Shown here: piece after piece, positions 1-64,000 of the stretch | Layout of the letters: each line of letters starts with the position of its first letter | Position numbering within the stretch: the first letter of the stretch is position 1 | Assembly: GCA_963662465.1 (NCBI GenBank) | Contig: OY759599.1 | Location: 32,001-96,000 of the forward strand | Length of the DNA: 64,000 nucleotides | Source of the DNA: Desulfatiglandales bacterium | GTDB lineage: Bacteria > Desulfobacterota > DSM-4660 > Desulfatiglandales > Desulfatiglandaceae | Reading direction: 5' to 3' | Made by a program: the position numbers and the translations under genes | Notes under the pieces: generated by a model | The model's input: the letters and a program-made list of their open reading frames with translations, nothing else | Told to the model about the DNA's origin: nothing | The model's database searches: none

Positions 1-52
1 GGTTCAAAGCTTTCACCACATTAAGCGGATGAAAAAAGGGATGCATTTCACC

Positions 53-652
53 CTAAAGAGAGTTTTTAATGAAATACCATAAATGATGTGCCAGTCGGGA
101 TGGATTCAAGGCGAGCAAATCAGGGGGAAAGAATTCTGTATTTCGTTTCCGATAAACAGCCGCGATACGCAGTTTGGCATTCCAGTCCAGTTGGTCAACA
201 TTGTCGATGAAAACCCACTCCATATACTTTTCCCTCTCAACCTCCTTTATGGATTCTGCCAATCGGGACAATATCAGCTCCATTCCCTCCAGTTTGGTGT
301 CAGAGGCATCCATGAGCGCCACATCATAACCATCGTCGTGAGCGCCCGGGTAATTTTTTCTGAGCAGGGAAACGGCCTCGGCAAGGGCCTCTTCGGTGGA
401 AAGGTGTCGGGGAAGGCGAAGCCCGGTCTTGTAGACGTGGGAAACAAACCTGCCGATTATTCTATTGAAGTCACAATGGGAACAACCTTCTTCGGTCTCC
501 CATCGAAATGCCTGTGCCGCCTGATCGATGGGGTCATCAATTTCATTAGCCATCTGTTTTCCATCGAGGAGCATCATGATGGCATCGATGGCCTTGTCTG
601 CCGAATGATCGGTATCAGAACTCCTCATAGGTGAACTCCTCGGGTGCTTCAC
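53..652 (-). CDS. Hypothetical protein, member of a local paralog family
   Basis: 199-aa ORF co-oriented with its neighbours; aligns by eye with the C-terminal ~190 aa of 2834..4390 and the N-terminus of 615..2810. Confidence 0.7.
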   Translation of the reverse strand: MKHPRSSPMRSSDTDHSADKAIDAIMMLLDGKQMANEIDDPIDQAAQAFRWETEEGCSHCDFNRIIGRFVSHVYKTGLRLPRHLSTEEALAEAVSLLRKNYPGAHDDGYDVALMDASDTKLEGMELILSRLAESIKEVEREKYMEWVFIDNVDQLDWNAKLRIAAVYRKRNTEFFPPDLLALNPSRLAHHLWYFIKNSL

Positions 653-2810
653 TTTGGACAGGGGTCAAAGGACTATGGTGGAGATCCCAACGCCGGTTCC
701 TTTGCCGGATGAGATCACGGACCACATGCACCGGTTTGTAATATTGCCTGTAGGAGCGCTCTATAATGGCATCTCTAAAATGTCGCTCGGGAATTTCCAG
801 AGGGCCGGACAACTCCACCTTTACGATGTCTATTCCGATACGGGCGACTGCCTGGCCAAGTTTTAGATTTACGAGGTCATCGCTTCGAACAAGGCCGTTA
901 AGGTCCTTGGTCAAATAGCGGGCATCTTTACCGTCCACATTCATGATGATGGTCGTACCCACGCTGGATAAGGCGTCAATCTTCTTGGTGCCAAACTGGC
1001 TGAGGTAATGATGGGCCAAGGTAAGGCTGGCATTGAATTTTCTCGTCTCGGAAATGAGGTCTTCCATTGCGGGGGTCAGGAAGCGATGGGCCTCATCTAC
1101 ATGAAGAAAAAACTGTTTACGTTCTTTTTCCTTGGTGTCACTCCGGCCCAAGGCGGCAAGATGGAAAAGCGATAAAATAAAACACCCCAGTATCTCCCGG
1201 ACTTCTGAGCCTATGGTGGAAAGGTCTACCAGAAAAATCATTCCTTCGTCCATGATCCGACGAAAATCGATGACGTTCTCCGGCTGGGACAGCATCAGGG
1301 CGACCGTGCCGGAGACGAGAAGCTTGCTCAGTTTATGTTTTGGAGGGCCAAGGGCCTCGTTGGAATAATTCAGGAAATCCTCTTGCCAGAATCGGAGGGC
1401 GGTCTGGTTATCCACCACCTTGATGATCTCTTTGCGGAGCCGCTCGCTCTCTTCGCTCCCGCGGCGAAGAAGGTCAGACAGATCCAAAAGAGTGCTGCCG
1501 GGTAGCTGAAGAAGGGCATAGAGGCCGTGCCTGAGCAGGTGCTCTAATCGATCCCCCCATCCCGTAACCACGCTCTTGAACGCAGCCACAATGTCATCTG
1601 CGGTACGGGTTACATCCTGCCCGCGATTTCTCTTGAGACAGTTCCACAAAGGAACATGATCATGGTTTCCGGGATCAAAGTAGATCGTTTTTTCAACATG
1701 CTCTTCCTTTATCAGGCAAAGAAGATCTTCAATAAGGTCTCCATGGGGATCCAGCACGGCCACACCCATCCCCTTGTCAATGTCGTCTAATATCATTCGA
1801 GCCATGGTGGTGGATTTGGCGGTTCCGGGCCTGCCAATGATGTGGGTGGAACGGGAACGAGACATAAGGGGCATGCAGACCGGGGATTCAACCCCCGCAT
1901 ACTCGCATGTTCCGATAAGCGTGCCCTTATGGAGAGCGATATTTCGTACAGGGAGCGTTTCAAGGATGTCCATCGGCGCTTCCCGATATTCCAGGATTCC
2001 AACCGGAGGAATGTGTACAAGTCCGGCAAGCTCTGCAGAGTTGACAAGGAAGCCGGGACGATACGTCACGCCCAAGAGAAACATATCCATGATCCTTTCA
2101 CTGGAGATAACCCTGCGGTATTGTGTATCGGTGATGGATTCAAGGGGACGACCGCCGTGCTGGAATACGCTCAAAAATGTAGAGATTGCCTTGAGATAGA
2201 AATCCCCAAATTCCTTCCCTGATATCATTCCCACTCGGATCGCAGCAGAATAGAAGGGTTTATCGTTGTGGGCTTTACATTCAACATCCTTGGCCATTTC
2301 CCGCAAATCCCCGGATGGCGCCTGCTGAAGGTGTTTTTGAGGGGTCTGAAGGCCGTTTAACAACTTGAGTGAATATTCCAGATCCAGAAGACTTTCCACA
2401 TTCTGGTGCCAGCAGTGCTCAGGCCTGACGGGTTGCAGGAGTGCTTGATAAAATCCAATCCCCGGAGGTTTTATTTCCATGAGGGCGGCGATCAGCGGTT
2501 TATAAGAGGAAACCTGGATTTCATCCGGTTGTGTAAGAATGATGTTTCCACCCTGACGTCTATATTCTTTCTCTAATATTTCCTTTGCCCGTCCCGCGGC
2601 CTCGGTGCGGGACATAACTCCCCCATGTACCACACACAGGCTGAAGTGGTAGCTGAAATAGTCGGCAATCACGTTGGTAAACTCGTCAAAATCTCCGACC
2701 GTGTTCTTGCTGAGAGAGAAATGCACGCGCGCTTCGTCGTGAGAATTCGTGACATTCTTGGCAATTGCCAGCTCATCCAATGCTGCCACAAGGCTTTCCA
2801 ATGATCCCAT
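615..2810 (-). CDS. VirD4/TraG/HerA-like P-loop ATPase (coupling-protein-like), probably a chimera with a paralog-family N-terminus
   Basis: HIIGRPGTAKST Walker A variant, VLDPHGDL, HVDEAHRF Walker B, ETRKF; the first ~90 aa resemble the local paralog family. Confidence 0.8.
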   Translation of the reverse strand: MGSLESLVAALDELAIAKNVTNSHDEARVHFSLSKNTVGDFDEFTNVIADYFSYHFSLCVVHGGVMSRTEAAGRAKEILEKEYRRQGGNIILTQPDEIQVSSYKPLIAALMEIKPPGIGFYQALLQPVRPEHCWHQNVESLLDLEYSLKLLNGLQTPQKHLQQAPSGDLREMAKDVECKAHNDKPFYSAAIRVGMISGKEFGDFYLKAISTFLSVFQHGGRPLESITDTQYRRVISSERIMDMFLLGVTYRPGFLVNSAELAGLVHIPPVGILEYREAPMDILETLPVRNIALHKGTLIGTCEYAGVESPVCMPLMSRSRSTHIIGRPGTAKSTTMARMILDDIDKGMGVAVLDPHGDLIEDLLCLIKEEHVEKTIYFDPGNHDHVPLWNCLKRNRGQDVTRTADDIVAAFKSVVTGWGDRLEHLLRHGLYALLQLPGSTLLDLSDLLRRGSEESERLRKEIIKVVDNQTALRFWQEDFLNYSNEALGPPKHKLSKLLVSGTVALMLSQPENVIDFRRIMDEGMIFLVDLSTIGSEVREILGCFILSLFHLAALGRSDTKEKERKQFFLHVDEAHRFLTPAMEDLISETRKFNASLTLAHHYLSQFGTKKIDALSSVGTTIIMNVDGKDARYLTKDLNGLVRSDDLVNLKLGQAVARIGIDIVKVELSGPLEIPERHFRDAIIERSYRQYYKPVHVVRDLIRQRNRRWDLHHSPLTPVQSEAPEEFTYEEF

Positions 2811-2833
2811 GTATCCCCCCCTTTTTTATGTCC

Positions 2834-4390
2834 TTAGAGTGTTTTCAGCAGTTCCGAAACCCTGTCTAACGATTCCATATAGTAGAGTATAACCTCTTCC
2901 CAATGGAACGAAAGCTGTTCTGGCGATTTCCCCCTGAGGTCGACTGGCAGTTGCGGCCCTATCCGTTCCATAAAGACCTTCATTAACCTGATTTTTGCAT
3001 CCTGGTCAAGAGGGTCTATTGAAACTTTGAGCACCATACCAGTGTGGTTTTTCATTTTCTCGTGCTTCAAGTGTTCCGTCATGGAGTCAAACACCAGGCG
3101 CATTCCCCCGTTAATGCCGTGCTTTCCCTCTGCCAGTGCGGCATTGTACCCTCCTTTGCGTGCAAAAGCGGCTCTTACCAGTTCAATTGCCTCAGAAGCA
3201 AGAGCACTCCTCTTGAGGCTCCCTTCAGGCGAGCCGATGTGCCGGAAAATATGGCCATAAAAGGAGGTAATTGCATCGTTGAATGTGAAGCCGTCTTTGA
3301 CCGTAACGGAATCAGGGGCATAACTGCCCCGGGCATTGTCGAAAGGGTGCCCGATCTTTTTGGCCAGGTTTTCTTTGCTTAGTTCTGCCAGGAGCCTTTC
3401 AAAAAGCGCGTTTTCCGTGTCATGTTCATGCGATTCGGCGGCGCTGGCTGCATTGATTGCAAAAGGCCGCTCGCCAAAACCGTCACCAAACAAGGCCTTG
3501 TAGAGCTTCCGAACATCCTCTATATCATTTTTTTTGGCATGTTGTGTCAGCTGGATACAAAACTCAGGTGAAACCAGTGGAAACAGGTCATCTAACGTTC
3601 GTGTGGAGGGAGGCAGGGAAACAACCAGTCGAAATAGTTGTTCACCGAAACGCTCGGGATAGCTCTGATTTTTGAGGTGAAAATCAACGTAGGCTTGGAG
3701 CAGCAGCCGGCCATTTTCGACCATACGATTCATAAGGGACCGCCCCAGGGCATCCCAGAACCTCTTTTCGTTTCCCTCAACAAACATGCCAACTGTCCTG
3801 CCTATGGGGTCTTGGGCCTCTCCGGGAGGGGTCTTCAAACCAAAAAAACCGGTCTTTAAGCTGCCGAGCACAATGGATGAATCTGTGGCGAAAATCCTCA
3901 AGGCATCGGACACATCACCCAAGGGGTAGATCTTTAAATCTCCTTTGTGACGGAGCAGACTCTCTTTTGCGGATTGATATTCAATTGGCGTCAGGACCTG
4001 TAAGGATCGGTCCATTTCAAGTTCCGGAAAGGCCTCGGCCTCCTTTTTAATGCGCTCATATTCCGCATTCCAATGGGGAATGCTCCTGAATGTGCTTATC
4101 AGGGTTTCCTCCTGTTCTTCATTGCCTGTGAACGTATCGGTGGCCAGATCATAGAGTAAACCGTAGATTACGTCCCTGATTTGTTGTATCCCCTGGTCGG
4201 CCCTTACACCGGATGGTTTGAGAGCGGCCCTGGTAAATTCCATGAACTGGCGAAAACCTTCTAAATATTCCGGTTGGCTGCCGAGTTCTCTGATCTCCTC
4301 GAAAGCGTCATCCATTGCGTCTCTTGTATTTACGTTGTTAAGGGCACGAGCAATTATCGGAATAAAGTACAAATCCTTGTTATTTGTCAT
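2834..4390 (-). CDS. Hypothetical protein, possibly a fusion, with a C-terminal paralog-family domain
   Basis: Long ORF; likely start at ATG 4390 (MTNNKDLYFIPII); C-terminal domain similar to 53..652. Confidence 0.65.
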   Translation of the reverse strand: MTNNKDLYFIPIIARALNNVNTRDAMDDAFEEIRELGSQPEYLEGFRQFMEFTRAALKPSGVRADQGIQQIRDVIYGLLYDLATDTFTGNEEQEETLISTFRSIPHWNAEYERIKKEAEAFPELEMDRSLQVLTPIEYQSAKESLLRHKGDLKIYPLGDVSDALRIFATDSSIVLGSLKTGFFGLKTPPGEAQDPIGRTVGMFVEGNEKRFWDALGRSLMNRMVENGRLLLQAYVDFHLKNQSYPERFGEQLFRLVVSLPPSTRTLDDLFPLVSPEFCIQLTQHAKKNDIEDVRKLYKALFGDGFGERPFAINAASAAESHEHDTENALFERLLAELSKENLAKKIGHPFDNARGSYAPDSVTVKDGFTFNDAITSFYGHIFRHIGSPEGSLKRSALASEAIELVRAAFARKGGYNAALAEGKHGINGGMRLVFDSMTEHLKHEKMKNHTGMVLKVSIDPLDQDAKIRLMKVFMERIGPQLPVDLRGKSPEQLSFHWEEVILYYMESLDRVSELLKTL

Positions 4391-4472
4391 TCCCTGAGCC
4401 CCTTTCACGTTCAATAAGATCCAGTACCTCTTCCAAACCGCCTGCAACACCGGAAGAGAGAACTGTTTCCAC

Positions 4473-4590
4473 ACCGTATCCACCATCTTACAGAGAGAGG
4501 CCTATATCGGGACCATGGTCTACAACAAGGTCAGCAAGGTCCCGGGCACCGAAAAAAGAAAGAGAAATCCGGAATCAGAATGGGTGAATG
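4473..4590 (+). pseudogene. Fragment of a large serine recombinase (recombinase domain)
   Basis: Translates TVSTILQREAYIGTMVYNKVSKVPGTEKRKRNPESEWV, matching the IL..xxYxG....NK...NP..EW pattern. Confidence 0.55.
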
Positions 4591-4692
4591 GGATTGTTTA
4601 CGAATCAACCTCCGGAGGATTGTTTCGCACGAAAAATTCAGGGGCCTGAATTGTTAGTGCAACAACAAAAAAATAACCGCGTAATCTGTGAA

Positions 4693-5042
4693 ATGCGCCT
4701 GTCGGAGATGCCGCTAAGCGGTGCCCCGTTAAATTGGTGGAACCACAGCGTATTTATCTGGGGTGCCAAGAAAAGCATCAAGAGGGCAATGGCCGCTGAG
4801 TGCAGCCGGAAACTGGGCTGTAAGGCCAAGCAGGAAACCCAACGACGATGTCGACCTCTAAAAGATGGTGAAAGCCTTTAAGCAGGATTGCAGAAAATGG
4901 GCGATGGACCTTCTTTAACAACAGCGGAATCGGGATTCCCTGTGCATGCCTTACGACAAGAGTATCGGGAGAGCCGTACAGTGGAAATCTCTACCTACGG
5001 TTCGACGAGGACCTCGGGATTAAACCCCCGAGGTTACTCTAC
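4693..5042 (+). ncRNA. Group II intron remnant without an RT ORF
   Basis: Domain V-like GAGCCGTACAGTGGAAATCTCTACCTACGGTTC at ~4971-5003, domain VI-like hairpin CCTCGGG...CCCGAGG, and 3' CTCTAC end; the 5' boundary (ATGCGCC) is uncertain. Confidence 0.7.
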
Positions 5043-5075
5043 CGGTTCACACAACTAAATCCCTTTTTGCTTCTA

Positions 5076-5130
5076 CCTGCCCCGTGAAACCGTTGTTGCA
5101 GTTGTTTCACTGGGGTTTAACCGGGGTGCC
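5076..5130. repeat. Short dispersed palindromic repeat (CCCCGTGAAAC...GTTTCACTGGGG type)
   Basis: Inverted arms visible; related copies near 20853-20890, 62015-62065 and 62103-62142. Confidence 0.6.
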
Positions 5131-5526
5131 AGAAACCCCTTGTCGTTAATAACCGGGTACAGACCTCAACATAACAACCACCAAGAGTCAACGGCAGATT
5201 TGACCCCATGCCCTTTGATGCACATCCCAAGGTCACTGAAGGTGTAAAACCACGACCCGGCATCGAGTGGCAGGTGACTTCAATATAAGGACGTTATAAC
5301 CAACACCCAAATAACGGCAATAAGGAAGGCCTGACCCCATCATCACAACCCTCTAACGCATCCAAATCCGTGTAACCCAAAGGGCGGAGCTGTCTTCAAG
5401 ATTTGACTGCAAAACAAAACCAAAAACCGTGTCATCCGTGAAATCCGCGCCAAAAAAACTAAAGAAACCACCAACGTCCCCTGCACCAATTTGTGTTTCC
5501 GCTTTTCACATATGAGGTAACCAGTC

Positions 5527-5751
5527 ATGAAAAGTCGCATCTTTGATAAACATTTTCCGACGATTCTTGGGGCAGGCAGTGTAATGGAAATCTGGCCAAC
5601 GGAAAATTATGATCGTTATATGCCAGACCCTATTCCGGCAAATAGCCTCAAGGGATATTGGATGAACGTTAACTCGTACGTGTGCAAAGGCATTGTGCAA
5701 TATGAGTTGGATTGCCATACCAGACTAGCCGAAAGTCTAAATGATGAATAA
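5527..5751 (+). CDS. Small hypothetical protein
   Basis: 74-aa ORF with GAGG RBS, bounded by a motif on each side. Confidence 0.5.
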   Translation: MKSRIFDKHFPTILGAGSVMEIWPTENYDRYMPDPIPANSLKGYWMNVNSYVCKGIVQYELDCHTRLAESLNDE

Positions 5752-5794
5752 TAAGCGAAGCCTGACCCCCTAATTTTATGGTCTCGTCCCCCTA

Positions 5795-5865
5795 CCTTTC
5801 CGAATACGAACTGAAGAAGAGGGAGTTTAGGGATCGTACGAAAAGGTACGCTTCGGCTGTTAGTG
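5795..5865 (+). pseudogene. N-terminal fragment of a four-helix-bundle protein
   Basis: ELKKREFRDRTKRYASAV resembles the L.DRTK.FA N-terminus of the family (compare IDERTFDFA at 59019). Confidence 0.4.
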
Positions 5866-6043
5866 CCAACGTTCCCCATTACTCCCCAAATGACAAAGAG
5901 AGCAAAATACCCTCAGTCCATGAGAAATGCAGTTGCGTAGCAACGTCCCCCATTCCACAGACCTCAGGAAATTGGGAACCGCTATAAAAATCTGTTGTCA
6001 TTTTGGCGTCATTAATTTATCCTGTTTGTAAAGAAGGAGGTGT

Positions 6044-6334
6044 ATGATGACGCTGAACAAAACAGAAGAAAGAATTCCTGCCCGAATGCCCCATGAGGTT
6101 TACGAGCGAATTGTTGCGGCTGCCCATACTGTCGGAGCCACACTGAACCAGTTTCTTGTTCAGGCGGCTATTGACAAAGCGAATGAAATTCTGGAAAGGG
6201 AGCGCATTATTTCTCTTACTTCAAAAGACGCAGATACGCTTTTTCATCTGATCGATAATCCGCCTGAACCGAATGATCATCTCAAAGCAATTATGAATCA
6301 GAGAGAGGCAGAGGCGCTTTTGTGCCGGAAATAG
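6044..6334 (+). CDS. DUF1778 (TacA-like) RHH antitoxin
   Basis: ERI.ARMP...I..AA..G..LNQF pattern and PPEPN; AGGAGG RBS; overlaps a GNAT gene. Confidence 0.88.
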   Translation: MMTLNKTEERIPARMPHEVYERIVAAAHTVGATLNQFLVQAAIDKANEILERERIISLTSKDADTLFHLIDNPPEPNDHLKAIMNQREAEALLCRK

Positions 6335-6825
6335 GTTCTCTTTTTCGCCATCATGACCGGGCCGGATTTGATTGCGGAGTTCCAGCACTGAACGGTTTTC
6401 TCAAGTTCACGGCCAGGCAGCATGGTGATAAAGGGATTTCACGCACATTTGTTTTAACCGGGCCGGAAAACCCATCCATCATTCTGGGCTATTTTACACT
6501 GACACTCTGTGAAGTCAAAACAGAACATCTTCCAGCCTTATATGCCAGGAAATTTCCGAAACACGGGCTTCCAGCCGTTCGACTGGCCCGCCTGGCCGTT
6601 GACACGCGATTTCAGGGTCGTGGATATGGTGGACGTCTTCTTGCCGAAGCGATCCATCGGACGGTTTTGATTGCGGAACATGCAGGCGTGATTGGACTGT
6701 TTGTGGATGCGAAAGATGAAACTGCCTGTCTGTTTTATCAACGGTATGATTTTAAGTCTCTTCCGGACAATATCCGGAAATTGTTTCTGCCGATTGAAAC
6801 CCTACGAAAAGGGTCCCTGCGATAA
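6322..6825 (+). CDS. GNAT acetyltransferase toxin (TacT/AtaT-like)
   Basis: HDRAGFDCG, LARLAVD..FQGRGYG, VDAKDE, FY..Y.F. Confidence 0.9.
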   Translation: MPEIGSLFRHHDRAGFDCGVPALNGFLKFTARQHGDKGISRTFVLTGPENPSIILGYFTLTLCEVKTEHLPALYARKFPKHGLPAVRLARLAVDTRFQGRGYGGRLLAEAIHRTVLIAEHAGVIGLFVDAKDETACLFYQRYDFKSLPDNIRKLFLPIETLRKGSLR

Positions 6826-7006
6826 CTTCAAAAAGAAGGACCCGGAAGCCATCAGGAAGAACCCGGAAAAGTTCCCGGCAGATTTTATATTCGAGTTGAA
6901 CGAAAAGGAACAGGATTTTTTAAGGTCGAAAATTTCGACCATAAAGACAGGAAGGGGCAAGCACGGAAAATTTGCCACAAAGGCTTTCGCGGAACAAGGC
7001 ATTTGA
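6822..7006 (+). pseudogene. ORF6N-domain protein fragment
   Basis: AIRKNPEKFPADFIFELN...LRSKIST...GRG...KAFAEQGI; no start codon and truncated. Confidence 0.7.
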
Positions 7007-7324
7007 TATTCGACAAAGGAAAAACAGGCGCGGTATGGAAAACACGGCAAATAGAAATATGAGAGAAACGCAAGAACGCATGGGCGTCCCCAAGGGCCCC
7101 AGAATATGCTGGTCAGCTGGGTGAGATCCATGCCCTGGGTTTATAATGCGTGCCCTAATCAAGTCCTTAACCCCTAAATCTTAAATCCTAATAACCACAA
7201 TAAATAAACCCTGACCCCCTAATAAAAAATCCGTGTAATCCGTGAAATCCGCGCCAAAAAAAGAAAAAACAGTCATCCCCAACCCCAATAACGACAATAA
7301 AGAAAGCCTGACCCCCTGATTGTT

Positions 7325-7534
7325 ATGACCCATGTCGCAGGTTTTCCATTTTCCATCGTGAACTTTCACAGTATTTATGCCGCGCCCAAAGATTATCTCC
7401 TGGAACTGGCCGGCAGACAGAACCTACGCATTCGGCTTCGGCCGCCATACCGGGAAAACCTGTCGCAGGCCTTTGGCAAGTATTTTATGCGTGTTGGGCT
7501 TCCTCTGGATATTCGAGCGTTTGCTCGCAGTTAG
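7325..7534 (+). pseudogene. C-terminal fragment of a conserved hypothetical protein
   Basis: RIRLRPPYRENLSQAFGKYFMRVGLP; bounded by TGACCCC and TGTCCCC motifs. Confidence 0.55.
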
Positions 7535-7589
7535 ATAGGATGTCCCCATTATAATACAAGCGTAAACTAGTGAAACAAGCAACGTCCCC

Positions 7590-8342
7590 CATTATTTTTT
7601 TGACAGGTTCGAAATAGTTACATTCAAGTATCCAGTCGAATGTTGTACTTTGACCTCCACCTCTCAGATTTATAGGAATTTCCTTTAAGTAGCCATTTAC
7701 TATTATTTTTGTGCCAGGGCATGACCTCTTTTCAGATATTGGCGATATAAGGTCTTGTTTTAAGAAAATTTTCATTTTTTTTGGTTGTTCACCACCGTCA
7801 AGGGTTTCAATATCTTCTTCAATCGTCATATGTTGGGCATCTATCAATTCTTTAGAAAGCATTTTGAATTTACCCTTACGCCCACATCCACATCTTGAAG
7901 GCTCTCTAAATTTCTGTTCAAGTTGAAGAAGTGGTATGATATTTCCACATGAAGGGCATTCAAATTTTGATGTTACAACTTGAGGTCTAATGTCGCTTTT
8001 TTGTCGAATAGTTCCTTGAACACAAATGAATTTTTCTAAATGTTTGCTTCGTAAGTCTCTGATTCGCTTTTTCTGACTTTTTGGAATATTTTTAATCCTT
8101 ACAATTACTTCAATATTATTTTTGATAGCGAGATCAAATAATGAAATTGATATACTTACTGCCTTAAGGGATTCCTCAGGATTTTCAATCAGGTCTTCTG
8201 CTAAATTGATATTCTGTTTTGATATTTCATTAAAATCCATAACGAAATATCTATCCCCTTTTCTTACAGATTCTATAAGGGTGTCATAATAGAGGATTTC
8301 TATTAATTTTCTGTATTCACCTATTTGTTCTTGGGTTTCCAT
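7590..8342 (-). pseudogene. mcm: Archaeal-type MCM helicase, N-terminal domain only (truncated)
   Basis: IRDLRSKHL, FECPSCG...RCGCGRKG zinc finger, QHMTIEE, GGEQPK, DLISP, PG..I.V.G; the AAA+ domain is absent and similarity ends at the CGTCCCC motif. Confidence 0.88.
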
Positions 8343-9031
8343 TGTATAATTTGTTTAGGAGATAATTTTCTATAGCATTCTTTATGCAGAAATACTCCAT
8401 TGTACACTTCTGAATAATCTTTTGAGTCTTTGTGAATAGGGCGCTTACATTTAGCACAGTCACCTATCTTGTTTTTTTCTATATCAGCATCTTCATTGAT
8501 TTCTCCGATTTTAGATTTGTATATTTTATTGAAAGAGATTTTTCTTCTTTCGATATTCGCATAGTCACTTTGATAAAGATATTTGCCATATATCTCATCT
8601 AAGAATTGTTCAACAACTGGTTTGAAATCATCAGAGAGTTTGAATAGTTTTGTTTTTTTATAACTTCTTTTGCCATTTGGATGAATCATATTCCATGTTT
8701 CTCTTATAGCTTTATTCTCATTAGAGTCTTCATGCAATTCTTCAACAATATTCTTCGTTTCAAAGTGAAATAATAAATCTCTTAGGTCTTTGCCATAACC
8801 TAGATTGAAATGCATTGTTAGTTCCCAAAGGCTTGAGACTCCAACGTTATATAGGACATAAACTAATTTGCTTTTCGTTTTATCAAGGAATATAGAAAGG
8901 ATATCTCTGAAGTTTCTTTCAAAATTCAGATTTATATTTTGATCATTATGGATTTCGAGTTTTGAGACAAAATCACAGATTACACATACTCTTCTCTGAA
9001 ATTTGTTTTCAGTGGGTGTGATTGTTGCCAC
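8321..9031 (-). CDS. Hypothetical protein with a C-terminal CxxC...HxxC zinc site (possible replication or regulatory protein)
   Basis: Low-GC ORF overlapping the MCM start; likely GTG start at 9031; CAKC...LHKEC. Confidence 0.6.
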   Translation of the reverse strand: MATITPTENKFQRRVCVICDFVSKLEIHNDQNINLNFERNFRDILSIFLDKTKSKLVYVLYNVGVSSLWELTMHFNLGYGKDLRDLLFHFETKNIVEELHEDSNENKAIRETWNMIHPNGKRSYKKTKLFKLSDDFKPVVEQFLDEIYGKYLYQSDYANIERRKISFNKIYKSKIGEINEDADIEKNKIGDCAKCKRPIHKDSKDYSEVYNGVFLHKECYRKLSPKQIIQWKPKNK

Positions 9032-9204
9032 CTCTTTCAAATTTATCCGGCCTTGCAGAGAAATCAGTAATTTCTTCAGGATCAACAAGCCAAATGAAAT
9101 TAGATCCTTTTATGAATAGTTTATTATCTGAAGTAATATTTTTTAGAATTCCGATTGCTTTTCTTTTATTAAAAAGTAAACCACTACCTCTGGTAGTGGA
9201 ATAA

Positions 9205-9800
9205 AAAAAGGTTCTACCGGTGTATTGAATATGACGAGTATTATATGTCTTCCTGGAAGGTGCGAAACTAACAGGAGGCATATAATGACTCGTCAACGTC
9301 AATTCAAGAAATTAGCACATTCTTTGTATGAGTGTAAGTACCATGTGGTGTTTTGCCCGAAATATCGCTACAAAATATTGCAGGAAGAAGTGGCAAAATA
9401 TGTGATGCAACAGATATATCGGTTATGTAATCAAAAAGATGACGTAGAAGTGGTGGAAGGTAATGTGCAAATTGACCATGTTCACCTGGTCGTATCAATC
9501 CCTCCGAAATACGCCATATCGCAGTTCATGGGGTTCCTGAAGGGGAAACTGGCTCTACAACTATTTGACCGTTTTCCTCAACTGCGAAAAAAATACTGGG
9601 GACAACATGTGTGGTCGAGAGGCTATTGTGTGAGTACGGTAGGCTTAGATGAAGAGCGGATCAAAAAGTATGTAAAATGGCAGCATAGTAAAGATAAAGA
9701 TGCCCATGTGACGCAAGGTAAATTGTTCAAATAGAATAGGTACCATGCACCTTCCAGGTGCATTAATTCAAGCCACCACCTTTGGTGGTGGTCATTGACT
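9205..9800 (+). mobile_element. IS200/IS605-family element (tnpA only)
   Basis: Y1 transposase plus 3' hairpin CCACCACCTTTGGTGGTGG...TTGACT; left end approximate. Confidence 0.85.
9285..9734 (+). CDS. tnpA: IS200-family Y1 HUH transposase
   Basis: CKYHVVFCPKYR, DHVHL, WSRGYCVSTVG, KKYV; AGGAGG RBS. Confidence 0.95.
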   Translation: MTRQRQFKKLAHSLYECKYHVVFCPKYRYKILQEEVAKYVMQQIYRLCNQKDDVEVVEGNVQIDHVHLVVSIPPKYAISQFMGFLKGKLALQLFDRFPQLRKKYWGQHVWSRGYCVSTVGLDEERIKKYVKWQHSKDKDAHVTQGKLFK

Positions 9801-9967
9801 CTTTCTTTCAGCAACAACAAACATTCCTAGAAAGTTTCTGTACTGCTCAACTAAACTATCATTTGTCAAATATACACCTCTAAACTTATCTTATCTAAAA
9901 CCGTAAAATATATATACTCATTACCCTTAGAATTCACTAAGTTGTTCAATCTTAATGTTTGAGTGAT

Positions 9968-10174
9968 TTAGCCTTGTTCTTTCAGGGTGGGATCAGGACC
10001 AGGGCTGGGTGCTCTGGTCTGCTTTTTTTTAATATCATCTGGAATATCTACAGTTACTATACTTCCTATTTCAACAACATCATTATACATTGGTGGGACA
10101 GAAATAAATTTTCTTGTGTTTCCATGTCTATCCTTTCCAGCTTTGATTGCCTTTGCTCTAAACCTCATACACAC
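9968..10174 (-). CDS. Small AbrB-like DNA-binding protein (tentative)
   Basis: KAIKAG...RKFISVPP....V.IG..V.VDI swapped-hairpin-like pattern. Confidence 0.45.
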   Translation of the reverse strand: MCMRFRAKAIKAGKDRHGNTRKFISVPPMYNDVVEIGSIVTVDIPDDIKKKQTRAPSPGPDPTLKEQG

Positions 10175-10229
10175 ACGATAAACACAGCATATATTTAAAC
10201 TTTCCTAACTCCTTTTAAGTGGTTAATAA

Positions 10230-10515
10230 ACTCTACGCCATTTTACGTAGAGTGTTTTTGCAACATGTTATAAAAAACTATCAAAAAGTATGATTTTTGC
10301 CGGAAAATTGACTCTACGGAATTATCACGTAGAGTCCTATTTTGACCTATTTGTTGCCTCTGAAAAATAACTCTACGGTCAAAACACGTAGAGTGGTTTT
10401 TATGCATTTACCGTGTTTAACTTAACTACTACTCTACGTATTTTCTACTAGTAGTTAGTCTACGTTACATAAATATATATTATATAATATACTCTACGGA
10501 ATTATCGCGTAGAGT
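10230..10515. repeat. Five regularly spaced palindromes ACTCTACG-N8/9-CGTAGAGT (candidate origin or operator array)
   Basis: Copies start at 10230, 10311, 10370, 10431 (degenerate) and 10491; AT-only tract at 10471-10490. Confidence 0.85.
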
Positions 10516-10591
10516 TAAATCCTTATTTTTTGATGAAAATGTCAAAATCCACCAAAAAGTATATATACTCAAGCATGTATGAATAAAAAAT

Positions 10592-11803
10592 ATGGCAGAA
10601 ATTGATATCCTTGCACCTTTCCGAAACATCAGCCCAGGCCAATTCATATCCAGATATTCTGATTGGATTCTTTTTATACTCCTGATCTTCTTTTTTTGGT
10701 CCGTTATCACAATCTCACTCAAAAAACGCTTTGGTGATTCAAAGGCATTTAGAATCCTAGCAACCTCTACAGCCCTATTATTATCAGTTAGTACATACTA
10801 TATGATTTACAAAGGCAAACTTAACATATCTCTAGAAGGGCTTGGTATGTTTGGAGCCATGCTCGTCCTGATTGTGATATTTTTCATTCTTTTTGCTCTG
10901 CAAAGAAACTTTAATATGAAAACTAAACTTTCTCTTCCATTAGGATTTGTCCTGTTTTATTTGTCGCTAGTTAGACTAACACCTAACATCATGAATGATA
11001 TCCAAAATATATTTCCATTTGCAAAAGCAATTATGGTAGGACTATTTTTATTTTCATTATATAGGGTGATAGTCGAGTTCATAAAACATTCAAAAGGAGA
11101 TTTGAAGTTAGAAGCACAAAAAATAGAAAATATTCGAATCCCACCAAAAGATGTGCCAGAGATCAACCATGAGCTGAAGGATGACAAGAAGGAAAAAAAA
11201 CTGCTGAAAGGCAAAACCTTGAAACTTACAAAGATGGAGATCAATACTGTTGATGATATAGAAAACCTACTAGGCCACCTAATTAAATTGATTAAGGAGA
11301 AAGGCAAAAATATCAGTCAGGATGAAACCTTGCAGATCTCCAACTATCTTAGGCAATTGTCTAACAAAGAAAATATTCTCATCAGAAGTATGCCTATTTT
11401 GAAAAGGCAGGCAGAAATCTTCAAATCAAAACATAGAAAAGATATCAATGAACTCCAAAAGCGATACCAGGAAGCCAAGGATAATCCTAAACAACAGGAA
11501 ATAATAAAAGAAGAAATCTCATTCCAAAAGCGAATGATTGAAGTGCTGGACTTCATCGAAACCTATGAAAATAGAATCGTAGAATTCACACAATCACTCA
11601 ACCAAACAATCTCTAAGTCTATGATTAAGCTCAGAAGTATTTACCCTCACGAATGCGTGGAATATCTGGAATCTGCCAGAAAATCGATTGAAGGCATGAA
11701 ACATATTTTCAAAAAACAAAAAGAGCTTGAGAAATATGTCCTCTCGCTGAACAAGAAAACAATTAAGGATCTGAAGAAAGAAAAAAAGGCAGATCAATCT
11801 TAA
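10592..11803 (+). CDS. Membrane protein (~5 N-terminal TM segments) with a coiled-coil C-terminus
   Basis: 403-aa ORF; hydrophobic N-half and K/E-rich helical C-half. Confidence 0.75.
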   Translation: MAEIDILAPFRNISPGQFISRYSDWILFILLIFFFWSVITISLKKRFGDSKAFRILATSTALLLSVSTYYMIYKGKLNISLEGLGMFGAMLVLIVIFFILFALQRNFNMKTKLSLPLGFVLFYLSLVRLTPNIMNDIQNIFPFAKAIMVGLFLFSLYRVIVEFIKHSKGDLKLEAQKIENIRIPPKDVPEINHELKDDKKEKKLLKGKTLKLTKMEINTVDDIENLLGHLIKLIKEKGKNISQDETLQISNYLRQLSNKENILIRSMPILKRQAEIFKSKHRKDINELQKRYQEAKDNPKQQEIIKEEISFQKRMIEVLDFIETYENRIVEFTQSLNQTISKSMIKLRSIYPHECVEYLESARKSIEGMKHIFKKQKELEKYVLSLNKKTIKDLKKEKKADQS

Positions 11804-11930
11804 AATTAGAACAACGCTCAAAGATTAATCTTTTGCCTTCTGATTTGGCACGCCAGACATCTGTTTGACTCAATGCATTGTTAAGAAAGAAGTTTCTTTG
11901 TAGAAATTGGTTTCGCGCTTTCAATTTTAG

Positions 11931-12119
11931 TCACCTCAAATTGCCAAAATAGGCATTATAGTTTTTACCGAAAGAAGGGTTTGAATTGCTCACCTTTTTT
12001 CTATTCTCATCCTCAATAACGAGGCAAATATTTCCGTTCTGAATCCTATATTTGTCGATTACTTTGCCATCAATTGTCTGCAATGAATTCATATAACCCA
12101 TTTTTGTCGAAGCCTTTAG
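11931..12119 (-). pseudogene. 3' part of a hypothetical gene interrupted by IS701
   Basis: The ORF runs into the IS end and the reading frame appears to continue past 14066. Confidence 0.4.
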
Positions 12120-12336
12120 TTCTACTTTGTCACTCTCCATTTGAGGGTTATTTTCAATATATGCTATTGATTTAATTTATATTTTTCTCTTGACATGGTC
12201 AGAATAACATGTTAGTTTCGACCCATGAAAAAACGAAATCAATGGGGCGTTGGTATGAGTACCAACAGCCCACCAGAACAATCGTAGTCTTGATAAAGGA
12301 GCGACCCATGCCAACAGCCCCCTCGGGGGCATAGAT

Positions 12337-13662
12337 GTGTATTTTGGTGAGTTCCACGATAGATATTCTCCGTTATTTCAAACACATAGCAGAGTAGCGG
12401 CAAGAAAGTCTCTTCAATATTTTAAAGGCTTGGTCCAAGCAAAGAAAAAGAACATGGAGCGGATGGCCGAGGCTGTTCCTTTTTCAGATGATCAAGCTCT
12501 TCAACATTTTTTGACAAATTCTCGGTGGGATGAACAACTGATTGTCGACCAAATTGCGGCAGACGCAAACAATCATATTGGGGGAAAACAAGACAGCTGT
12601 TTGATCATTGATGAAACGGGGTTCCCCAAGAAAGGAGATAAGTCGGTTGGGGTTAAAAGGCAGTGGTGTGGGCAACTTGGGAAGGTAGACAATTGTCAGG
12701 TAGGCGTTTTTTCAGCGCTTGGGTGCAGGGAACACGCTACTCCTGTTGGCTTCAAATTGTACCTTCCGGAAGACTGGACTGATGATAAGGAAAGATGTAA
12801 AGCTGCTGGTATTCCAGATGAATCCATTGTTTTTTACAGCAAGCATGACCTTGCTTTCCAGCTGGTCCTTGAGGCCCGGAAACAGGGCATTCAATTCGGC
12901 TGGGTCGGTGCAGATGGTTTCTACGGGGAAAGCCCTGCCTTTTTACGGTCTTTGGATCAAATCAATGAAACCTTCATGATTGACGTTCATAAGAATCAAC
13001 GTATTTATCTCGAAAACCCGGAGCCGGTAGTTCCACAGAGAAGATCAAATAAAGGTCCAGAGCCGAAAAAGGCAAAAGCCCAAACAGAACCTGTCAGGGT
13101 CGATAAGTGGTCAGAACAACAGCCGGAAGATGCTTGGCAGAGAACGAATGTAAGAGACACGACCAAGGGAAAGCTTCAGGTCGACGTTCTGCATAGACGT
13201 GTATGGCTTTGGGACGGGGAGGAACTGGAGGCACATTGTTGGCACCTGATTGTTCGGAGGGAGGTTGCTGGAAATAAAGTAAAATTTACTTTGAGCAATG
13301 CTCCAGAGAACACTTCGCTGGAACGTTTGATATTTATGCAGGCACAGCGCTACTGGATAGAGCGTTCATTTCAAGACGCAAAGGTTGAATGTGGTTTAGG
13401 GGAGTACCAGGTGCGAAAGTGGCGGAGTTGGCATCACCACATGGCAATGGTCATGATGGCAATGCTATTTTTATTAGAGCAACGCCTTTTATATAAAAGG
13501 GATATCCCCTTATTGAGTTGTTTTGACATTGTTTGCATTCTTTCATTTCTTTTACCCCAAAGAGCCTTCACAACGGATGAAGTTTTTCGGCAAATGGAAA
13601 TTCGCCACAAAAAGCGTCAATCTGCAATTGACTCAGCATATCGTAAACAGCTCGCAGAATAA
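12337..13662 (+). CDS. IS701-family DDE transposase
   Basis: IIDETGFPKKGDKSVGVKRQWCGQLGKVDNCQ, GADGFYG, RYWIERSFQDAKVECGL. Confidence 0.95.
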   Translation: MYFGEFHDRYSPLFQTHSRVAARKSLQYFKGLVQAKKKNMERMAEAVPFSDDQALQHFLTNSRWDEQLIVDQIAADANNHIGGKQDSCLIIDETGFPKKGDKSVGVKRQWCGQLGKVDNCQVGVFSALGCREHATPVGFKLYLPEDWTDDKERCKAAGIPDESIVFYSKHDLAFQLVLEARKQGIQFGWVGADGFYGESPAFLRSLDQINETFMIDVHKNQRIYLENPEPVVPQRRSNKGPEPKKAKAQTEPVRVDKWSEQQPEDAWQRTNVRDTTKGKLQVDVLHRRVWLWDGEELEAHCWHLIVRREVAGNKVKFTLSNAPENTSLERLIFMQAQRYWIERSFQDAKVECGLGEYQVRKWRSWHHHMAMVMMAMLFLLEQRLLYKRDIPLLSCFDIVCILSFLLPQRAFTTDEVFRQMEIRHKKRQSAIDSAYRKQLAE

Positions 13663-13685
13663 GCGGAAGGTTGGTTGTGGGAAAG

Positions 13686-14040
13686 CAGCAATTCTAATTA
13701 CGGCTTTTGAGTTAAGCCGCAGTTTGTTTTTTTTGTTGCCATTCACGGGTAGCGAATTCACCTTATTCCCAGATTCTGTTCAGGAATAAGGGAAAAAACA
13801 TTAGGCGCTGGATGTTATTGTAGGGGCAAGCCCCTGTGCCTGCCCTGCTGATGCTGTCCAAACGCCTTAATAGAGGACAAGCAGGGTAACCACGGGGGGA
13901 TTGCCCCTACGGCACGACATAAAACTGGATGTGTAATGAGATGTGTTTGTGGGAGCAACTTTCAGAACTACGAGAAATTGTGGAGGAATGCCGTCTGTAC
14001 TGCGTTTTGCGATTAAACGACATCATAATGAGAATTGCTG
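13686..14040. mobile_element. Non-autonomous MITE inserted at the IS701 right end
   Basis: IRs CAGCAATTCT / AGAATTGCTG; 9-bp duplication GTGGGAAAG at 13677-13685 and 14041-14049. Confidence 0.85.
13820..13910. repeat. GTAG-type REP pair inside the MITE
   Basis: GTAGGGGCAAGCCCCTGTGCCTGCCC ... GGGTAACCACGGGGGGATTGCCCCTAC. Confidence 0.75.
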
Positions 14041-14406
14041 GTGGGAAAGTGACAAAGTAGAATTAGTTGTTTGGGAAATACTGGAAGCTTTTAAATCTTT
14101 CGGTTTAGGGTGAGCAGCCTTGGATTTTCGAGGTATGGTTACAAAATAGGATTTCTTGTCTATGTATTTAAGCGATTATCAGCTGAAAGGGAAGGAGCAT
14201 TGGAATATCTTTCGCAGAACTACCCTCACTTGCCCGCCAATGCCTTTCTGGGCGTAATGGTTCAGACAGCTTAAATGGCAAAAAAGTGATCCAGCATAAT
14301 AGATTGTGTATAATGACGATGGCAGGCGGGGATGGTAAAAGAAGTGCAAAAGATCCTGGCCCGATCGGAAACCGAGGTTTTATCCTGAAATTTTATCGTT
14401 TTTGTG

Positions 14407-14435
14407 TTGACAATATTTTTGGCCCCGATTATAAG
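14407..14435 (+). promoter_or_regulatory. Sigma70-like promoter
   Basis: TTGACA-17 bp-TATAAG upstream of the regulator. Confidence 0.6.
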
Positions 14436-14490
14436 GCCGTTCTATGTAAAACGTTTCGATCAGGCATTCATCCTTCTGGCATAGAATAAA

Positions 14491-15051
14491 ATGGAAATCT
14501 CGGAAAAATCTTTTCAGATATTAGATGCCCTCGACACGCATGAAGTCGTCAGCCAACGTCAGCTGGCTAAACACTCCAGTGTAAGCCTTGCCCAGGTCAA
14601 TTATCTCCTCAAGAGGCTTTTAGAAAAAGGCCTTGTGAAGGTAAAAAACTTCCAAAAGAAACCCAATAAATCAAGCTATCTCTATCTCTTAACACCAAAA
14701 GGCCTGGAAGCCAAATCTCAGGTGGCCGTCCGATTTGTAAAATCCAGACTGAAAGAATACAACCATCTCAAAGACTCATTGACCAAAAAGTTGACCTCTA
14801 TTGAAAGAACGGTCCCCGTCAGGGTTATTTTTGTTGGACCTCTTATGGTCAAAGACTTTGTGGATTCCGTAATAAAAGAGAACGGTCTGAAGCTTATTGT
14901 AGTTGGTCACTATAACCAATGGAAGGATCTGAAAGAAACCGAACAGGAATCGTTCGATGTCGCGCTATTGTTAGACGGTAATAAAGAAGGCATAAAGAAG
15001 ATCAGTAATCACCTGAATATTCCCAGAGATAAGTTTGCCGCCTTGTGGTAA
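14491..15051 (+). CDS. MarR-family EPS-associated winged-helix regulator
   Basis: SQRQLA..SL..VNY.LK.L..KG.VK..NF....NK..Y.YLLTPKG. Confidence 0.88.
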   Translation: MEISEKSFQILDALDTHEVVSQRQLAKHSSVSLAQVNYLLKRLLEKGLVKVKNFQKKPNKSSYLYLLTPKGLEAKSQVAVRFVKSRLKEYNHLKDSLTKKLTSIERTVPVRVIFVGPLMVKDFVDSVIKENGLKLIVVGHYNQWKDLKETEQESFDVALLLDGNKEGIKKISNHLNIPRDKFAALW

Positions 15052-15133
15052 AAATGTTCGAAACGTGCAGTAAAAAACAAGCTATCTAAACCAATATTAA
15101 GTGAAATTGAAAGGTTATATCAAGTCATCCAGC

Positions 15134-15157
15134 GTAACCCAAGGGGCGGAGCTGTCT
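15134..15157 (+). promoter_or_regulatory. Candidate JUMPstart/ops-like element
   Basis: GTAACCCAAGGGGCGGAGCTGTCT; near-identical copy at 5372-5395; resembles AAGCCAAGGGCGGTAGCGT. Confidence 0.4.
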
Positions 15158-15225
15158 CAACATCTTTTGCCCCCTCCAGAAGATTGAAGTTCATCACGTC
15201 CATGCTTACTGAATAAAACAGCAGA

Positions 15226-15320
15226 ACTTCAACCCAAAACCCAAAACTCAAAACCCAAAACCGCTGTTCCAATGCCCGAAACTCAAAACCCAAAACTGCT
15301 GTTCCAATGCCCAAAACCGC
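15226..15320 (+). repeat. C-rich heptamer tract (AAAACCC/AAAACTC) with CTGCTGTTCC
   Basis: Reverse complement of part of the 105-bp array unit at 54-57 kb. Confidence 0.85.
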
Positions 15321-15460
15321 CTTCTTGTAATCCAAAGAGCGGGGAGCTATGTGCGAAGTACCTTAAGAACCATGATCTTACTGCCCTCTGCCCCCTGACA
15401 ACTGCACCCTTTAACAACGACAATAAGGAAAGCCTTACACGAATTGGAGGAGAAGGAACT

Positions 15461-15847
15461 ATGCCGACGGCCCTGGAATTGCTCCCAAAAGGTTGGCGTT
15501 ATTACATTGAGGCTGCGTCCCGCCGGCCCGCCCCACCTGAATTGACCCAGGAACAGGAACACCAACGCGAGCAGATTATAGCGCGACTTCAAGAGGTGGC
15601 AGCAATGCTGAAAAGCCGCTTTGGTGTTCGACGAGTTATTTTATTTGGCTCGCTTGCCCGAAAGCTCTCGTTTACTCCTGGTTCAGATGTGGATATAGCC
15701 GTTGAAGGACTGAACACGAAAAAATATTGGCAGGCTTGGAAGTTGGCTGAGGAGATGATCGGAGATCGCCCAGTGGACTTTGTCCAAATTGAGACAGCGA
15801 AAGAGTCTCTCAAGCGAGCGGTTCAACGCTATGGAATAGACCTATGA
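15461..15847 (+). CDS. Minimal nucleotidyltransferase (MNT) antitoxin
   Basis: VILFGSLAR...SDVDIAV...VDFV; start ATG 15461 after an RBS. Confidence 0.88.
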   Translation: MPTALELLPKGWRYYIEAASRRPAPPELTQEQEHQREQIIARLQEVAAMLKSRFGVRRVILFGSLARKLSFTPGSDVDIAVEGLNTKKYWQAWKLAEEMIGDRPVDFVQIETAKESLKRAVQRYGIDL

Positions 15848-16089
15848 ACAGGGGATTGGAAGCGCTTGTTGAGCGAATTCATGGAGAAATCCCTGATTTG
15901 GATCGGCTTGTGCAAAGGGTGTTATCTGCTTGGAACCGCTCCAAAAGCAAATTGAAGGAACAAGACATTTACTTGGAATCTGTTGCTTTAAATCTCCACG
16001 GCTTTTATTCAGGAGTTGAACGTCTATTTGCTGAACTACTGGCTTTCGCAGATTTTCTAGCAGATTTGGCTCAGGCAAGCAAGACGTGA
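15844..16089 (+). pseudogene. HEPN/DUF86-like toxin with an internal deletion
   Basis: VALNLHGFYSGVERLF is joined directly to a C-terminal helix; no RxxxxH motif. Confidence 0.7.
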
Positions 16090-16395
16090 TCATTCTTAGT
16101 GCAATATTCCACAGAAATTCTCAAAAGGACTTCATTCCCCATGCTCTCTGCCATTATACGCACCCCCGGTGGATTGTTCGTATCCTATTCAAATTCCCTG
16201 GTAGATTCAGCAGAAATGATGAAGAAAGGGAAAACTTTCATCCATTAACCTTCAAGCCCTTCATGTCCTTCATGGTAAAACACATTTTTTCAATTCGTCC
16301 ATAGCCCATTTGCCCATAGCCCATTGCCTACCATACCGATGCCGCAGGCTTCATAAACTTACACCTTTAAAAAATCTCAATCCAAGAGGAATCAA

Positions 16396-18057
16396 ATGAA
16401 AAACAATCAACCCAACATCGCCGTCATCGGCTCCGGCTACTGGGGCAAAAACCTCGTTCGCAACTACCACCAGATCGGTGCTCTCAAACTCATCTGCGAT
16501 AAAAACGAAACCGTCCTCTCCAGCTTTCAAGAGCAATACCCCGGCGTGGACACCTGCATGGCCCTAAACGACACCCTCTCCCGAGAAGACATTCAAGGGA
16601 TCGTCATCGCTACACCGGCCGAAACCCACTACATCCTGGCTCGGGAAGCCCTCCTCGCCGGCAAACATGTCTATATCGAAAAACCCCTGGTCCTCAAAGA
16701 GGAAGATGGGCAGGATCTGATTCGACTGGCCAAAGAGAAAAACCTGGTCCTCATGGTGGGCCACCTGCTTCAGTACCATCCCGTCTTTCTCAAACTGAAG
16801 GAGATGGCCGCCTCCGGTGAACTGGGGCGCATCAATTACATCTATTCCCACCGGCTCAATTTAGGCAAAATCCGCCGGGAAGAAAATATCCTCTGGTCCT
16901 TCGCCCCCCACGACATCTCCATGATCCTCTCCCTGGCCGGAGAAGTACCGGATGCGGTCATGGCCACGGGCGGCAATTATCTACACAAAAAAATCGCCGA
17001 TGTCACCACCACCCACCTGGAGTTCCCCTCGGGCCTTCGCGCTCACATCTTTGTCTCCTGGCTGCACCCCTTTAAGGTCCAGCAACTGGTCGTGGTTGGG
17101 GACAAAAAGATGGCGGTATTTGACGACACCCAACCATGGGAAGACAAACTGCTCCTCTATCCCCACGAAATCAAGTGGCAGAACAACATCCCCATCCCCT
17201 CCAAAGCAGAAGCGCAAAGGGTCGATATTCCTCAGGCCGAACCACTCAAAATGGAATGCGAACATTTTCTCCATTGCATGACAAATTGCCGGAGACCCCA
17301 GACCGACGGTGCCGAAGGCCTCCGCGTTCTCCGTATCCTGAATGCCGCACAACAATCGCTGGATGGTGACAGTGAGAAGATTGATCTCGCGCAAAGACGC
17401 AAAGACGCAAAGGGGTTAGATCGGGGAAAAGAAGAAGGTAAGAAGGTTAGAGGGTTAGAGGGTAAGGCAGACAAAGAAAAAACATATTTTTCCCACGAAA
17501 CGGCCCTTATTGACGATAATGTAACAGTCGGGGATGGAAGCAAAATCTGGCATTTCAGTCACGTACTTTCCAACTCGACCATCGGTGAAAACTGCAACAT
17601 CGGGCAGAACGTGGTGATCGGTCCGGACGTCACCATCGGCAAAGGATGCAAAATCCAGAACAACGTTTCCGTCTACAAAGGGGTCACCCTGGAAGACGGT
17701 GTTTTCTGTGGACCTTCCATGGTCTTCACCAATATCTACAATCCCCGGGCCGAAATCCGGAAGATGGACCAGGTACGTCCCACCTTGGTCAAACATGGCG
17801 CAACCCTGGGCGCCAACTGCACAATCGTCTGTGGAACCACCATAGGGGAATACGGCTTTGTGGGCGCCGGCGCCGTGGTCACCCGAAATGTCCCTAGGCA
17901 TGCCCTAATGTTGGGCAATCCAGCCAGAAGGGTCGGATGGATGTGCCAATGCGGAGAACGCCTGACCGACGACCTGGACTGCCTCACGTGCGGAAAGACC
18001 TATGAAAAGAATGAAGAAGGCCTAAAAGAAAAAATTAGACAGGATTTACAGGATTAA
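16396..18057 (+). CDS. Fused Gfo/Idh/MocA oxidoreductase + hexapeptide N-acetyltransferase (WbpB-WbpD/WlbA-WlbB-like)
   Basis: [18 protein letters not shown]-terminal [24 protein letters not shown]. Confidence 0.9.
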
Positions 18058-18107
18058 CAAGATAAAATAATAAAAAAATCCTGCAAAATCCTGTAAATCC
18101 TGTCTAA
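18035..18107. repeat. Empty inverted pair of ACAGGATT / AATCCTGT 9-mer arms
   Basis: TTAGACAGGATTTACAGGATT ... AATCCTGTAAATCCTGTCTAA, a perfect 21-bp inverted repeat. Confidence 0.9.
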
Positions 18108-18123
18108 AAAAAGAGAGGAAAAA

Positions 18124-19212
18124 ATGCAATTCATAGACCTAAAAACCCAACAATCCCGCATCCGTCAAAAACTCGAAGCCCGCATCAACCACGTCCTCGA
18201 CCACGGTCAATACATCATGGGCCCGGAAGTGAAAGAGCTGGAAGAGAAGCTCCGTGCTTTCGTCGGCACCAACCATTGCATCACCTGTTCATCCGGCACG
18301 GATGCCCTCTTGATCGCCCTCATGGCCCTGGATATCGGACCCGGTGACGAGGTGATCACCGTCCCCTACACCTGGATTTCAACCGCGGAAGTCATTGCGC
18401 TCCTGAACGCCAAACCCGTTTTCGTGGACATCCAGGACACCTTCAACATGGACCCGGACCTGATTGAAGCGGCCATCACCCCCAATACCAAAGCCATCAT
18501 GCCGGTGAGTATCTACGGCCAATGCGCGGACATGACCCGGATCAACGCCATTGCGGAAAAGCACAACATCCCGGTCATCGAAGACGGGGCTCAGAGCTTT
18601 GGCGCCACGCACCATGGCAAGAAGTCCTGCGGTCTTTCCGCCATCGGCTGCACCTCCTTCTTCCCGTCCAAACCCCTGGGCTGTTATGGCGACGGTGGCG
18701 CCATCTTCACCAATGATGATGGATTGGCGGAGAAAATGCGACAGATCCGCGTCCACGGTCAGAAGGTCAAGCATCAGCATCCCCTGGTCGGCATCAATGG
18801 ACGTTTGGACACCATGCAGGCAGCCATTCTGCTTGAAAAATTGGAGCTATTCCCTGAGGAATGCTGGCTACGATGGGAGGCCGGGCAGTGTTACAATGAA
18901 CTCCTTTCTGAAGTCACAGGTATTAAAACCCCAGTCATTTCAAAGGGAAACGATTCCGTTTATGCCCAGTATACGCTTCTAACGGAAAATCGCGACAAGG
19001 TATCGAATGTGCTGAAGGCAGAGGGCATCCCATCTGTAGCCTACTATGCAGTACCGTTGCACCTGCAGGGGGCATTTACAGATCTCGGTCATAAAGCGGG
19101 AGATTTTCCAGTCGCGGAACAGGTCGCGGCCAACTGCCTGAGTCTGCCGATGCATCCATATCTCAGTCTGGAAGACCAGAAGCGGATCGCTTCCGCCATT
19201 GAAGATGGATGA
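18124..19212 (+). CDS. wbpE: DegT/DnrJ aminotransferase (WbpE/WlbC-like)
   Basis: MQFIDL, SSGTDAL, IEDGAQSFGA, SFFPSKPLGCYGDGG. Confidence 0.88.
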   Translation: MQFIDLKTQQSRIRQKLEARINHVLDHGQYIMGPEVKELEEKLRAFVGTNHCITCSSGTDALLIALMALDIGPGDEVITVPYTWISTAEVIALLNAKPVFVDIQDTFNMDPDLIEAAITPNTKAIMPVSIYGQCADMTRINAIAEKHNIPVIEDGAQSFGATHHGKKSCGLSAIGCTSFFPSKPLGCYGDGGAIFTNDDGLAEKMRQIRVHGQKVKHQHPLVGINGRLDTMQAAILLEKLELFPEECWLRWEAGQCYNELLSEVTGIKTPVISKGNDSVYAQYTLLTENRDKVSNVLKAEGIPSVAYYAVPLHLQGAFTDLGHKAGDFPVAEQVAANCLSLPMHPYLSLEDQKRIASAIEDG

Positions 19213-19261
19213 TGGTCATTAACTCAAAACCCATAACCCAACACTCAAAACTGATTTTCCA

Positions 19262-19332
19262 CCCATGCATCCATAACTCAGCGGTGAAGACCAAAAGCGA
19301 ATCGCGGTCAGTATTGGAGATGGGCGATGTAA
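19262..19332 (+). pseudogene. Diverged duplicate of the aminotransferase 3' end
   Basis: PMHP*LSGEDQKRIAVSIGDG versus PMHPYLSLEDQKRIASAIEDG. Confidence 0.75.
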
Positions 19333-19389
19333 CTGTTTAACTGGGGTTGGCAAAGTCTCCCATTATACAAGATTTGACAACGATTCTTA

Positions 19390-19418
19390 TTGACTAAAAT
19401 AGCCGATATGTCTATAAT
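19390..19418 (+). promoter_or_regulatory. Sigma70-like promoter of the TA module
   Basis: TTGACT-17 bp-TATAAT. Confidence 0.7.
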
Positions 19419-19454
19419 GCCTACATTAGCTAACAATCAATTGGAGGATATAGT

Positions 19455-19697
19455 ATGGACGTTACGGCGACAGAGTTGAAAAACAGATTGGGGAGATACC
19501 TGGATACGGCCGAGAGGGTTCCTGTCATTGTCAAAAAGTCAGGAAGGAAGAAGTCAGTCATCATATCCCATAGAATGTATGAGAGATTCCTCGAAATGGA
19601 GGACACATACTGGGCTCAGAAGGCTCGCGAAGCTGAAGAGGGGGGCTACTTGGGTGAGATTGAAACCAGACGCCTTTTGAGCGGAGAAGATGTATAA
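19455..19697 (+). CDS. Phd/YefM antitoxin
   Basis: VTATELKNRLGRYLD..PV.V.K.GR. Confidence 0.88.
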   Translation: MDVTATELKNRLGRYLDTAERVPVIVKKSGRKKSVIISHRMYERFLEMEDTYWAQKAREAEEGGYLGEIETRRLLSGEDV

Positions 19698-19965
19698 GCT
19701 GGATATCACCAAGGCTGCCGGAAAATTTGTCAAAAAATTGGATGCAAAACAATACCGTCAAGTATTATCAAAAATTCTGGAACTGAGAGAAGAGGCCGAT
19801 CCCCATGACTCAAAGCAACTCATTGGCAGCCCTGAGTACAGACGAGTGGATATAGGCGAGTATCGTATCATCTATAGAGTTGAAAAAGATAATTTTAAAA
19901 TCGCTGTCGTTGGCAAACGAAACGATGACGATGTTTACAGAAGATTTAAAAGAAAAGACAAATGA
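19690..19965 (+). CDS. relE: RelE/ParE-family toxin
   Basis: YRRVDIGEYRIIY, GKRND..VY. Confidence 0.9.
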   Translation: MYKLDITKAAGKFVKKLDAKQYRQVLSKILELREEADPHDSKQLIGSPEYRRVDIGEYRIIYRVEKDNFKIAVVGKRNDDDVYRRFKRKDK

Positions 19966-20210
19966 GTGTAATAAGGGAAATTAGAGAAGTTCTTGATGTG
20001 TCGATTTCTATCGATATGCCGGCAAGCCTGCTTCATCGGAAAGTGGAGGTGATTGTTATTCCTTTGGATGAAATCTCCAGTGATGATGATTTTAATGGGG
20101 GGGATACCTGGCCTTACGGATTTTTTGAGAAAACGGCCGGTTGCATGGCTGATGATCCTATTCGAAGGCCAGATCAAGGGGAGTACGAACAGCGGGGGCT
20201 TCTTGCATGA
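19962..20210 (+). CDS. Putative antitoxin of a PIN toxin
   Basis: EV.VI...WP.GFFE.TAG...I.R..QG; overlaps the PIN start (ATGA). Confidence 0.65.
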   Translation: MSVIREIREVLDVSISIDMPASLLHRKVEVIVIPLDEISSDDDFNGGDTWPYGFFEKTAGCMADDPIRRPDQGEYEQRGLLA

Positions 20211-20323
20211 GATACCTTCTCGACACGAATGTGTGTATTTCGTATTTGAATAACCCTCAGTCACTCGTTCGTTTTCATCTCGAGCGCTCGGAACCAAGCT
20301 CCATACGCACAAAACTCATATAG
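20207..20323 (+). pseudogene. vapC: Truncated VapC (PIN) toxin
   Basis: MRYLLDTNVCISYLN, stops after 38 aa. Confidence 0.75.
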
Positions 20324-20399
20324 AGTTGTATAGAAGATGGCTCAATTGTAAAGAAAATCCTTTGTCCCCCCCTTGCGTGCAGCATTAGGAGCAGAGAAA

Positions 20400-20675
20400 A
20401 TGGAAGTAACTTGCTTTGTAAAAAGAGAAGGTAATCAATACGCTTCTTTGTGCGTAGAACTGGATGTTGCCTCCTGCGGGAGAACCAAGACAGATGCACT
20501 TGATGGTCTTAAACGCGCTATCGAAACATATATAGAATACATGGTTTCCGAGGGCCGTCAAAAAGACATCTATAGACCTGTTCCAATGAATGAGTTGAAA
20601 ACATTCCTATTTCCTGAAGATACGTTGGAGGAGAAAAGTCTTAAAGCGATTCCTTTGAGCTTCCAATATGCTTAA
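20400..20675 (+). CDS. hicB: HicB-like antitoxin
   Basis: YASLCVELDVASCGRT..DAL..LK.AI..Y. Confidence 0.8.
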   Translation: MEVTCFVKREGNQYASLCVELDVASCGRTKTDALDGLKRAIETYIEYMVSEGRQKDIYRPVPMNELKTFLFPEDTLEEKSLKAIPLSFQYA

Positions 20676-20727
20676 GAATTTATCAAGCCGGGATGTCGCA
20701 TGGGTGTTGAGTCAACTTGGTATTTAG
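20668..20727 (+). pseudogene. Truncated HicA-like toxin
   Basis: MLKNLSSRDVAWVLSQLG* overlapping the hicB stop. Confidence 0.5.
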
Positions 20728-20741
20728 ACAGATAGATATAA

Positions 20742-20852
20742 GAGTTGGCAACTCAAAACCCAACACTCAAAACCCAACACCATCTTTGCTCTCTCCGTTA
20801 CCTTCTGTAAAAAGCCCTTAAAAAAAAATCCTGTAAAATCCTGTAAATCCTG
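20742..20852 (+). repeat. Composite repeat (heptamer arm + CTTTGCTCTC...CTTCTGT + AATCCTGT arm), copy 1
   Basis: Near-identical direct copy at 22696-22815 and a partial copy at ~23995-24056. Confidence 0.85.
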
Positions 20853-20913
20853 CCTGCCCCGTGAAACCCGTTTTTTTGTTTCTCTGGGGTCAAAAAAAAC
20901 CGGAGAACCCTTG

Positions 20914-22679
20914 ATGCAACAAAAACAACCCAATGCAACCATTAACAACGCCTCCTCTCCTCTCGACGTGTCCACCTCCCCCAGCGGAGAGGAGTTCCCT
21001 TTGCCGCGGCCCGAGGACTATAACCAGGAATTCAAGAGACTCAAGAAACTGGTGAATGAACAACGGCTCAAGGGTCGGGAAATAGTCGTTGTCATGGGTG
21101 TGGGGTTTGTAGGCGCTGTTATGGCGGGTGTGGTTGCCGACTCGGTGAATCGGGAAACGGGGGAATCCAGGTATTTCGTCATCGGTATGCAGCGGCCTTC
21201 TCCCCGATCTTTCTGGAAAATCCCGTACCTAAACAGGGGGATTGCTCCTGTGGAGGCTGAAGATCCGGATGTGGCGCCCTTGATTCAACGGTGTGTACAG
21301 GACAAGCAGACCCTCACAGCCACCTTTACCTACGATGCCCTGTCACTTGCGGATGTGGTGGTAGTGGATGTTCAGTGCGATTACCACAAGGAGAGCCTGG
21401 GGAATGTTCGTCAGGGACATGCCGACATAGAGGCACTGGAAGAGAGCCTCAAGATTATCGGAGAGAAAATAGAGCCGCACTGCCTGGTCCTGATCGAAAC
21501 GACCGTTCCTCCCGGCACCACGGAGTATGTGGCATACCCCATCATAAAAAGGGCCTTTGAAGCGCGCGGGCTTTTTCAGAAACCGACCTCTGACGTCTGT
21601 CCTCCGTCCTCTGACGTCTGTCCTCTGACTTCTGACTTCCGTCCTCCGACCTCAGTCCTCCGAAAAACGGCGGAGCCGCTTTTAGCCCATTCATTTGAGC
21701 GGGTAATGCCGGGGCGGGAATACGTGGCCTCCATTCGCGACTTCTGGCGCGTGTGCTCCGGCATCAACGATGAAGCCAGAGAGCGGGTGGTGGTGTTTCT
21801 GTCCAACATACTCAATGTAGATAAGTTCCCCCTGACCGTGCTGGACCGGCCGATTGAAAGCGAGACCTGCAAGATCGTAGAGAACTCCTACAGAGCCACC
21901 ATTCTGGCATTCATGGACGAATGGAGTCGGTTTTCCGAGAAAAACGGGGTTGACCTCATCAAGGTCGTGAAGGCCATCAAGGTGCGACCCACGCACGCCA
22001 ACATGATTTTCCCCGGCCCCGGCATTGGGGGATACTGCCTTCCGAAAGACGGAGGTCTTGGCGTCTGGGCCTATCATACGCTTATGGGGTTTGAAGATGA
22101 CATCTTCAAAATCACCCCGATGGCCATCGACATCAACGATACCCGTGCCCTGCATGTGGCCCAGTTGGTGCGTGATGCGCTGCGGAATATGGGACGGATA
22201 GTGGCCGCCTCCAAAATTGCGGTATTGGGCGCTTCCTACCGGGAAGATGTGGGTGACACGCGTTACAGCGGTTCAGAGATGGTCGTCCGGAAACTCACGG
22301 AGATGGGCGCGGATGTGGTGGTTCATGATCCGTATGTCAGCCACTGGTGGGAGCTGGAAAAGCAGGATACCTATCCCTCTCCCGGCCCCGGTTTTTCAGG
22401 AACCAGGACAAACTGAAGGAAATCTCAGTTCAGGATGACCTGAATAAGACCCTGTCCGGAGCTGATGCCGTTATTTTGGCGGTGCGACACCGGGCCTATC
22501 TTGGTTTGGACCCGGATGGGGTGGTGGAAATGATCGGTGGTCCGGCGGCTGTGGTGGACTGCTTCGGGGTGTTGGATGATGCGGCCATCAAGCGGTATTT
22601 CGAGTTGGGCTGCGAGGTCAAGGGACTTGGGCGGGGGCATATTAAGCGGATTAAGGATGCGGTCAGAGCTTCTGCGTAG
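20914..22679 (+). pseudogene. UDP-glucose/GDP-mannose dehydrogenase family gene, frameshifted near 22390
   Basis: GVGFVG, ETTVPPGTT, KIVENSYR, GPGIGGYCLPKD; the C-terminus (RFFRNQ...GLGRGH) is in another frame. Confidence 0.85.
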
Positions 22680-22695
22680 GGAACTATAAATGTAA

Positions 22696-22815
22696 GAGTT
22701 GGCAACTCAAAACCCAAAACTCAAAACTCAAAACCCAAAACCATCTTTGCTCTCTTCGTTACCTTCTGTAAAAAGCCCTTAAAAAAAATCCTGTAAAATC
22801 CTGTTAATCCTGTCA
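22696..22815 (+). repeat. Composite repeat, copy 2
   Basis: Direct repeat of 20742-20852 with one extra heptamer. Confidence 0.85.
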
Positions 22816-22852
22816 AAAAAAGAGTTATGGAATTATGAACAATGTCCCCCAT

Positions 22853-22916
22853 TCCCCTCTATCTCACAGAGGATGACCAAAAGAAAATTGCGGCTGCTAT
22901 CGGGGATAGACCATAG
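22853..22916 (+). pseudogene. Third variant of a DegT aminotransferase 3' end
   Basis: PLYLTEDDQKKIAAAIGDRP*, immediately after a TGTCCCCCATT motif. Confidence 0.55.
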
Positions 22917-23113
22917 CCTAATACCTATCGCCCATAGGGGGAGGAATATGAGGGAAACCAGTGGCATTATGAACTGGGAGAGAAAGGGGCTGCTTACAGT
23001 GCCAATTTTGCCCCCAAAAATGTACTTCTAAGCCCAGAAAACGCATATATTTTGGACTTAAATATTGAATAATCAATAGGATAGTTTGGTCAGACCTCAG
23101 ACTGCAGCATGAC

Positions 23114-23968
23114 ATGAGCGCAGAAAATAAAATTCAGTTATTTCAAAACCAAAGCGTAAGAACACATTGGGATGAAGAACAAGAAAAATGGTTTTTTTCT
23201 ATTGTGGATGTTATTGCAATTTTAACGGAGCAAAAAGATTATCAAGGAGCAAGAAATTACTGGAAAGTATTAAAACATAGACTTGTAAAAGAAGGAAACG
23301 AAACGGTTACAAATTGTAACCGTTTGAAAATGATTGCCAAAGATGGCAAAATGCGAATGACTGATGTAGCTGATACTCAACAGCTATTACGTCTTATCCA
23401 ATCTGTTCCATCGCCGAAAGCAGAGCCTTTTAAAATCTGGTTGGCAAAAGTAGGTGCACAGCGGATAGACGAAATAGAGGATCCCGAACTATCTTTTGAA
23501 CGTGCTATGGAAACCTACCTTGCAAAAGGATACTCCAGGGAGTGGATAAACCAACGCCTGAAAAGTATTGAAGTTAGAAAAGAACTAACAGACGAATGGC
23601 AAGAAAGAGGAATGAAACAAGGCTTGGAATACGCCATTTTAACCAATGAACTCACTCAAGCCTGGGCCGGAAAAAATGTAAAAGAATACAAGAAATACAA
23701 AGGGTTGAAAAAGGAAAACTTGCGAGATAATATGAGCAACCTTGAACTGGTTTTGAATATGCTTGCAGAAGCTTCTACAGCAGAAATATCGAAAGAAAAG
23801 ATACCAAAAGGATTAGAAGAAAATAAGGATATTGCTCGTAAAGGTGGTAATGCTGCTAAAAAAGCAAGATTGGAGATTGAAAAACAAACAGGGAAACCAG
23901 TCGTAACAACTAAAAATGCAAACAACCTTTTAGACAAACCTAATCATGAAAATATTGAAAATGAGTAA
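23114..23968 (+). CDS. Bro-N domain protein
   Basis: VRT.WD.E.EKWFFSIVDV, IQSVPSPKAEPFK.WL, LRDNM. Confidence 0.88.
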   Translation: MSAENKIQLFQNQSVRTHWDEEQEKWFFSIVDVIAILTEQKDYQGARNYWKVLKHRLVKEGNETVTNCNRLKMIAKDGKMRMTDVADTQQLLRLIQSVPSPKAEPFKIWLAKVGAQRIDEIEDPELSFERAMETYLAKGYSREWINQRLKSIEVRKELTDEWQERGMKQGLEYAILTNELTQAWAGKNVKEYKKYKGLKKENLRDNMSNLELVLNMLAEASTAEISKEKIPKGLEENKDIARKGGNAAKKARLEIEKQTGKPVVTTKNANNLLDKPNHENIENE

Positions 23969-24062
23969 ATCATTAGGCTTTTACAGCTTAGTTTTCTTCC
24001 TTAACTTCTGTAAAAAGCCCGAAGCAAACATCCTGATAATCCTGTAAATCCTGTCAAAAAAA

Positions 24063-24484
24063 ATGGAGCCGGTTTTCCGAGAAAAACGGGGTTAACCTCA
24101 TCAAAGTCGTTCAGGCCATCAAGGTGCGGCCCACGCACTCCAACATGATTTTCCCCGGCCCCGGCATCGGCGGATACTGCCTTCCGAAAGATGGAGGTCT
24201 TGGCGTCTGGGCTTACCATACGCTTATGGGGTTTGAGGATGACATTTTCAAGATGACCCCTTTAGCCATCGATATTAACGACACGCGTGCCTTGCATGTG
24301 GTCCAGTTGGTGCGGGATGCTCTGCGGAATATGGGACGGATCGTGGGGGCATCCCGGATTGCGGTTTTGGGCGCCTCCTACCGGGAAGACGTGGGCGATA
24401 CGCGTTACAGCGGTTCTGAGATGGTCGTCCGAAAACTCACTGAAATGGGCGCTGAAGTGGTGGTCCACGATCCGTATGTCAGCC
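24063..24484 (+). pseudogene. Diverged 422-bp duplicate of an internal dehydrogenase segment (21921-22342)
   Basis: Colinear alignment; mostly synonymous differences. Confidence 0.9.
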
Positions 24485-24491
24485 TTTCAGC

Positions 24492-24695
24492 CTGATTCGG
24501 AAAAGAGTCGTTGAAAAGATACCGGAAGTCATAGAGTTTGAACCGGAATAGCGTGATTTTCGCCAAGGTGATGTGCGGCACTCTTTGGCGGACATTTCAA
24601 AGGCAAGGGAAAAGTTGGGGTTTGCGCCGAGATTTTCTGTGAAAGAAGGACTTGAAAAATCGGGAGACTGGTATCTCCATAAGTTTGCTGGATAG
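24492..24695 (+). pseudogene. 3' fragment of an NAD-dependent epimerase (WbpP-like)
   Basis: RDFRQGDVRHSLADISKAREKLGFAP..SVKEGL...WY, with an internal stop. Confidence 0.75.
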
Positions 24696-24802
24696 TCATG
24701 ATACAACAAGTAACGGACGAGGATAGAGAGTAATCTTCATTATCTACCGACGTCCCCCCCCATTCCACGTCCCCCCCATTCCATATAAGTATTGGAGGAA
24801 TT

Positions 24803-25036
24803 ATGGAAGCTTTTGAGTTTGAAACCGTTCATGAAAATGGAATGATCACAATACCCGATGAAATTAGACATAACTTAACGAAGAAACTTAAGATAATTAT
24901 TCTGACCCAAGAGGAAAAAGAAACTGCTTTAAGTAAACTGTTGCTTGATGCTCCTACATGGAATGAATCTTATATAACTGAGTTTTATAAAGAAATTCGA
25001 GAAGGATATGCAGATTGGAAGATAGACGAATTCTAG
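24803..25036 (+). CDS. Putative antitoxin
   Basis: MEAFEFET...G.I.IP; overlaps the PIN gene; GGAGG RBS. Confidence 0.65.
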   Translation: MEAFEFETVHENGMITIPDEIRHNLTKKLKIIILTQEEKETALSKLLLDAPTWNESYITEFYKEIREGYADWKIDEF

Positions 25037-25404
25037 TTGACACTTCTGTTGTTATTGATCACTTCAGAAAGAAAAATAAACAAAAGTCATTACTTTATGA
25101 ACTGGCAAAAGATAACAAATTGTTTTTGTCTGCGATAAGCAAATTTGAGTTTTTGGTAGGTACAAAACCTTCCCAAATTAGTCAAACAGAAAAACTAATT
25201 GAAGGGTTTTTTATTTTATCTTTCAATTCTAATGTTGCTGCTGTTGCAAGTGATATTGCCAAAAAATTAAAAACAAAAAATAAAATTATCGAATTTAGAG
25301 ATATATTTATTGCTGCAACAGCTATTGCCAACGATATACCGCTATCTACTTTAAATATTAAACATTTCGAAAGAATAGATGATTTAGAATTAATTGGTTT
25401 TTAG
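25015..25404 (+). CDS. vapC: VapC (PIN) toxin
   Basis: ILVDTSVVID, D.FIAATA, TLN.KHF. Confidence 0.9.
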   Translation: MEDRRILVDTSVVIDHFRKKNKQKSLLYELAKDNKLFLSAISKFEFLVGTKPSQISQTEKLIEGFFILSFNSNVAAVASDIAKKLKTKNKIIEFRDIFIAATAIANDIPLSTLNIKHFERIDDLELIGF

Positions 25405-25507
25405 ATTGTAATGTTTTGAAAGTCGCGTCGCGATTCTATCTGGAAAAGAATAGTGGAATAGTGACAACGTCCCCCATTAAGCGAATTGCGATCCTGGGGC
25501 ATCCTAT

Positions 25508-25646
25508 CGTGAGGCACTCTCATGCAACTACGGAAAAAGCAAAGCACTTGATCGGTTATGATCCTTGTTTCTCAATCAATGATGGACTCAAAGAAACCGC
25601 TAAATGGCAGTGGAAAAAATTCCCCTTAACAAAAGCTGAAGGATAA
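25508..25646 (+). pseudogene. Second epimerase 3' fragment
   Basis: VRHSHAT.EKAK.LIGYDP.FSI.DGL.ETA.W. Confidence 0.6.
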
Positions 25647-25654
25647 AATTTCAT

Positions 25655-26788
25655 TTGGAAAACCCCACATACGTCACAAGACCCGCGCTCCCTCCCCTGT
25701 CGGAATTTGTTGAGTATCTCGAAAAAATCTGGCAAAGCAAGATCCTCACCAACAACGGTCCTTTTCATCAGGAGCTTGAAAAAGAGTTGGCCCGGTATCT
25801 GGGCGTAGAATACCTCTCCCTTTTTTCCAACGGGACCCTGGCATTGGTGACGGCGCTTCAGGTCCTGCGCATCAGCGGAGAGGTCATCACCACGCCTTTT
25901 AGCTTTGTGGCCACCACTCATGCCCTGTGGTGGAACAACATCAAGCCCGTGTTTGTGGATGTTGAGCCCGAAACCTTCAACCTGGACCCCACCAAAATCG
26001 AGTCGGCCATCACGCCCAAAACCACAGCTCTGTTACCGGTACACGTTTATGGCAACCCGTGCGATGTGGATAAGCTTCGGGCAATCTGCGATATCTACGG
26101 TCTCCGGTTGATCTACGATGCAGCCCATACTTTCGGAGTCAAAATCAACGGCTCCTCAATTGTTGATTTCGGAGATCTTTCCGTACTCAGTTTCCACGCC
26201 ACCAAGGTTTTTAATACGTTTGAGGGCGGTGCCATTGTATGCCATGACGAGGCCACCAAAAAGCGGATCGACTACTTGAAAAATTTCGGGTTTGCAGGAG
26301 AAACCGTTGTTGTGGCCCCCGGCGTCAACGCCAAAATGAACGAATGCCAGGCGGCCCTGGGACTTCTTCAGCTCAAATACATAGATGAAAATATTAAAAA
26401 GCGAAAGGCCGTTGCAGACAGATACCGGGAAGGATTGCGACAGATAAAGGGGATGAGCTTTCTTGAGGACATACCCGGAGTGCATCACAACTATGCGTAT
26501 TTTCCCATCTTCGTTGATGAAGCCGAATATGGCTATTCACGGGACGTTCTGTACGAAGAACTGAAACGCCACAACATTTACGGACGGCGATATTTCTATC
26601 CCTTGATCAGTACCTTTCCCGCCTACCGCAGTCTCGAGTCCGCAGACCCAAAGAACCTGTCAGTGGCCTCCCGTGTTGCCGATCAGGTCATATGCCTGCC
26701 CATTTTTCCGGATCTGGAGCAAGAGGTTCAGGACAGGGTCATTGAGATTTGCACGGAAATGTCTTACACTGCCCAATCAAGCGCATAG
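25655..26788 (+). CDS. vioA: DegT-family aminotransferase, VioA-like
   Basis: YVTRP.LP, LTNNGP, NGTLAL, SFHATKVFNTFEGG, RRYFYP. Confidence 0.85.
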   Translation: MENPTYVTRPALPPLSEFVEYLEKIWQSKILTNNGPFHQELEKELARYLGVEYLSLFSNGTLALVTALQVLRISGEVITTPFSFVATTHALWWNNIKPVFVDVEPETFNLDPTKIESAITPKTTALLPVHVYGNPCDVDKLRAICDIYGLRLIYDAAHTFGVKINGSSIVDFGDLSVLSFHATKVFNTFEGGAIVCHDEATKKRIDYLKNFGFAGETVVVAPGVNAKMNECQAALGLLQLKYIDENIKKRKAVADRYREGLRQIKGMSFLEDIPGVHHNYAYFPIFVDEAEYGYSRDVLYEELKRHNIYGRRYFYPLISTFPAYRSLESADPKNLSVASRVADQVICLPIFPDLEQEVQDRVIEICTEMSYTAQSSA

Positions 26789-26839
26789 GACGTTGATTGA
26801 TTTGTCATACTTTGGCCATTGTGTGGAACACATCAACGG

Positions 26840-26980
26840 ATGAACAAGTATGTGAAATATTGGATCGACTCGGCAGCTTATGAGTTTGAGGTTGCAGAAT
26901 CACTTTTTGAAAATGAAAAGAGAAAATGGCTCCTCAAAAAGATAACCTGCTACCTAAAATATGCAATCGCTGATACGTAA
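26840..26980 (+). pseudogene. HEPN protein remnant with an internal deletion
   Basis: MNKYVKYWIDSAAYEFEVAESLFEN joined to KWLLKKI. Confidence 0.5.
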
Positions 26981-27363
26981 TTTGTTGACATAGTATTGAA
27001 AATAGCGGAAATTTAATACTGCAGCTCTCTACGACCCTGAGCCGCCAGAATTCAGAATTCCCACCGACCAAACGGTTTGCCGCTCAGAAAAAGCGGTGGA
27101 CCAGCCAAAAATGGACCAAACAGCCAAAAAAAGAAAACACCAATCCCCTGGAAAGAGAATCAGCGTTTTTTTCAGGCCAGACTTATGTGGTTTATTCCCG
27201 AGCTACTCGATCTGAATGATATTTTGAATGGATTTAGGAATTGGGGATGGTCTCAGCTCCAGGGATTTTGCAAATTGATTGGTGATCTTGACAATGAATG
27301 AAAGTGCGCGCTTGAGTAGCAATGTGATACCGGCCATCTGCCCGAGGATGTTGGATCTAAAAC

Positions 27364-29043
27364 CAATACCCGTGAATGAATGATGTTCATGCTGCCTTTT
27401 TGTACAGGACTTCCACATCTTGATTGAAATGGACGGTTTGCGATTTATCCTTGCTACGCTTTCGTTTGAAATTAGACATTTTTACTTTTATGACCCGTGG
27501 ATTACGTCTGGGTCTGCGTGGTCTATCAATTTTTGATTCTGCGATCATTTTAAGCAGAAAAGACCGCTTTTCTTTTCTCTTTCCCGTTATCATACTCATG
27601 AGTGGGGCACTTTGTATGATAAGATCGACAGTATCTACGAAACTGATCAACAAAGGATCACCGCCTTCCATGTTTGTTGCTTCTTGGATCAAAGAGCGAA
27701 TCAGATTGTATACGATCATTATTGAATACAATTCCTGTTCAACCAAATCACTGCGTTTACTACGAATTATGGTCGGCATTTGCCCTTTAAGAGTAGCGCA
27801 CTGATGAGTTTTAATTTCATCAAAAGCAATTTCTATATCCCAGCGCTTATGATAATGGGTGACAATCTCTTTTGCGCTGATATCTGAATCCAAGAGGCTT
27901 GTAATTAAACGTACAGGTCGAAAACCTGGAATTTGGAAATGAATTACACGAACGATTATTTCAACCTTTTTCCATTTTTTCCGGCCGGTTTTCGGGTCTT
28001 CCGATTCAACGATTTTCCCGTCAATTTTGCTCAGATAACTGCCGTCAAGCATTTGGGAACCAGGAATTGGTTTTAATTTTCCCGATTTTGCTATTTTCAT
28101 AATGTGTTGAATCCCATTCTCGAACATATAATTGGCCAAATCAAATGAGTAAAATCCAGCATCAAAAAGCAATAATGCGCTTTCTATTGAACATCTTTTC
28201 AGGATTTGAAACATCAAGGTTCTTTCGCCGGTCTTTTTTCCTTTGTAGGGAGCATAAGCAATATCTATAATTCGACGGGCAGTCAGACCCATTAATGCAA
28301 CCAATCTCATTTGCGGGAATGCGCCGTAGCCTCTTCCCGAGTTGTGTTTTCCAAACTTTTGCCAATTGCTTTCAGTGTCCGGCATTGTCAAGGAGGTACC
28401 ATCAAACATAGCGGTTCTCATTCCATGAAAATCAGGAGGTTCAATGTCTTTGAAAGTCGAAGCAAATCTGTAAAAAATGGTACGAAAGACGTCAATTCCC
28501 ATTTTGGATCGAGCATGGCTAATCGTGCCTGCTTTTACAAATTTTCCATGGAAATCCAAATCCTTCCAGCGCATACCGGCGACCAGCCAGTTCAAAGTTT
28601 TGTCGTAATTCAAGTTTCGACGCAAAGCTAATGCAAAGCATAGCCAAACCAAAACAACCGGCGTCAGAATCGTGCCTTTCCTGTATTTGTCTTTCTGATG
28701 TTCTTTGAGAGCATCCTCAATGATCGGTTGAATAATTTTTTCAAAAGGAGCAAACTCAAAATCACTTTCAATTTTGGAAAAAATTTCTGAAACCCTTTTG
28801 ATCATGACTCTATCCTCGTCTAAGTTTTCTGATTAGTTGGTCTTTACATGAACCCATCAGAGTTTAAACGAGTATGAAGCGAATGTCCCGCTCCGTATTG
28901 CGGCATTATTCGCTAAAATCAGCCGTATGGCCTTATTAGATCGTTTTTTCTCGCTTTTATATAGAATTTCTTTTTATTTTGACGATTATCTTTACTGAGG
29001 ATTGGCCTCAGAAAAAGTGAAGCCAATTCATTCACGGGTATTG
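27364..29043 (-). mobile_element. IS4-family element
   Basis: 17-bp IRs CAATACCCGTGAATGAA; 10-bp duplication GATCTAAAAC. Confidence 0.92.
27387..28805 (-). CDS. IS4-family transposase
   Basis: FDGTSL, FPQMRLV, LFDAGF, YHKRWDIEIAFDEIK (YREK motif). Confidence 0.93.
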   Translation of the reverse strand: MIKRVSEIFSKIESDFEFAPFEKIIQPIIEDALKEHQKDKYRKGTILTPVVLVWLCFALALRRNLNYDKTLNWLVAGMRWKDLDFHGKFVKAGTISHARSKMGIDVFRTIFYRFASTFKDIEPPDFHGMRTAMFDGTSLTMPDTESNWQKFGKHNSGRGYGAFPQMRLVALMGLTARRIIDIAYAPYKGKKTGERTLMFQILKRCSIESALLLFDAGFYSFDLANYMFENGIQHIMKIAKSGKLKPIPGSQMLDGSYLSKIDGKIVESEDPKTGRKKWKKVEIIVRVIHFQIPGFRPVRLITSLLDSDISAKEIVTHYHKRWDIEIAFDEIKTHQCATLKGQMPTIIRSKRSDLVEQELYSIMIVYNLIRSLIQEATNMEGGDPLLISFVDTVDLIIQSAPLMSMITGKRKEKRSFLLKMIAESKIDRPRRPRRNPRVIKVKMSNFKRKRSKDKSQTVHFNQDVEVLYKKAA

Positions 29044-29517
29044 GATCTAAAACCATTTAAAACCCGCGGTTTTTCAAGGATCTTGATATCTTCTTTAAGG
29101 GTGCTGTTGGCGCGTTCAGCAGCGGACCGCAAATTCTTGATGGTGTTGTACCGTCCGGACCCTCTTGGAATTTCATTGATCAGACGCGGATACTCTTTGA
29201 TGGACATGTGCTTTGCAAAACCGGTTCGATTTCCAATATGAGGGGATTGGGAGATATTGTAGACGGCTTGAAGATTTTCCAGGGTGGTCTTATTGAGCTT
29301 AAGACACTGCTTGAAACAACAAAAGGTCAACCGCTGATGCTCCTGGTCAAACCCATTGGGCAGGGTAAGGAGTCCACAAGGGGCAAAAGGCCAGCCGTTC
29401 TGATCATACCCCCGATTCAAAATGGCAGTTTTGGATAAATCTTCGTTTCTTCGATTGTAATCAATGGTGGTCTTGGTCCGGATATAATAGCCGGTTTTAT
29501 TAGTTCACGCTTTCATG

Positions 29518-29572
29518 ACCGCTTTGAGCGGTTCACAATACAAGCCTCCGGCTCTGCCGGAGATAGTTGACT
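29518..29572 (+). mobile_element. Orphan IS200-type right end
   Basis: CCGCTTTGAGCGG and CTCCGGCTCTGCCGGAG hairpins followed by TTGACT. Confidence 0.55.
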
Positions 29573-29588
29573 TTTATGGGAGAGTGTT

Positions 29589-30608
29589 GTGGAGTCATTA
29601 TTAAAAAAGTATGCAGATAAAACGACCGTGCCGTTCGTGAAAAACCCTCTGCTTGATGAGCTGATCGCTACTCTAAAAAAGAAACTTTTGCCGGTACAAA
29701 GGGAAATTGAGGCGACGTTAGTTTCTCCGCAATGGCCTGTGTTGGGGATACTTGGGAACTCCCGTTGCGGATCTACTTTTTTTCAGCAATGGCTTGCCTC
29801 GTTGGGATGTTTCTCATATCCAACAAATCTTTTAGCCCGCTTTGCGTATGCTCCAGCAATTGGCGCAATGGTTCAGAATATGCTGTTTGACCCGAAATAC
29901 GACTTTCATGGTGACTTTTCCGATATCCAATCAGTACGCGGTTTTAATAGCGATTTAGGTAAGAGCAAAGGTGCGATGGCAGCAAATGAATTTTATCATT
30001 TTTTTAGGAACTATCTTCCGAGTTTTGATATCCAATATCTTGATGAATACGAGCTTTCAAAGTCAAATGTGACAGGTCTGAAGGCAGGGCTGGCTTCCAT
30101 TGAGTCCCAGTTTAAAAAGCCTTTTATTATTAAGGCCAAAATGCTGCAGTACAATCTCGGTTTTTTTGATTCTCTCATGCCTTTTTGGGTTTATGTGCAC
30201 ATCAGACGCGATCCATTTTTTACCATGCAGTCTCTTTTGCTGGGGCGAGAAAGATATTATAACGATCGAACCCTTTGGTGGGCTGCCAAACCGAAAGAAT
30301 ATGAGTGGCTGAAAGATATGGATGTATTCAGCCAGATCGCCGGGCAGGTGTATTTTACAAACAAGGCAATCCGGCTTGGATTAGAAAACGTTCCTGTTGA
30401 GCGAAAGCTTGTCATAGACTACGAGAGGTTTTGCGAGAGACCGAAAGATTTCTATGATCAACTTGTAGAAAAGTACGCAGTGCTGGGATATGCATTGCCT
30501 TCGCAGTATTCAGGGAAGGAAATTTTTTCTGCGAGTCAGAGCGTGCGGCTCTCAAAGAGCGATGCAGATGCGTTGCGGCATGCTTATCAGGAACTTGATG
30601 GCCAGTAA
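29589..30608 (+). CDS. Sulfotransferase family protein
   Basis: ILGNSRCGST 5'-PSB-like loop, HIRRDP...S, I.YE.FC..P. Confidence 0.8.
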   Translation: MESLLKKYADKTTVPFVKNPLLDELIATLKKKLLPVQREIEATLVSPQWPVLGILGNSRCGSTFFQQWLASLGCFSYPTNLLARFAYAPAIGAMVQNMLFDPKYDFHGDFSDIQSVRGFNSDLGKSKGAMAANEFYHFFRNYLPSFDIQYLDEYELSKSNVTGLKAGLASIESQFKKPFIIKAKMLQYNLGFFDSLMPFWVYVHIRRDPFFTMQSLLLGRERYYNDRTLWWAAKPKEYEWLKDMDVFSQIAGQVYFTNKAIRLGLENVPVERKLVIDYERFCERPKDFYDQLVEKYAVLGYALPSQYSGKEIFSASQSVRLSKSDADALRHAYQELDGQ

Positions 30609-30675
30609 CGCCCGCATGGAATGCCTTGCCTATAGACTTTAAAGAACAATTGCTGAGAGTTTTGGTTCGGCTAAT

Positions 30676-31860
30676 GTGATAGAAGATAGAAGGGGGTGTG
30701 TTTTGAAAATTGCGAGAGAGTTAAAGGAATTCCCTAAACTGAACTTCGGAAAAGTTGCGCAGAGTAAGGTTGAGAGTGGAGAGAAACTGATTTCTTTAGG
30801 CTTGGGGGAACCCTGCTTTTCAACACCTCCGGAAATTGTAGAAGCAACAGTTGATGCGCTTCGCGAGGGATATACCCGCTACTGCAACTGGCTTGGCCTT
30901 CCGGAGCTTCGCAAGCTGATTGCAAAAAAACTTCACGACGAGAACGGCATTGACGTGAGGCATGAAAATGTGGTGGTGACCGTCGGAGCCAAACAGGCAT
31001 TTCTGGTTGCCCTGCAATCTATTCTCCGGCCGGGCGACGAGGTGATCAATATCACGCCCTGCTTCCTTAGTTTCATTCCCGCCATAAAAATTGCGGAGCC
31101 GGATTGTGTTTTGCACAACATCGAGCTGTCGCGGGACGAGTTTTCTTTTGACATCGGGAAAATTCGGAAGACGATGAGCAAAAAGACCAAGGTGATTATC
31201 ATCAACACGCCGCATAATCCAACAGGCACGATGCTGACAGAAGATCAGGCAAAAGAGTTGGTAGCGATCATGCAGGAATATCCGGACTGCTACATTTTGT
31301 CAGATGAGATTTACGAATACCTCTCCTGGTCCGGAGCGAAGCACATCAGCCTGGGGTCATTTCCGGAAATCAAGGATCGGGTGTTCACCATGAATGGAAT
31401 GAGCAAATCATTTAGCATGACCGGCTGGCGCCTCGGATATTTGGCCGTTCCCTCGTCCTGCATGGATGCAGTTTCTCAAATCATGCAGCACTCGAATATG
31501 AATGTGACCACCTTCATCCAGAAGGGAGCATGCAAGGCGTTTGAAATCGACCGCCAGTTCCTCCACGATTACTGCACTATGCTGAAGTCTTCTGCGGAAT
31601 ATATCTACAATGAGCTGAAAGATACGCCGTTGAAAATGATTAGGCCAAAGGGGTCTTTCTTCTGCTTTGTCGATGTTTCCGCGACTGGAATGACTTCAGA
31701 TCAGTTTGCCACTGAGCTGTTGCGCGAAACCAATGTGGCTTTGAACCCCGGAATTCTATCCGGCAGTACATGGGATACGCATGTGCGAATTTCATATGCC
31801 GGTGATTTCGAGGAGATAAAAAAAGGAATTGCAGGCATGAAGAGGTTTTTGGACAAATGA
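30676..31860 (+). CDS. Class I/II PLP aminotransferase
   Basis: GLGEP, NTPHNPTG, SDEIY, SKSFSMTGWRLG. Confidence 0.92.
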   Translation: MIEDRRGCVLKIARELKEFPKLNFGKVAQSKVESGEKLISLGLGEPCFSTPPEIVEATVDALREGYTRYCNWLGLPELRKLIAKKLHDENGIDVRHENVVVTVGAKQAFLVALQSILRPGDEVINITPCFLSFIPAIKIAEPDCVLHNIELSRDEFSFDIGKIRKTMSKKTKVIIINTPHNPTGTMLTEDQAKELVAIMQEYPDCYILSDEIYEYLSWSGAKHISLGSFPEIKDRVFTMNGMSKSFSMTGWRLGYLAVPSSCMDAVSQIMQHSNMNVTTFIQKGACKAFEIDRQFLHDYCTMLKSSAEYIYNELKDTPLKMIRPKGSFFCFVDVSATGMTSDQFATELLRETNVALNPGILSGSTWDTHVRISYAGDFEEIKKGIAGMKRFLDK

Positions 31861-32849
31861 AACGGATTCTGGTCGCACAAAACCTGAAGGCGGAGGATCG
31901 CGAGACTCTGAATCGTCAGCTCGGCGGCCTGTATGAGATGGTCTTTCCGGAAGATTATTCTGATGAACTACTGGTGCTCAGAATTCCGGACGCGGATATC
32001 TGTATTGGAACCGTGCTGTCCGACCGGGTAATGGATGCTGCCCGCGATGGGCTGATTTTCCAGTCGATAGGTACGGGCGTGGATAAACTGAATTTACCAA
32101 AGGCTGCCGCGAAGAATATGACGGTCTGTAACTCGCATTCGCACTCCATTTATGTTGCCGAGTTTGCGGTGTCACTGCTTTTTTCGCTGGTTAAAAAAAT
32201 ACATTTGCATGACCGCATGATGAGAGAGGGCACCTGGTGGCGTCCTCAAGGTGGTGCGGATGATTTTCTTTATATATCCGATACGATTATTCGCCGGAAG
32301 ATTGGATTCCTGGGGTTTGGGCATATCGCACAGCATATCGCAAAAATGCTGAGGGGGTTCGATGTTAGTATCTGCGCGTTCAATCATTCACAGAAGATAC
32401 TTGTTGATGAATGCCCTGAAGTGGAGTTCCGGACTCGCGAGGAGGTTGTTGCGGAAAGTGACGTGGTTTTTGTTGTGCTTCCGCTGACCGATAAAACCAA
32501 TAATCTGATTGGTCGAAATGATTTCACAAGCGCGAAGAAGACGAGCCTTTGGGTTCATATATCGCGCGGGCCAGTCGTCTGTGAAAAAGATCTTTTTCAG
32601 GCGATTAAGGACAAAAAAATTGCTGGCATTGCTATTGATAACTGGTTTGGGGCGTGGTTACAGCAGGGCGATAAAAAATATCCATCCAGCTATCCTTTTC
32701 ACCAATGTGAAAATGTATTGCTTTCGCCATATCGGGCTATTTATGTGAACGGAATCTCACCGCACCTGACAGACGCGGTGTCGAATTTGAAGCAGTATGC
32801 CGAATCCGGTATTTTGAGAAATCTGGTTGATTTAAAAAAAGGATATTAA
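31857..32849 (+). CDS. D-2-hydroxyacid dehydrogenase family protein
   Basis: GTGVD, VAE, GFGHIA, LPLT..T, SRGPVV; the catalytic His position reads SPY. Confidence 0.82.
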   Translation: MKRILVAQNLKAEDRETLNRQLGGLYEMVFPEDYSDELLVLRIPDADICIGTVLSDRVMDAARDGLIFQSIGTGVDKLNLPKAAAKNMTVCNSHSHSIYVAEFAVSLLFSLVKKIHLHDRMMREGTWWRPQGGADDFLYISDTIIRRKIGFLGFGHIAQHIAKMLRGFDVSICAFNHSQKILVDECPEVEFRTREEVVAESDVVFVVLPLTDKTNNLIGRNDFTSAKKTSLWVHISRGPVVCEKDLFQAIKDKKIAGIAIDNWFGAWLQQGDKKYPSSYPFHQCENVLLSPYRAIYVNGISPHLTDAVSNLKQYAESGILRNLVDLKKGY

Positions 32850-33039
32850 TGCCATTATATCCGACATATTCCGGAAAGCTCTCGGTTCGACTGAGTTGTT
32901 CGAAAATGGTGAAATGCAGGTAAAAAGCAAAGTCCTTTTCTGGCACACAGGCGGGGTGATTAATCTTGTGGATCCACTTTCGTAAAGAATTTTGTATCAT
33001 TATAGCCACCGCCTTTGATTTTTGCAGGAAAACAAACAA

Positions 33040-34056
33040 ATGAACATCCTTCTCACCTCGTCCGGAAGACGGACATACATCGTTGAATACATGAAACAGG
33101 CCCTAAATGGGAAAGGGCTTGTTCATGCGGCAAACAGTGAGTTTTCCATAGCGATGCAGGTTGCTGACAAATCCGTGTGCACGCCCATGATTTTTGATGC
33201 CGGATATCTGGATTTTCTATTGGCGTATTGCCAGGCAAATCAAATAGGGGCAGTGATGTCGCTTTTTGATATTGATCTGCCCGTGCTTGCCGGGGCAAAG
33301 AAACGTTTTGCCGAAAAAGGCATCCAGATCGTTGTTTCCGACCATTCAGTGACCCGGATCTGTAATGATAAATACCAGACATATACATTTTTGCAGGAAA
33401 ACAATTTCAATGCGCCTTTTACATTTATCAAGTTGAACGATGTGAGACAGGCCATTCATGCCGAATCAATTCATTACCCTGTCATTGTCAAGCCCAGGTG
33501 GGGAATGGGATCAATCGGCATTTATCAGGCAGATAATGACAAAGAGCTGGATATTTTTTATGCCAAAGTAAAAAAAGATATCCAGCGCTCATATTTGAAA
33601 TATGAATCTACCGATGACCATGACCATTGTGTAATTGTTCAGGAAAAACTGGAAGGGCAGGAATTTGGCATTGATGTGCTCAATGACCTTGACGACAATT
33701 TTGCCGGCCTTGTTCCCAAAAAAAAGATTGCCATGCGGTCCGGAGAAACAGATTCCGCCGAAGTGATAGACCATGCCGGTTTGGCCAAGGTTGGGCAGGC
33801 ACTTGCAGCAACGTTGAAGCATTGCGGTAATTTGGATGTTGATTGCTTTGAAAAGGATGGCAAAGTGTATGTTCTGGAAATGAACTGCCGCTTTGGCGGG
33901 CAGTATCCATTTTCACACCTGGCCGGTGTAAACTACCCGGCGGCTATCGTCAGTTGGTTGAGAGGTGAAACGCCTTTGCAAGATTGTTTTTCGTATAAAG
34001 TCGGGACCAGAGGGATTAAGGATATTTTGCCAAGGGTTCTGTTGAATCCGTCTTGA
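33040..34056 (+). CDS. ATP-grasp protein
   Basis: MNILLTSSGRR, VKPRWGMGS, MRSGETD, EMNCRFGG. Confidence 0.88.
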   Translation: MNILLTSSGRRTYIVEYMKQALNGKGLVHAANSEFSIAMQVADKSVCTPMIFDAGYLDFLLAYCQANQIGAVMSLFDIDLPVLAGAKKRFAEKGIQIVVSDHSVTRICNDKYQTYTFLQENNFNAPFTFIKLNDVRQAIHAESIHYPVIVKPRWGMGSIGIYQADNDKELDIFYAKVKKDIQRSYLKYESTDDHDHCVIVQEKLEGQEFGIDVLNDLDDNFAGLVPKKKIAMRSGETDSAEVIDHAGLAKVGQALAATLKHCGNLDVDCFEKDGKVYVLEMNCRFGGQYPFSHLAGVNYPAAIVSWLRGETPLQDCFSYKVGTRGIKDILPRVLLNPS

Positions 34057-34075
34057 CATGAAAAGGAGGCCATCC

Positions 34076-34601
34076 ATGAAAAAATCCTCAGCATTGATGG
34101 CGGCGGCATCCGGGGTCTGATTCCGGCCCTGGTTCCCGTTGGCGGGGCTACCCGAGCGTTGATCGACGGCGGGGTGTTCATCAAGTCCCCGTCTGTGGCG
34201 GCGTATGCAGAAGCCAAAAAGATATTTCCCGAAGAGAGCGAATTTTTTGTGCTGTCCCTGGGAACATAGGAGCTGATCCGGCCCATCGCTTAGCCGAAGC
34301 CAAGGACTGGGGCAAGGCCGGCTGGCTGGCGCCGCTGCTGAGATGTATGTTTGACGGGGCCGCAGATGCGGCCAACTACCAGATGAAAATATTTCTGGGC
34401 TCCCGGTATGTCCGGATGCAAACCAGCTTGGCCGTGGCATCAGATAACATGGATAATGCCACCCACGGCAATGTGGAAAACCTCAAAGCTGAAGCCGGAA
34501 AGCTGATTCAGACCCATAAGGCGGAGATGGAAACAGTGTGTGAGCTTTTGCAGGAGATCCGGGAAGTTAACCCAACACCCAAAACCCAAAAATCCCTTTA
34601 A
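34076..34601 (+). pseudogene. Patatin-like phospholipase with an internal deletion and stops
   Basis: ILSIDGGGIRG followed closely by LIDGGV; GTSTG is missing; in-frame stops. Confidence 0.8.
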
Positions 34602-34617
34602 ACCAGGCTTAACCCCA

Positions 34618-36147
34618 GTGACGAAAGACAATGTCCTGATTTTTAAAAACAGCGCCATCATGTATGTGCGGCTCGTCCTTACTTCCATCATCGGGCTGGT
34701 TGCATCCCGTTTTGTCATCCAGAACCTGGGCGTATCGGACTATGGATTGTACAGTGTGGTTGGCGGCATTGTGGTGATGCTGGCATTTCTCAACACGGTG
34801 ATGGTTTCAACCACATATCGGTATATCGCTTTTGAGATGGGAAAAAACGGGACAGATGGAATCAGGAAAGTGTTCAACATCAGCCTGGTCATACATTTGG
34901 GTCTGGCGTTTCTGGTTCTCATCCTGGCTGAAACAGCTGGTGTTTTTTATATTAACAATTACCTGAATGTCGAACCGGGGAAGGTTCCGGACGCGCTGTT
35001 TGTCATGAGGTTTTCCGCGCTGGCCACATCTTTTTCTGTGGCCAGCATTCCCTACCAGGGATTGGTCACGGCCCAGGAAAAGTTCGGGGTCAGGGCAACC
35101 ATCGAAATTATCAGGAGTGTATTGGCTTTTCTGGCCGCACTGGTCATTGTTTATTCTGATGACAAACTTCGCTTGTATGCCATTTTGATCGCCATTGCCA
35201 CTGGAACCCCCTCATGGCTGTTTTTCTCCTATTGCAAAAAAAAATATAGAGATATTACCCAGTGGCAGTTGCAAAAAGAATTCTCCAAATACAGGGAAAT
35301 GCTGGGGTATTCCGTATGGATAATGATTGGTGCCGCTGCTGCAGTGGGTAAGATACAGGGATCGGCGCTGATCATCAACGCTTTTTTCGGTACGGTTTTA
35401 AACGCAGGTTTTGGTATTGCCAAACAGGTAAACGGTGTCGTCCTGATGTTTTCCAGAAACCTGGGACAGGCTGCCATACCGCAGATTACAAAGAGTTTCA
35501 GCAGCGGCAATACCGGTAGATCCATTTCTCTGGCTTGTTACATATCCAAATATACCTGTTTTTTAATGCTGCTCCCTTCCCTGCCGATCCTGTTGGAAAC
35601 CCATTTTTTGTTGCAGGCATGGCTTGGCACGGTACCACCTTACACGGTGATATTCTGTCAGCTCATGATTGTAGATGCGTTGATCGCCAGCCTCAATGCA
35701 GGGATTCCGGCAGTGGTGCAGGCAACCGGTAAAATTAAATATTTCCAGATAATTTTAAGTACTACATCGCTGATGAGCTTACCGATTGCGTATCTGCTGT
35801 TCAAGGCAGGATACCCCCCGTATTCAATTCAGTTTGCCTTTATTTCAACGGCACTGATTAATGTTGTTGTCCGGCAGGTTTTATTGAAAAAACTCATTGA
35901 TTTTGATGTAATACATTTCATGAAAACATCCTATTTAAAGGTGTTTTATGTGGTAATGCTCGTGCTGCCCCTGTTTTTTATCAGGGATATATTTTCTCCT
36001 GGTGCCGCACGTTTTTTTCTTGTTTCCTTTTTTTCAGTGTGCTGGCTTGTCGCTGTGATTTATCTGACAGGAATAGAAAAAAAAGAAAAAGCATTTGCCA
36101 CTGAAATCATCAGCAAAATTTTAATAAAGACGAAAATGTATGGATGA
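34618..36147 (+). CDS. wzx: Polysaccharide flippase
   Basis: Multi-TM; LG.SDYGLYSVVGG, PQITKS. Confidence 0.88.
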   Translation: MTKDNVLIFKNSAIMYVRLVLTSIIGLVASRFVIQNLGVSDYGLYSVVGGIVVMLAFLNTVMVSTTYRYIAFEMGKNGTDGIRKVFNISLVIHLGLAFLVLILAETAGVFYINNYLNVEPGKVPDALFVMRFSALATSFSVASIPYQGLVTAQEKFGVRATIEIIRSVLAFLAALVIVYSDDKLRLYAILIAIATGTPSWLFFSYCKKKYRDITQWQLQKEFSKYREMLGYSVWIMIGAAAAVGKIQGSALIINAFFGTVLNAGFGIAKQVNGVVLMFSRNLGQAAIPQITKSFSSGNTGRSISLACYISKYTCFLMLLPSLPILLETHFLLQAWLGTVPPYTVIFCQLMIVDALIASLNAGIPAVVQATGKIKYFQIILSTTSLMSLPIAYLLFKAGYPPYSIQFAFISTALINVVVRQVLLKKLIDFDVIHFMKTSYLKVFYVVMLVLPLFFIRDIFSPGAARFFLVSFFSVCWLVAVIYLTGIEKKEKAFATEIISKILIKTKMYG

Positions 36148-37096
36148 TTTTGCTCCTGTTTTGATCGCAACACTGAATCGGTATGTGCATTTTAAAAGAT
36201 GTGTGGAATCATTATCAAACTGTACCCATGCGGAAAAGACAGATCTTTTCATTGCCTTGGATTATCCGTTAAGTGAATCCCATTGGGAAGGGTATGAAAA
36301 AATAAAGGCGTACATTCCCCGGATAACTGGATTTAAGTCGATTCAAATCATTGAAAGACAGAAAAATTTTGGTGCGAGAGAAAACAAACAAGATGCCAGA
36401 AAAATGATTTTTGAAACTTATGACCGGATGATTGTTTCTGAAGATGATAATGAGTTTTCCTATGATTTTTTAAATTTTGTGAACCAGGGGCTTGAAGTAT
36501 ATAAAGATCGGATGGATATTTATTCAGTTTGCGGGTACCAATTTCCAGTTGTGTTTCCAAAAAGCTATAAAAAAGACATCTATATTTGGCAAGGTTTTTC
36601 AGCATGGGGCGTTGGCATCTGGAGAGAAAAAGCTCTGAGAGTCGATCCGAATCAAGAAACCATATTATCTAATACTAGAAATTTTTTAAATAACTATGGA
36701 GAAGTTTATAGGCATTTTAAAGTGGCAAATCATTTTATTGGAAACAAGATGAAAATGGCACAAAAAAATGAAATTTATGGCGATGCATATCTCTCATGGT
36801 ATTTAATCAGCAATAATATGTATTCCGTCTTTCCTGTTGTCAGTCGGGTTCGAAATAGCGGTCATGACGGGAGTGGATTACATTGCGGGTACATGAAAGA
36901 AAACCCTTATAAAGATCAAATTCTTTATATAGGATCGGATGATTATAGTCTAGATGCAAATATACAGCCCCATCCCATTCCAAACAAATTCCTATATGAT
37001 TTTTTTAAATTGAATTTTAGGAAAAGGGTGAAGTTATTTATAAAATTTATATTATATCATTTTGATTTGAAGGTCAAAATCAAGAAAATATGTTAG
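36140..37096 (+). CDS. Glycosyltransferase (GT-A fold)
   Basis: APV...NR..H, VSEDD, WG.G.W, VRN.GHDGSG.HC. Confidence 0.8.
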   Translation: MDDFAPVLIATLNRYVHFKRCVESLSNCTHAEKTDLFIALDYPLSESHWEGYEKIKAYIPRITGFKSIQIIERQKNFGARENKQDARKMIFETYDRMIVSEDDNEFSYDFLNFVNQGLEVYKDRMDIYSVCGYQFPVVFPKSYKKDIYIWQGFSAWGVGIWREKALRVDPNQETILSNTRNFLNNYGEVYRHFKVANHFIGNKMKMAQKNEIYGDAYLSWYLISNNMYSVFPVVSRVRNSGHDGSGLHCGYMKENPYKDQILYIGSDDYSLDANIQPHPIPNKFLYDFFKLNFRKRVKLFIKFILYHFDLKVKIKKIC

Positions 37097-37119
37097 CTAA
37101 GAATTAGGGAATTATTTTT

Positions 37120-38040
37120 ATGGGTAAAATTTTATCGCCAGTTACTAAGAAAGATCATGTAAAGCATCTGAGGACAATCAATATTGATTGGATCGTTGAA
37201 CAGTGGAAAGGAAAATTTGATTATGATGTAAGATACCTTTTTAACGGCCTCGATTCCTTAGAACTATTTCAATGTGTTGATACAGGATATTCTTTTTATT
37301 ATCCGGCTGTAATGGGTGACGCAGCTTTTTATAAGCATTGTCAAACAAAAAGTTTTTACTATATGCCATGGAAATGGGAGCATGAGCAAGCCGTCGGTTT
37401 TTTAACTGACAATATTTCTATTATAGAGATTGGTTGTGCTGAAGGTCATTTTTTGGAAAAATTAACAACGCTTTTTAATTTGCGGCAATGCGTGGGTCTT
37501 GAAATGAACATTGCAGCACTAGAAAAAGCCAGAGAAAAAGGACTGAACGTCCATAGTGAAATTTTGGAAGAGCATGCCCAAAATAATAAAAATAAATATG
37601 ATGTTTTATGCAGTTTTCAAACACTTGAGCATATAGCTGATGTTCATTCTTTTATTGAACACAGCCTTTCTTGTCTTAAAAAAAATGGAAAGTTGATCAT
37701 AAGTGTTCCGAACAATCAATCTTTTATTTCCGAAACAGACCAGATTTTGAATATGCCCCCTCACCATGTGGGCCTGTGGGACCAAAAATCGCTTCAATCA
37801 ATTGTAAGTATATTCAATTTAAGGTTTGATGTGATTTTGTTTGAACCGATTCAAAAATATCATGTAGAGTTTTTTAAAAGAACAGTGTATCGAAAAGTGA
37901 TTGGAAAAAAGTTTGATAATCGATTGGTTCGAAAATTTTACAGAGAACTGTTTTTGAAACCTTTTGTTGATAAATATATTGAATACTGCCAAAAATGGAT
38001 TCCAGGACATACTGTTCTTGCAGTGTATTCAAAAATATAA
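37120..38040 (+). CDS. Class I SAM-dependent methyltransferase
   Basis: EIGCAEG, FQTLEH, ISVPN, PPHH. Confidence 0.88.
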   Translation: MGKILSPVTKKDHVKHLRTINIDWIVEQWKGKFDYDVRYLFNGLDSLELFQCVDTGYSFYYPAVMGDAAFYKHCQTKSFYYMPWKWEHEQAVGFLTDNISIIEIGCAEGHFLEKLTTLFNLRQCVGLEMNIAALEKAREKGLNVHSEILEEHAQNNKNKYDVLCSFQTLEHIADVHSFIEHSLSCLKKNGKLIISVPNNQSFISETDQILNMPPHHVGLWDQKSLQSIVSIFNLRFDVILFEPIQKYHVEFFKRTVYRKVIGKKFDNRLVRKFYRELFLKPFVDKYIEYCQKWIPGHTVLAVYSKI

Positions 38041-38057
38041 TGTTTAATTTTAGATAA

Positions 38058-39335
38058 TTGGAAAGCATGATGAAAGTCCTCTGGTTTTCAAACACTCCAG
38101 CCAATAGTGATGAATATTTCAATAATGAACTTGCAGAGACAGGCGGCTGGATTAAATCTTTAGACAAGGCAATCCAGAATAAAGTTGATCTTCACATAGC
38201 TTTTTATCACAAAAATAAAATCGCCGATTTCCGGTATAAGAATGCACAGTACTATCCCATCCTAAAATACAAGAATTTCTTTGGCATATTAAAAAAAAGG
38301 CTTTTTAGCACGACGATTGATAGTGAGCATCGATCTCTTTATTTGAATTTGATTCAAAAAATACGACCCGATATTATCCATATCCATGGAACGGAAAGTC
38401 CATTTGGGTGTATCATAGAGCATACTGATATCCCGGTTGTTGTGTCCATTCAGGGCAATATCACGGTTTACCTGCATAAATTTTGCTCTGGTATTGAGAA
38501 GACATATTTGAGAGTAAGAAATTTTGATGTCGCAAATTATAAAACTTTTTTTTACCCCCCTGCTTTTAAAAATAGTAGAAATAGGTTTGTCAGAATGCAG
38601 AAACGGGAGGAAAGAAACCTTAGAAACTGCAAAAACATAATCGGGAGAACTGCTTGGGACAGGCGCATCAGCCGTATTTTGGCATCTGAAAGAAAATATT
38701 TTCATAATGATGAAATTCTCCGTGATGGTTTTTATCGTGCGGAGTGGAAGCCAAAAGAACGAAAAAATTTGATTTTACATACGACAAACAGCAACAATTT
38801 TTATAAAGGGTTTGAGACGCTTTGTATGTGTATATATGAGCTGCAAAAATTGGGCGTCGATGTTGAATGGCGGGTGGCCGGCATCAATAGCAATGATTTG
38901 ATTGTCAAAATCGTTAAAAGAATGTTGAAGGATAAATTTCCTCACAAAAGTTTGACATTGCTGGGACGCCTGACTGCAAGTGATTTGATCGAAAACCTAT
39001 TGGAAGCTGATATTTACATCATGCCCTCCCATATTGAGAACAGCCCGAACAATCTTTGCGAGGCCATGATTTTGGGCATGCCCTGTGTTGCAACATTTGC
39101 AGGCGGAACTGGTTCGCTTCTAAATGATGGACATGAAGGAATCCTTATCCAGGACGGTGACCCTTGGGCGATGGCTGGAGCTATTTTGGAGATGAAAGAA
39201 GATTTTAAAAAGGCTGTCATGATGGGTGGTAATGCTCGCGAAAGAGCTTTACAACGGCATGATAAAGACAAAATTGCCAAAGAACTGGTAAAAATATACT
39301 CAAATATTCTGTTTATCCATGCAAATAAAAGATAA
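38058..39335 (+). CDS. Glycosyltransferase family 4
   Basis: IHIHGTE, KG, PSHIENSPN.LCEAM. Confidence 0.9.
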   Translation: MESMMKVLWFSNTPANSDEYFNNELAETGGWIKSLDKAIQNKVDLHIAFYHKNKIADFRYKNAQYYPILKYKNFFGILKKRLFSTTIDSEHRSLYLNLIQKIRPDIIHIHGTESPFGCIIEHTDIPVVVSIQGNITVYLHKFCSGIEKTYLRVRNFDVANYKTFFYPPAFKNSRNRFVRMQKREERNLRNCKNIIGRTAWDRRISRILASERKYFHNDEILRDGFYRAEWKPKERKNLILHTTNSNNFYKGFETLCMCIYELQKLGVDVEWRVAGINSNDLIVKIVKRMLKDKFPHKSLTLLGRLTASDLIENLLEADIYIMPSHIENSPNNLCEAMILGMPCVATFAGGTGSLLNDGHEGILIQDGDPWAMAGAILEMKEDFKKAVMMGGNARERALQRHDKDKIAKELVKIYSNILFIHANKR

Positions 39336-39350
39336 AAGGTTTAATTAAAA

Positions 39351-39490
39351 TTGATTAATACTACTGTATCATATAGTAAAAATCAGCCATATAATCAAGG
39401 ATATCAAATTCAATTTGTATGTGGAGTTCTATTTATTATTAATCCGTTGTTAAATATTTTCATATTAACGTCATTAATTCTGGCTCAACC
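39351..39490 (+). pseudogene. 5' fragment of a divergent wzy allele
   Basis: MINTTVSYSK...YQIQFVCGVLFIINP versus MTNYSLSYTK...YQLQILCAFLFIINP at 40291. Confidence 0.7.
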
Positions 39491-39692
39491 GGAACTGGTG
39501 TGATGCCGATCCCCGTCAACTGGAATCAATGTGGTCAATAAAATCAATCTGTTACGCAAACTATTGTAAGATATCAATATCTTAACAATGTTATTAAGAG
39601 TAAAAAAATGAGCACTTTTTGATTTTAGCGTAACTACCTGTAAAAGAACGAGAAAATAGCAAAAAGACAGTCATTTTACCACAGCGGTTCCG
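39489..39692. mobile_element. MITE-like element
   Basis: Imperfect IRs CCGGAACTGGTGTG / CACAGCGGTTCCGG; no ORF. Confidence 0.55.
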
Positions 39693-39734
39693 GTTTTGAC
39701 CCTTAATTCTCTACGAAAAAGAAACAAATGAAAG

Positions 39735-40200
39735 GTTGTTACCTTATGGCACTGTCGAAACGGGTGATAATGGAAAACTTATCCAGTTGACAGCGAAACC
39801 GGAGGTTACCTTTAAAATCAATAGCGGCATGTACATTTTGGAGCCGCGCTTATTGTACGAAATTCCAGAAAATAGGTTTTTTCGCAATACCGCAAAACTC
39901 ACCTTTTAAAGTCATATTTAATGAAATAGGCATATTTATTGCTTATCATAACATATGATTGTTTTTTAATGGGTTATAGCATGTGAAAATGGATGCCAAC
40001 TCTTTATTTTACCATGAAAAACTGGTTTGTAGGTGAGTTTTGCGGTGCTGCGTTTTTTCACATTACTCAATTAATTGCGAATGTAAACTCAAGAGGTGGT
40101 CGGGTTGGCGTATTTCCAGTGAGTGAGAGATCATGGAAGGATGTTGGCAACTGGGGAGGATATCTTAAGATGCTTAAGATAGGGGTTTTAGCTAAGGGAC
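39735..40200 (+). pseudogene. C-terminal fragment of a sugar-phosphate nucleotidyltransferase, split by a MITE
   Basis: YGTVE...KPE..F.INSGMYILEP...FF | FHITQLI....VGVFPVSE.SW.DVG.W. Confidence 0.7.
39885..40050. mobile_element. 166-bp MITE
   Basis: IRs CAATACCGCAAAACTCACCT / AGGTGAGTTTTGCGGTGCTG, flanked by GTTTTTTC-like repeats. Confidence 0.7.
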
Positions 40201-40290
40201 AATAAAGACAAAATTGCCAATGAACTGGTAAAAACATACTCAGATATTCTGGCCACCCGTGTAAATGGAATATAAAAGGTTTTATTAAAA

Positions 40291-41535
40291 TTGACTAATT
40301 ATAGCCTATCATATACTAAAAGTTCGCACTATTTGAAATTCTACCAACTTCAAATATTATGCGCGTTTTTATTTATTATCAATCCTATATTTAGCATTTT
40401 TATTTTAGCGTTATTCATCATTCACCAAAAAGCAACAAATGAAGAATTGTTATATTCTTTATATGTCTTGATATCGCTTTATCTCGGACTAATAAATTCA
40501 ACTAGAACTCCCTTAGTTGATTTACGAAACTATGAAATTTCCTTCGAACGCGCATCATACTTAAATATTTTTGATTTTCTGTATTATTATCCTAAAGACC
40601 CAATATTTTACATTGTAACTTTTTTGTGCAATAAAATCTTTTTTGCCAACTTTAAATTATATGTCATTTTTATTACTTTTTGCCAATATTATCTGATGTT
40701 CCTTGCAATTCATAAATATTGGAAAAATAATGACAAAAGCTTATTACTTTTTGCAGTGCTAATTTTCTCAATTTTTAGCAGATTTTTCTTTGCATCTGCT
40801 TACTTAATAAGACAAATGTTAGCTGGAAGTGTTTTTATCTATTTCTTTGTCACAAAAATAGTCGAAAAAAAAACATATTGGTGGCTAATTCCAATTGGTT
40901 TTTTAATCCATTCATCTTCTATCATTTTGTATGTTTTGAGTTTTATCCCTCGATTAGAACATAAGCTTACAATTCGAAACGGAGTTTATTTATTGTTCCT
41001 TGGAATTAGTGTTGTATTTTTAGGTAGATATATGCTAATTTTTTTGGATAGCTTAACAAAAGGGATAAATTATTTGAACTATCCAATTCAAAGAATTGCT
41101 TCATTAGGGTCAACGGATCTTACCTCGTGGTATGATGGCTCCAGTGCAAATAGCAGTAGGTATTTCTATTATGTTCAATTACTTCCAGTTATAGCTTTTG
41201 CAAATGTTTACTTGAAAGGGAGACTTGATACCTATGCTTTCTTAAATTTATCCCTCATACTTATTTTTGCTTGTGAATTATTATTTTTTAGTAATTATTT
41301 ATACATACAATTGCGATTTATGTATTATTTGGCTTTTGTAATTCCTTTTGTTTATCCTTATTTGTTTTTCAAGAATAGATTGTATAGTGATATTGCAGTA
41401 AAAACATTAGGCATGACGTTTATAATTGTTTGGTTTATTCATCGATTGATAATGGGCTTCAATATCGAAGGAATTGGGTTTGCACCAATTGGTGAAATTA
41501 TTGCATATCCGGTTCCGATGTATTTCATGAATTAA
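40291..41535 (+). CDS. wzy: EpsG-like polysaccharide polymerase
   Basis: Low-GC multi-TM protein; D..NY, LIRQ.LA, HSS. Confidence 0.8.
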   Translation: MTNYSLSYTKSSHYLKFYQLQILCAFLFIINPIFSIFILALFIIHQKATNEELLYSLYVLISLYLGLINSTRTPLVDLRNYEISFERASYLNIFDFLYYYPKDPIFYIVTFLCNKIFFANFKLYVIFITFCQYYLMFLAIHKYWKNNDKSLLLFAVLIFSIFSRFFFASAYLIRQMLAGSVFIYFFVTKIVEKKTYWWLIPIGFLIHSSSIILYVLSFIPRLEHKLTIRNGVYLLFLGISVVFLGRYMLIFLDSLTKGINYLNYPIQRIASLGSTDLTSWYDGSSANSSRYFYYVQLLPVIAFANVYLKGRLDTYAFLNLSLILIFACELLFFSNYLYIQLRFMYYLAFVIPFVYPYLFFKNRLYSDIAVKTLGMTFIIVWFIHRLIMGFNIEGIGFAPIGEIIAYPVPMYFMN

Positions 41536-41599
41536 ATTTAATATCAAAGAAGCTTTTCATAATTAGACAACGACTTCCGCTACGCTTTGTAAACTCTGA

Positions 41600-41775
41600 A
41601 GGAGAACGTGTCACTTTTTACACCTGAAATTCTTAAAAAATTCAACCATATTACCGTTAATTACGGACATGAAATTGTTGGGATGAAGCCTGATGAAAAG
41701 CTCAATGCAAGCTGTGATTCTTTTGTCTTTGAAACGGATGTTCACTACCCGACAGACACCAATCTCTTAGAAGGA
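41600..41775 (+). pseudogene. ISNCY-type transposase fragment
   Basis: ENVSLFTPE...CDSFVFETDVHYPTD.NLL. Confidence 0.65.
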
Positions 41776-42052
41776 AGTGGTGTATGGACCGTAACTGGTG
41801 ACTGCTGTTTACATAGCAACTGCTTCATTCCCAAATGCTGAACTTTTATGGGATTACATCCCAAATTCGCAGGTCGGCAGTATCCATATTTTCCCAGCAT
41901 TTAAAAGAAATACGGGAATATCCCAGCATAGGCAAGGGATTGTTAAAGCAATCTCGTTTTGGCTGAATTGAAATTTTATTATGCCCCGATTTTTTGGAGT
42001 TTATTTTATCTGCAAGATTTATACACATATGATCATCAAAACGAAAGGTGTT

Positions 42053-42886
42053 ATGAAGAATCCAAAAATATCAATTTTAACGCCAAATTACAACTATGCG
42101 CAGTACATTGGTAAAACAATTGAAAGTGTAGTTATGCAAGACTACGATAATGTCGAACACATTATTGTTGACGATGGCTCTACTGATAATTCTGTCAGTA
42201 TTATAAAAGGTTATCAAAGACAATACCCTGATAAAATAAAGCTGATACAGCAAGAAAATCAAGGGCAAACAAAAGCATTAAATATTGCGCTGTCAAATGT
42301 TACCGGTGACGTGATCGGATGGTTAAATTCTGATGATACATTTTGCGGATGTGTTTTTCACCAAATCGTTGATATCCTTATAAAACAACAAGCGGTGGAT
42401 GCAGTTTTTGGTGATATTAATATTATTGATAGTGGTAATAATATTATCCGAACAAATAAGTATCTAAAATTTAATTATTTGTCAGCAGTATTTAATGGGT
42501 TCGGTAAAGAAATACCCTCCAATGCAATATTTTGGAGAAGATGTTTATCTGATTCAATTTCTGGGTTTGATGAATTTTATAATTATGGAATGGATTCAGA
42601 ATACTGGTCTAGATTATTGTTGAATAAAAATGTAAAAAAAATAGATTTAATCATTGCAAATTTCCGATGGCACCCATCAGCAAAAACAATTAAGAGTAAA
42701 AATAAAAATGATGAGGGTTTTAATAAACCTTTAGAAGAAAGAAATATAATAATGGAGAAGTCATACAAAAATTTGTTTTTATCAAGACTAATACCCATTA
42801 AATATTCAAAACCAATTTATTATTTTTACAGATTAAGAAGGTTGATTTTAAGAGGTATAAAAGGCGAATATTTTAAAAGGAGCTAA
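42053..42886 (+). CDS. Glycosyltransferase family 2
   Basis: ISILTPNYN, VDDGSTD, WLNSDD. Confidence 0.92.
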   Translation: MKNPKISILTPNYNYAQYIGKTIESVVMQDYDNVEHIIVDDGSTDNSVSIIKGYQRQYPDKIKLIQQENQGQTKALNIALSNVTGDVIGWLNSDDTFCGCVFHQIVDILIKQQAVDAVFGDINIIDSGNNIIRTNKYLKFNYLSAVFNGFGKEIPSNAIFWRRCLSDSISGFDEFYNYGMDSEYWSRLLLNKNVKKIDLIIANFRWHPSAKTIKSKNKNDEGFNKPLEERNIIMEKSYKNLFLSRLIPIKYSKPIYYFYRLRRLILRGIKGEYFKRS

Positions 42887-42934
42887 AGTTTCACAGTTTT
42901 TGAAGTGTTTCAGCTCGATCGTTTAATCTTATCC

Positions 42935-44799
42935 GGGGCTTGGTTCTAACTTCGACCACATCGCCCTAAGCGGCTAATTTCATACGCTTCCTTGGCCTTC
43001 CTGGATAGTCCATTCTATCCAAGAGAAATTTAAATATGTCGTTCGGTTTTGCTTCAAATAATCGTTCGGCTGCTGTTGTTCCATCCCGTCTTTTGACGTA
43101 ATAGTTGTGCATGATTGTAAGCGCTTTCAGATGTCGATTGCTCAGTCGATGAATTCCTTGATGGCGAAGGGCCAGTTGTGCATTCCTCCCTTCAACGCAG
43201 GAACTCGATCTTTGAAAAATCTGCGCACACTCCCGTGCGGCTTTCTCCAGTTCCTCTATTTTGGAATTCGCACTTACTCCACCGCAGTCTTCAAGACTCT
43301 GGACAACCGATAGTAACTCGCTGGCTTTCTTAAGGATTTCTGCTTTGCGATTAATATTTCGCTCCTTACCTGCTGCCAGTTTTAAATAATGGCCCGGGAT
43401 CAGATACTCGTTCATCAGCCACCTGTCAGCATCCGATAACTGCATGTTTTCAATATAAATATCGATCATCTTAAAGAAAAAGGCGATGGTGCTTACCATG
43501 TCGCCCATAACCCGTTGGGCTTTATTAACACGTTCCCTGCACCGATCTGAAAGACCCTTGGTCGCTTCATGGATTTTATCAAAGCAGCCTGACAAAAGGT
43601 GGGAAACTGTTTCACAATCCTGTTTTTGGCCGGATTTCAGGCTGTATGGATGATAGACTGTTCCGATTTCAGCCTTTGCGTCTCGAACCGTTTCGTAATT
43701 TAAGCGAGCTTGTTCTAAATCTTCTTTGACCTGCTGCTCTTCTCGTTTGGCTCGTTCAATCCTTTGTTCAAAATGCGGTCTACGTCCCCGTGGACGTTTT
43801 TCAGCGGTGTCAAATCTCTCTTTTTCGCGTTCTATATTGAGGGTTTGTTTGATCGCGTTCTCATGTTCATTTTCGGCTTTTCTTACTTTTGACATCAAGG
43901 CCCCACAAGTGCCTCTGCCGATTTCATAAATCACATGGAAACAGTCCGGTGAATGATGAACTTTCAGACCCTTCAGGGCATGACTGATCAAACTTCGGCC
44001 CTCGTCACTGGAAACCTGGATAACCTCAACCGGCAATTTGTCGAGCGCATTATAAACAGCTTCATCCCAGGTTTTGGTTTTGCGGTCCATAGCATATTTT
44101 TCAACAAGGATGAAGTTCGAAACCGGCTCGATGGCAACGAGACAGGTTTCAGGATGGAAAGTCTCGTCCTCACAAAGCGTGATTTTTTTTGTCCGCATTT
44201 GCTGAGCAAGTCTTTCACCTTCGATTTCTCCGAACTGGATGACATGATTATCCAGCTGTTCTGAAACTCTGCGTTGAGACGAATAGGATGAAGCTACAAA
44301 TGGAGACAGACCTGATTTCTCCAAAAAATCCACAACATTGTGAATGCTCGCAGTCCCATCTTTTGTAAAAGAGACATGGGCAGCCGTTATCAGCCTGTGT
44401 AAAAATGCAATTCCAGCTGGACTTTCAAAGAACTCAACCAATAAAGGGTCTGCATCGATATTGCTTTTTCTGGCAAGCCAATAGAGCAGCGTCGAACGAG
44501 GGACATCGGCTTTTTCCGAGAAATCACGCTGGCTAATGCTCTGATCCCTCGTTTCATAAGCTGAAACCAGTTTTGCTGCGGCGGCTCTTTCCCATTTATC
44601 TTTTCCCTTTGCTACGCCAAGTAATGTGTTATATGATGTTTCCAAGGCTCGATTTGGTGTTTTTTAAAGAAAATAAATCAGTTGGCACTCATTTATTTTC
44701 TACTATCAAATCGAGCTTAAATTGTCCCGCACTTTCTCGGCCGAAGTCTCTCTATTTATGGTTCCTCCTATCAAGTGGCCGAAGTTAGGACCAAGCCCC
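42935..44799 (-). mobile_element. IS-like element encoding a DUF6399-type transposase
   Basis: ~25-bp IRs GGGGCTTGGTTCTAACTTCGACCAC / GTGGCCGAAGTTAGGACCAAGCCCC; 6-bp duplication TTATCC. Confidence 0.88.
42966..44645 (-). CDS. DUF6399-family putative DDE transposase
   Basis: CEDETFH, SSDEG, HHSPDCFH, FQRSSSCVEGRN, DGTTAAER. Confidence 0.82.
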   Translation of the reverse strand: METSYNTLLGVAKGKDKWERAAAAKLVSAYETRDQSISQRDFSEKADVPRSTLLYWLARKSNIDADPLLVEFFESPAGIAFLHRLITAAHVSFTKDGTASIHNVVDFLEKSGLSPFVASSYSSQRRVSEQLDNHVIQFGEIEGERLAQQMRTKKITLCEDETFHPETCLVAIEPVSNFILVEKYAMDRKTKTWDEAVYNALDKLPVEVIQVSSDEGRSLISHALKGLKVHHSPDCFHVIYEIGRGTCGALMSKVRKAENEHENAIKQTLNIEREKERFDTAEKRPRGRRPHFEQRIERAKREEQQVKEDLEQARLNYETVRDAKAEIGTVYHPYSLKSGQKQDCETVSHLLSGCFDKIHEATKGLSDRCRERVNKAQRVMGDMVSTIAFFFKMIDIYIENMQLSDADRWLMNEYLIPGHYLKLAAGKERNINRKAEILKKASELLSVVQSLEDCGGVSANSKIEELEKAARECAQIFQRSSSCVEGRNAQLALRHQGIHRLSNRHLKALTIMHNYYVKRRDGTTAAERLFEAKPNDIFKFLLDRMDYPGRPRKRMKLAA

Positions 44800-44975
44800 T
44801 TATCCGATATTTTCTTTCGAAACACCAAAAAGTGGCACGAAATTTGAAAAATTTTGCAAATTATATGCCAATATTTTCAGGTAGTTACGTCAATTTTTTG
44901 TTTGAACTTCGTCCCTTTTCATGATAGAATATGCGCAAAACTTGTTGATATTCCAATGAAAAGGAGTGATTCGAA

Positions 44976-45533
44976 ATGTTCATTTTAAATAACATCCTTG
45001 GCCCCTTGCAGAAAGCATTTTCATCCACTAATCTCGGCAAGGAACGAAGCCACTTGTTTACTTACGCTATTTTGGCATTCATCGTCCCTTTTACCTCCTC
45101 TATCTCTTCAAATATTTTTCGGTGCATCAATACCCTGTTTGGCCTGAATGTGAACCGGCGTCGATTCTACACATTCATGGCATCCAAAAAACTTCCATGG
45201 GATAAACTGTGGTCCATCTTGTGGAGTATGATTCCAAATCCGTTGTCGGATGGACGATTGCTGGTTGCTTTGGATGATTTTATCAACCCCAAAACAGGCA
45301 GAAAGATCTTCGGCTGTTCTCACATCTTCGATCATGCTGCCAAGACCAATCAATCTAAATATCCTTGGGCTCAGAATGTGGTTCTTATTGGGCTTTTGAA
45401 GCGCATTAAAGGACGCTGGGCATGTCTGCCTCTTGCCCACAAATTCTACATGCCGAAAAAGGCCATTGAGGCAAAGTCAGACAACATGAAGATCCCCGGT
45501 AAAGAGACCCTGTTCCAAACTAAAAAGGAGTAG
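44976..45533 (+). pseudogene. Truncated DDE (IS701-like) transposase
   Basis: LLVALDDFINPKTGRKIFG; ends abruptly before the GT gene. Confidence 0.7.
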
Positions 45534-45536
45534 TTT

Positions 45537-46640
45537 ATGAACAAAATTCTTCTTTTTATAAAAACACCCCCTCCCACCACTGGTGCAACCCTCATGAACA
45601 AAAGAGTTCATGATAGTGGGTTAATAAAAAAATCATTTGCTATTCGATCGATTTGTATTAGTTACATGCAAAATCTAAATGAAATGGGGAAATGGAACAT
45701 TTCAAAATTATTCAAAATTATTTCAGTTTGTAAGGAATTGTTATTTGAGCTCTGGTTTTATCAGCCCGTTTTTGTTTATTTTCAATTGTCACCCCATGGA
45801 TTTGCATTTTTCCGGGATTTGTTTTTTGTAACGATTATCAAGATGTATAGAGTAAGAATACTTTTTCATATGCGCGGTAAGGGTATTAAGCACAAATCAG
45901 ATCTTAAGAAGTTGTTTTATAGATATTGTTTTAAAAATGAATATGTTATTTGCTTATCATCTCTTTTGGTAAATGATATTGAGGATGTTTACAGTGGAAA
46001 AATCTTTACTGTACCTAACGGCATACCGGATTTAACAACAGATAGTGACACAAAAAAAATAAATTCTCCTATTAGAATACTTTTTTTATCTAACCTGATT
46101 AAATCAAAAGGTATATTCGACTTTATCGAAGCTTTACAGATTCTCAATAAAAAAGGATATGAATTTGAAGGCTGGATAGTCGGCGCTGAAGCTGATCTAT
46201 CTGCAGATAACTTAAATACGAAATTAATTGATTATGGTATTTCTGACAAAGTTAAATATGTTGGCGCAAAATACGGTGAAGAAAAGAACAAAATTTGGAC
46301 GTCATGTGACATTTTAATTTTCCCAACGACAAACGATATTTGGGGCAATGTATTATTAGAAGCCATGCAGTTTAGTTTGCCTGTCATCGCAACAAATGAA
46401 GGAGCAATACCCGAGATAATAGATGATGGGGTAAATGGATATGTAATAGATCAAAAAGCACCCGATCGAATTGCCAGAAAGCTTGAAATACTTATTAGAA
46501 GCCCTGATATGATTACCAAAATGGGTGAAGCAGGCAGAAAAAAATATATAGAAAACTATACAATTGATAAATTTGAAAACAACATGAAGAATGTTTTTAA
46601 GAATGTTATTAAGGAGATAATTGAAAATAGAAATGTCTAA
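45537..46640 (+). CDS. Glycosyltransferase family 4
   Basis: LFLSNL..SKG, LLEAMQ..LPVIAT.EG.IPEI. Confidence 0.9.
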   Translation: MNKILLFIKTPPPTTGATLMNKRVHDSGLIKKSFAIRSICISYMQNLNEMGKWNISKLFKIISVCKELLFELWFYQPVFVYFQLSPHGFAFFRDLFFVTIIKMYRVRILFHMRGKGIKHKSDLKKLFYRYCFKNEYVICLSSLLVNDIEDVYSGKIFTVPNGIPDLTTDSDTKKINSPIRILFLSNLIKSKGIFDFIEALQILNKKGYEFEGWIVGAEADLSADNLNTKLIDYGISDKVKYVGAKYGEEKNKIWTSCDILIFPTTNDIWGNVLLEAMQFSLPVIATNEGAIPEIIDDGVNGYVIDQKAPDRIARKLEILIRSPDMITKMGEAGRKKYIENYTIDKFENNMKNVFKNVIKEIIENRNV

Positions 46641-47676
46641 ATCAAAAACTTTATTAATCACCGGTGGCAGCGGCTCCTTCGGCAACGCCGTCCTGCGACG
46701 TTTTTTACAATCAGATTTATTTTCAGAAATCCGGATTTTTTCCAGAGATGAAAAGAAGCAGGACGACATGCGGCAGTTTTACCGCAATGACCGGATCAAA
46801 TATTATATCGGAGATGTGCGCAGCGACCGCAGCATCAGGACTGCCATGCAAGGGGTGGATTATGTATTTAATGCGGCAGCGCTCAAACAGGTGCCCTCCT
46901 GCGAGTTTTTCCCCACAGAGGCGGTGCGCACCAATGTCATGGGGCTGGAAAACGTAATTGATGCGGCCCTGGACAGCGGCGTGCAGAAAATGATTTGCCT
47001 GAGTACGGACAAGGCAGTTTATCCCATCAATGCCATGGGCATGACCAAGGCATTGGGTGAAAAGGTTATGGTGGCCAAGTCGAGACAGCTTAACGGCAAC
47101 GGCACTTTGCTTTGCGGGACCCGGTACGGCAATGTCATGGCCTCACGGGGCAGTGTGATTCCCTTGTTTGTCAACCAGATCAAGGGAAAACAGCCCCTGA
47201 CCATAACTGATCCGAGCATGACCCGGTTCATGATGACCCTGGAAGATGCGGTGGAGCTGGTGTTGTTTGCTTTTGAACACGGCAATCCCGGTGATATTTT
47301 CGTCCAGAAAGCCCCGGCTGCAACCATTGCGGTTCTGGCCCAGGCACTTCTTGAGCTTTATGATTCGGACAACAAAATACGGATCATCGGCACCCGGCAC
47401 GGGGAAAAACTCTATGAATCACTGGTCAGCCGGGAGGAGATTGCAAAGGCAGAGGACCTGGGGGATTATTACCGGATACCGGCAGACACCAGGGATCTCA
47501 ATTACGGCAAGTACTTTTCCGAGGGTGATGAAAAAATTTCTGCGGCCGAGGAATACACCTCGCACAATACCCAGCGACTGGATGTCAAAGGAACTAAAGA
47601 ACTGCTTTTAAAACTGCAATTTATCCGCCGGGATGTGTTGGGTGAAAAAAACCAGGAAACCGTGTATGAGCCTTAA
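46633..47676 (+). CDS. fnlA: UDP-GlcNAc 4,6-dehydratase/epimerase (FnlA/WbjB/Cap5E)
   Basis: GGSGSFG, SRDEKKQ, ALKQVPSCEF, STDKAVYPINAMG, RYGNVMASRGSV. Confidence 0.92.
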   Translation: MSKSKTLLITGGSGSFGNAVLRRFLQSDLFSEIRIFSRDEKKQDDMRQFYRNDRIKYYIGDVRSDRSIRTAMQGVDYVFNAAALKQVPSCEFFPTEAVRTNVMGLENVIDAALDSGVQKMICLSTDKAVYPINAMGMTKALGEKVMVAKSRQLNGNGTLLCGTRYGNVMASRGSVIPLFVNQIKGKQPLTITDPSMTRFMMTLEDAVELVLFAFEHGNPGDIFVQKAPAATIAVLAQALLELYDSDNKIRIIGTRHGEKLYESLVSREEIAKAEDLGDYYRIPADTRDLNYGKYFSEGDEKISAAEEYTSHNTQRLDVKGTKELLLKLQFIRRDVLGEKNQETVYEP

Positions 47677-47720
47677 GATATCTTTAAAAAACGATAAAAT
47701 ACAAAATTTTTGAGTAACCC

Positions 47721-48848
47721 ATGGTTAAAAAAATCGGAATTACCGGTCAGAGCGGTTTTATCGGCACCCATCTGTACAACACTCTGGGTCTGGAGCCAGA
47801 AAAATTTCAGCGTGTACCTTTTGACCGTTCTATCTTTGAGGATAGCGCCCGGCTTGAACAGTTTGTCTCCCAGTGCGATGTGATAGTTCACCTTGCAGCC
47901 TTGAATCGACACAACGACCCCCGGACCATCTACGACACTAACCTGGACCTGGTAAAACACCTGATTCAGGCTATGGAATCAACCCATTCCAAACCCCATT
48001 TGCTCTTTGCCTCATCCATCCAGGAGGAAAAGGAAAACCCCTATGGTCGTTCCAAAAAAGAAGGCCGAATGCTGCTTGAGCAATGGGCAGTCCAAAATCG
48101 GGCCTGTTTCACAGGCCTGATCATGCCCAACGTGTTTGGTCCATTCGGCCACCCCTATTATAACTCAGTGGTGGCCACCTTCTGCCATCAACTGACCCAT
48201 AACGAACAGCCTGAAATCGACATAGATGGAGAGCTAAAACTCATTTACGTGGCCGAGCTGGTACAAACCATTATTACCCATATCAACAATCCACAATCCA
48301 CAATCACCAATCACCAAATCCCACACACATCCACCATCAAAGTTTCCCGTTTATTGGATAAGCTCACAACTTACAAGCAGGCGTATTTTGACAGGCAGAT
48401 CATCCCGGAGATCCGAGACCCCTTTGACCGGAACCTGTTTAACACCTTTGTCTGCTATATTGATCATAAGTCATTTTATCCGGGGAAGCTTGTGCCGCAC
48501 ACGGATCAGCGGGGCAGTTTTGTGGAGGTGCTAAAACTCGACAACACCGGTGGGCAGGTGTCTTTTTCCACTACAGTTCCGGGTATTACCCGGGGCAACC
48601 ATTTCCATATCCGCAAGTTTGAACGATTTGCTGTGATCAAGGGCAGAGCCAGAATTGATTTGCGCAGGGTCGCCACAGAGGAGGTTCTGTCCTTTGAAAT
48701 GAACGGGGAAAAGCCTTCGTTTGTTGACATGCCCATCTGGTTTACGCACAATATAACCAATATCGGAGATGATGAGGTATATACCTTATTCTGGATCAGT
48801 GAATTTTATGATCCAGATAATGGGGATACGTATTTTGAAAAGGTGTAA
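47721..48848 (+). CDS. fnlB: FnlB/WbjC/Cap5F reductase-cupin
   Basis: ITGQSGFIG, PYYNSVVATFC, D.RGSF.E, RGNHFH. Confidence 0.88.
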   Translation: MVKKIGITGQSGFIGTHLYNTLGLEPEKFQRVPFDRSIFEDSARLEQFVSQCDVIVHLAALNRHNDPRTIYDTNLDLVKHLIQAMESTHSKPHLLFASSIQEEKENPYGRSKKEGRMLLEQWAVQNRACFTGLIMPNVFGPFGHPYYNSVVATFCHQLTHNEQPEIDIDGELKLIYVAELVQTIITHINNPQSTITNHQIPHTSTIKVSRLLDKLTTYKQAYFDRQIIPEIRDPFDRNLFNTFVCYIDHKSFYPGKLVPHTDQRGSFVEVLKLDNTGGQVSFSTTVPGITRGNHFHIRKFERFAVIKGRARIDLRRVATEEVLSFEMNGEKPSFVDMPIWFTHNITNIGDDEVYTLFWISEFYDPDNGDTYFEKV

Positions 48849-48851
48849 TTA

Positions 48852-49120
48852 TAGCCACAAGAAGACCCAAAAAGTGCAAAATGGTTTAAGTTGGTTAGGA
48901 ATAAAGACGACATATCCAGACTTGCCGATCTCATCAGAGAAACGAGTTTTGAGCTGCGTGGGTATTTACGTCATGGACATTTGGAGAAAATATATGAAAA
49001 TGGGCTGGCCCACCGATTGCGAAAACAGTAAATAATCGTCGAACATCAAGTTTTTTGTATATGGGCTTTTGAAGATATTTTTTCTTGTAATTTTGTGCTG
49101 TTTGTGTCTTTTCGCGGCTA
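48852..49120 (+). pseudogene. GxxExxY gene remnant flanked by inverted 9-mer arms
   Basis: 48891-49031 translates ...LRHGHLEKIYENGLAHRLRKQ*; arms 48852-48882 and 49090-49120 match at 24/31 in inverted orientation. Confidence 0.8.
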
Positions 49121-49136
49121 AAGAGGTTATGAAAAC

Positions 49137-50264
49137 ATGAAAGTAATGACGGTAGTAGGTACACGCCCTGAGATCATTCGCCTTTCCAGGGTCATGGCCA
49201 GGCTTGACGAACATCTGGATCATATCATGGTGCACACCGGCCAGAATTATGACTATGAGCTGAACCAGATTTTTTTTGACGAGCTGGGTATCCGTAACCC
49301 TGATTTCTTCCTGGAGAGCGCCCAGCCCGGCAGCACAGCCTGCCAAACAGTGGGTGCGGTTATCGCCAAAGTGGACGAGGTGTTGGCAGAAGTTCAGCCC
49401 GATGCCATGCTGGTGCTGGGAGACACCAACTCCTGCCTGGCTGCCTACCCGGCCAAACGTCGTAAAATTCCGGTATTTCACATGGAAGCCGGCAACCGCT
49501 GCTTTGATCAGCGGGTGCCCGAAGAGATCAACCGCAAAATTATCGACCATATCAGTGATATCAATCTTCCCTACAGCAGCATTGCCAGGGAATACCTGTT
49601 GCGTGAAGGCTTTCCGCCGGATCGAATTATCAAGACCGGCAGCCCCATGTTTGAAGTGCTGGCTCATTACCGGCCTCGCATTGAGGCATCGGATGTCTTG
49701 AACCGCCTGAATTTGAAATCGGATGATTATTTTCTGGTCAGTGTTCATCGGGAAGAAAACATAGATGATCCGGCCCAGTTTGCTAAACTGGTAGCGTGTC
49801 TGAATGCCATTGCCGATCTATATGACCTGCGGATAATCGTTTCCACCCATCCCCGTACCCGAAACCGCATCGAGACAACAGCGGCAAAGATTCATTCCAA
49901 AGTGGAATTTTTAAAACCCTTGGGTTTTCTCGATTATGTCCATTTGCAGACCCAGGCCCGGGCCACACTATCGGATTCTGGGACCATCAGCGAGGAAAGC
50001 TCAATCCTGAATTTTCCGGCCCTCAACATCCGCAACGCCCATGAGCGGCCCGAAGCCATGGAAGAAGGGGCAGTGATGATGACCGGCCTTGAGCCGGACC
50101 GGGTACTCCAGGGACTGGAAATTTTAAAGACCCAACCCAGGGGAAAAGATCGGACCTTTAGGCTGGTGGAAGATTATAATGTACCCAATGTATCGGACAA
50201 GGTTCTGCGGATTATTGTCGGCTACGCGGATTATGTTAGACGCTATGTGTGGCACAGGGAGTAA
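49137..50264 (+). CDS. fnlC: Non-hydrolysing UDP-HexNAc 2-epimerase (FnlC/WbjD/Cap5G)
   Basis: VGTRPEIIRL, HTGQNYDYELN, HMEAGNRCFD, SDSGT. Confidence 0.92.
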   Translation: MKVMTVVGTRPEIIRLSRVMARLDEHLDHIMVHTGQNYDYELNQIFFDELGIRNPDFFLESAQPGSTACQTVGAVIAKVDEVLAEVQPDAMLVLGDTNSCLAAYPAKRRKIPVFHMEAGNRCFDQRVPEEINRKIIDHISDINLPYSSIAREYLLREGFPPDRIIKTGSPMFEVLAHYRPRIEASDVLNRLNLKSDDYFLVSVHREENIDDPAQFAKLVACLNAIADLYDLRIIVSTHPRTRNRIETTAAKIHSKVEFLKPLGFLDYVHLQTQARATLSDSGTISEESSILNFPALNIRNAHERPEAMEEGAVMMTGLEPDRVLQGLEILKTQPRGKDRTFRLVEDYNVPNVSDKVLRIIVGYADYVRRYVWHRE

Positions 50265-50269
50265 CCTGC

Positions 50270-50689
50270 ATGGACGTAAAACTTATACCCGGTGGGCTGC
50301 ATGTGGATGAAAGAGGCATTGTCGCTTTTGTTAATGATTTTGATTTCAATGGCGTGGAACGCTTTTACACCATCAAGGCACACAAAGCAGGAGAACCCAG
50401 AGGCTGGATCGGCCACAAACGGGAGCATAAATGGTTCATGGCTCTGGTTGGCACCCTGGTGGTTGCTGTGGTGGCGCCGGATGACTGGGAAAACCCTTCC
50501 AGAGATCTTCCGGTTCAAAGATACACCCTGTCCGCTCTGAAGCCGACAGTTCTCCATGTTCCGCCTGGCTGTGCTACTGCGTCTATCATGCTCACACATG
50601 ATGCTTTGATGGGAATTTTTTCTTCCGGAAAAATTGAAACTGCAGCCGAGGACGACTGGCGGTTTGATGGGAATATGTGGGCGGTTTAG
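50270..50689 (+). CDS. Cupin sugar epimerase/isomerase
   Basis: HVDERG, RFY, RGW.GH..E.KWF, LHVP.G. Confidence 0.78.
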   Translation: MDVKLIPGGLHVDERGIVAFVNDFDFNGVERFYTIKAHKAGEPRGWIGHKREHKWFMALVGTLVVAVVAPDDWENPSRDLPVQRYTLSALKPTVLHVPPGCATASIMLTHDALMGIFSSGKIETAAEDDWRFDGNMWAV

Positions 50690-50908
50690 GATGGCGGTAG
50701 GCAAATTATGGAACGATCGGATGTCCGGGATGCTGGTACGATCATCCTGACTGAGTTCGATCCTATGCCATAATGCAGTCTATTAACTTCGTCATAAAAA
50801 GATTCGAGTTTAAAAAATGTAATGGTAGGATAACGGAACGTTATCATATAGATAGTGCTTCCCAGTGGGTGCTAAAATTGACTCAAAAAATATGAAATTG
50901 GGGAATAT

Positions 50909-51715
50909 ATGGGCGGGGATACGAAACAGGTAAAAATCGAAAAAAGGAATTTTCTTGGGTTAAGTGTATCGGTGTTTGAAAAGGAGCAACTGGTTGATTT
51001 TATAATTGAAACAGTTCGTACCCGTCAAAAAGCTATCTTATACGGATACAGTTTCGGGACTTTATTTCAAATAAAAGAATACCCTGAAATATTCTTTTCA
51101 AGTGAAAAGAGTGATGTCATCGTAACCGATGGCCGGCTTTTTTACCTTTTTGCAAAATGGCATGGAATTCCACTTAAACATGATATTTCAATTCCCAATT
51201 TAGTTCTACTTGTGTTGGAGTTGGCCAACAAAGATAATTGGAGTGTTTACTTACTGGGTGCAGAAGACCATACAAATAAGTTGGCACAAGAAAATATTAG
51301 AAATAAGTATAATAATATCAAACACGTTAGTGGGCACCATGGATATTTCGGAAACGGTAAAAATGATTCTGTTATTAATGATATTAATTCGAATAATATC
51401 AATATTTTATTGATTGGAATATCCTCACCCAAAAAAGAAATTATTGCTGCGTCTTGGAAAGATGAACTAAACACCAACATTATTATTCCTTGCGGGGGAA
51501 TGATAGATGTTTTGGCAGGTCAAACAAGGCTTGTTCCAAAATGGATAAAAAAAATTGGCCTTGCTTCTGTTTTTCGACTACTTCAAGAACCAAAAAGATT
51601 GTTTAAAAGATATTTAGGTATTTATTTGTTTCTTATTTTTCGATTGATTCCAACCTATGCATACAGAGTAGTATTAAAACGTGATAAGCATTATTCTTTT
51701 ATTCACAACAATTAG
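50909..51715 (+). CDS. WecB/TagA/CpsF glycosyltransferase
   Basis: VTDG, YLLG, HHGYF, G.SSPKKE, GG..D, QEPKRL..RY. Confidence 0.9.
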   Translation: MGGDTKQVKIEKRNFLGLSVSVFEKEQLVDFIIETVRTRQKAILYGYSFGTLFQIKEYPEIFFSSEKSDVIVTDGRLFYLFAKWHGIPLKHDISIPNLVLLVLELANKDNWSVYLLGAEDHTNKLAQENIRNKYNNIKHVSGHHGYFGNGKNDSVINDINSNNINILLIGISSPKKEIIAASWKDELNTNIIIPCGGMIDVLAGQTRLVPKWIKKIGLASVFRLLQEPKRLFKRYLGIYLFLIFRLIPTYAYRVVLKRDKHYSFIHNN

Positions 51716-51888
51716 TTTTTCAAGGTCACAGAGTTGCTGAACATGCGTGACCTAAAGGTAGGATGGAAAAAACGGCGTGCAAGCATAATTTCCGAAAAGG
51801 TCGATATCCTCGATTTTATATCCGACTTATTGCTTCCTTATCCAGAGAGAAAGCTTCTCTCGAATAAAAATTCTTGTAGGATTTTAAT

Positions 51889-52929
51889 ATGTTAATTAAA
51901 AAGAGAAAAATACCATTAAGAGAATTAGTTTTTCTCGGATTTTTGCCTTCTTTCTTAAAGGTTTGGCTGTATAGAAACAAAGGGTATCGGATCGGGAAGA
52001 ATGTTTCCCTGGGGCTGGGGAGTGTGATTATTGGAAAAAATGTAGAAATTAAAGACAATACGAAAATTGGCTTTCTGACCCTGATAAGGGCCGGCAAAAT
52101 TGCTATTGGAAGATACGTAACTATTGGTTCTTTTATCTATATTGATACTGAGGAACTCGAAATAGGAGAGGATTCTGAAATCCGCGAATATGTATATGTG
52201 GCGGGGCTGAAGACGCCAGAATCTAAACTCAAGCTCGGAAAGAGGTGCGGGATCTTTCAGTATTGTTTCCTGAATCCAACAAAACCGATTATTTTAGGTG
52301 ATGATTGTGGCATAGGTGGGTTGTCTAAACTTTTTACTCATGGATCTTTTCTGTCCAAACTTGAAGGTTATCCTGTCGCGTTTGCATCCATCACGCTTGG
52401 TAACAACGTCTGGATACCATGGGATGTGTTCATTCTGCCAGGTGTGACTATCGGTGACAATGTCGTGGTAGGGGCGGGATCGATTATTAACAGGGACATT
52501 CCATCCAATTGTATTGCTGCTGGTAATCCTGCCAAAGTTGTGAAAGAGAATTTTCCGACAGCTTTGTCTAATCAGGAAAAGAATGCGCTACTGATGGAAA
52601 TCTTTTCTGAGTTTGAAAGTCATATGAAGCACAACCATTTTCAATTGTCTAAGACTTCAATCCCGGATGGGTTTTCTGCTATTTTTAGAAATTCAGACAG
52701 GCATCAGCTCATTTTTGTGGAAAAGTATTCAAAACTTTCCAGAACACTAGCGGACAGTGTTTTAGTCCTGAATACAAGTGATCCGAGAGCTGAAAAAATA
52801 TATCAAAGTTCAAATGTTGCTATGATCATCTCAATACCGGAAAAGGAGCGAATCGGCACGTCCCTGATAGGGGAAGAGTTTTATAGGTTTTTGTCCAGGT
52901 ATGGCATTCGCTGTGACCGGTTGGATTGA
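51889..52929 (+). CDS. Hexapeptide-repeat acyltransferase
   Basis: Left-handed beta-helix repeats, LFTH, ILPGVTIG, GNPA. Confidence 0.85.
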   Translation: MLIKKRKIPLRELVFLGFLPSFLKVWLYRNKGYRIGKNVSLGLGSVIIGKNVEIKDNTKIGFLTLIRAGKIAIGRYVTIGSFIYIDTEELEIGEDSEIREYVYVAGLKTPESKLKLGKRCGIFQYCFLNPTKPIILGDDCGIGGLSKLFTHGSFLSKLEGYPVAFASITLGNNVWIPWDVFILPGVTIGDNVVVGAGSIINRDIPSNCIAAGNPAKVVKENFPTALSNQEKNALLMEIFSEFESHMKHNHFQLSKTSIPDGFSAIFRNSDRHQLIFVEKYSKLSRTLADSVLVLNTSDPRAEKIYQSSNVAMIISIPEKERIGTSLIGEEFYRFLSRYGIRCDRLD

Positions 52930-52930
52930 A

Positions 52931-53806
52931 ATGCTGGATTTTACGATCAAAGCATCCGAACATTTATTGAAAGCCCTGAAAGATCAGGGCTATTGTTTTT
53001 TAATTTTTCGGGAATTTGTTCAGGCTTCAGAAGAGAAAATGATCACTTTGAGGCACGATGTTGATCGCAAACCAAAGAATTCACTTGAAATTGCTCGGCT
53101 TGAAAAAAGTGTCGGCATAAGAGCCAGTTATTATTTCCGGGCTGTGCCTGAGAGCTATGATGAAGATATTATCAGAGAAGTAGAGGAAATGGGACATGAG
53201 ATCGGATATCATTATGAAACCATGGACACTTGTAGAGGCGATATTGCCAAAGCCTATGACGAGTTTTGTCGCAACCTGGAGAAATTTCGAAAAGTAGCCT
53301 CAATTGATACGATCTGCATGCATGGCAGTCCACTCTCAAAATGGGATAATCGTGATGTTTGGAAGAAATATGATTACAAAAAATTGGGCATCAAAGCTGA
53401 ACCTTTCCTTGATTTGGATTTTGATGAAGTGTTTTATCTGACGGATACGGGCAGGCGGTGGGACGGGGATCGGGTTTCGGTGAGGGATAAGGTTGGTGGG
53501 CAGAGGACAGAGGACGGAGGACTGAGGACAGAGGTCAGACGACAGATGACGGAAAACAGATCCCAGGTCTCAGGAATTGGGCATAAAGAACAGCCATTTC
53601 AGAATCTTCGGTTCCATTCCACATTTGATATTATAGAGGCGGCGGAAAAGGGGTTGTTGCCGGATAAAATGATGATTAATACACATCCGCAAAGGTGGAC
53701 TGATAACCCGGTGGCGTGGACGAAAGAGTTGGTTTGGCAGAATGTGAAGAATGTTGTGAAACGTATTGTTGTTCGTAGATTACGATCCGCAGATTACGCA
53801 GATTGA
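52931..53806 (+). CDS. Polysaccharide deacetylase-like protein with an in-frame heptamer insertion
   Basis: LRHDVD, GHEIGYHYE, CMHGSP, YLTDTGRRWDG, HPQRW. Confidence 0.8.
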   Translation: MLDFTIKASEHLLKALKDQGYCFLIFREFVQASEEKMITLRHDVDRKPKNSLEIARLEKSVGIRASYYFRAVPESYDEDIIREVEEMGHEIGYHYETMDTCRGDIAKAYDEFCRNLEKFRKVASIDTICMHGSPLSKWDNRDVWKKYDYKKLGIKAEPFLDLDFDEVFYLTDTGRRWDGDRVSVRDKVGGQRTEDGGLRTEVRRQMTENRSQVSGIGHKEQPFQNLRFHSTFDIIEAAEKGLLPDKMMINTHPQRWTDNPVAWTKELVWQNVKNVVKRIVVRRLRSADYAD

Positions 53807-53879
53807 CGCAGATTGGGGTTCTCGCGCAAAGACGCAGAGGCGCAAGGGCTAGAAGATCAGAAGGTCAGGGGTTTCTGGG

Positions 53880-54278
53880 ATGCAAATTGATTTTCATCAT
53901 ACTGTAACATATGTGGTAGCCAGGTTGGCGGGTTTTGGGCACAGAGAGGCTGAGGTCGTCTCTTACTGCGCCCAGTATGTGGACGATGCGACGAACACTG
54001 GCGAGATCATTTTTGAGAATGGCGCCATGTATGGCCGCATCTGTTCAGCGCACAAGGGTTTGGACTACCGGCACTTTGATGCTCTGGCCAGTCGCAGGGT
54101 GTGGGTGCCGTTTCATTTTCTGCCGGCAAATGGTGGTAAGAAGGCGGGGGAAAATCCGTATGGGACCTTCATTGATAAGTTGGTGTGTGGACCAGACAGT
54201 CATGTGCTGAGAGATATGGTGCGAATGTGCATTGAAAAGCGGGACGCTCTGTTTGGCTTGCATCGGCTGGGGATTTAA
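53880..54278 (+). pseudogene. DUF6765-like protein, probably C-terminally truncated
   Basis: MQIDFHH..TY..AR.AGF...QYVDD...VPFHF; ends at LHRLGI next to the array. Confidence 0.6.
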
Positions 54279-54288
54279 ATACAGTGAT

Positions 54289-56975
54289 GAGTTTTGGGTT
54301 TTGGGTTTTGAGTTAAAGGAAACGTCCTGATTATGGTTGATAGGAAGATCTTTAAAGGCAGTTTTGGGTTATGGGTTAGGGAACAGCAGTTTTGGGTTTT
54401 GGGTTTTGAGTTTTGAGTTAAAGGAAACGTCCTGATTATGGGTGATAGGAAGATCTTTAAAGGCAGTTTTGAGTTTTGGGTTAGGGAACAGCAGTTTTGG
54501 GTTTTGAGTTTTGGGTTTTGAGTTAAAGGAAACGTCCTGATTATGGGTGATAGGAAGATCTTTAAAGACAGTTTTGGGTTATGGGTTAGGGAACAGCAGT
54601 TTTGGGTTTTGGGTTTTGGGTTTTGAGTTAAAGGAAACGTCCTGATTATGGGTGATAGGAAGATCTTTAAAGGCAGTTTTGAGTTTTGGGTTAGGGAACA
54701 GCAGTTTTGGGTTTTGAGTTTTGGGTTTTGAGTTAAAGGAAACGTCCTGATTATGGGTGATAGGAAGATCTTTAAAGACAGTTTTGGGTTACGGGTTAGG
54801 GAACTGCAGTTTTGAGTTTTGAGTTTTGGGTTTTGAGTTAAAGGAAACGTCCTGATTATGGGTTATGGGAAGATCTTTAAAGGCAGTTTTGGGTTTTGGG
54901 TTAGGGAACAGCAGTTTTGGGTTTTGAGTTTTGAGTTTTGAGTTAAAGGAAACGTCCTGATTATGGGTGATAGGAAGATCTTTAAAGACAGTTTTGGGTT
55001 ATGGGTTAGGGAACTGCAGTTTTGAGTTTTGAGTTTTGGGTTTTGAGTTAAAGGAAACGTCCTGATTATGGGTTATGGGAAGATCTTTAAAGGCAGTTTT
55101 GGGTTTTGGGTTAGGGAACAGCAGTTTTGAGTTTTGGGTTTTGGGTTTTGAGTTAAAGGAAACGTCCTGATTATGGGTTATGGGAAGATCTTTAAAGGCA
55201 GTTTTGGGTTTTGGGTTAGGGAACAGCAGTTTTGGGTTTTGAGTTTTGAGTTTTGAGTTAAAGGAAACGTCCTGATTATGGGTGATAGGAAGATCTTTAA
55301 AGACAGTTTTGGGTTATGGGTTAGGGAACTGCAGTTTTGAGTTTTGAGTTTTGGGTTTTGAGTTAAAGGAAACGTCCTGATTATGGGTGATGGGAAGATC
55401 TTTAAAGACAGTTTTGGGTTATGGGTTAGGGAACAGCAGTTTTGGGTTTTGAGTTTTGGGTTTTGAGTTAAAGGAAACGTCCTGATTATGGTTGATAGGA
55501 AGATCTTTAAAGACAGTTTTGGGTTATGGGTTAGGGAACTGCAGTTTTGGGTTTTGAGTGTTGGGTTTTGAGTTAAAGGAAACGTCCTGATTATGGGTGA
55601 TGGGAAGATCTTTAAAGACAGTTTTGGGTTATGGGTTAGGGAACAGCAGTTTTGGGTTTTGAGTTTTGAGTTTTGAGTTAAAGGAAACGTCCTGATTATG
55701 GTTGATAGGAAGATCTTTAAAGGCAGTTTTGGGTTTTGGGTTAGGGAACAGCAGTTTTGAGTTTTGGGTTTTGAGTTAAAGGAAACGTCCTGATTATGGG
55801 TGATAGGAAGATCTTTAAAGACAGTTTTGGGTTATGGGTTAGGGAACAGCAGTTTTGGGTTTTGAGTTTTGAGTTTTGAGTTAAAGGAAACGTCCTGATT
55901 ATGGGTGATGGGAAGATCTTTAAAGACAGTTTTGGGTTATGGGTTAGGGAACAGCAGTTTTGGGTTTTGAGTTTTGGGTTTTGAGTTAAAGGAAACGTCC
56001 TGATTATGGGTGATAGGGAGATCTTTAAAGGCAGTTTTGGGTTATGGGTTAGGGAACAGCAGTTTTGGGTTTTGAGTTTTGGGTTATGAGTTAAAGGAAA
56101 CGTCCTGATTATGGGTGATGGGAAGATCTTTAAAGACAGTTTTGGGTTATGGGTTAGGGAACAGCAGTTTTGGGTTTTGAGTTTTGAGTTTTGAGTTAAA
56201 GGAAACGTCCTGATTATGGGCGATGGGAAGATCTTTAAAGACAGTTTTGGGTTATGGGTTAGGGAACAGCAGTTTTGGGTTTTGAGTTTTGGGTTTTGAG
56301 TTAAAGGAAACGTCCTGATTATGGGTGATGGGAAGATCTTTAAAGACAGTTTTGGGTTATGGGTTAGGGAACTGCAGTTTTGGGTTTTGGGTTTTGGGTT
56401 TTGAGTTAAAGGAAACGTCCTGATTATGGGTGATGGGAAGATCTTTAAAGACAGTTTTGGGTTATGGGTTAGGGAACAGCAGTTTTGGGTTTTGAGTTTT
56501 GAGTTTTGAGTTAAAGGAAACGTCCTGATTATGGGTGATGGGAAGATCTTTAAAGACAGTTTTGGGTTATGGGTTAGGGAACAGCAGTTTTGGGTTTTGA
56601 GTTTTGAGTTAAAGGAAACGTCCTGATTATGGTTGATAGGAAGATCTTTAAAGACAGTTTTGGGTTTTGGGTTAGGGAACTGCAGTTTTGGGTTTTGAGT
56701 TTTGAGTTTTGAGTTAAAGGAAACGTCCTGATTATGGGTGATGGGAAGATCTTTAAAGACAGTTTTGGGTTATGGGTTAGGGAACAGCAGTTTTGGGTTT
56801 TGAGTTTTGGGTTTTGAGTTAAAGGAAACGTCCTGATTATGGGTGATGGGAAGATCTTTAAAGACAGTTTTGGGTTATGGGTTAGGGAACTGCAGTTTTG
56901 GGTTTTGGGTTTTGGGTTTTGAGTTAAAGGAAACGTCCTGATTATGGGTGATGGGAAGATCTTTAAAGACAGTTT
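54289..56975 (+). repeat. Tandem array of 26 units of 105 bp (two units 98 bp), G/T-rich and non-coding
   Basis: AAGGAAACGTCC recurs at 54316, 54421 ... 56927; each unit equals 15 heptads. Confidence 0.97.
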
Positions 56976-58994
56976 CCCCCTGTGTCAGGATAGATGTCGC
57001 CTCAATTGAAAAATCAAAACCGGGGGCATTGAGGTGATTTTATGGTATACCCGATTAAAATGAAAGAGGCAGTGATAAAAAAAGTGCAGATGGGTGGAAA
57101 ACCTCATTATGAAATAGCAAGTGAAGCCGGCATCGCTCAGTCCACCTTGACTTACTGGCTCAAAAACCACAAAAAAGACGGGAACAAGAATTTGACTGAA
57201 AAAGAAAAACGCCCCCAAGACTGGACTGTAGAGCAACGACTGAATGCTTTAATGGAAACAGGTGCCATGCCGGAAGGGGAACGTGCTTCCTGGTGCCGTA
57301 AAAGAGGGGTCTTTTCTCACCACCTTGAACAGTGGAAAAAAGACATCCTCTCCTTGTCAACCCCAAACAACTCCGCCCTTAAATTCAAAGGGACTGCCCG
57401 GTTAAAGAAGGAGAATGCCGCTCTGAAAAAAGAGTTGAACCGTAAGGATAAAGCACTTGCCGAGACGGCAGCCTTGCTGGTTCTTAAAAAAAAGCGGACT
57501 TTATCTGGGGGGATCCCAGGGACGATTGATCAGTGAAGGCGACAAAAAGGAAGCCTTGGCTCTGATCCAGGAGGCATGCAAGGCCGGGGCACGTAAGCAT
57601 CTTGCAGCAGAGCTTCTGGGGCTGCCGCTTCGGACGGTACAACGCTGGGAAACGCATGGCATTAATGATCACCGTAAAGGCTCCCGGGCTGTGCCCGGCA
57701 ACAAGATATCCCAAAAAGAGAGGGAAAAAATCATGGATGTGCTGACATCATTGGAATTTGGGGATTTTAACCCCCATCAAATTGTTCCCAAACTTGCGGA
57801 TCAAGGTATCTACCTGGGGTCGGAAGCCACCATGTACAGGATTTTGAGAAAGCAGAAAATGAACAAACACCGCCTCTCAAGCCAGGCAGGGGCCCGAAAA
57901 CGCCCGGAGGCGTACATTGCCACAGGCCCCAATCAGGTATGGTCCTGGGATATAACATATTTGCCGGCCCGGGTAAAAGGTCGTTTTTTCTACCTTTATA
58001 TGATTATGGATGTCTACAGCCGTAAAGCAGTGGGATACCAGGTCTATGATTGTGAATCCGGAGAACTTGCAGCAGCTCTGATTACAGACACCTGTAATCA
58101 GGAAAAAATACAAGAGGATCAGTTAGTTCTGCACTCTGATAACGGCGGGCCAATGAAAGCCTTTACCATGCTTGCAAAACTGGAATCCCTGGGGGTAGTG
58201 CCGTCATTCAGCCGCCCCAGGATCAGCAATGACAACCCCTATTCTGAGTCGTTGTTCCGAACCATGAAATATCGTCCGGAATACCCTGAGCATCCCTTTG
58301 AAGACCTGAAGAATGCTCGGGAGTGGACAGAAAAATTCTCCCAATGGTATAACAATGAACACCTTCATAGCGGTATTTGCTTTGTAACTCCTACAGACCG
58401 ACATGAGCGAAAAGATATTGAAATCCTTGAAAAACGTCATCATTTCTACCAAGAGGCAAAGAGTTGTCATCCGGAACGCTGGACTGGGGCAACAAGAAAC
58501 TGGGAGCACATTGGTGAAGTGGCGTTAAACAGGAGGAACAAACCAGGAAAAAACGACCGAAGACGGGAAAAAGGCGGCACTACCCCAGCGCCCGTACCTG
58601 TGTTATTAATTTCGTTATCCTGACGGTTTTTACCGAATTGAGGTGACCGGAAAGGGAGGTTTAATGAGCCTTATCGCATGCCTAAACTCATTGTGGTTAT
58701 TTGCTAAACTATTGATATTGTATCAAATAGTTTCTCTTTTTTCCCAAACTGCCCTATAGGTTTACAGATTAACAGGTGACAATTGATGGTTACCTCAATC
58801 CGCAAAATTCCGTCAGAATATCGTGGCGATGAACACCTGCAAACCAACAGAGTTGATTTTGCCTATGGAGGAGCAAAAAATTCTCATGGCCGAGAATGGG
58901 CCTCTAAAAAAGCTCGTCGGAGGCCATGAGAATTTTTTACGGGTATCGCGATAATTTTTACAAGTTTAGGTGACAACTTGCTTGACATCTACCG
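56976..58994 (+). mobile_element. IS3-family element
   Basis: Subterminal IRs TGTCAGGATAGATGTCGCCT / AGGTGACAACTTGCTTGACA; GTTT duplication at 56972-56975 and 58995-58998. Confidence 0.88.
57042..58623 (+). CDS. IS3-family transposase OrfA/OrfB with a -1 programmed frameshift
   Basis: OrfA ends LLVLKKK at an A8G run (~57485); OrfB has WSWDITYL, LHSDNG, NDNPYSESLF. Confidence 0.92.
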
Positions 58995-59018
58995 GTTTTG
59001 GGTTATGGGTTTTGAGTT

Positions 59019-59414
59019 TTGGGTGAAAACCAGAAGAAAATTGACGAAAGGACTTTTGATTTTGCTTTGTTGGTGGTTGATGCTTACAGGTTTTTGCTGC
59101 ACAAAAAAGAGTTTGTCTTATCCAAGCAATTTTTGAGAGCAGGCACTTCAATAGGTGCCAATGTCACAGAGGCACAGGCGGCTCAGAGTAGAAATGACTT
59201 TATTTCAAAGATGTCCATTGCTTCAAAAGAGGCAAGGGAGACGGATTATTGGGTTCGGCTTCTCAGGAAATCCGGGTATTTTAAAGGGTATGAAAAATTG
59301 GGTATTTTGGAGAAAGATATTTCAAGTATCATGAGGATCTTGACGAGTATCGTAAAAACCACTCGGGAAAATCACCCAAAACCCAACACTCAAAACCCAA
59401 AACCGCTAAAATGA
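59019..59414 (+). CDS. Four-helix-bundle protein (23S-IVP/bAvd-like family)
   Basis: KQFLRAGTSIGANVTEA..AQS..DFISK.SIA.KEA.ET.YW. Confidence 0.92.
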   Translation: MGENQKKIDERTFDFALLVVDAYRFLLHKKEFVLSKQFLRAGTSIGANVTEAQAAQSRNDFISKMSIASKEARETDYWVRLLRKSGYFKGYEKLGILEKDISSIMRILTSIVKTTRENHPKPNTQNPKPLK

Positions 59415-59507
59415 GGTGTTGTATTCATTTAAGCTGGCTCCCAAATCCAAAACGCGGGCCATACCCTCTATGGTGCCGGGATTTGCAAACAAAAAATACT
59501 TTTGCAT
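59406..59507 (-). pseudogene. Small protein, apparently truncated at the cassette arm
   Basis: AGGAG RBS; MQKYFLFANPGTIEGMARVLDLGASLNEYNTSF*. Confidence 0.45.
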
Positions 59508-59861
59508 AGAAAATCTCCTTTAATGGCACCAGTATAACAACGCAATTTCTCAGAAATCAAGCAGAAATCTACGATTACCAAAAAAAACAGCAGAGGATCA
59601 AAAAAAGTTCTTCAGAAGGAAAATCGGGGTCTGGCTTTCCTTGTTATCGTTTTGGGTGAAAAGGAGATCGATGAATAGGCTTTTGATTTTTCCTTTTTCT
59701 CACCACAAGACACAGAGTTCACTGAGAAAAAATGGAGAGGCGCTTTGATCGCTTCGTCTCTTAGCCTGTTTGCTGCCGATTGCTTGAGGGGGTTGGGAGG
59801 TTGTGGAATGGGGGACGCTGTCCCCGAATTTTGTTTTTCGCGCAAAGACGCAGAGGCGCAG

Positions 59862-59920
59862 GGACCTGGGGGACGTCCATTTGTAATTCAGTAACTCGAT
59901 ATTTTGGCACCCCGGTTAAA
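59862..59920 (+). repeat. ~58-bp dispersed repeat GGACCTGGGGGACGTCCATTTGTAATTCAGTAACTCGATATTTTGGCACCCC
   Basis: Further copies at ~61969, ~63163 (partial) and ~63204. Confidence 0.9.
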
Positions 59921-60022
59921 CCCCAGTGGGGGAAGCGCCCTTAACTTTTTAACTTTAGTTTGGGTTCTCGCGCGGAGGCGCTGAGACGCAAAGAAGAGAG
60001 GAAAAAAAGGTGAGAGGGTTAG

Positions 60023-60245
60023 CAGAGGTCGGATGTCGGAGGTCGGAGGACTGAGGTCGGAGGTCGGAGGTCGGAGGTCGGAGGTCGGAGGTCGGAGGGC
60101 GGATGTCGGATGTCGGAGGTCGGAGGTCGGAGGTCGGAGGACGGAGGACGGAGATCGGAGGACGGAGATCGGGAAAAGACAGAGGTCGGATGTCAGAGGT
60201 CGGAGGTCGGATGTCGGAGGTCGGAGGACGGAAGGCGGAGGACTG
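60023..60245 (+). repeat. G-rich heptamer tract (GAGGTCG/GAGGACG/GATGTCG)
   Basis: About 30 heptads; related tracts at 53500, 61663, 63390 and 63610; inverted form at 21583. Confidence 0.92.
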
Positions 60246-60481
60246 ATCGCAGGTCTCAGGAATTGGGCATAAAAACAGCCATTTCAGAATCTTCGGTTTC
60301 ATTCCACGTTTGATATTGTTGAGAAATAGGGGACGCTGGCAACTTTGTAAACTTATTCAGGGCGGTGGTCCACATACCGAAGGAATAGGCTACACTGAAG
60401 CACAAAAGGGTTTTTTGCTTGACGGCGGGGTGTTGGTACTTGGTCGTTGCCATTTGATAAGATTTTGGTTATTATCGGATT

Positions 60482-61481
60482 ATGAGTAATGAAATCGGAT
60501 CAGCGCACAATAATCTGTTCCAGAACATCCTTGGCCGTGAAGATATGGCCAGGGATTTTGTCCGGTATTATATGCCGGCGGAAATCGTCGGCGATCTGGA
60601 CCTGGATACTTTGGAAGTGGCCTCTGAATCGTATATCAGTGATGATCTCAAAGAGAGCCTTTCCGATATCGTACTCAGCCTCCAGCTCAAGGATGGGGAC
60701 CCGGCTGAAATATACATTCTTATGGAACACAAAAGCGGGTTGCACAGAGGCACGCGGCTGCAACTTTTGAATTATATGAACGCCAAATGGCATGAGCTGG
60801 ACAAGGCCGGAGAGTTTCGGGGATCACTGGCTGTTATCATTCCCGTGGTTTTCTACCATGGCAAGAAAAAATGGAGATACAGCCTGGAATTCTCGGACCA
60901 GTTCAATCTGCCTGGAGAGCATTATAGGAGATATGTCCCCAAATTCGAACATATTTTGCATGAAGTTCCGGAGATCAATAAGCGCAAGATCAAATCCACC
61001 ATCGCTCTTGAACATTCATGTGGTGCTGGAGTGTATTTTCTACCCGGAGAAACGGGAGCGAATTTATGAATCCCTTGAGTTGTTGTTTCAGGGGTTAAAC
61101 ACGGATAAGGCCGGCGAGCTGTTTTATGTGTTTGTCAAATACCTGCTTTCCGCCACCGATGTAAACCCCAGAGAGGTGGAAAAGAGGGTAAAACATCTTC
61201 CAAAAGGAGAAGAGACCGTGCGTACTACAGCAGAAGTTTTGAGGAAAGAAGGCTATGACAGTGGAGTGGTTTTCGGCGAACAACATGGCAAGCTTGAAAC
61301 CGCTCAGGAAATGCTCATAGACGTCGCCGGTGAACGATATGGACTTTTGCCTTCCGTACTGGAAGCGAAAATCAAATCCATTAAGTCCATCACGACTTTG
61401 AAAAATTTGGCAAGACAAGTCGTTAAGCTGGACAGGATGGAGGGTTTTGAAAGGCTCGTCAACAAGGCTGTGGATCATTGA
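60482..61481 (+). pseudogene. Rpn/YhgA-like recombination-promoting nuclease, frameshifted near 61010
   Basis: H..LF...L, L...LSDI, YIL.EHKS, IPVVFYHG..W; the C-terminus is in another frame. Confidence 0.85.
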
Positions 61482-62329
61482 TGCCAACTGAACCTCCAAA
61501 CCCCACCCAAAACATAGTACCCCTTCCTTTCCCTTTACCTATTTTAGCCCAAAGCCATTTTGGGCAAGCTGTTCCAATTATCTACTCACCTTGGCCTTGA
61601 GCTTACTCGTAATGGAATAGGACGTTGTTCCGTAATTCCGTTTTTTGCCCACGAATCACACTGAGGACAGAGGACGGAGGACGGAGGTCGGAGGGCGGCG
61701 TGGACGTAGGGAACGTAGTCAACTTGTAAACTTACTGATTGAGAAAAACCATTTTCAGGTGATGGGTGATTGTGTTGCGTGAAAACCCGCGTCTCCCGCG
61801 TGGCCCCTGCTTAGGGACGAGACAAGCAGGCTGGGGCTTGGGTACAGGACGAAAATCCTTTACACAAAATCGATTAATTGTTTATGACCCAGACCTCGTT
61901 ATTTGATCTAACAAGCACCGTTTTTTGGACACCATCCTCGTCATATCAGCTGTATGGAGGCAAATTGTGGACCTGGGGGACGTCCATTTGTAATTCAGTA
62001 ACTCGATATTTTGGCACCCCGGTTAAATGCGTTCCACTCGTCACTGGCGTGAATTTAACGGGGCAGGCGCATTTCACAGATGGCACAGATTAATTGTTTC
62101 GCGCCCAGTGAAACAACTGCAACGAAGGTTTCACAAGGCAGGCAGAGGCGCAAAGATAGAAGCTGAAAACTCAAAGGGGAAAGGACAGGGGGCAAAACTG
62201 CGGGATGGATGGATAAGTAGGGTTTTCACAGTAAGGCGGCAAAGCCGCAGTTTTGGGTTTTGGGTTTTCAGTCATTAAACTTCTTGTTTTTTGGGAAAGA
62301 AGACCAGGTACTATAGCAGCGATTATGGC

Positions 62330-62357
62330 TTGACTTTACACCATAAAGGTGTAAAAT
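62330..62357 (+). promoter_or_regulatory. mqsRA promoter with an overlapping palindromic operator
   Basis: TTGACT...TAAAAT overlapping TTTACACC-N5-GGTGTAAA. Confidence 0.65.
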
Positions 62358-62366
62358 GGATAAAGA

Positions 62367-62684
62367 ATGACAGAAAAACGAAAACCAACATACGATATAG
62401 AAGCTTTCAAAACAGCTTTTGCCAATATGGAGAGACTTTCCGCCACGGGCACAGCGCTACGAAGCGCCGCCGCATTGGGATTCGGACGCGCGGAGATCGT
62501 GGCGACGATCCAGTCAATGCAGCGAGGGCACTTTTACAAGTCTATGACCGCTTATGCCAATCATCGACTTTGGCAGGACGTCTACCACGTCCCTTCACCG
62601 GCCGGCGAGTTGTATGTTAAGTTCACCGCCGATACCGTTACAGAGTTTTTGTTGCTATCGTTTAAGGAGAAAGACGATGACTAA
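62367..62684 (+). CDS. mqsR: MqsR toxin
   Basis: EKRKPTY, FYKSMT....H..WQDVY, LLSFKEK. Confidence 0.92.
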   Translation: MTEKRKPTYDIEAFKTAFANMERLSATGTALRSAAALGFGRAEIVATIQSMQRGHFYKSMTAYANHRLWQDVYHVPSPAGELYVKFTADTVTEFLLLSFKEKDDD

Positions 62685-63144
62685 TCCCATTTGTCCGGAA
62701 ACGGGTGCTCCGATGCACCGCGGCGTGCAACCGATAACCATCAGGTACAAGAGCGAGACGATCACTTTCGATATGCCGGGGTGGTACTGCGACCAGTCTG
62801 ATGAGAGCATTCATACCGGCAAGGACATGAAGGTATCCGACCGAATGTTAAATCGCCTTAAAGCCCTTAGCGAAGGGCTGCTTGAACCGGAGGAAATTCG
62901 TCGTATCCGCAAGAAGATTGATCTTACGCAGGAAGTCGCGGGGCGGGTAATCGGTGGTGGCCCGCGTGCCTTCCAAAAATACGAAAGCGGAGACCTGTTG
63001 CCGAGTCGGGCCATCAGTAGCGCCTTGACTTTGCTTGATCATTACCCCGAGGCGTTGGCCGTGCTTAAAGCAGGGCGCGGTATTGAAGAGCCCCTGCCTT
63101 ACAAAACGACGGACCACGGCCATAACCAGAGCGCCGCTTTTTGA
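62677..63144 (+). CDS. mqsA: MqsA antitoxin
   Basis: IRRIRKK..LTQ..A....GGG..AF.KYE.G; degenerate zinc ribbon (CPETG...CDQS). Confidence 0.9.
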   Translation: MTNPICPETGAPMHRGVQPITIRYKSETITFDMPGWYCDQSDESIHTGKDMKVSDRMLNRLKALSEGLLEPEEIRRIRKKIDLTQEVAGRVIGGGPRAFQKYESGDLLPSRAISSALTLLDHYPEALAVLKAGRGIEEPLPYKTTDHGHNQSAAF

Positions 63145-63389
63145 TACCATCATGAAATGCGTGGGACCTGGGGGACATCCATTTGTAATTCAGTAACTCA
63201 ATGAGGACCTGGGGGACGTCCATTTGTAATTCAGTAACTCGATATTTTGGCACCCCAGTTAAATAATAGCAAAAACAGATTTAACCCCGCTACCATCTTC
63301 CAGCACTGCGGGACAGGCGGGGCAGGCGCATTTCACAGATGGCACCCCGGTTGAACACCCTGGAAGGGAACCCGGTTCAACTGGGCAGG

Positions 63390-63750
63390 GAGGACAGAAG
63401 GCAGAGGTCAGACGACAGAGGACAGGGGACGGAGGACAGAGGACAGAGGACAGGGGACAGAGGACGGAGGGCGGATGTCGGAGGACGGAGATCAGAGGAC
63501 AGATGGCGGAAGACAGATCCCAGGTCTCAGGAATTGGGCATAAAGAACAGCCATTTCAGAATCTTCGGTTCCATTCCACATTCGATATTATTGAGGCGGC
63601 GGAGAATCCCAGAGGTCAGAAGTCGGAGGTCGGTGGTCGGATGTCGGATGTCGGAGGTCGGAGGTCAAGAGGAAAAGAAGGTGAGAGGGTGAGAAGTTAA
63701 GAAGGTGAGAGGGTTAGCAGAGGACAGAGGACGGGGGACGGAAGGCGGAG
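63390..63750 (+). repeat. Heptamer/octamer G-rich tracts surrounding a copy of a deacetylase-gene segment
   Basis: GAGGACA/GAGGTCG and GAAGGTGA-type units; ~63499-63606 matches ~53542-53649. Confidence 0.85.
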
Positions 63751-63972
63751 GGCAGGGATAAAAGAAAAGGATCCCAGGGGTCAGGCTTTCCTTATTGTTG
63801 GTTGTGGGGGGATGTTGAGAGGGTCGCGCTGAGATCCACAGGTTACGCAGATGACACGGATTGGTAAGTATCTGGAAACGCCGCGCCCAGGTTGAATGAA
63901 TAAAAAGGTCTTGACTGCCACCGATTGAATGCATAGACTAAGTTCATTGAACTCAATTTTATGAGGTGACCC

Positions 63973-64000
63973 ATGCAAACTGTTAATATCCACGAAGCCA
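63973..64000 (+). CDS. Start of a Phd-type antitoxin (runs off the window)
   Basis: GAGG RBS and MQTVNIHEA. Confidence 0.6.

What the first reader, a model, noticed from the sequence alone, without database searches (positions are those of the whole stretch)
5190..7600. Integron-like string of gene scraps delimited by co-oriented TGACCCC/CGTCCCC motifs
Seen: about 12 same-strand motifs in 2.4 kb separate unrelated pieces: a small ORF, a four-helix N-terminus, a TA pair with an ORF6N scrap, a conserved-hypothetical C-terminus and the cut end of MCM. The extended form ACAATAAGGAAAGCCTGACCCC recurs at ~5318 and ~7294, partially at ~15420, and inverted at ~63777. Foreign sequence typically starts right after ...CCCC(ATT), also at 22843, 24750 and 25468. 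No integron integrase or attC is visible. Inference: these are one-ended cut-and-join sites of a HUH/RAYT-like enzyme encoded elsewhere, which captures DNA sequentially.
Basis: partly seen in the sequence, partly recalled or inferred. Interest (0 to 1): 0.75.

Follow-up and report, generated by a model that had tools for sequence, protein, structure and literature searches.

The report
Orphan transposase end-repeats between gene cassettes
The repeated ...TGACCCC/...CGTCCCC motifs are stray, same-direction copies of the end sequences of a little-studied family of single-strand-DNA (HUH/Y1 "TIRYT") transposase genes, and here, in relatives and in many environmental bacteria they sit between toxin-antitoxin modules and gene fragments like the joints of a cassette array.

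Summary
Window 5201-7589 has 11 YGWCCCC motifs on the + strand and none on the - strand (about 0.6 expected), plus degenerate copies. They separate a small ORF, a four-helix-bundle N-terminal scrap, a TacA/TacT pair fused to an ORF6N scrap, a 69-aa ORF and a cut MCM gene.

The motifs are not integron attC sites, REP hairpins or IS200 ends. They are the outer tips of terminal inverted repeats of TIRYT genes (TnpA-Y1 subclass 2.1, RAYT group 1). Four motif classes each flank a Y1 gene as an inverted pair, in this genome or in relatives. In the arrays only the right-end orientation occurs.

The same layout is widespread. In 70 metagenome loci seeded with CAACGTCCCCCATTAC, further CGTCCCC copies lie 123 times on the same strand and 17 times on the other. 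The cargo is again toxin-antitoxin genes and scraps.

Homology breakpoints are enriched about threefold just 3' of the motif, but most lie elsewhere.

So the HUH link is supported. Sequential capture by cut-and-join is plausible but not shown.

Earlier agents of this scan reached the TIRYT reading on other genomes (e1-6686953, e1-6585284, e1-4620689, e1-6602719). I found no paper describing such arrays.

The parts
4969..5042 (+). Group II intron domain V/VI remnant just upstream of the array
   Evidence: Rfam RF00029 scores 35.3 bits, below the gathering score of 40, E = 5.7e-4.
5076..5116 (+). Conserved hairpin module (CCCCGTGAAAC...GTTTCACTGGGG)
   Evidence: Matched at 85-95% identity in at least 12 genomes of the order. 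A copy sits directly upstream of the decayed TIRYT gene at 7038172.
5182..5210 (+). Motif 1, CAAGAG...ATTTGACCCCATG, resembling the right TIR of the 331/340-aa Y1 genes
   Evidence: The TIR AATGGGGTCAAGTCCGCTCTTG flanks the Y1 genes at 5085485 and 5088057 in inverted orientation. The assignment here rests on similarity only.
5306..5338 (+). M3 unit (CCAAATAACGGCAATAAGGAAGGCCTGACCCC)
   Evidence: An inverted pair of this unit flanks a 317-aa Y1_Tnp plus DnaA_C gene in congener G003.
5427..5487 (+). M1b unit: ATCCGTG-type 8-9-nt repeats, an A-run, then CCAACGTCCCC
   Evidence: Module matched in more than 10 genomes. A repeat of it is at 7226-7262.
5509..5752 (+). Cassette with a 74-aa ORF (5527-5751)
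   Evidence: A metagenome X5 contig holds 5509-5752 with 9 differences and unlike flanks. There it follows an M3 end: joint 7316->5509 with 20 other letters between.
5753..5792 (+). M3-like end (AAGCGAAGCCTGACCCCC) followed by CTCGTCCCCC
5797..5866 (+). Scrap of a four-helix-bundle (23S rRNA IVS-type) gene N-terminus
   Evidence: 88% identical to 7010195-7010244. Translation. No Pfam hit.
5867..5882 (+). M1 end with one mismatch (CAACGTTCCCCATTAC), which ends the scrap
5924..5957 (+). M1d unit (...GCAGTTGCGTAGCAACGTCCCCCATTCC)
   Evidence: Matched in G149.
5985..7006 (+). Cassette: TacA antitoxin (6044-6334), GNAT/TacT toxin (6322-6825) and ORF6N scrap (6827-7006)
   Evidence: Pfam. X4 contig covers 5985-6770 with 1 difference. 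X5 contig covers 5985-6915 with 12 differences. Both have unlike flanks.
7085..7098 (+). CGTCCCC end. Homology to an X4 contig stops at 7098, 7 nt after the last C
   Evidence: records 21 and 27.
7190..7317 (+). M3-like end (7190-7220), ATCCGTG repeat module (7224-7263) and M3 unit (7284-7317)
   Evidence: This bin has very high contig depth in X4 and X5.
7325..7534 (+). 69-aa ORF with its 5' end replaced about 21 nt after the M3 end
   Evidence: 83% DNA identity to G164 from 7337 onward; the homologue there is about 76 aa. X4 and X5 contigs begin at 7333.
7530..7596 (+). Two M1 ends (ATAGGATGTCCCCATTATAA and ...AACAAGCAACGTCCCCCATTAT)
   Evidence: 97% identical to the 3' flank of the decayed TIRYT gene at 7039457-7039493.
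7485..8342 (-). MCM N-terminal and OB fragment cut at about 7590-7600, where a 33% G+C island starts
   Evidence: Pfam. Composition.
9171..9791 (+). IS200-type element (Y1_Tnp 9225-9734). A recent insertion, not linked to the motifs
   Evidence: Pfam E = 3.8e-38. Absent from the paralogous island A'.

Best explanation
What it is (shown). The motifs are orphan 'right-end' copies of the terminal inverted repeats of TIRYT elements. TIRYT genes are HUH/Y1 tyrosine transposases of TnpA-Y1 subclass 2.1 (RAYT group 1), often with a C-terminal DnaA-like helix-turn-helix domain. A complete unit has two 8-9-nt direct repeats, then (C)AA-CGTCCCC-CATTAC or its TGACCCC/CGACCCC variants. Several TIRYT subfamilies have contributed units to this 2.4-kb stretch. 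Intact genes of three subfamilies lie elsewhere in the genome: 7013342 (360 aa), 5085485 and 5088057 (331 and 340 aa), and four 337-aa copies. The gene matching the GCCTGACCCC unit is found only in a congener.

How it most likely works (inferred). A TIRYT enzyme, supplied in trans, binds the subterminal repeats with its helix-turn-helix domain. It nicks one DNA strand at the outer edge of the unit, about 6 nt past CCCC. It then joins that end to other DNA, either another unit or a pseudo-site. This places gene modules next to an existing end, always in the same direction. Mis-joining deletes or truncates the neighbouring gene, which would give the scraps. The result resembles an integron array but lacks attC sites and an integrase.
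For: 1. Inverted pairs flank Y1 genes.
- CAACGTCCCC class: in 7 of 7 loci where a homologue of the 360-aa gene reaches its C-terminus with flank held (L017, L018, L019, L021, L022, L023, L028), CGTCCCC lies 11-62 nt after the gene. Five loci (L021-L024, L026) have inverted GGGGACG 53-216 nt upstream, and three of these have perfect TIRs of about 25 nt.
- GGTCCGACCCC class: 11 of 14 homologue loci of the 256-aa gene carry GGGTCGGRCC...GGYCCGACCC on both sides.
- GCCTGACCCC class: an inverted pair surrounds a 317-aa Y1_Tnp plus DnaA_C gene in G003.
- CTGACGAACGTCCCC and ACTTGACCCCATT classes flank the 337-aa and 331/340-aa genes in this genome.

2. Domains. The 360-aa gene has Y1_Tnp (50 bits) and Bac_DnaA_C (40.3 bits, cut-off 31.5). 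HFH and Y...NP motifs are visible in the sequence.

3. The published TIRYT TIR consensus is GGGGWSAS (PMC3733652 section 16; PMC6006769 passages).

4. Arrays are one-directional and widespread.
- 11 versus 0 here.
- In 70 metagenome loci, 123 further copies lie on the same strand and 17 on the other. A control word gives 27 versus 11. 40 of 70 loci have at least 2 same-strand copies.
- G005 holds co-oriented M3 arrays.

5. Cargo. Of 150 ORFs scanned, 38 have Pfam hits, and 36 of these lie on the motif strand. They are mostly toxin-antitoxin genes, ORF6N, 23S_rRNA_IVP and scraps. Only 4 are TIRYT pieces.

6. Edges.
- Conservation of 116 non-seed sites ends 6 nt past CCCC.
- Homology ends pile up at 0..+7 and homology starts at +7..+11. 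Counts are 11/168 and 11/166, against 3.5 and 3.3 by chance, with a maximum of 10 in 1000 shuffles.

7. Modularity. Four inter-motif segments occur singly, at 95-100% identity and with unlike flanks, on contigs of two unrelated metagenome runs.

8. A recent truncation. In paralogue A' a gene has lost its first 26 codons 7 nt after an M3 end. In A the gene is intact.
Against: - About 93% of homology breakpoints in the islands are not at a strict motif.
- The TacT/ORF6N junction has no motif.
- Cassette replacements between islands A and A' at window 20306-20782 and 24485-25638 are bounded by conserved sequence, not by motifs. Ordinary homologous recombination therefore also shuffles these islands.
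- No close homologue of the M3-type enzyme exists in this genome; the best match is 39-46% identity.
- Distances from ORFs to motifs vary widely, with medians of 217 and 297 nt. This is unlike the tight pairing of an integron ORF with its attC.
- In G005 M3 arrays some genes lie on the opposite strand.
- No biochemical activity of any TIRYT is on record in the papers I read.
- The runs laid were contigs, which cannot show excision.
Confidence: 0.6

Rival explanations
1. Graveyard reading. The units are only the decayed remains of many independent TIRYT insertions into a permissive accessory island. They play no part in bringing in the cassettes. The scraps come from ordinary deletions, IS activity and homologous recombination.
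For: - The islands hold many IS elements: IS200, DDE_5, IS4 and IS91 insertions differ between A and A'.
- Two cassette swaps are bounded by conserved genes.
- Most breakpoints are not at motifs.
- TIRYT gene fragments are common: there are many partial hits of the 256-aa family in 55 of 209 genomes.
Against: - Left ends are at background level: 17 opposite-strand copies where about 13 are expected by chance (my estimate for a 7-mer in 212,651 nt), against 123 on the same strand. Decay of whole elements should leave both ends.
- Only 4 of 38 Pfam-annotated ORFs in the arrays are TIRYT pieces.
- 36 of 38 annotated ORFs share the motif strand.
- Breakpoints are enriched threefold at the outer edge of the unit.
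Confidence: 0.25
2. Co-opted cis element. The right-end unit serves the neighbouring genes as an outward promoter, terminator, insulator or RNA element. It is kept for that reason, and this would explain why it shares the strand of the genes.
For: - 36 of 38 annotated ORFs in M1 arrays are on the motif strand.
- The exact 16-mer is conserved in four other genera and in at least 128 metagenome stretches.
Against: - No hairpin or terminator-like structure: 9 of 11 sites have |z| < 1.2.
- Distance to ORFs is variable.
- In G005 M3 arrays genes lie on both strands.
- The same sequence forms inverted pairs around Y1 genes.
- No expression data were examined.
Confidence: 0.08
3. An unconventional integron or CALIN, or a Xer/pdif-type module array, served by a tyrosine recombinase.
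For: - The genome has five integron integrase genes above the TIGR02249 cut-off.
- Same-direction cassettes rich in toxin-antitoxin genes resemble chromosomal integrons.
Against: - A scan for R''...R' sites with L''/L' pairing finds none in window 4500-8000 on either strand.
- The genome's real attC sites are 86-87-nt G+C-rich imperfect palindromes lying beside intI genes, all at other places in the genome.
- The units are not palindromic.
Confidence: 0.03
4. A chance or compositional effect of the C-rich, heptamer-repeat-rich strand.
For: - The islands hold heptamer tandem arrays whose units resemble the motif, and some hits at window 59.8-63.8 kb fall inside them.
- A control word also shows strand bias, 27 versus 11.
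Against: - The 16-mer and the 21-mer recur exactly in other genera and congeners, while the reversed-pattern controls are near 0.
- 0 of 100 shuffles reach the window count.
Confidence: 0.01

Closest known systems
TIRtrons / TIRYT genes (Di Nocera, De Gregorio & Rocco 2013, PMC3733652), equal to TnpA-Y1 subclass 2.1 (Quentin et al. 2018, PMC6006769) and to RAYT group 1 (Bertels et al. 2017, PMC5581495)
   Same: - Y1_Tnp core with HUH and Y...NP motifs, and a C-terminal Bac_DnaA_C-like helix-turn-helix domain.
- Genes flanked by non-palindromic terminal inverted repeats whose tip fits or nearly fits GGGGWSAS.
- Extra TIR copies scattered singly or in clusters.
   Different: - Here the copies are orphan right ends stacked in one direction between cargo modules and gene scraps.
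- Left ends are missing.
- Some TIRYT genes (this genome, L019, L020) sit inside such arrays, preceded by a direct copy rather than an inverted one.
- The papers, as far as I read them (section 16 of the first, passages of the other two), describe TIR families in 'dimers or clusters' but no cassette arrays.
IS200/IS605 'peel-and-paste' elements such as IS608 and ISDra2, and their non-autonomous derivatives (mechanism recalled from established knowledge; abstract of PMC6006769 seen)
   Same: - An HUH/Y1 enzyme.
- Strand-specific ends and insertion 3' of a short target, without inverted ends.
- The conserved unit here ends in ...TTAC, the IS608 target tetranucleotide (recalled).
   Different: - No subterminal hairpins at the units.
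- The enzymes belong to class 2 and carry a helix-turn-helix domain.
- Canonical TIRYT copies do have inverted repeats.
REP/BIME sequences with RAYT (TnpA-REP), including REPINs
   Same: - A Y1 enzyme related to TIRYT that serves short repeats in trans.
- The repeats outnumber the gene.
   Different: - REPs are palindromic hairpins with a GTAG head, mostly in inverted doublets.
- The units here are neither. This genome has a separate classical GTAG-REP/RAYT locus at 406401.
Integron cassette arrays and CALINs
   Same: - Same-direction small cassettes, rich in toxin-antitoxin genes, each followed by a short recombination-site-like unit.
- The array can stand without a nearby enzyme gene.
   Different: - No attC structure and no tyrosine integrase at the array.
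- The units derive from transposase ends.
- ORF-to-unit spacing is loose.
- Many cassettes are gene fragments.
IS91/ISCR rolling-circle elements with one-ended transposition (recalled)
   Same: - An HUH enzyme.
- One end can suffice to mobilise adjacent DNA, giving stepwise capture.
   Different: - IS91/ISCR enzymes are Y2 with other ends (oriIS/terIS).
- An IS91-type gene is present in island A', but as an ordinary insertion.

Membership tests
TIRYT/TIRtron terminal repeats (TnpA-Y1 subclass 2.1) | The repeat flanks a Y1 (HUH) gene as an inverted pair | tested here: met
   - M1: L021-L024 and L026.
- M2: 11 of 14 loci.
- M3: G003.
- ACGTTCGTCAG and GGGGTCAAGTCC types in this genome.
TIRYT/TIRtron terminal repeats (TnpA-Y1 subclass 2.1) | The TIR tip fits GGGGWSAS | tested here: inconclusive
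   Read directly from the sequences:
- M3, GGGGTCAG: 8 of 8.
- GGGGTCAA and GGGGTCGG: 7 of 8.
- M1, GGGGACGT: 6 of 8.
TIRYT/TIRtron terminal repeats (TnpA-Y1 subclass 2.1) | The associated protein has a Y1_Tnp core with HUH and Y...NP plus a C-terminal helix-turn-helix domain (Bac_DnaA_C, HTH_23 or HTH_28) | tested here: met
   
- 360-aa gene: Y1_Tnp 50.2 bits, Bac_DnaA_C 40.3 bits.
- 331-aa gene: 54.2 and 36.5 bits.
- G003 317-aa gene: 58.8 and 26.3 bits (the latter below cut-off).
- The 256-aa family has only Y1_Tnp.
TIRYT/TIRtron terminal repeats (TnpA-Y1 subclass 2.1) | The copies in the finding themselves form inverted pairs around a gene | tested here: not met
   All 11 copies are on one strand and no Y1 class-2 gene is in the window. 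They are orphan right ends, not complete TIRtrons.
Integron attC sites | R''(RYYYAAC)...R'(GTTRRRY) with paired L''/L' arms, 55-150 nt, forming an imperfect hairpin | tested here: not met
   No candidate in window 4500-8000 on either strand. Folding z-scores are unremarkable.
Integron | An intI gene beside the array | tested here: not met
   The five full intI genes lie at 3.29, 4.43, 4.98, 6.13 and 6.79 Mb.
REP/REPIN | A palindromic hairpin with a GTAG (or CGTC) head, typically in inverted doublets | tested here: not met
   9 of 11 sites show no stable hairpin, and all copies are co-oriented.
IS200/IS605 ends | Subterminal imperfect palindromes at the left and right ends on one strand | tested here: not met
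   The IS200 copy at 9171-9791 is a separate recent insertion.

The most novel reading that the evidence does not exclude
TIRYT enzymes and their right-end units form a widespread cassette-capture system that works on single-stranded DNA and is independent of integrases. The enzyme nicks at ...CGTCCCC-CATTAC and joins modules head-to-tail in one direction. This builds arrays of toxin-antitoxin and defence genes in Desulfobacterota and many environmental bacteria. Array-resident TIRYT genes that have lost their left repeat would play the part that the integrase plays in integrons.
Probability: 0.3. Interest if true: 0.85.

Novelty: new variant of a known kind. Interest (0 to 1): 0.62.

Why it matters
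TIRYT genes are the largest group of RAYT-like genes (Bertels et al. 2017, passages read). By Quentin et al. 2018 (passages read) they occur in about 15% of strains. No function or activity is given for them in the papers I read.

These data give them a concrete genomic footprint. Their right ends mark the joints of one-directional arrays of toxin-antitoxin and other accessory modules in many uncultured bacteria.

If the enzymes make those joints, this would be a second way, besides integrons, in which bacteria stack small gene cassettes. It would also be a readable pair of enzyme and DNA site for single-strand DNA joining.

If they do not, the units are still useful markers of mosaic, fast-changing islands.

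Tried and rejected
- Rfam on the whole window at gathering threshold: nothing. On 1-12000 at E <= 1: only the sub-threshold group II intron piece and two chance hits.
- Group II intron target-site idea: dropped, because the motifs are not next to intron ends apart from the remnant at 4969-5042.
- Integron idea: real attC sites exist elsewhere in the genome but none here.
- Synteny in five congeners (G004, G005, G006, G007, G010) with window 1-9200: only three short module hits. No orthologous array could be compared.
- Nucleotide self-comparison of 4401-7800 against the genome: only short module hits of 31-91 nt.
- Comparison of islands A and A' for motif-bounded indels gave: one 8-nt TGACCCCC indel with an adjacent 80-nt deletion; two cassette swaps not bounded by motifs; IS insertions of IS200, DDE_5 and IS91 type.
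- Strict regular expression for the hairpin module: found only 3 copies, so it was too strict to use.
- Sequencing runs: all four runs laid were contigs, so no starts, ends, circles or excision could be read. Parts without cover say nothing.
- ORF-to-motif spacing: no tight coupling.
- Replication strand: by GC skew (origin about 5.5 Mb, terminus about 1.75 Mb) all three + arrays carry the motif on the presumed lagging-strand template. Each island also has a - sub-array, and the genes share the bias, so this does not discriminate.
I only translated them in a script afterwards.
- Literature: five searches found no paper on TIRYT-end cassette arrays. Supplements of the three papers were not opened.


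Full report
**1. Observation**

Window 5201-7589 carries 11 YGWCCCC heptamers, all on the + strand. A twelfth copy, CAACGTTCCCCATTAC at 5867-5882, is one mismatch off.

The genome holds 2184 (+) and 2079 (-) such heptamers in 8.16 Mb, about 0.27 per kb per strand. About 0.64 would therefore be expected in 2.4 kb. Genome-wide the heptamers are only 1.0-1.4 times the mononucleotide expectation. The signal is local clustering, not general abundance.

Clusters of at least 5 sites in 2.5 kb number 15 on the + strand and 17 on the - strand. The richest lie in three places:
- island A, genome 29-102 kb, which holds the window;
- its diverged paralogue A', 8.082-8.1616 Mb, 79-100% identical in blocks;
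- island B, 6.997-7.108 Mb.

The finding's 2.4 kb lies in a 12-kb block that is 99.99% identical between A and A'.

Pfam confirms the following:
- TacA at 6044-6334 and GNAT/TacT at 6322-6825;
- an ORF6N scrap at 6827-7006, covering profile positions 30-80 of 86;
- an MCM N-terminal and OB fragment on the - strand, cut near 7590, where G+C falls to 33%.

**2. What the motifs are not**

- Rfam gives nothing at gathering threshold.
- The genome has five integron integrase genes above the TIGR02249 cut-off. Beside them lie true attC sites of 86-87 nt, G+C-rich imperfect palindromes.
- A scan for attC-like sites finds none in window 4500-8000.
- The motif flanks do not fold: 9 of 11 sites have |z| < 1.2 with DNA parameters on either strand.
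- The only Y1 gene in the window (9225-9734) is a classical IS200. It is a 621-nt insertion missing from A'.

**3. What they are**

The genome has 30 Y1_Tnp matches. Leads from earlier notes of this scan pointed to TIRYT elements. I tested that reading here, class by class.

(a) Four 337-aa genes share a conserved unit of about 1059 nt. Three of them (and the left flank of a fourth differs) are bounded by ACGTTCGTCAGATTATAAGTT ... AACTTATAAACTGACGAACGTCCC(C).

(b) Two genes of 331 and 340 aa are bounded by AATGGGGTCAAGTCCGCTCTTG and its inverse. The first motif of the finding (...ATTTGACCCCATG) resembles that right end.

(c) The 360-aa gene in island B (7013342-7014424) has HFH and Y...NP motifs. 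It scores 50 bits for Y1_Tnp and 40.3 bits for Bac_DnaA_C, whose cut-off is 31.5. It is followed by GGCAACGTCCCCCATAC, twice. Among 15 loci with relatives in other Desulfobacterota and beyond:
- all 7 whose match reaches the C-terminus with flank held have ...AACGTCCCC 11-62 nt downstream;
- 5 have the inverted GGGGACGTT upstream, three of them as perfect TIRs of about 25 nt;
- in L019, L020, L018 and this genome the upstream copy is direct instead.

(d) The 256-aa gene (7018206-7018976) ends in ...GTTGCTGAGGTCCGACCCCAAG. Its family occurs in 55 of 209 genomes of the order. In 11 of the 14 inspected loci it is flanked by GGGTCGGRCC ... GGYCCGACCC.

(e) The 21-mer CAATAAGGAAAGCCTGACCCC occurs with at most 2 mismatches in 14 of 209 genomes, including 28 copies in congener G005. 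In congener G003 an inverted pair surrounds a 317-aa Y1_Tnp plus DnaA_C gene. This genome has no close homologue of that gene; the best match is 39-46% identity.

These features match the literature. Di Nocera et al. 2013 describe TIRtrons and TIRYTs with the TIR consensus GGGGWSAS (PMC3733652, section 16 read). Quentin et al. 2018 equate them with TnpA-Y1 subclass 2.1, which carries Bac_DnaA_C, HTH_23 or HTH_28 tails and has no REP hairpins (PMC6006769, passages read).

Next to the tip, many units carry two direct repeats of 8-9 nt:
- GAATAGTG twice in this genome's commonest unit;
- TTGACTAxA twice in L021 and AACATTTA twice in L023;
- AAACTAAC/CAAACTAC and AAACTTAA twice in metagenome units.

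That these repeats are the binding sites of the helix-turn-helix domain is my inference.

**4. The array layout is general**

The exact 16-mer CAACGTCCCCCATTAC occurs in four other genera among 40 relatives searched. Reversed-pattern controls are near zero.

I analysed 70 distinct loci totalling 212,651 nt. Four loci were dropped because they are the same contigs as L091 and L109. Results:
- further CGTCCCC copies lie 123 times on the seed's strand and 17 times on the other;
- a control word gives 27 versus 11;
- 40 of 70 loci have at least two same-strand copies;
- among contigs with two or more exact 16-mers, 9 are co-oriented and 1 is inverted.

I scanned 150 of 164 ORFs from 25 of the 26 loci selected. 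Of these, 38 have Pfam hits at E <= 1e-4, and 36 of the 38 lie on the motif strand. The families are HicA, PIN, DUF433/DUF5615, TumE, HepT/nucleotidyltransferase, ORF6N, 23S_rRNA_IVP, and scraps of PDDEXK_3, GDP_Man_Dehyd and DUF6765. Four ORFs are TIRYT pieces and one is an IS200. This is the same cargo as in island B and in the window.

Left ends are thus at background level and transposase remnants are rare. Simple decay of whole elements does not explain that well.

In the M3 arrays of G005 some genes lie on the other strand.

**5. Do joints coincide with motif edges?**

A logo of 116 non-seed sites reads CAA-CGTCCCC-CaTTAc. Its information falls to zero 6 nt past CCCC.

I compared islands A, A' and B with each other, excluding the A/A' pair and local tandem repeats. 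HSP ends lie within -5..+25 nt of a motif's last C in 11 of 168 cases, against a random mean of 3.5, sd 1.9 and a maximum of 10 in 1000 shuffles. HSP starts do so in 11 of 166 cases, against 3.3. Ends pile up at 0..+7 and starts at +7..+11. So there is a real enrichment of about threefold, but roughly 93% of breakpoints lie elsewhere.

Individual cases:
- A PIN-gene tail (7003160-7003342) starts about 10 nt after an M2 end and stops at ...CATTAC.
- A GxxExxY-gene scrap starts 6 nt after CAACGTCCCCC.
- The four-helix scrap in the window stops at the degenerate 16-mer.
- MCM is cut at the last unit.
- In A' a gene has lost 26 codons 7 nt after an M3 end, while A keeps the gene but lacks the 8 nt TGACCCCC.

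Counter-cases:
- The TacT/ORF6N junction has no motif.
- The cassette replacements between A and A' at window 20306-20782 and 24485-25638 end in conserved sequence.

**6. Modularity across organisms**

With window 5000-7700 as DNA query, each segment finds different genomes:
- the TA pair in G114 (68% identity);
- the ORF6N scrap in G013 and G078;
- the 69-aa ORF in G164 (83%);
- the unit modules in many genomes.

Five congeners have no syntenic array.

Contigs of two unrelated metagenome runs hold the segments 5509-5752, 5985-6770 or 5985-6915, 6833/6862-7098 and 7333-7581/7594 singly. Identity is 95-100%, with unlike flanks. In one run the M3 end at 7316 is followed, after 20 other letters, by the cassette that begins at 5509 in the window. 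These are contigs, so they show presence and context, not excision.

**7. Mechanism**

Shown:
- the identity of the units with TIRYT ends;
- one-directional orphan arrays;
- non-transposase cargo;
- edge-enriched breakpoints;
- cassettes found in different contexts.

Inferred:
- a TIRYT enzyme acting in trans binds the subterminal repeats;
- it nicks one strand at the outer edge of the unit;
- it joins that end to another unit or to a pseudo-site;
- this adds modules in one direction and truncates neighbours.

By GC skew (origin about 5.5 Mb, terminus about 1.75 Mb) the + arrays of A, A' and B carry the motif on the presumed lagging-strand template, as would suit a single-strand enzyme. Each island also has a - sub-array, and gene orientation is confounded with this, so the point is weak.

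I put the identity of the units at about 0.85 and the joining mechanism at about 0.45. The combined figure is 0.6.

**8. Novelty**

TIRYTs, their TIRs and scattered TIR copies are in print (2013, 2018). One-directional orphan right-end arrays that delimit toxin-antitoxin cassettes and scraps are not in any paper found by five searches. Supplements were not opened.

Earlier agents of this scan reported the same reading on other genomes. This is therefore a further, well-documented instance, with added evidence from metagenomes.

Noticed in passing
genome 29146-101959 versus 8082092-8161625 (window 1-64000 lies in the first): There is an ~80-kb segmental duplication next to both ends of the single contig. 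Blocks range from 100% to 79.6% identity and are interrupted by IS insertions and swapped cassettes. The divergence argues for real paralogues, not an untrimmed circular overlap, but an assembly problem is not excluded.
   Followed up: partly
window 5076-5116: A 41-nt hairpin module (CCCCGTGAAAC...GTTTCACTGGGG) is conserved at 85-95% identity in at least 12 genomes of the order. Here it lies just after a group II intron domain V/VI remnant. At 7038172 it lies just before a decayed TIRYT gene. Its nature is unknown.
   Followed up: partly
window 54170-57100, 59970-60290 and 63360-63750: A 105-bp tandem array of 26 copies is built of GTTTTGG/GTTTTGA heptamers. There are also long (GGAGGTC/GGAGGAC/GGATGTC)n heptamer arrays. 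Read on the other strand (CCGACCT, CCGTCCT), these heptamers resemble the TIR tips CCGACCCC and ACGTCCCC.
   Followed up: no
window 21920-22219 versus 24062-24361, and 24529-24700 versus 25480-25645: Inside a polysaccharide gene cluster, a BRO-N gene and an AbrB-like/PIN pair are each bracketed by two diverged (89%) copies of the 3' part of the neighbouring gene (UDP-glucose dehydrogenase and an epimerase), with M1 units at 22843, 24751, 24768 and 25468. This looks like imported segments that carried their own homology arm.
   Followed up: partly
window 15418-15441 versus genome 8104409-8104445: The two paralogous islands differ by exactly the 8 nt TGACCCCC at an M3 tip, and by an 80-nt deletion starting 7 nt further on that removes a gene's start in A'.
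   Followed up: partly
metagenome loci L063-L136 (spacings): Eight pairs of CGTCCCC sites are exactly 12 nt apart (CGTCCCCCATTA repeated). This amounts to tandem duplication of the terminal 12-mer, possibly a footprint of cutting and rejoining at the tip.
   Followed up: no
genome 8150016-8151577 (island A'): A 1560-nt insertion encoding an IS91-type (Y2 HUH) transposase is absent from island A at window 59899.
   Followed up: partly
window 7600-12000: A 33% G+C island holds the MCM fragment, a 255-aa ORF and a 403-aa ORF without Pfam hits, and the IS200 copy. It looks like a remnant of a foreign (phage- or plasmid-like) replicon.
   Followed up: no
genome 406401 and 2784434: Classical RAYT genes are flanked by GTAG-headed REP hairpins (TGTAGGTGCGACTTCAGTCGCAC). 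The genome therefore holds REP/RAYT, TIRYT and IS200 systems side by side.
   Followed up: partly
runs X4 and X5 on window 7212-7445 and 5340-5573: The repeat modules reach summed contig depths of 3000-4000 and 400-460 in two unrelated metagenome runs. Organisms there carry very many copies of these units.
   Followed up: no

Follow-up and report, generated by a model that had tools for sequence, protein, structure and literature searches.

A truncated DPANN-type MCM gene in a bacterial chromosome as the probable relic of a bacterial integrative element

Introduction

The MCM helicase is the classic hallmark of replication in archaea and eukaryotes. In bacteria, we know of no MCM other than strongly diverged helicases from phages and integrative plasmids, which are often fused to a primase. 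Capture of MCM genes by archaeal proviruses and integrated plasmids has been described (Krupovic et al. 2010, cited in PMC4889955 and PMC5862659). The passages of a 2018 survey that deal with bacterial MCM-like helicases name BcMCM of a Bacillus cereus prophage, the PrimQH family, and Cch of SCCmec. These proteins are described there as highly divergent, often fused to an AEP primase or belonging to DUF927/DUF3987, and recent transfer from archaea is considered unlikely for them (PMC5862659).

In this study, a window (a whole stretch of 64,000 nt) of the chromosome of a Desulfatiglandales bacterium was analysed. The original prediction was that an archaeal-type replication module lies here in a bacterial context, either through cross-domain capture or because a bacterial element uses MCM. 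The second alternative is favoured, because, on L026, a metagenome contig with a full-length relative of the gene, the integrase has bacterial named relatives and the tRNA-Glu fragment is of bacterial type. We believe that the region from 7600 to approximately 12121 is quite probably an inactive relic of a low-GC bacterial integrative, plasmid-like element with a DPANN-derived MCM. No description of such an element was found in the literature searched.

The gene resembles the chromosomal MCM of Woesearchaeota and Nanoarchaeota in domain order and in its CxxC...CxC (CGCGRKG) zinc site. Unlike chromosomal DPANN MCM, it is part of a bacterial chromosome and breaks off after residue 247, and no named relatives exist for its neighbours, ORF76 and ORF255. 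Like the archaeal MCM-capturing elements as portrayed in the above sources, its family would have recruited a cellular MCM as the replicative helicase, and L026 has a tyrosine integrase and a putative tRNA target. In those archaeal cases, element and donor share one host domain, whereas in the present case integrase, att fragment and relic site are bacterial. With BcMCM, PrimQH and Cch, as characterised in the survey passages, the family would share the use of an SF6/MCM-type helicase in place of DnaB in a bacterial mobile element. It differs from them in that its MCM is canonical and stands alone, with the domains MCM_N/OB, lid and archaeal WH, and the L026 MCM is >50% identical to living archaeal MCMs, unlike those divergent proteins.

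Results

The MCM fragment and the low-GC block

The host genome is one closed contig of 8.16 Mb, bacterial and 100% complete, with a GC content of 49.5%. The GC content jumps at 7600 and is 31-33% in the block, in agreement with the low-GC block of the original prediction. The right end had been placed at 10520, and the block actually continues to about 11835-12121. The GC content of the block and its relatives is 31-36%. The features of the block are as follows:

7600..8342 (-): MCM relic, residues 1-247, with helical subdomain, zinc site and OB fold
8321..9088 (-): ORF255, orphan protein directly upstream of MCM, with a C-terminal Cys/His motif
9009..9869 (-): ORF76, small conserved gene, split by an IS200 into 9009-9170 and 9801-9869
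9968..10174 (-): 68-aa ORF, earlier called AbrB-like, conserved in the element family
10231..10514 (no strand): four palindromes CTCTACG-N8/9-CGTAGAG and an AT-rich stretch (about 10460-10490), between divergent genes
10592..11803 (+): ORF403, family not known, part of the low-GC block
11836..12121 (-): right fringe with two small ORFs, membership in the relic uncertain

The MCM fragment is carried by an ORF of 285 aa (7485..8342, -). Pfam MCM_OB (PF17207) matched residues 94-221 of this ORF at 7e-24, and MCM_N matched weakly (1.4e-3). Solved archaeal MCM N-terminal domains were also matched, namely 1LTL (1e-25), 4ME3 and 4POF. This confirms the MCM N-terminal domain. The zinc site CPSC...CGCGRKG, which had also been predicted, is formed by C129, C132, C151 and C153, aligned with cysteines of the 1LTL chain. 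Its CxC form was present in all of the 120 best matches of the fragment and in 137 of 149 library representatives (7 had CxxC, and 5 were not parsed).

The likeness to MCM ends at residue 247, and the fragment lacks the AAA+ P-loop motor (PF00493) with Walker A/B, the AAA-lid and the C-terminal winged helix. No MCM motor was found elsewhere in the genome, where the best PF00493 match (1.3e-5) was in unrelated AAA+ genes. Pfam and ORF reading revealed no tyrosine integrase among the relic genes, and the host genome has no further L026 genes except distant integrase paralogues. With the AAA+ motor missing in its entirety and no integrase present, the relic does not amount to a functioning replication module. 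The window copy is presumably a dead relic, itself ordinary genomic debris.

The 68-aa ORF, the small ORF, ORF255 and the MCM fragment are all on the minus strand, as had been predicted. In ORF255, the motif residues C211, C214, H235 and C238 are invariant. The protein is 78-79% identical on the contigs L024 and L025, where its position is conserved. Just 6 clusters, none with a name, were found among 5.8 billion proteins, and the AF2 model built from 6 sequences is poor (mean pLDDT 56) and confident only in the zinc ribbon. Atlas leads (0.80-0.87) pointed to wHTH regulators and TFIIE-alpha. Judged by its position and conservation, ORF255 is a candidate DNA-binding or initiator protein. ORF76 is intact in a second copy of the block in the same genome (L010 7955..8185) and is 87-92% identical on L025 and L024.

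A homologue of the 68-aa ORF, 46 aa long, lies at L025 182..322, with a DNA likeness of 70%. The label AbrB-like did not hold. There was no Pfam match up to E=5 (including PF04014) and no PHROG match, and the sole lead was an Atlas score of 0.76 to MazE/AbrB (MazE_antitoxin), in a cluster in which 27% of the members have PF04014. The palindrome was observed 4 times against 0.00 expected. All four palindromes also occur in the second genomic copy, and two occur on L025. By its position and conservation, this region is a candidate replication origin or operator. ORF403 had no Pfam or PHROG match and, judged by eye from the translation, may be a membrane protein with a coiled-coil tail. It is kept together with the MCM part in the metagenomes X1 and X2 (94-100% identity). 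PHROGs gave nothing for the relic genes. At the right fringe, the abundant X2 variant diverges from the window left of 11836, and X1 depth persists in the 11925-12141 bin. A 10-nt loose end of X2 at 11836 had one match in the window, which was distant and within chance, and it was discarded.

The breakpoint and near-identical environmental copies

Two further features lie at the left edge of the block:

7485..7599 (-): read-through tail of 38 codons and a stop, host-type sequence unrelated to MCM
7555..7593 (+): host repeat by the breakpoint, with the 16-mer AGCAACGTCCCCCATT at 7578-7593 and a 37-nt repeat at 7555-7591

The likeness to full-length MCMs ends at 7599/7600 (blastn against L024-L027; tblastn end residue 247-249). 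The MCM had been said to be cut exactly at a sequence motif. The truncation is real, and the exact site is not: the 10-mer CAACGTCCCC (7580-7589) stops 10 nt before this point, and the 16-nt host repeat stops 6 nt before it. The 16-mer recurs at 5939-5954, and the 37-nt repeat is 97% identical to genome positions 7039457-7039493. With at most 1 mismatch allowed, the repeat 13-mer was counted at 60 genome sites, of which 23 fall in 7.0-7.1 Mb. An integron attC as the boundary was rejected. Above the cut-off, 5 integron integrases were found in the genome, the repeats beside 3 of the 5 differ from AACGTCCCCCATT, and the AACGTCCCCCATT motif is arranged as direct repeats, not inverted. The CAACGTCCCC motif found no support as an IS end either, as the ends of the IS200 and the DDE IS differ from it.

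X1 and X2 contain 7600-9169 and 9800 to about 12000 at 94-100% DNA identity (window parts without cover in X1, X2 or X24 were not counted as absent unless a contig joins across). This suggests that the block arrived recently. Beyond 7600, the X1 and X2 contigs run into sequence unlike the window, and the first 30 nt in X1 keep the MCM frame. Past the break, the X1 contig continues with ...EPVNEDFGELKIS, like L026, and the window instead reads EPVKKIMGDVA. The junction was also covered in the Logan run X22. Its contig 18 spans 7562-9193 and crosses 7599/7600, from 38 nt left of the break, which are mostly repeat, through to the host-specific IS200. Its contig 22 spans 9771-12149. An odd join of 8064 to 7125 was seen in X24, and nothing is concluded from the runs X3-X21, whose word shares were small. 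The Logan contigs were retrieved with the window and probably derive from the source sample, and therefore do not count as evidence independent of the assembly.

Full-length relatives and the origin of the MCM

Four metagenome contigs (L024-L027) carry a full-length MCM with 77-84% protein identity to the fragment. Two of them, L024 and L025, keep the order ORF76-ORF255-MCM with an MCM of 686 aa, so full-length relatives share the synteny of the window. The L026 MCM (685 aa) is 78% identical to the fragment, matches the P-loop domain (PF00493, 3.8e-85), MCM_lid (1.9e-22) and MCM_WH_arc (6e-7), and has intact Walker A and B motifs (GDPGAGKT, DELDK). Only MCM-family and generic AAA+ domains were found in it, with no AEP primase fusion and no DUF927/DUF3987. 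In plasmid and phage collections searched with this MCM, the bacterial records were 2 from Proteus and 4 from Bacillus, all at <60% identity; the best 15 matches of each collection search were archaeal, at up to 38%, with no bacterial record among them. The IMG/VR viral contigs gave no match for the fragment or the L026 integrase and a single one (30%) for the full L026 MCM. A relative of ORF255 lies on a contig of 73,802 nt, and the contig of the MCM P0003 is also 73,802 nt long. This length recurs for the contig of P0284. Further contigs with the closest full-length MCMs and integrases measure 12,235 nt (P0002), 77,120 nt (P0279, and P0288 on what is likely the same contig) and 196,883 nt (P0289).

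Among named sequences, Woesearchaeota/Nanoarchaeota MCMs are the closest to the fragment (45-57% identity), and the L026 MCM is 53-58% identical to named MCMs of these groups over its full length. The named best matches are Woesearchaeota, Nanoarchaeota or "archaeon", except for one labelled as a Kosmotogaceae MAG (P0006). A look-up of the 9 closest MCM clusters yielded no further names. A contig labelled "Binatia bacterium" (L023) was rejected as a second bacterial case, because its aIF2-beta and PolD DP2 show that it is archaeal. MAG labels are therefore unreliable, and the "Kosmotogaceae" label of P0006 proves nothing. In the tree, the window sequence falls in a starred clade of 8 within a starred clade of 12, beside Woesearchaeota/Nanoarchaeota sequences; the tree came from a quick search, and its archaeal backbone is a polytomy with an arbitrary root, so derivation from DPANN rests on nearest-neighbour identity and not on resolved nesting. 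The tree neighbours, the identities and the CGCGRKG site, which marks the group, agree with the Woesearchaeota/DPANN affinity suggested earlier. None of the 400 other host-phylum genomes searched had an MCM match, so this is not a vertically inherited bacterial family. We infer that the MCM of the element family came from DPANN (Woesearchaeota-like) archaea into bacteria.

The MCM being archaeal, its carrier could have been archaeal as well. DPANN plasmid or provirus DNA might have been fixed directly in a bacterial island, and no bacterial element would then have used MCM. Such a capture would fit an MCM whose domains are all archaeal, the archaeal-type winged helix among them, and the ORF255 leads, weak as they are, some of which are to archaeal regulators or TFIIE-alpha. 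It would also fit the GC content of the block and its relatives, far from that of the host, and the lack of an intact copy in the 400 host-phylum genomes. The window contains no tRNA and no tRNA-Glu-like att fragment at up to 6 mismatches, and a relic without integrase and att, away from any tRNA-Glu gene, would agree with capture too. The content of L026 speaks against this explanation. Its tyrosine integrase (Phage_integrase 1.1e-25, phrog_1 2.7e-55) has taxon-named relatives that are all bacterial among the 120 listed, including Desulfatiglans (51%), Syntrophales (39%) and Aquificota (41%). The 3' part of a tRNA-Glu(UUC) gene adjoins the integrase, followed by a hairpin and a T-run. Its last 25 nt, at up to 2 mismatches, were found in 67 of 201 host-phylum genomes (2 exact) vs 0 of 201 DPANN genomes (the phylum of a Woesearchaeota MAG). 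The 733-aa ATPase of L026 matched 4 of 301 host-phylum genomes (best 1.5e-40) vs 1 of 301 DPANN genomes (1.2e-13), a weak signal with a bacterial best match. We therefore consider direct capture unlikely.

The case from L026 for a bacterial host consists of one contig end with the tRNA fragment, the kinship of the integrase and the weak ATPase signal, and it suggests that the intact elements live in bacteria. L026 also encodes an excisionase-like HTH_17 protein. Of the att repeats, one end was seen, namely the L026 tRNA-Glu fragment, and no contig with both ends was found. Nor was an intact family member found inside a named, closed bacterial genome.

Two relic copies and their insertion sequences

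The 7599/7600 junction occurs twice in the genome, at positions 39600 and 8092546, and both junctions lie within 12,025 nt that are 99.99% identical. The two relic copies are 99.98-99.99% identical. They belong to two tandem, diverged islands at the tmRNA gene (genome positions 8081765-8082118), each with the identical MCM breakpoint. The final 27 nt of the tmRNA gene are repeated at 29146, and the relic is located approximately 10 kb inside its island. The right end of the contig lies within the duplicated region, which leaves at least one weakly settled spot in the assembly. The second copy as an untrimmed assembly overlap was rejected, since the left boundary is the tmRNA att repeat and dnaA is absent from position 1 of the genome contig.

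Two insertion sequences distinguish the window copy:

9170..9799 (+): IS200-type IS of ~630 nt, TnpA at 9225..9734, Y1_Tnp (PF01797) 3.8e-38
12122..14065 (+): DDE_5-type IS, transposase at 12337..13662, DDE_5 3e-60

The IS200 noted earlier inside the block is real, and three more genome copies of it are 98.8-99.8% identical. It is missing from the second genomic copy of the block and from X1, whose contig skips from 9169 to 9800. There is nothing unusual here for the IS200/IS605 family, and this is a secondary insertion splitting ORF76. The DDE_5 IS is also missing from the second copy and has two other genome copies, and X2 links 12121 straight to the sequence beyond it. Both IS are later arrivals.

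The genes of the relic might still have been kept for a function. The 285-aa ORF and ORF255 could bind the origin of the element and block incoming relatives (incompatibility or immunity). On their own, N-terminal domains of archaeal MCMs assemble into rings and bind DNA, and 1LTL is such a construct. The 285-aa ORF is open and ORF255 is intact in both copies. Near-identical intact elements occur in the environment, so a target for an exapted fragment would exist. Against this, the module genes were broken by IS differently in each copy, ORF76 in one and a small upstream ORF in the other. Given the near-identity of the copies to each other and to the environmental copies, the open frames can be explained by youth alone. 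Such retention for function is quite improbable in our view. An assembly chimera, in which archaeal reads from a DPANN cell, either co-cultured or a contaminant, were joined into the bacterial contig, is very improbable: the GC jump, the X22 short-read unitigs that break at the 37-nt repeat beside the junction and the contig end in the duplicated region would fit it, but X22 contig 18 crosses the junction, separate contigs bridge the host-specific IS to the block around it, the block lies in two islands with differing IS insertions, and the duplication is bounded on its left by a biological att repeat of the tmRNA gene.

Discussion

In the preferred reading, the window holds the relic of a bacterial integrative element. 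The intact elements would have a replication module composed of the candidate origin, a small regulator-like gene, ORF76, ORF255 and a complete canonical MCM, in which ORF255 may act as an origin binder or loader. Their integration module would consist of the excisionase-like HTH protein and the tyrosine integrase, with a tRNA-Glu gene as its target. The MCM of the family would come from DPANN, and the elements themselves would be resident in bacteria. In the host genome, whatever followed MCM residue 247 is gone, the motor as well as the integrase and other downstream genes. The breakpoint is 6 nt away from an intergenic repeat of the host. The relic lies approximately 10 kb inside a tmRNA-integrated island, of which there are two tandem, diverged copies with this breakpoint in common. 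IS struck later, the IS200 and a DDE IS in one copy, and an IS21-like IS and another DDE IS in the other.

A wider claim is that bacterial integrative elements replicate by means of a complete canonical DPANN MCM, taken up rather recently, with a palindromic origin and the orphan ORF255. We hold this to be somewhat probable, with less confidence than the reading of the relic. If it is true, the loading of an archaeal helicase of 3'-5' polarity, and its coupling to the primase and polymerase of a bacterium, would have to proceed without Orc1/Cdc6, GINS or Cdc45, and the relic in the window would be the first anchor of the element family in a closed bacterial chromosome.

Two findings connect bacteria with a canonical MCM that shares >50% identity with the MCMs of living DPANN: the closed chromosome that holds the relic, and the bacterial-type integrase and att fragment beside a relative. 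If the intact members replicate in bacteria, they would provide a small natural system, with an origin, two or three small genes and MCM, for the study of archaeal helicase loading and of the interplay of such a helicase with a bacterial replisome, and gene flow from DPANN to the bacterial mobilome would be documented.

The MCM fragment and its neighbors

The following genes occupy a block with a GC content of 31-33%, compared with 49.5% genome-wide.

7485..8342, minus strand: MCM N-terminal ORF of 285 codons (Pfam MCM_OB, 7e-24; MCM_N weak)
8321..9088, minus strand: ORF255, upstream of the MCM fragment
Upstream of the MCM fragment, minus strand: 76-codon gene (ORF76), interrupted by IS200
9968..10174, minus strand: 68-codon ORF, upstream of the MCM fragment
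10592..11803: ORF403, divergent from the 68-codon ORF

The MCM N-terminal domain that the original prediction had seen in this low-GC block was borne out by the Pfam match, by solved structures of archaeal MCM N-terminal domains (best 1LTL, 1e-25, followed by 4ME3 and 4POF) and by the zinc site (C129, C132, C151, and C153). The CxC second half of this site (CGCGRKG) is common to all 120 best database hits; among more distant MCM representatives, CxC occurs in 137 of 149 and CxxC in 7, with 5 unparsed. The "AbrB-like" label given to the 68-codon ORF has a weak Atlas lead and no Pfam match. The structure model of ORF255 was of too poor quality for use. Between the 68-codon ORF and ORF403 lie an AT-rich stretch and four palindromes, CTCTACG-N8/9-CGTAGAG, where chance predicts none.

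The breakpoint and the host repeat family

The full-length MCMs of four metagenome contigs (L024-L027) are 685-686 aa long and 77-84% identical to the fragment. The protein match to them stops at residue 247-249 and the DNA match at 7600, after which the ORF continues for 38 codons of host-type sequence unrelated to MCM. A 16-nt repeat (7578-7593) ends 6 nt short of the breakpoint, and the 10-mer at which the original prediction had placed the cut lies 10 nt from the breakpoint. A search of the whole genome found neither the MCM motor nor any other gene of the element elsewhere.

The repeats at the breakpoint are direct repeats placed in gaps between small cassette-like genes. The family is host-specific and limited to three genome regions: its 13-mer has 60 matches (≤1 mismatch), of which 23 lie in 7.0-7.1 Mb and the majority of the remainder within two islands at the tmRNA gene. 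Sites include window 5300-7600, 22840, 24748-24774, and 25465, and 7.00-7.11 Mb of the genome. Its parts are (ATCCTGT)x2-3 ... TAACAAAAG..CC-AACGTCCCCCATTAC, and also GAATAGTGGAATAGTGGC-AACGTCCCCCATTAC and GCCTGACCCCCTAAT. They are unlike the repeats adjoining three of the integron integrases of the genome. Five integron integrase genes lie above the NCBIfam cut-off. Partial ones exist as well, and one at 6845296-6848178 is interrupted by the DDE_5 IS also present in the window.

Tandem islands and the assembly

The host genome is a single contig of 8,161,625 nt, rated 100% complete, and the window takes up its positions 32001-96000. The window region is repeated at 8,082,092-8,161,625, and the last 27 nt of the tmRNA gene (8081765-8082118) recur at 29146-29172, which is 2.85 kb before the window begins. 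This layout amounts to two related islands in tandem at ssrA, each about 73-80 kb long; window 1-64000 lies inside the first. Both begin with an integrase-like gene, followed by toxin-antitoxin cassettes and polysaccharide genes. The MCM junction lies within the first 12,025 nt, where the copies are 99.99% identical. Identity then drops to 98.6-99.1% and further along to mostly 94-96%, and short stretches there range between 80% and 99.5%. Judging from this gradient, it looks as if the left island ends were recently homogenised.

Toxin-antitoxin-type genes are scattered in the island (window 6044-6825, 15272-15847, and 25015-25404); the set comprises a TacA-like antitoxin with a GNAT toxin, a nucleotidyltransferase and a PIN-domain gene. 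They are interspersed among polysaccharide-synthesis genes at 16-50 kb, of which those at 36-43 kb include a low-GC glycosyltransferase/EpsG block. Window 53876-56975 is occupied by a long run of 105-nt tandem repeats whose GC skew is extreme (0.5-0.65), and a shorter copy of the array is found in the second island (8147984-8149128).

The right end of the contig (8161625) matches 101959 (window 69959, beyond the window), the exact end of the likeness between the islands, and the last 959 nt are 100% identical to the stretch ending there. The dnaA gene does not mark position 1 of the contig, whose right end may be unresolved or not circularised in the assembly.

A chimeric junction was weighed against assembled sequencing runs. 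Contigs of run X22 cover 7562-9193 and 9771-12149 and tie the block to host-specific IS ends. One of them crosses 7599|7600 with 38 nt on the left, mostly repeat. X22 contains 98% of sampled words and probably derives from the source organism, hence its contigs are not independent of the assembly. A 773-nt contig of X24, a second sample labelled as the same organism, runs from 8064 straight to 7125, a step back of 940, and depth in that sample falls about fivefold over 8019-9103. The relic seems to be arranged differently there, with either a tandem copy or an additional deletion.

Order of events and age

The two copies of the relic carry different insertion sequences.

9170-9799, window copy: IS200
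12122-14065, window copy: DDE_5 IS
8475-13497 of the second-copy locus (L010): 5-kb IS21-like element inside the 68-codon ORF
Among the palindromes, second copy: a different DDE IS

The IS200 and DDE_5 IS of the window are both absent from the second copy. The IS21-like element, which contains a ParB-like gene, IstA, IstB and a zinc-finger gene, is found in the second island only. As the junction is shared and the IS sets differ, truncation came first and the IS insertions later. A different module gene was lost in each copy.

Two metagenomes, X1 from a plastisphere and X2 from freshwater, yielded contigs that match 7600-9169 and the stretch from 9800 to about 12000 with 94-100% identity. An X1 contig leaves out the IS200 exactly (9169 to 9800), and X1 has no cover on the compared host flanks. 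Past 7600, an X1 contig reads ...EPVNEDFGELKIS, the same as L026, and an X2 contig likewise extends into sequence unlike the window. Therefore, a near-identical element whose MCM reads past the break exists in the environment. Taken together, the X1 and X2 sequences are evidence that the relic is young. Its right end is uncertain: an abundant X2 variant no longer follows the window to the left of 11836, and in X2 position 12121 is joined to what comes after the DDE IS.

Origin of the MCM

Among 5.8 billion proteins, the best matches were unnamed and the next were Woesearchaeota, Nanoarchaeota or "archaeon" (52-57%); one named match carries a Kosmotogaceae MAG label (60%). Searching one genome per GTDB species gave 13 matching loci (45-56%), six labelled Woesearchaeota, Nanoarchaeota or Nanoarchaeia, six "uncultured Methanosarcinales" (L011, L012, L014, and L019-L021; the L012 genome is 1.7 Mb) and one Binatia bacterium. 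The Methanosarcinales labels look doubtful because four of these loci group in the tree with rows labelled Nanoarchaeota. The last locus (L023, DATILO010000016.1, labelled Candidatus Binatia bacterium) encodes aIF2-beta and PolD DP2, the large subunit; it is therefore archaeal and mis-binned, and was ruled out as a bacterial case. The fragment had no match in 400 other genomes of the host phylum.

In a quick maximum-likelihood tree (70 rows chosen from hit lists, 250 columns, arbitrary root), the window falls in a starred clade of eight with L024-L027 and the MCMs P0001, P0002, and P0004. A larger starred clade of 12 encloses it and attaches to a polytomy of named DPANN sequences. The full-length MCM of L026 is 53-58% identical to named DPANN MCMs and at most 38% identical to any record in the plasmid and phage collections, where the best 15 records of each search are archaeal. 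The database matches and the tree support the predicted relation to DPANN.

Intact relatives and their host

The order ORF76-ORF255-MCM is kept on L024 and L025; the small upstream ORF and two of the palindromes are present on L025 as well. ORF255 has only six clusters in the whole protein collection, none named; one relative lies on a 73,802-nt contig, and the contig of MCM P0003 is equally 73,802 nt. L026 (9.9 kb) continues 3' of MCM with several orphan genes, a 733-aa P-loop ATPase, an HTH_17 excisionase-like protein and a tyrosine integrase, followed by the 3' part of tRNA-Glu(UUC) and then a hairpin with a T-run.

Taxon-named relatives of this integrase among the 120 listed are only bacterial (Desulfatiglans 51%, Syntrophales 39%, Aquificota 41%). 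The last 25 nt of the tRNA fragment occur in 67 of 201 host-phylum genomes and in none of 201 genomes from the phylum of a Woesearchaeota MAG (≤2 mismatches), nor in five DPANN genomes (≤3). The ATPase matches 4/301 host-phylum genomes (best 1.5e-40) versus 1/301 DPANN genomes (1.2e-13). This one contig end and the kinship of single genes favour a bacterial element family. A truncated tRNA-Glu(CUC) in the host genome (5475638-5475707, ARAGORN) looks like an att scar left by a different integrated element.

Proposed working and meaning

In intact members, the palindromes and the AT-rich stretch would form a candidate origin or operator, and ORF255, together with ORF76 and the small protein encoded upstream, a putative DNA-binding partner or loader. 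The MCM would act as the helicase, and the integrase and HTH protein as putative integration machinery at tRNA-Glu. The window copy is a dead relic, most likely with no function.

Bacterial MCM-family helicases are described in PMC5862659 as known from phages and also integrative plasmids and as highly divergent, with recent archaeal transfer deemed unlikely. The SF6 helicases of bacteriophages are given in PMC4889955 as DUF3987, distant kin of MCM. A full-text literature search, judged at title and abstract level, brought up no account of a bacterial integrative element that carries a canonical archaeal MCM; table S1 of PMC5862659 (bacterial MCM-encoding plasmids) could hold relatives. The relic points to a family of MCM-bearing bacterial mobile elements.

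Follow-up and report, generated by a model that had tools for sequence, protein, structure and literature searches.

Putative hairpin cassettes with tandem-word arms in a Desulfatiglandales genome

The locus and its repeat arrays

The window analysed here, a stretch of 64,000 nucleotides, lies in a duplicated polysaccharide locus rich in mobile elements within an 8.16-Mb Desulfatiglandales genome (Table 1). With positions 54291-56975 set aside, it holds 27 exact two-copy heptamer repeats, whereas 100 first-order Markov simulations averaged 4.1 and never exceeded 8; the same simulations gave 0.97 for period 8 (5 observed) and 0.08 for period 10 (4 observed). An initial annotation of this DNA had described families of short words arranged as inverted arms, and these were recovered by TRF: GGGTTTT/AAAACCC at 15231, 20751, 22704, 34569, 58994, 59374, and 62250; GAGGTCG at 60025-60241 and 63612; CCGACCTC at 21583; AAATCCTGT at 18034, 18075, 20825, 22785, and 24030; CGCAGATTGA at 53788; CGCAAAGA at 17390 and 53824; and AAGAAGGT at 17432 and 63676. 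The array of AAATCCGTG (7227) falls outside the range that the annotation had given. All four states in which it had seen the arms (filled pairs, empty pairs, solo arms, and in-frame arrays) are present in the window.

Table 1. Repeat arms, arrays, and associated genes in the window
Feature	Coordinates	Strand	Evidence
Solo AAAACCC-type arm, 2.2 units of 35 bp	15231..15317	+	TRF; 42-nt copy-number difference from paralogue
In-frame 8-mer arrays (CGCAAAGA, AAGAAGGT)	17390..17466	+	TRF, Pfam
Gene-less hairpin, ACAGGATT / AATCCTGT arms, between two operon genes	18035..18107	+	Inverted-repeat search, fold
Composite solo arms (AAAACCC then AAAATCCTGT), upstream of dehydrogenase gene	20751..20852	+	TRF
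In-frame heptamer array (CCGACCTC / TGTCCTC) in UDP-glucose/GDP-mannose dehydrogenase-family gene	21583..21663	+	TRF, Pfam
Composite solo arms (AAAACCC then AAAATCCTGT), 3' side of dehydrogenase gene, before BRO-N gene	22704..22817	+	TRF
Solo ATCCTGTAA arm, 3' of BRO-N gene	24030..24054	+	TRF
ATCAACA array, 5 copies, within ORF 47721-48848	48282..48317	+	TRF
GxxExxY cassette remnant, N-terminal ~45 codons	48852..49120	+	Read by motif
CAGAGGA array within ORF 52901-53806	53501..53550	+	TRF
Solo CGCAGATTGA + GCGCAAAG arms, before truncated DUF6765 gene (53880-54278)	53788..53849	+	TRF
105-bp tandem array, 25.7 copies, 94% matches	54291..56975	+	TRF
Single-copy IS3-family insertion, 4-bp GTTT duplication	56976..58994	+	Profile and homology search
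5' arm of 4HB cassette, GGGTTTT-type heptamers	58990..59026	+	TRF, inverted-repeat search
4HB gene, PF05635 / TIGR02436, 131-aa ORF	59019..59414	+	Profile matches
3' arm of 4HB cassette, AAAACCC-type	59372..59408	+	TRF; RNA fold pairs both ends
GAGGTCG array, 30.6 copies	60025..60241	+	TRF
Frameshifted Rpn/YhgA-type (PF04754) gene	60482..61481	+	Profile match
Run of GAGGACA, GAGGTCG, AGAAGGTG, and CAGAGGA arrays	63390..63732	+	TRF

The four-helix-bundle (4HB) gene (PF05635, E 1.3e-22; TIGR02436, E 4.1e-28; PDB 2rld, E 2.1e-29) overlaps with both ends of its ORF the arms of its cassette, which are 37 nt long and 86% complementary. The previously reported match of 27 positions out of 31 between these arms was reproduced for 58994-59024 and 59374-59404. 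In the predicted RNA fold the cassette has 31 terminal pairs, and cassette-end pairing in such folds reached z-scores of -5.2, -18.1, and -3.8. The GxxExxY remnant, whose translation ends in GHLEKIYENGLAHRLRKQ followed by a stop, is flanked by imperfect inverted arms (approximately 48854-48882 and 49090-49118) and has 27 terminal pairs in its predicted fold. A search with the PF13366 profile gave no match at the remnant, and its assignment to the GxxExxY family thus rests on the motif and the layout. The empty pair is a hairpin with fully complementary arms of 21 nt (18035-18055 and 18087-18107) around a 31-nt loop, and its 5' arm includes the stop codon of the gene before it. Two arrays in direct orientation, GAGGTCG and GAGGACG (the latter at 61663-61698), enclose the Rpn/YhgA-type gene.

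The largest feature of the window, the 105-bp array, was left out of the initial annotation. It is derived from the upstream arm of the 4HB cassette. Within each unit are two heptamer arms, both G-rich, and a stretch of 45 nt that recurs upstream of other GGGTTTT-type 4HB genes, and a paralogous array (8147984-8149128) continues directly into a 4HB gene. Here, the IS3-family element (orfA, 57042-57536; orfB, 57457-58623) separates the array from the cassette. The array has stops in all frames and contains no canonical G4 motif with loops of up to 7 nt. We ruled out a CRISPR array because whole 105-bp units are 94% alike and there are no unique spacers alternating with them.

Cargo families and their arm words

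In this genome, the resident 4HB genes have inverted heptamer arms with three different words, and the resident GxxExxY genes have 8-10-mer arms with five words. The same layout is found in related genomes. Arms with a score of at least 14 surround 22 of the 30 4HB loci of relatives and none of 49 shifted controls, with periods of 7 (15 loci), 8 (6), and 12 (1). For GxxExxY, 18 out of 25 usable loci are armed (0/45 controls), with periods of 9 (9 loci), 10 (4), 8 (3), 11 (1), and 7 (1). Each gene family goes with one arm type (period 7/8 at 4HB loci, 8-10 at GxxExxY loci), a pairing that had been proposed as a check of the cassette idea. The words also follow the clades of the proteins: mapped on the protein tree they require 19 changes (minimum possible 16, mean of shuffled labels 27.0), a value as low being obtained in 0 of 200 shuffles, with word labels set by eye and related genomes that are non-independent samples. 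Nine pairs of loci share just the cassette of approximately 400-500 nt, and their flanks are unrelated.

These observations lead us to favour, with somewhat better than even confidence, an explanation in which the genome has been colonised by hairpin cassettes resembling rRNA intervening sequences (IVS), each with an arm word specific to a protein clade. A complete unit is a small gene, encoding either a PF05635 4HB protein or a PF13366 GxxExxY nuclease of the PD-(D/E)XK type, within two inverted arms, and in each arm one clade-specific short word (period 7-8 for 4HB, 8-10 for GxxExxY) is repeated in tandem about 3-5 times. Gene-less hairpins, solo arms, and in-frame arrays are the decay products of such units, which can also be amplified in tandem, as in the 105-bp array. 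By analogy with the IVS of Coxiella, base pairing between the arms may form a stem in the operon transcript that RNase III would cut, so that an insert is tolerated between genes. Excision from RNA is inferred solely from the Coxiella 23S IVS, which carries PF05635. The arm mismatches of 25 cassettes gave no sign of selected pairing in the sense RNA (31 G-U versus 24 A-C, p 0.42, with 61 transversion mismatches). At the DNA level, movement by arm-directed recombination or gene conversion is the likeliest route, possibly helped by an encoded protein recognising its own word array.

A bolder reading, which we advance tentatively, is that these are a new class of selfish elements, in which the cargo protein, with each subunit reading about one word, recognises its own array and directs copying of the cassette to hairpins and gene junctions. 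A ring of four-helix bundles or a GxxExxY nuclease would serve as cargo, and arms of some four to five heptamers would suit a five-subunit 4HB ring. The S23p of Xanthomonas is described as a homopentamer (PMC4990558), and the two PDB relatives have five chains each. If true, this reading would account for 23S intervening sequences and for the excess of heptamer repeats long observed in bacteria.

Derived forms, insertions, and other explanations

Some gene-less hairpins are internally deleted derivatives of gene-bearing cassettes, as judged from the sequences of their loops. Genome-wide, 63 inverted pairs have a gap of less than 150 nt, and some of the loops are conserved. Those at 844580 and 3106334 match a resident 4HB cassette (94% over 84 nt and 91% over 45 nt), and for the loop at 6523879 the match (90% over 40 nt) is to a same-word cassette in a relative. 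The dispersal of these pairs, with some loops conserved, could also be taken to mean that the gene-less hairpins resemble MITEs or REPINs and are mobilised in trans by a conventional enzyme from another locus, for example a Y1 transposase of the IS200/RAYT type or a nuclease of the Rpn/YhgA type. Both genes occur in the window (Y1 at 9225-9734), along with the IS transposases, which makes the previous statement that no dedicated recombinase is evident too strong, and the genome has 11 PF04754 matches. Against this, the Y1 gene (PF01797) belongs to an ordinary multicopy IS200-type element without flanking arms, ten plus-strand Rpn genes examined among the 11 matches have no consistent arm layout, and an insertion in an rRNA spacer (below) lacks a clear target-site duplication. 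We regard mobilisation in trans as highly improbable.

The arms mark out discrete units, which some sites carry and otherwise matching sites lack. A 63-nt hairpin is found in two of the three 23S-5S rRNA spacers; the hairpin-less site has no seed array, and the insertion shows no clear target-site duplication. At the junction orthologous to the empty pair, a congeneric genome carries an additional 2.1 kb of genes bounded by arms. They comprise a module of three genes, the last of them SecB-like, then a GxxExxY gene and a fragment of ORF6N type, and AATCCTGT arms bound each of these three parts. The in-frame insertions inside enzymes that had been reported are confirmed at two places. The heptamer array of the dehydrogenase gene (93 nt) is missing from two paralogues, one of them 95% identical, and differs by a 21-nt indel from a paralogue; the 8-mer arrays encode an interdomain linker between a GFO/IDH/MocA oxidoreductase and the hexapeptide acyltransferase fused to it, with 18-nt and 9-nt indels relative to a paralogue. 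Present and absent states are seen at the rRNA spacers, in enzyme paralogues, and at the congeneric junction, as the cassette idea would have it.

The arms are part of a population of arrays that spans the genome. It includes 182 exact heptamer arrays of at least 3 copies, whereas the counts for periods 5, 6, and 8-11 are 0-14, and it amounts to 898 TRF rows of period 7. The distribution of copy number is flat over 2-5.5 and then falls (180, 184, 210, 204, then 47). Such arrays could be host-serving repeats of the STRR or TAACTGA type, that is, translation or transcript-stability signals and hairpin stabilisers of mRNA grown by slippage, with the small genes merely lying in recombination-prone DNA. 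Published work on Beggiatoaceae, cyanobacteria, and Xanthomonas describes heptamers both as direct repeats near start codons and as inverted pairs (PMC4679880, PMC4692102). Like STRR and TAACTGA repeats, the period-7 arrays lie chiefly between genes or near their ends (482 intergenic and 84 at an ORF boundary, 566 of the 876 merged arrays, with crude ORFs covering 86% of the genome); arrays that follow stops are of the T/G-rich form, and those that precede starts are A/C-rich. Coding arrays compared with paralogues preserve the reading frame, and paralogues differ by copy-number indels of 7, 18, 21, and 42 nt, showing that plain slippage operates too. The commonest words, AAAACTT (115 arrays) and AACAGCT (76), have no resident cargo gene, so that a cognate protein cannot be their present maintainer. 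Slippage does not account, however, for whole 63-nt hairpins at a seedless site, for loops that are deleted cassettes, for homology limited to cassettes in unrelated contexts, for the link between words and protein clades, or for arms at 40 of the 55 cargo loci of both families pooled against 0 of 94 shifted controls. As a full explanation, host-serving repeats seem unlikely.

The hairpins might instead be passive portable homology, with ordinary recombination or gene conversion between dispersed arms shuffling modules among paralogous glycan loci and no dedicated mobility or RNA function. Ends of homology blocks fall within 30 nt of arrays in 21 out of 60 cases (6.3 expected, maximum 16 in 2000 trials), although BLAST alignments also break at copy-variable arrays in collinear DNA. 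One block, shared with 7119857-7120190, begins at the CAGAGGA array at 53501-53550; the blocks 53501-53835 and 60337-61696 are adjacent and in reversed order at 7118535-7120190, joined in a GAGGACR array. In two congeners with syntenic flanks, one cassette stands in opposite orientations, and the tandem arrays of 105 and 203 bp would suit unequal crossing-over. Yet the arms, at 20-37 nt, offer RecA-type recombination only short homology, as is well established, and passive homology accounts neither for the same cassette and word in different families of the order nor for the insertion into an rRNA spacer. We give it little credence as the whole account. Compared with the cassette reading of the initial annotation, insertable arm-delimited units stand, and a special relation to glycan loci does not: the system is genome-wide, with no special tie to them. 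The arms may play a causal part in rearranging these loci.

Known systems and significance

The preferred reading, colonisation by IVS-like cassettes, finds its closest parallel in the IVS of 23S rRNA in Coxiella burnetii and Leptospira, where a PF05635 ORF (S23p) lies in the loop of a terminal-inverted-repeat stem. In Coxiella, the IVS is described as having a 28-bp terminal stem and tandem GACAGAT heptamers before the start codon of S23p, with RNase III cleaving at the first repeat (PMC4990558). The 4HB cassette likewise has a PF05635 ORF in the loop and a heptamer terminal stem. In contrast to the 23S IVS, the units here lie between or inside protein-coding genes, include a second cargo family, GxxExxY, and have many gene-less copies; none of the 11 PF05635 matches of the genome is inside the three 23S genes (6654817-6669038), and the window has no Rfam match.

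REPIN-RAYT systems also have a gene between inverted repeats, scattered gene-less hairpin copies, and a repeat of its own for each gene lineage. They differ in that the cargo here is PF05635 or PF13366 and not a Y1 transposase, and in that the arms are arrays of 7-10-nt words and not REP palindromes, the commonest words lacking a resident gene. Integron attC cassettes share with these units co-oriented genes parted by imperfect hairpins, extra cassettes at a junction of one genome that another lacks, and tandem amplification, whereas the arms here are word arrays; integrons have IntI and attI beside the array, and a Pfam scan of 60 ORFs of the window yielded no integrase family. STRR, TAACTGA (Beggiatoaceae), and GGGAATC (Xanthomonas) repeats are tandem heptamers near gene starts and ends, in part arranged as convergent inverted pairs and with words shared across distant lineages (PMC4679880, PMC4692102); in the available text of these sources they are treated as regulatory or G-quadruplex elements and tied to no gene family, while here they are the arms of gene cassettes. 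Finally, MITEs resemble the hairpins in being short, non-coding, multicopy, and bounded by terminal inverted repeats, some being internal deletions of a gene-bearing unit. Here, the parent has a 4HB or PD-(D/E)XK protein as cargo instead of a known transposase, and the rRNA-spacer insertion lacks a clear target-site duplication.

We found no description in the literature of these cassettes outside rRNA. The preferred reading would unite PF05635 and PF13366, two large and uncharacterised families, with puzzling bacterial repeats, and make the rRNA IVS a special case. This genome shows side by side complete and deleted cassettes, hairpins, solo arms, protein-linker arrays, and a 2.7-kb tandem blow-up, and its duplicated loci and three rRNA operons serve as internal controls, making binding, cleavage, and mobility directly testable. 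The arms mark entry points of accessory genes into surface-polysaccharide operons, and the cassettes may explain the abundance of such repeats in some bacteria.

Arms and cargo of the cassettes

The genome is a single contig of 8,161,625 bp with 49.5% G+C, of which bases 32001-96000 make up the window. It contains 11 hits of the four-helix-bundle family (4HB, PF05635), and 12 hits of the GxxExxY nuclease family (PF13366) have arms of 8-10-mers in five words; one full GxxExxY gene lies at 8119351-8119686. The arms are inverted tandem arrays of a short word and enclose the gene. GGGTTTT-type arms surround the 4HB gene of the window, its paralogue at 8149157, and the genes or fragments at 7115799, 7120682, 7124325, and 103675. 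The PF05635 hits at 7112917 and 6454072 have GAGGACR arms (113-127 nt) and GTCAGTT arms, respectively; two weak PF05635 hits of this genome have no arms. The 4HB arms of the window and the empty hairpin were found as the initial annotation had described them, and Tandem Repeats Finder (TRF) lists every one of its word families at or near the places it gave. The GxxExxY remnant that it proposed also has its motif and inverted arms (Table), even if it is too short for Pfam.

We searched 81 genomes of the order, where PF05635 occurs in 65 and PF13366 in 42, and scored arms at the best hit per genome as the best ungapped inverted match between flanks, with a threshold of 14. Scores of at least 14 were obtained at 22 of the 30 4HB loci and at none of the 49 controls made by a 1-kb shift (top score 12), which were drawn from 27 loci because the other three left no room. 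The same was true of 18 out of 25 GxxExxY loci and of none of 45 controls (maximum 11.5), once five of the 30 loci were left out for contig ends or N. The best periods at 4HB loci were 7 (15 loci), 8 (6), and 12 (1), and those at GxxExxY loci were 9 (9 loci), 10 (4), 8 (3), 11 (1), and 7 (1). Each of the two gene families thus goes with an arm type of its own, mostly of period 7 or 8 for 4HB and 8-10 for GxxExxY, a pairing that the initial annotation had suggested examining.

Arm words also follow the 4HB protein tree, made of 33 proteins (30 from relatives and 3 from this genome). The 17 word groups require 19 changes, the minimum possible being 16, when shuffled groups require 27.0 on average and none of 200 shuffles came down to 19; the groups were assigned by eye and the related genomes are not independent samples. 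In nine pairs of loci the common part is the 400-500-nt cassette only, with unrelated flanks, and one such pair comes from distinct families within the order (87% identity over 422 nt). Two congeners (loci L046 and L052) carry the 4HB cassette in opposite orientation between syntenic flanks that are 85-90% identical. Rpn/YhgA-type genes were rejected as regular cargo, since no consistent inverted arms were found at the 10 plus-strand genes examined among 11 hits.

Occupied, empty, and gene-less sites

From ~14.5 kb onwards, the window is occupied by a plus-strand polysaccharide locus encoding DegT-type aminotransferases, UDP-sugar dehydrogenase, glycosyltransferases, EpsG, epimerases, and WecG. 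It is interrupted by IS elements (DDE_5, IS4, IS3, IS200), toxin-antitoxin pairs (Phd/ParE, PIN, MqsA), and BRO-N, Rpn/YhgA-type, and 4HB genes (one of the latter). Upstream, the ORF with an MCM OB-fold domain and the TrwB/HerA-like ATPase gene (Table) form an odd pairing for a bacterium and are perhaps part of an integrated element. Neither Rfam matches nor tRNAs were found in the window. Most of the window has a paralogue elsewhere in the genome, 99.99% identical over the first 9170 nt and 91-99% in the rest, going down to 91-96%, which provides an internal comparison akin to that of two strains. The two copies differ in IS insertions and repeat copy number: indels within repeat arrays measure 7, 18, 21, and 42 nt, and the flanking DNA has others of 5 to 79 nt. 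Three indels of coding repeat regions (21, 18, and 9 nt) preserve the frame.

Table. Coordinates of features in the window and elsewhere in the genome
Feature	Frame	Coordinates	Strand	Details
TrwB/HerA-like ATPase gene	window	615-2810	-	near the MCM OB-fold ORF
ORF with MCM OB-fold domain	window	7485-8342	-	E 7e-24
Linker of the bifunctional enzyme	window	17390-17466
Empty hairpin	window	18035-18107
UDP-sugar dehydrogenase, split ORF	window	20911-22416 and 22347-22679		10-nt deletion at 22387 relative to the paralogue
Partial duplicate of the UDP-sugar dehydrogenase gene	window	24062-24484
DUF6399 protein	window	42966-44645	-	inserted amid glycosyltransferase genes
DDE_5 transposase fragment	window	44976-45533		likewise amid glycosyltransferase genes
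GxxExxY remnant	window	48852-49120
105-bp tandem array	window	54291-56975		25.7 copies, 94% matches
IS3-family element	window	56976-58994		single copy; 4-bp GTTT duplication; separates the 105-bp array from the 4HB gene
4HB gene	window	59019-59414		arms at 58990-59026 and 59372-59408
Rpn/YhgA-type gene (PF04754)	window	60482-61481		split by a frameshift; lies between two long arrays, GAGGTCG and GAGGACG, in direct orientation
Paralogue of the Rpn/YhgA-type gene	genome	8152139-8153140		intact
CRISPR-like array	genome	1267235-1270813		outside the window; period 73-74 bp, conserved repeat 36-37 nt
203-bp array of gene-less GxxExxY-type hairpin units	genome	1480065-1482604		12.3 copies; adjoins a full GxxExxY gene at 1482609
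TTAGCYR hairpins of the 23S-5S spacer	genome	6657918-6657974 and 6663649-6663705		outside the window; 63 nt
Paralogue of most of the window	genome	8084947-8155659		covers window 1-24484 and 53129-64000

Several sites were found both with and without an insert. The 23S-5S spacer carries a TTAGCYR hairpin in two out of three rRNA operons and is a clean empty site in the third, with no target duplication evident at the hairpin insertion. At one codon position of the UDP-sugar dehydrogenase gene, the array measures 93 nt in the window and 72 nt in the paralogue at 8110991; in two paralogues a longer insert of another kind stands there, and neither the 95%-identical paralogue at 7084685 nor the distant one at 5874555 has any. 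The junction 3' of a bifunctional oxidoreductase-acyltransferase holds only the empty hairpin in the window. In the congener G010 the equivalent hairpin is followed by 2.1 kb and then by the aminotransferase gene. These 2.1 kb contain a module of three genes, the last of which is SecB-like, as well as a GxxExxY gene and an ORF6N fragment; a AATCCTGT arm precedes or follows each of them. In a genome of another genus (G013, locus L055), the orthologous junction is occupied by a GxxExxY gene whose arms differ and most of whose sequence is given as N; genome G005 has no repeat at it. The linker of the bifunctional enzyme, described earlier as an in-frame insertion, does not interrupt a single-domain enzyme: the enzyme is a fusion, its linker is variable, and the ORFs of relatives have 531-553 aa. 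Judging from these sequences, the fused form with a variable linker is ancestral.

The genome has 63 pairs of inverted arrays less than 150 nt apart. We compared 32 hairpin loops with cassettes using BLAST and obtained 7 hits. The loops of three GTCAGTT hairpins retain both ends of this genome's 4HB cassette, which BLAST bears out for two (94% over 84 nt and 91% over 45 nt). Two hairpins of the word TTAGCTG match a cassette with this word in a relative from a different genus (90% over 40 nt and 96% over 23 nt). Among the CATGAAGAA hairpins, some recur at several loci with loops that are nearly identical.

Short-period arrays and tandem amplifications

When the 105-bp array is set aside, exact two-copy heptamer repeats in the window number 27, compared with an expectation of 4.1 and a highest count of 8 over 100 Markov simulations; periods 8 and 10 are likewise in excess. 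The whole genome has 182 exact heptamer arrays of at least three copies, compared with 0-14 for periods 5, 6, and 8-11. In the TRF output, 898 rows have period 7 and fall into 237 word classes, with AAAACTT (115 arrays), AACAGCT (76), AAAACTC (51), and AAAACCC (44) as the top words. Once merged (n=876), 482 arrays are intergenic and 84 lie across an ORF end, in a genome of which crude ORFs make up 86%. Copy numbers stay level between 2 and 5.5 and drop steeply beyond, a shape that would not be expected from simple slippage.

REARRANGEMENT

Of 60 ends of homology blocks, 21 lie no more than 30 nt from an array, when 6.3 are expected, and two window blocks are joined in reverse order at 7.119 Mb, inside a GAGGACR array. 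This fits recombination at the arms. It does not demonstrate that they cause rearrangement, because alignments also break at variable arrays.

The largest feature of the window, the 105-bp array, was missed by the initial annotation and accounts for a local GC skew of 0.59. Each unit comprises a pair of G-rich heptamer arms that point the same way, plus a 45-nt piece also found upstream of other GGGTTTT-type 4HB genes. In the paralogue, the 4HB gene follows immediately on an array of 10.9 copies. Every frame of the window's array contains stops, and this array cuts off a DUF6765 gene at residue 131 of 325. It could have been a G-quadruplex region, but it has no canonical motif with loops of up to 7 nt. 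Tandem promoters were rejected because no promoter-like site lies there (3 sites in region 53800-59600 versus 6.9 expected), and a CRISPR because there are no unique spacers. A conserved RNA was rejected as well: the unit was found in 2 of the 41 genomes searched, its own and one congener with partial matches of 75-76%, a count to be read knowing that draft genomes often leave repeats unassembled. We read the array as a recent tandem amplification of the 5' part of the cassette, rather than as a conserved RNA. There are also a 203-bp array of gene-less units (Table) and smaller arrays of 44-59 bp close to other 4HB genes.

Predicted arm pairing in RNA and relation to known systems

These comparisons establish discrete arm-bounded units, arm-cargo specificity, a decay series, and in-frame tolerance. 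Both gene families, in every decay state, occur in this single genome. As for the mechanism, the two arms would pair in the transcript and RNase III would cut there. Cassette ends are paired in the predicted RNA folds, and the minimum free energy of the window cassette is -129.7, compared with -101.1 ± 5.5 for mononucleotide shuffles. The Coxiella 23S rRNA intervening sequence (IVS) that bears an S23p gene, of the 4HB family, is reported to have a terminal stem of 28 bp with tandem GACAGAT heptamers varying between strains, and to be cleaved by RNase III at the first heptamer repeat (PMC4990558). If selection maintained RNA pairing, G-U mismatches should exceed A-C ones in the arms, but we counted 31 and 24 (p 0.42), and transversion mismatches are commoner still (61), which counts against a constraint at the RNA level. 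The commonest array words have no resident cargo gene in this genome, which is evidence against a model with cognate proteins. The solved relatives 2rld and 2gsc have five chains per entry, and the Xanthomonas S23p protein is reported as a homopentamer (PMC4990558); that five-chain proteins match arms of four to five heptamers is suggestive at most.

REPIN-RAYT, integron cassettes, and MITEs share the layout of these units, but the enzyme that defines each of them is absent here. Heptamer repeats of intergenic regions, inverted pairs included, were already published (PMC4679880, PMC4692102), in passages that tie them to none of these gene families. In the literature outside subscription journals, we found no paper placing PF05635 or PF13366 genes in repeat-built arms beyond rRNA. 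The cassettes do not lie in 23S rRNA, the defining location of the ORF-bearing 23S IVS, but this element is the nearest known thing to them.
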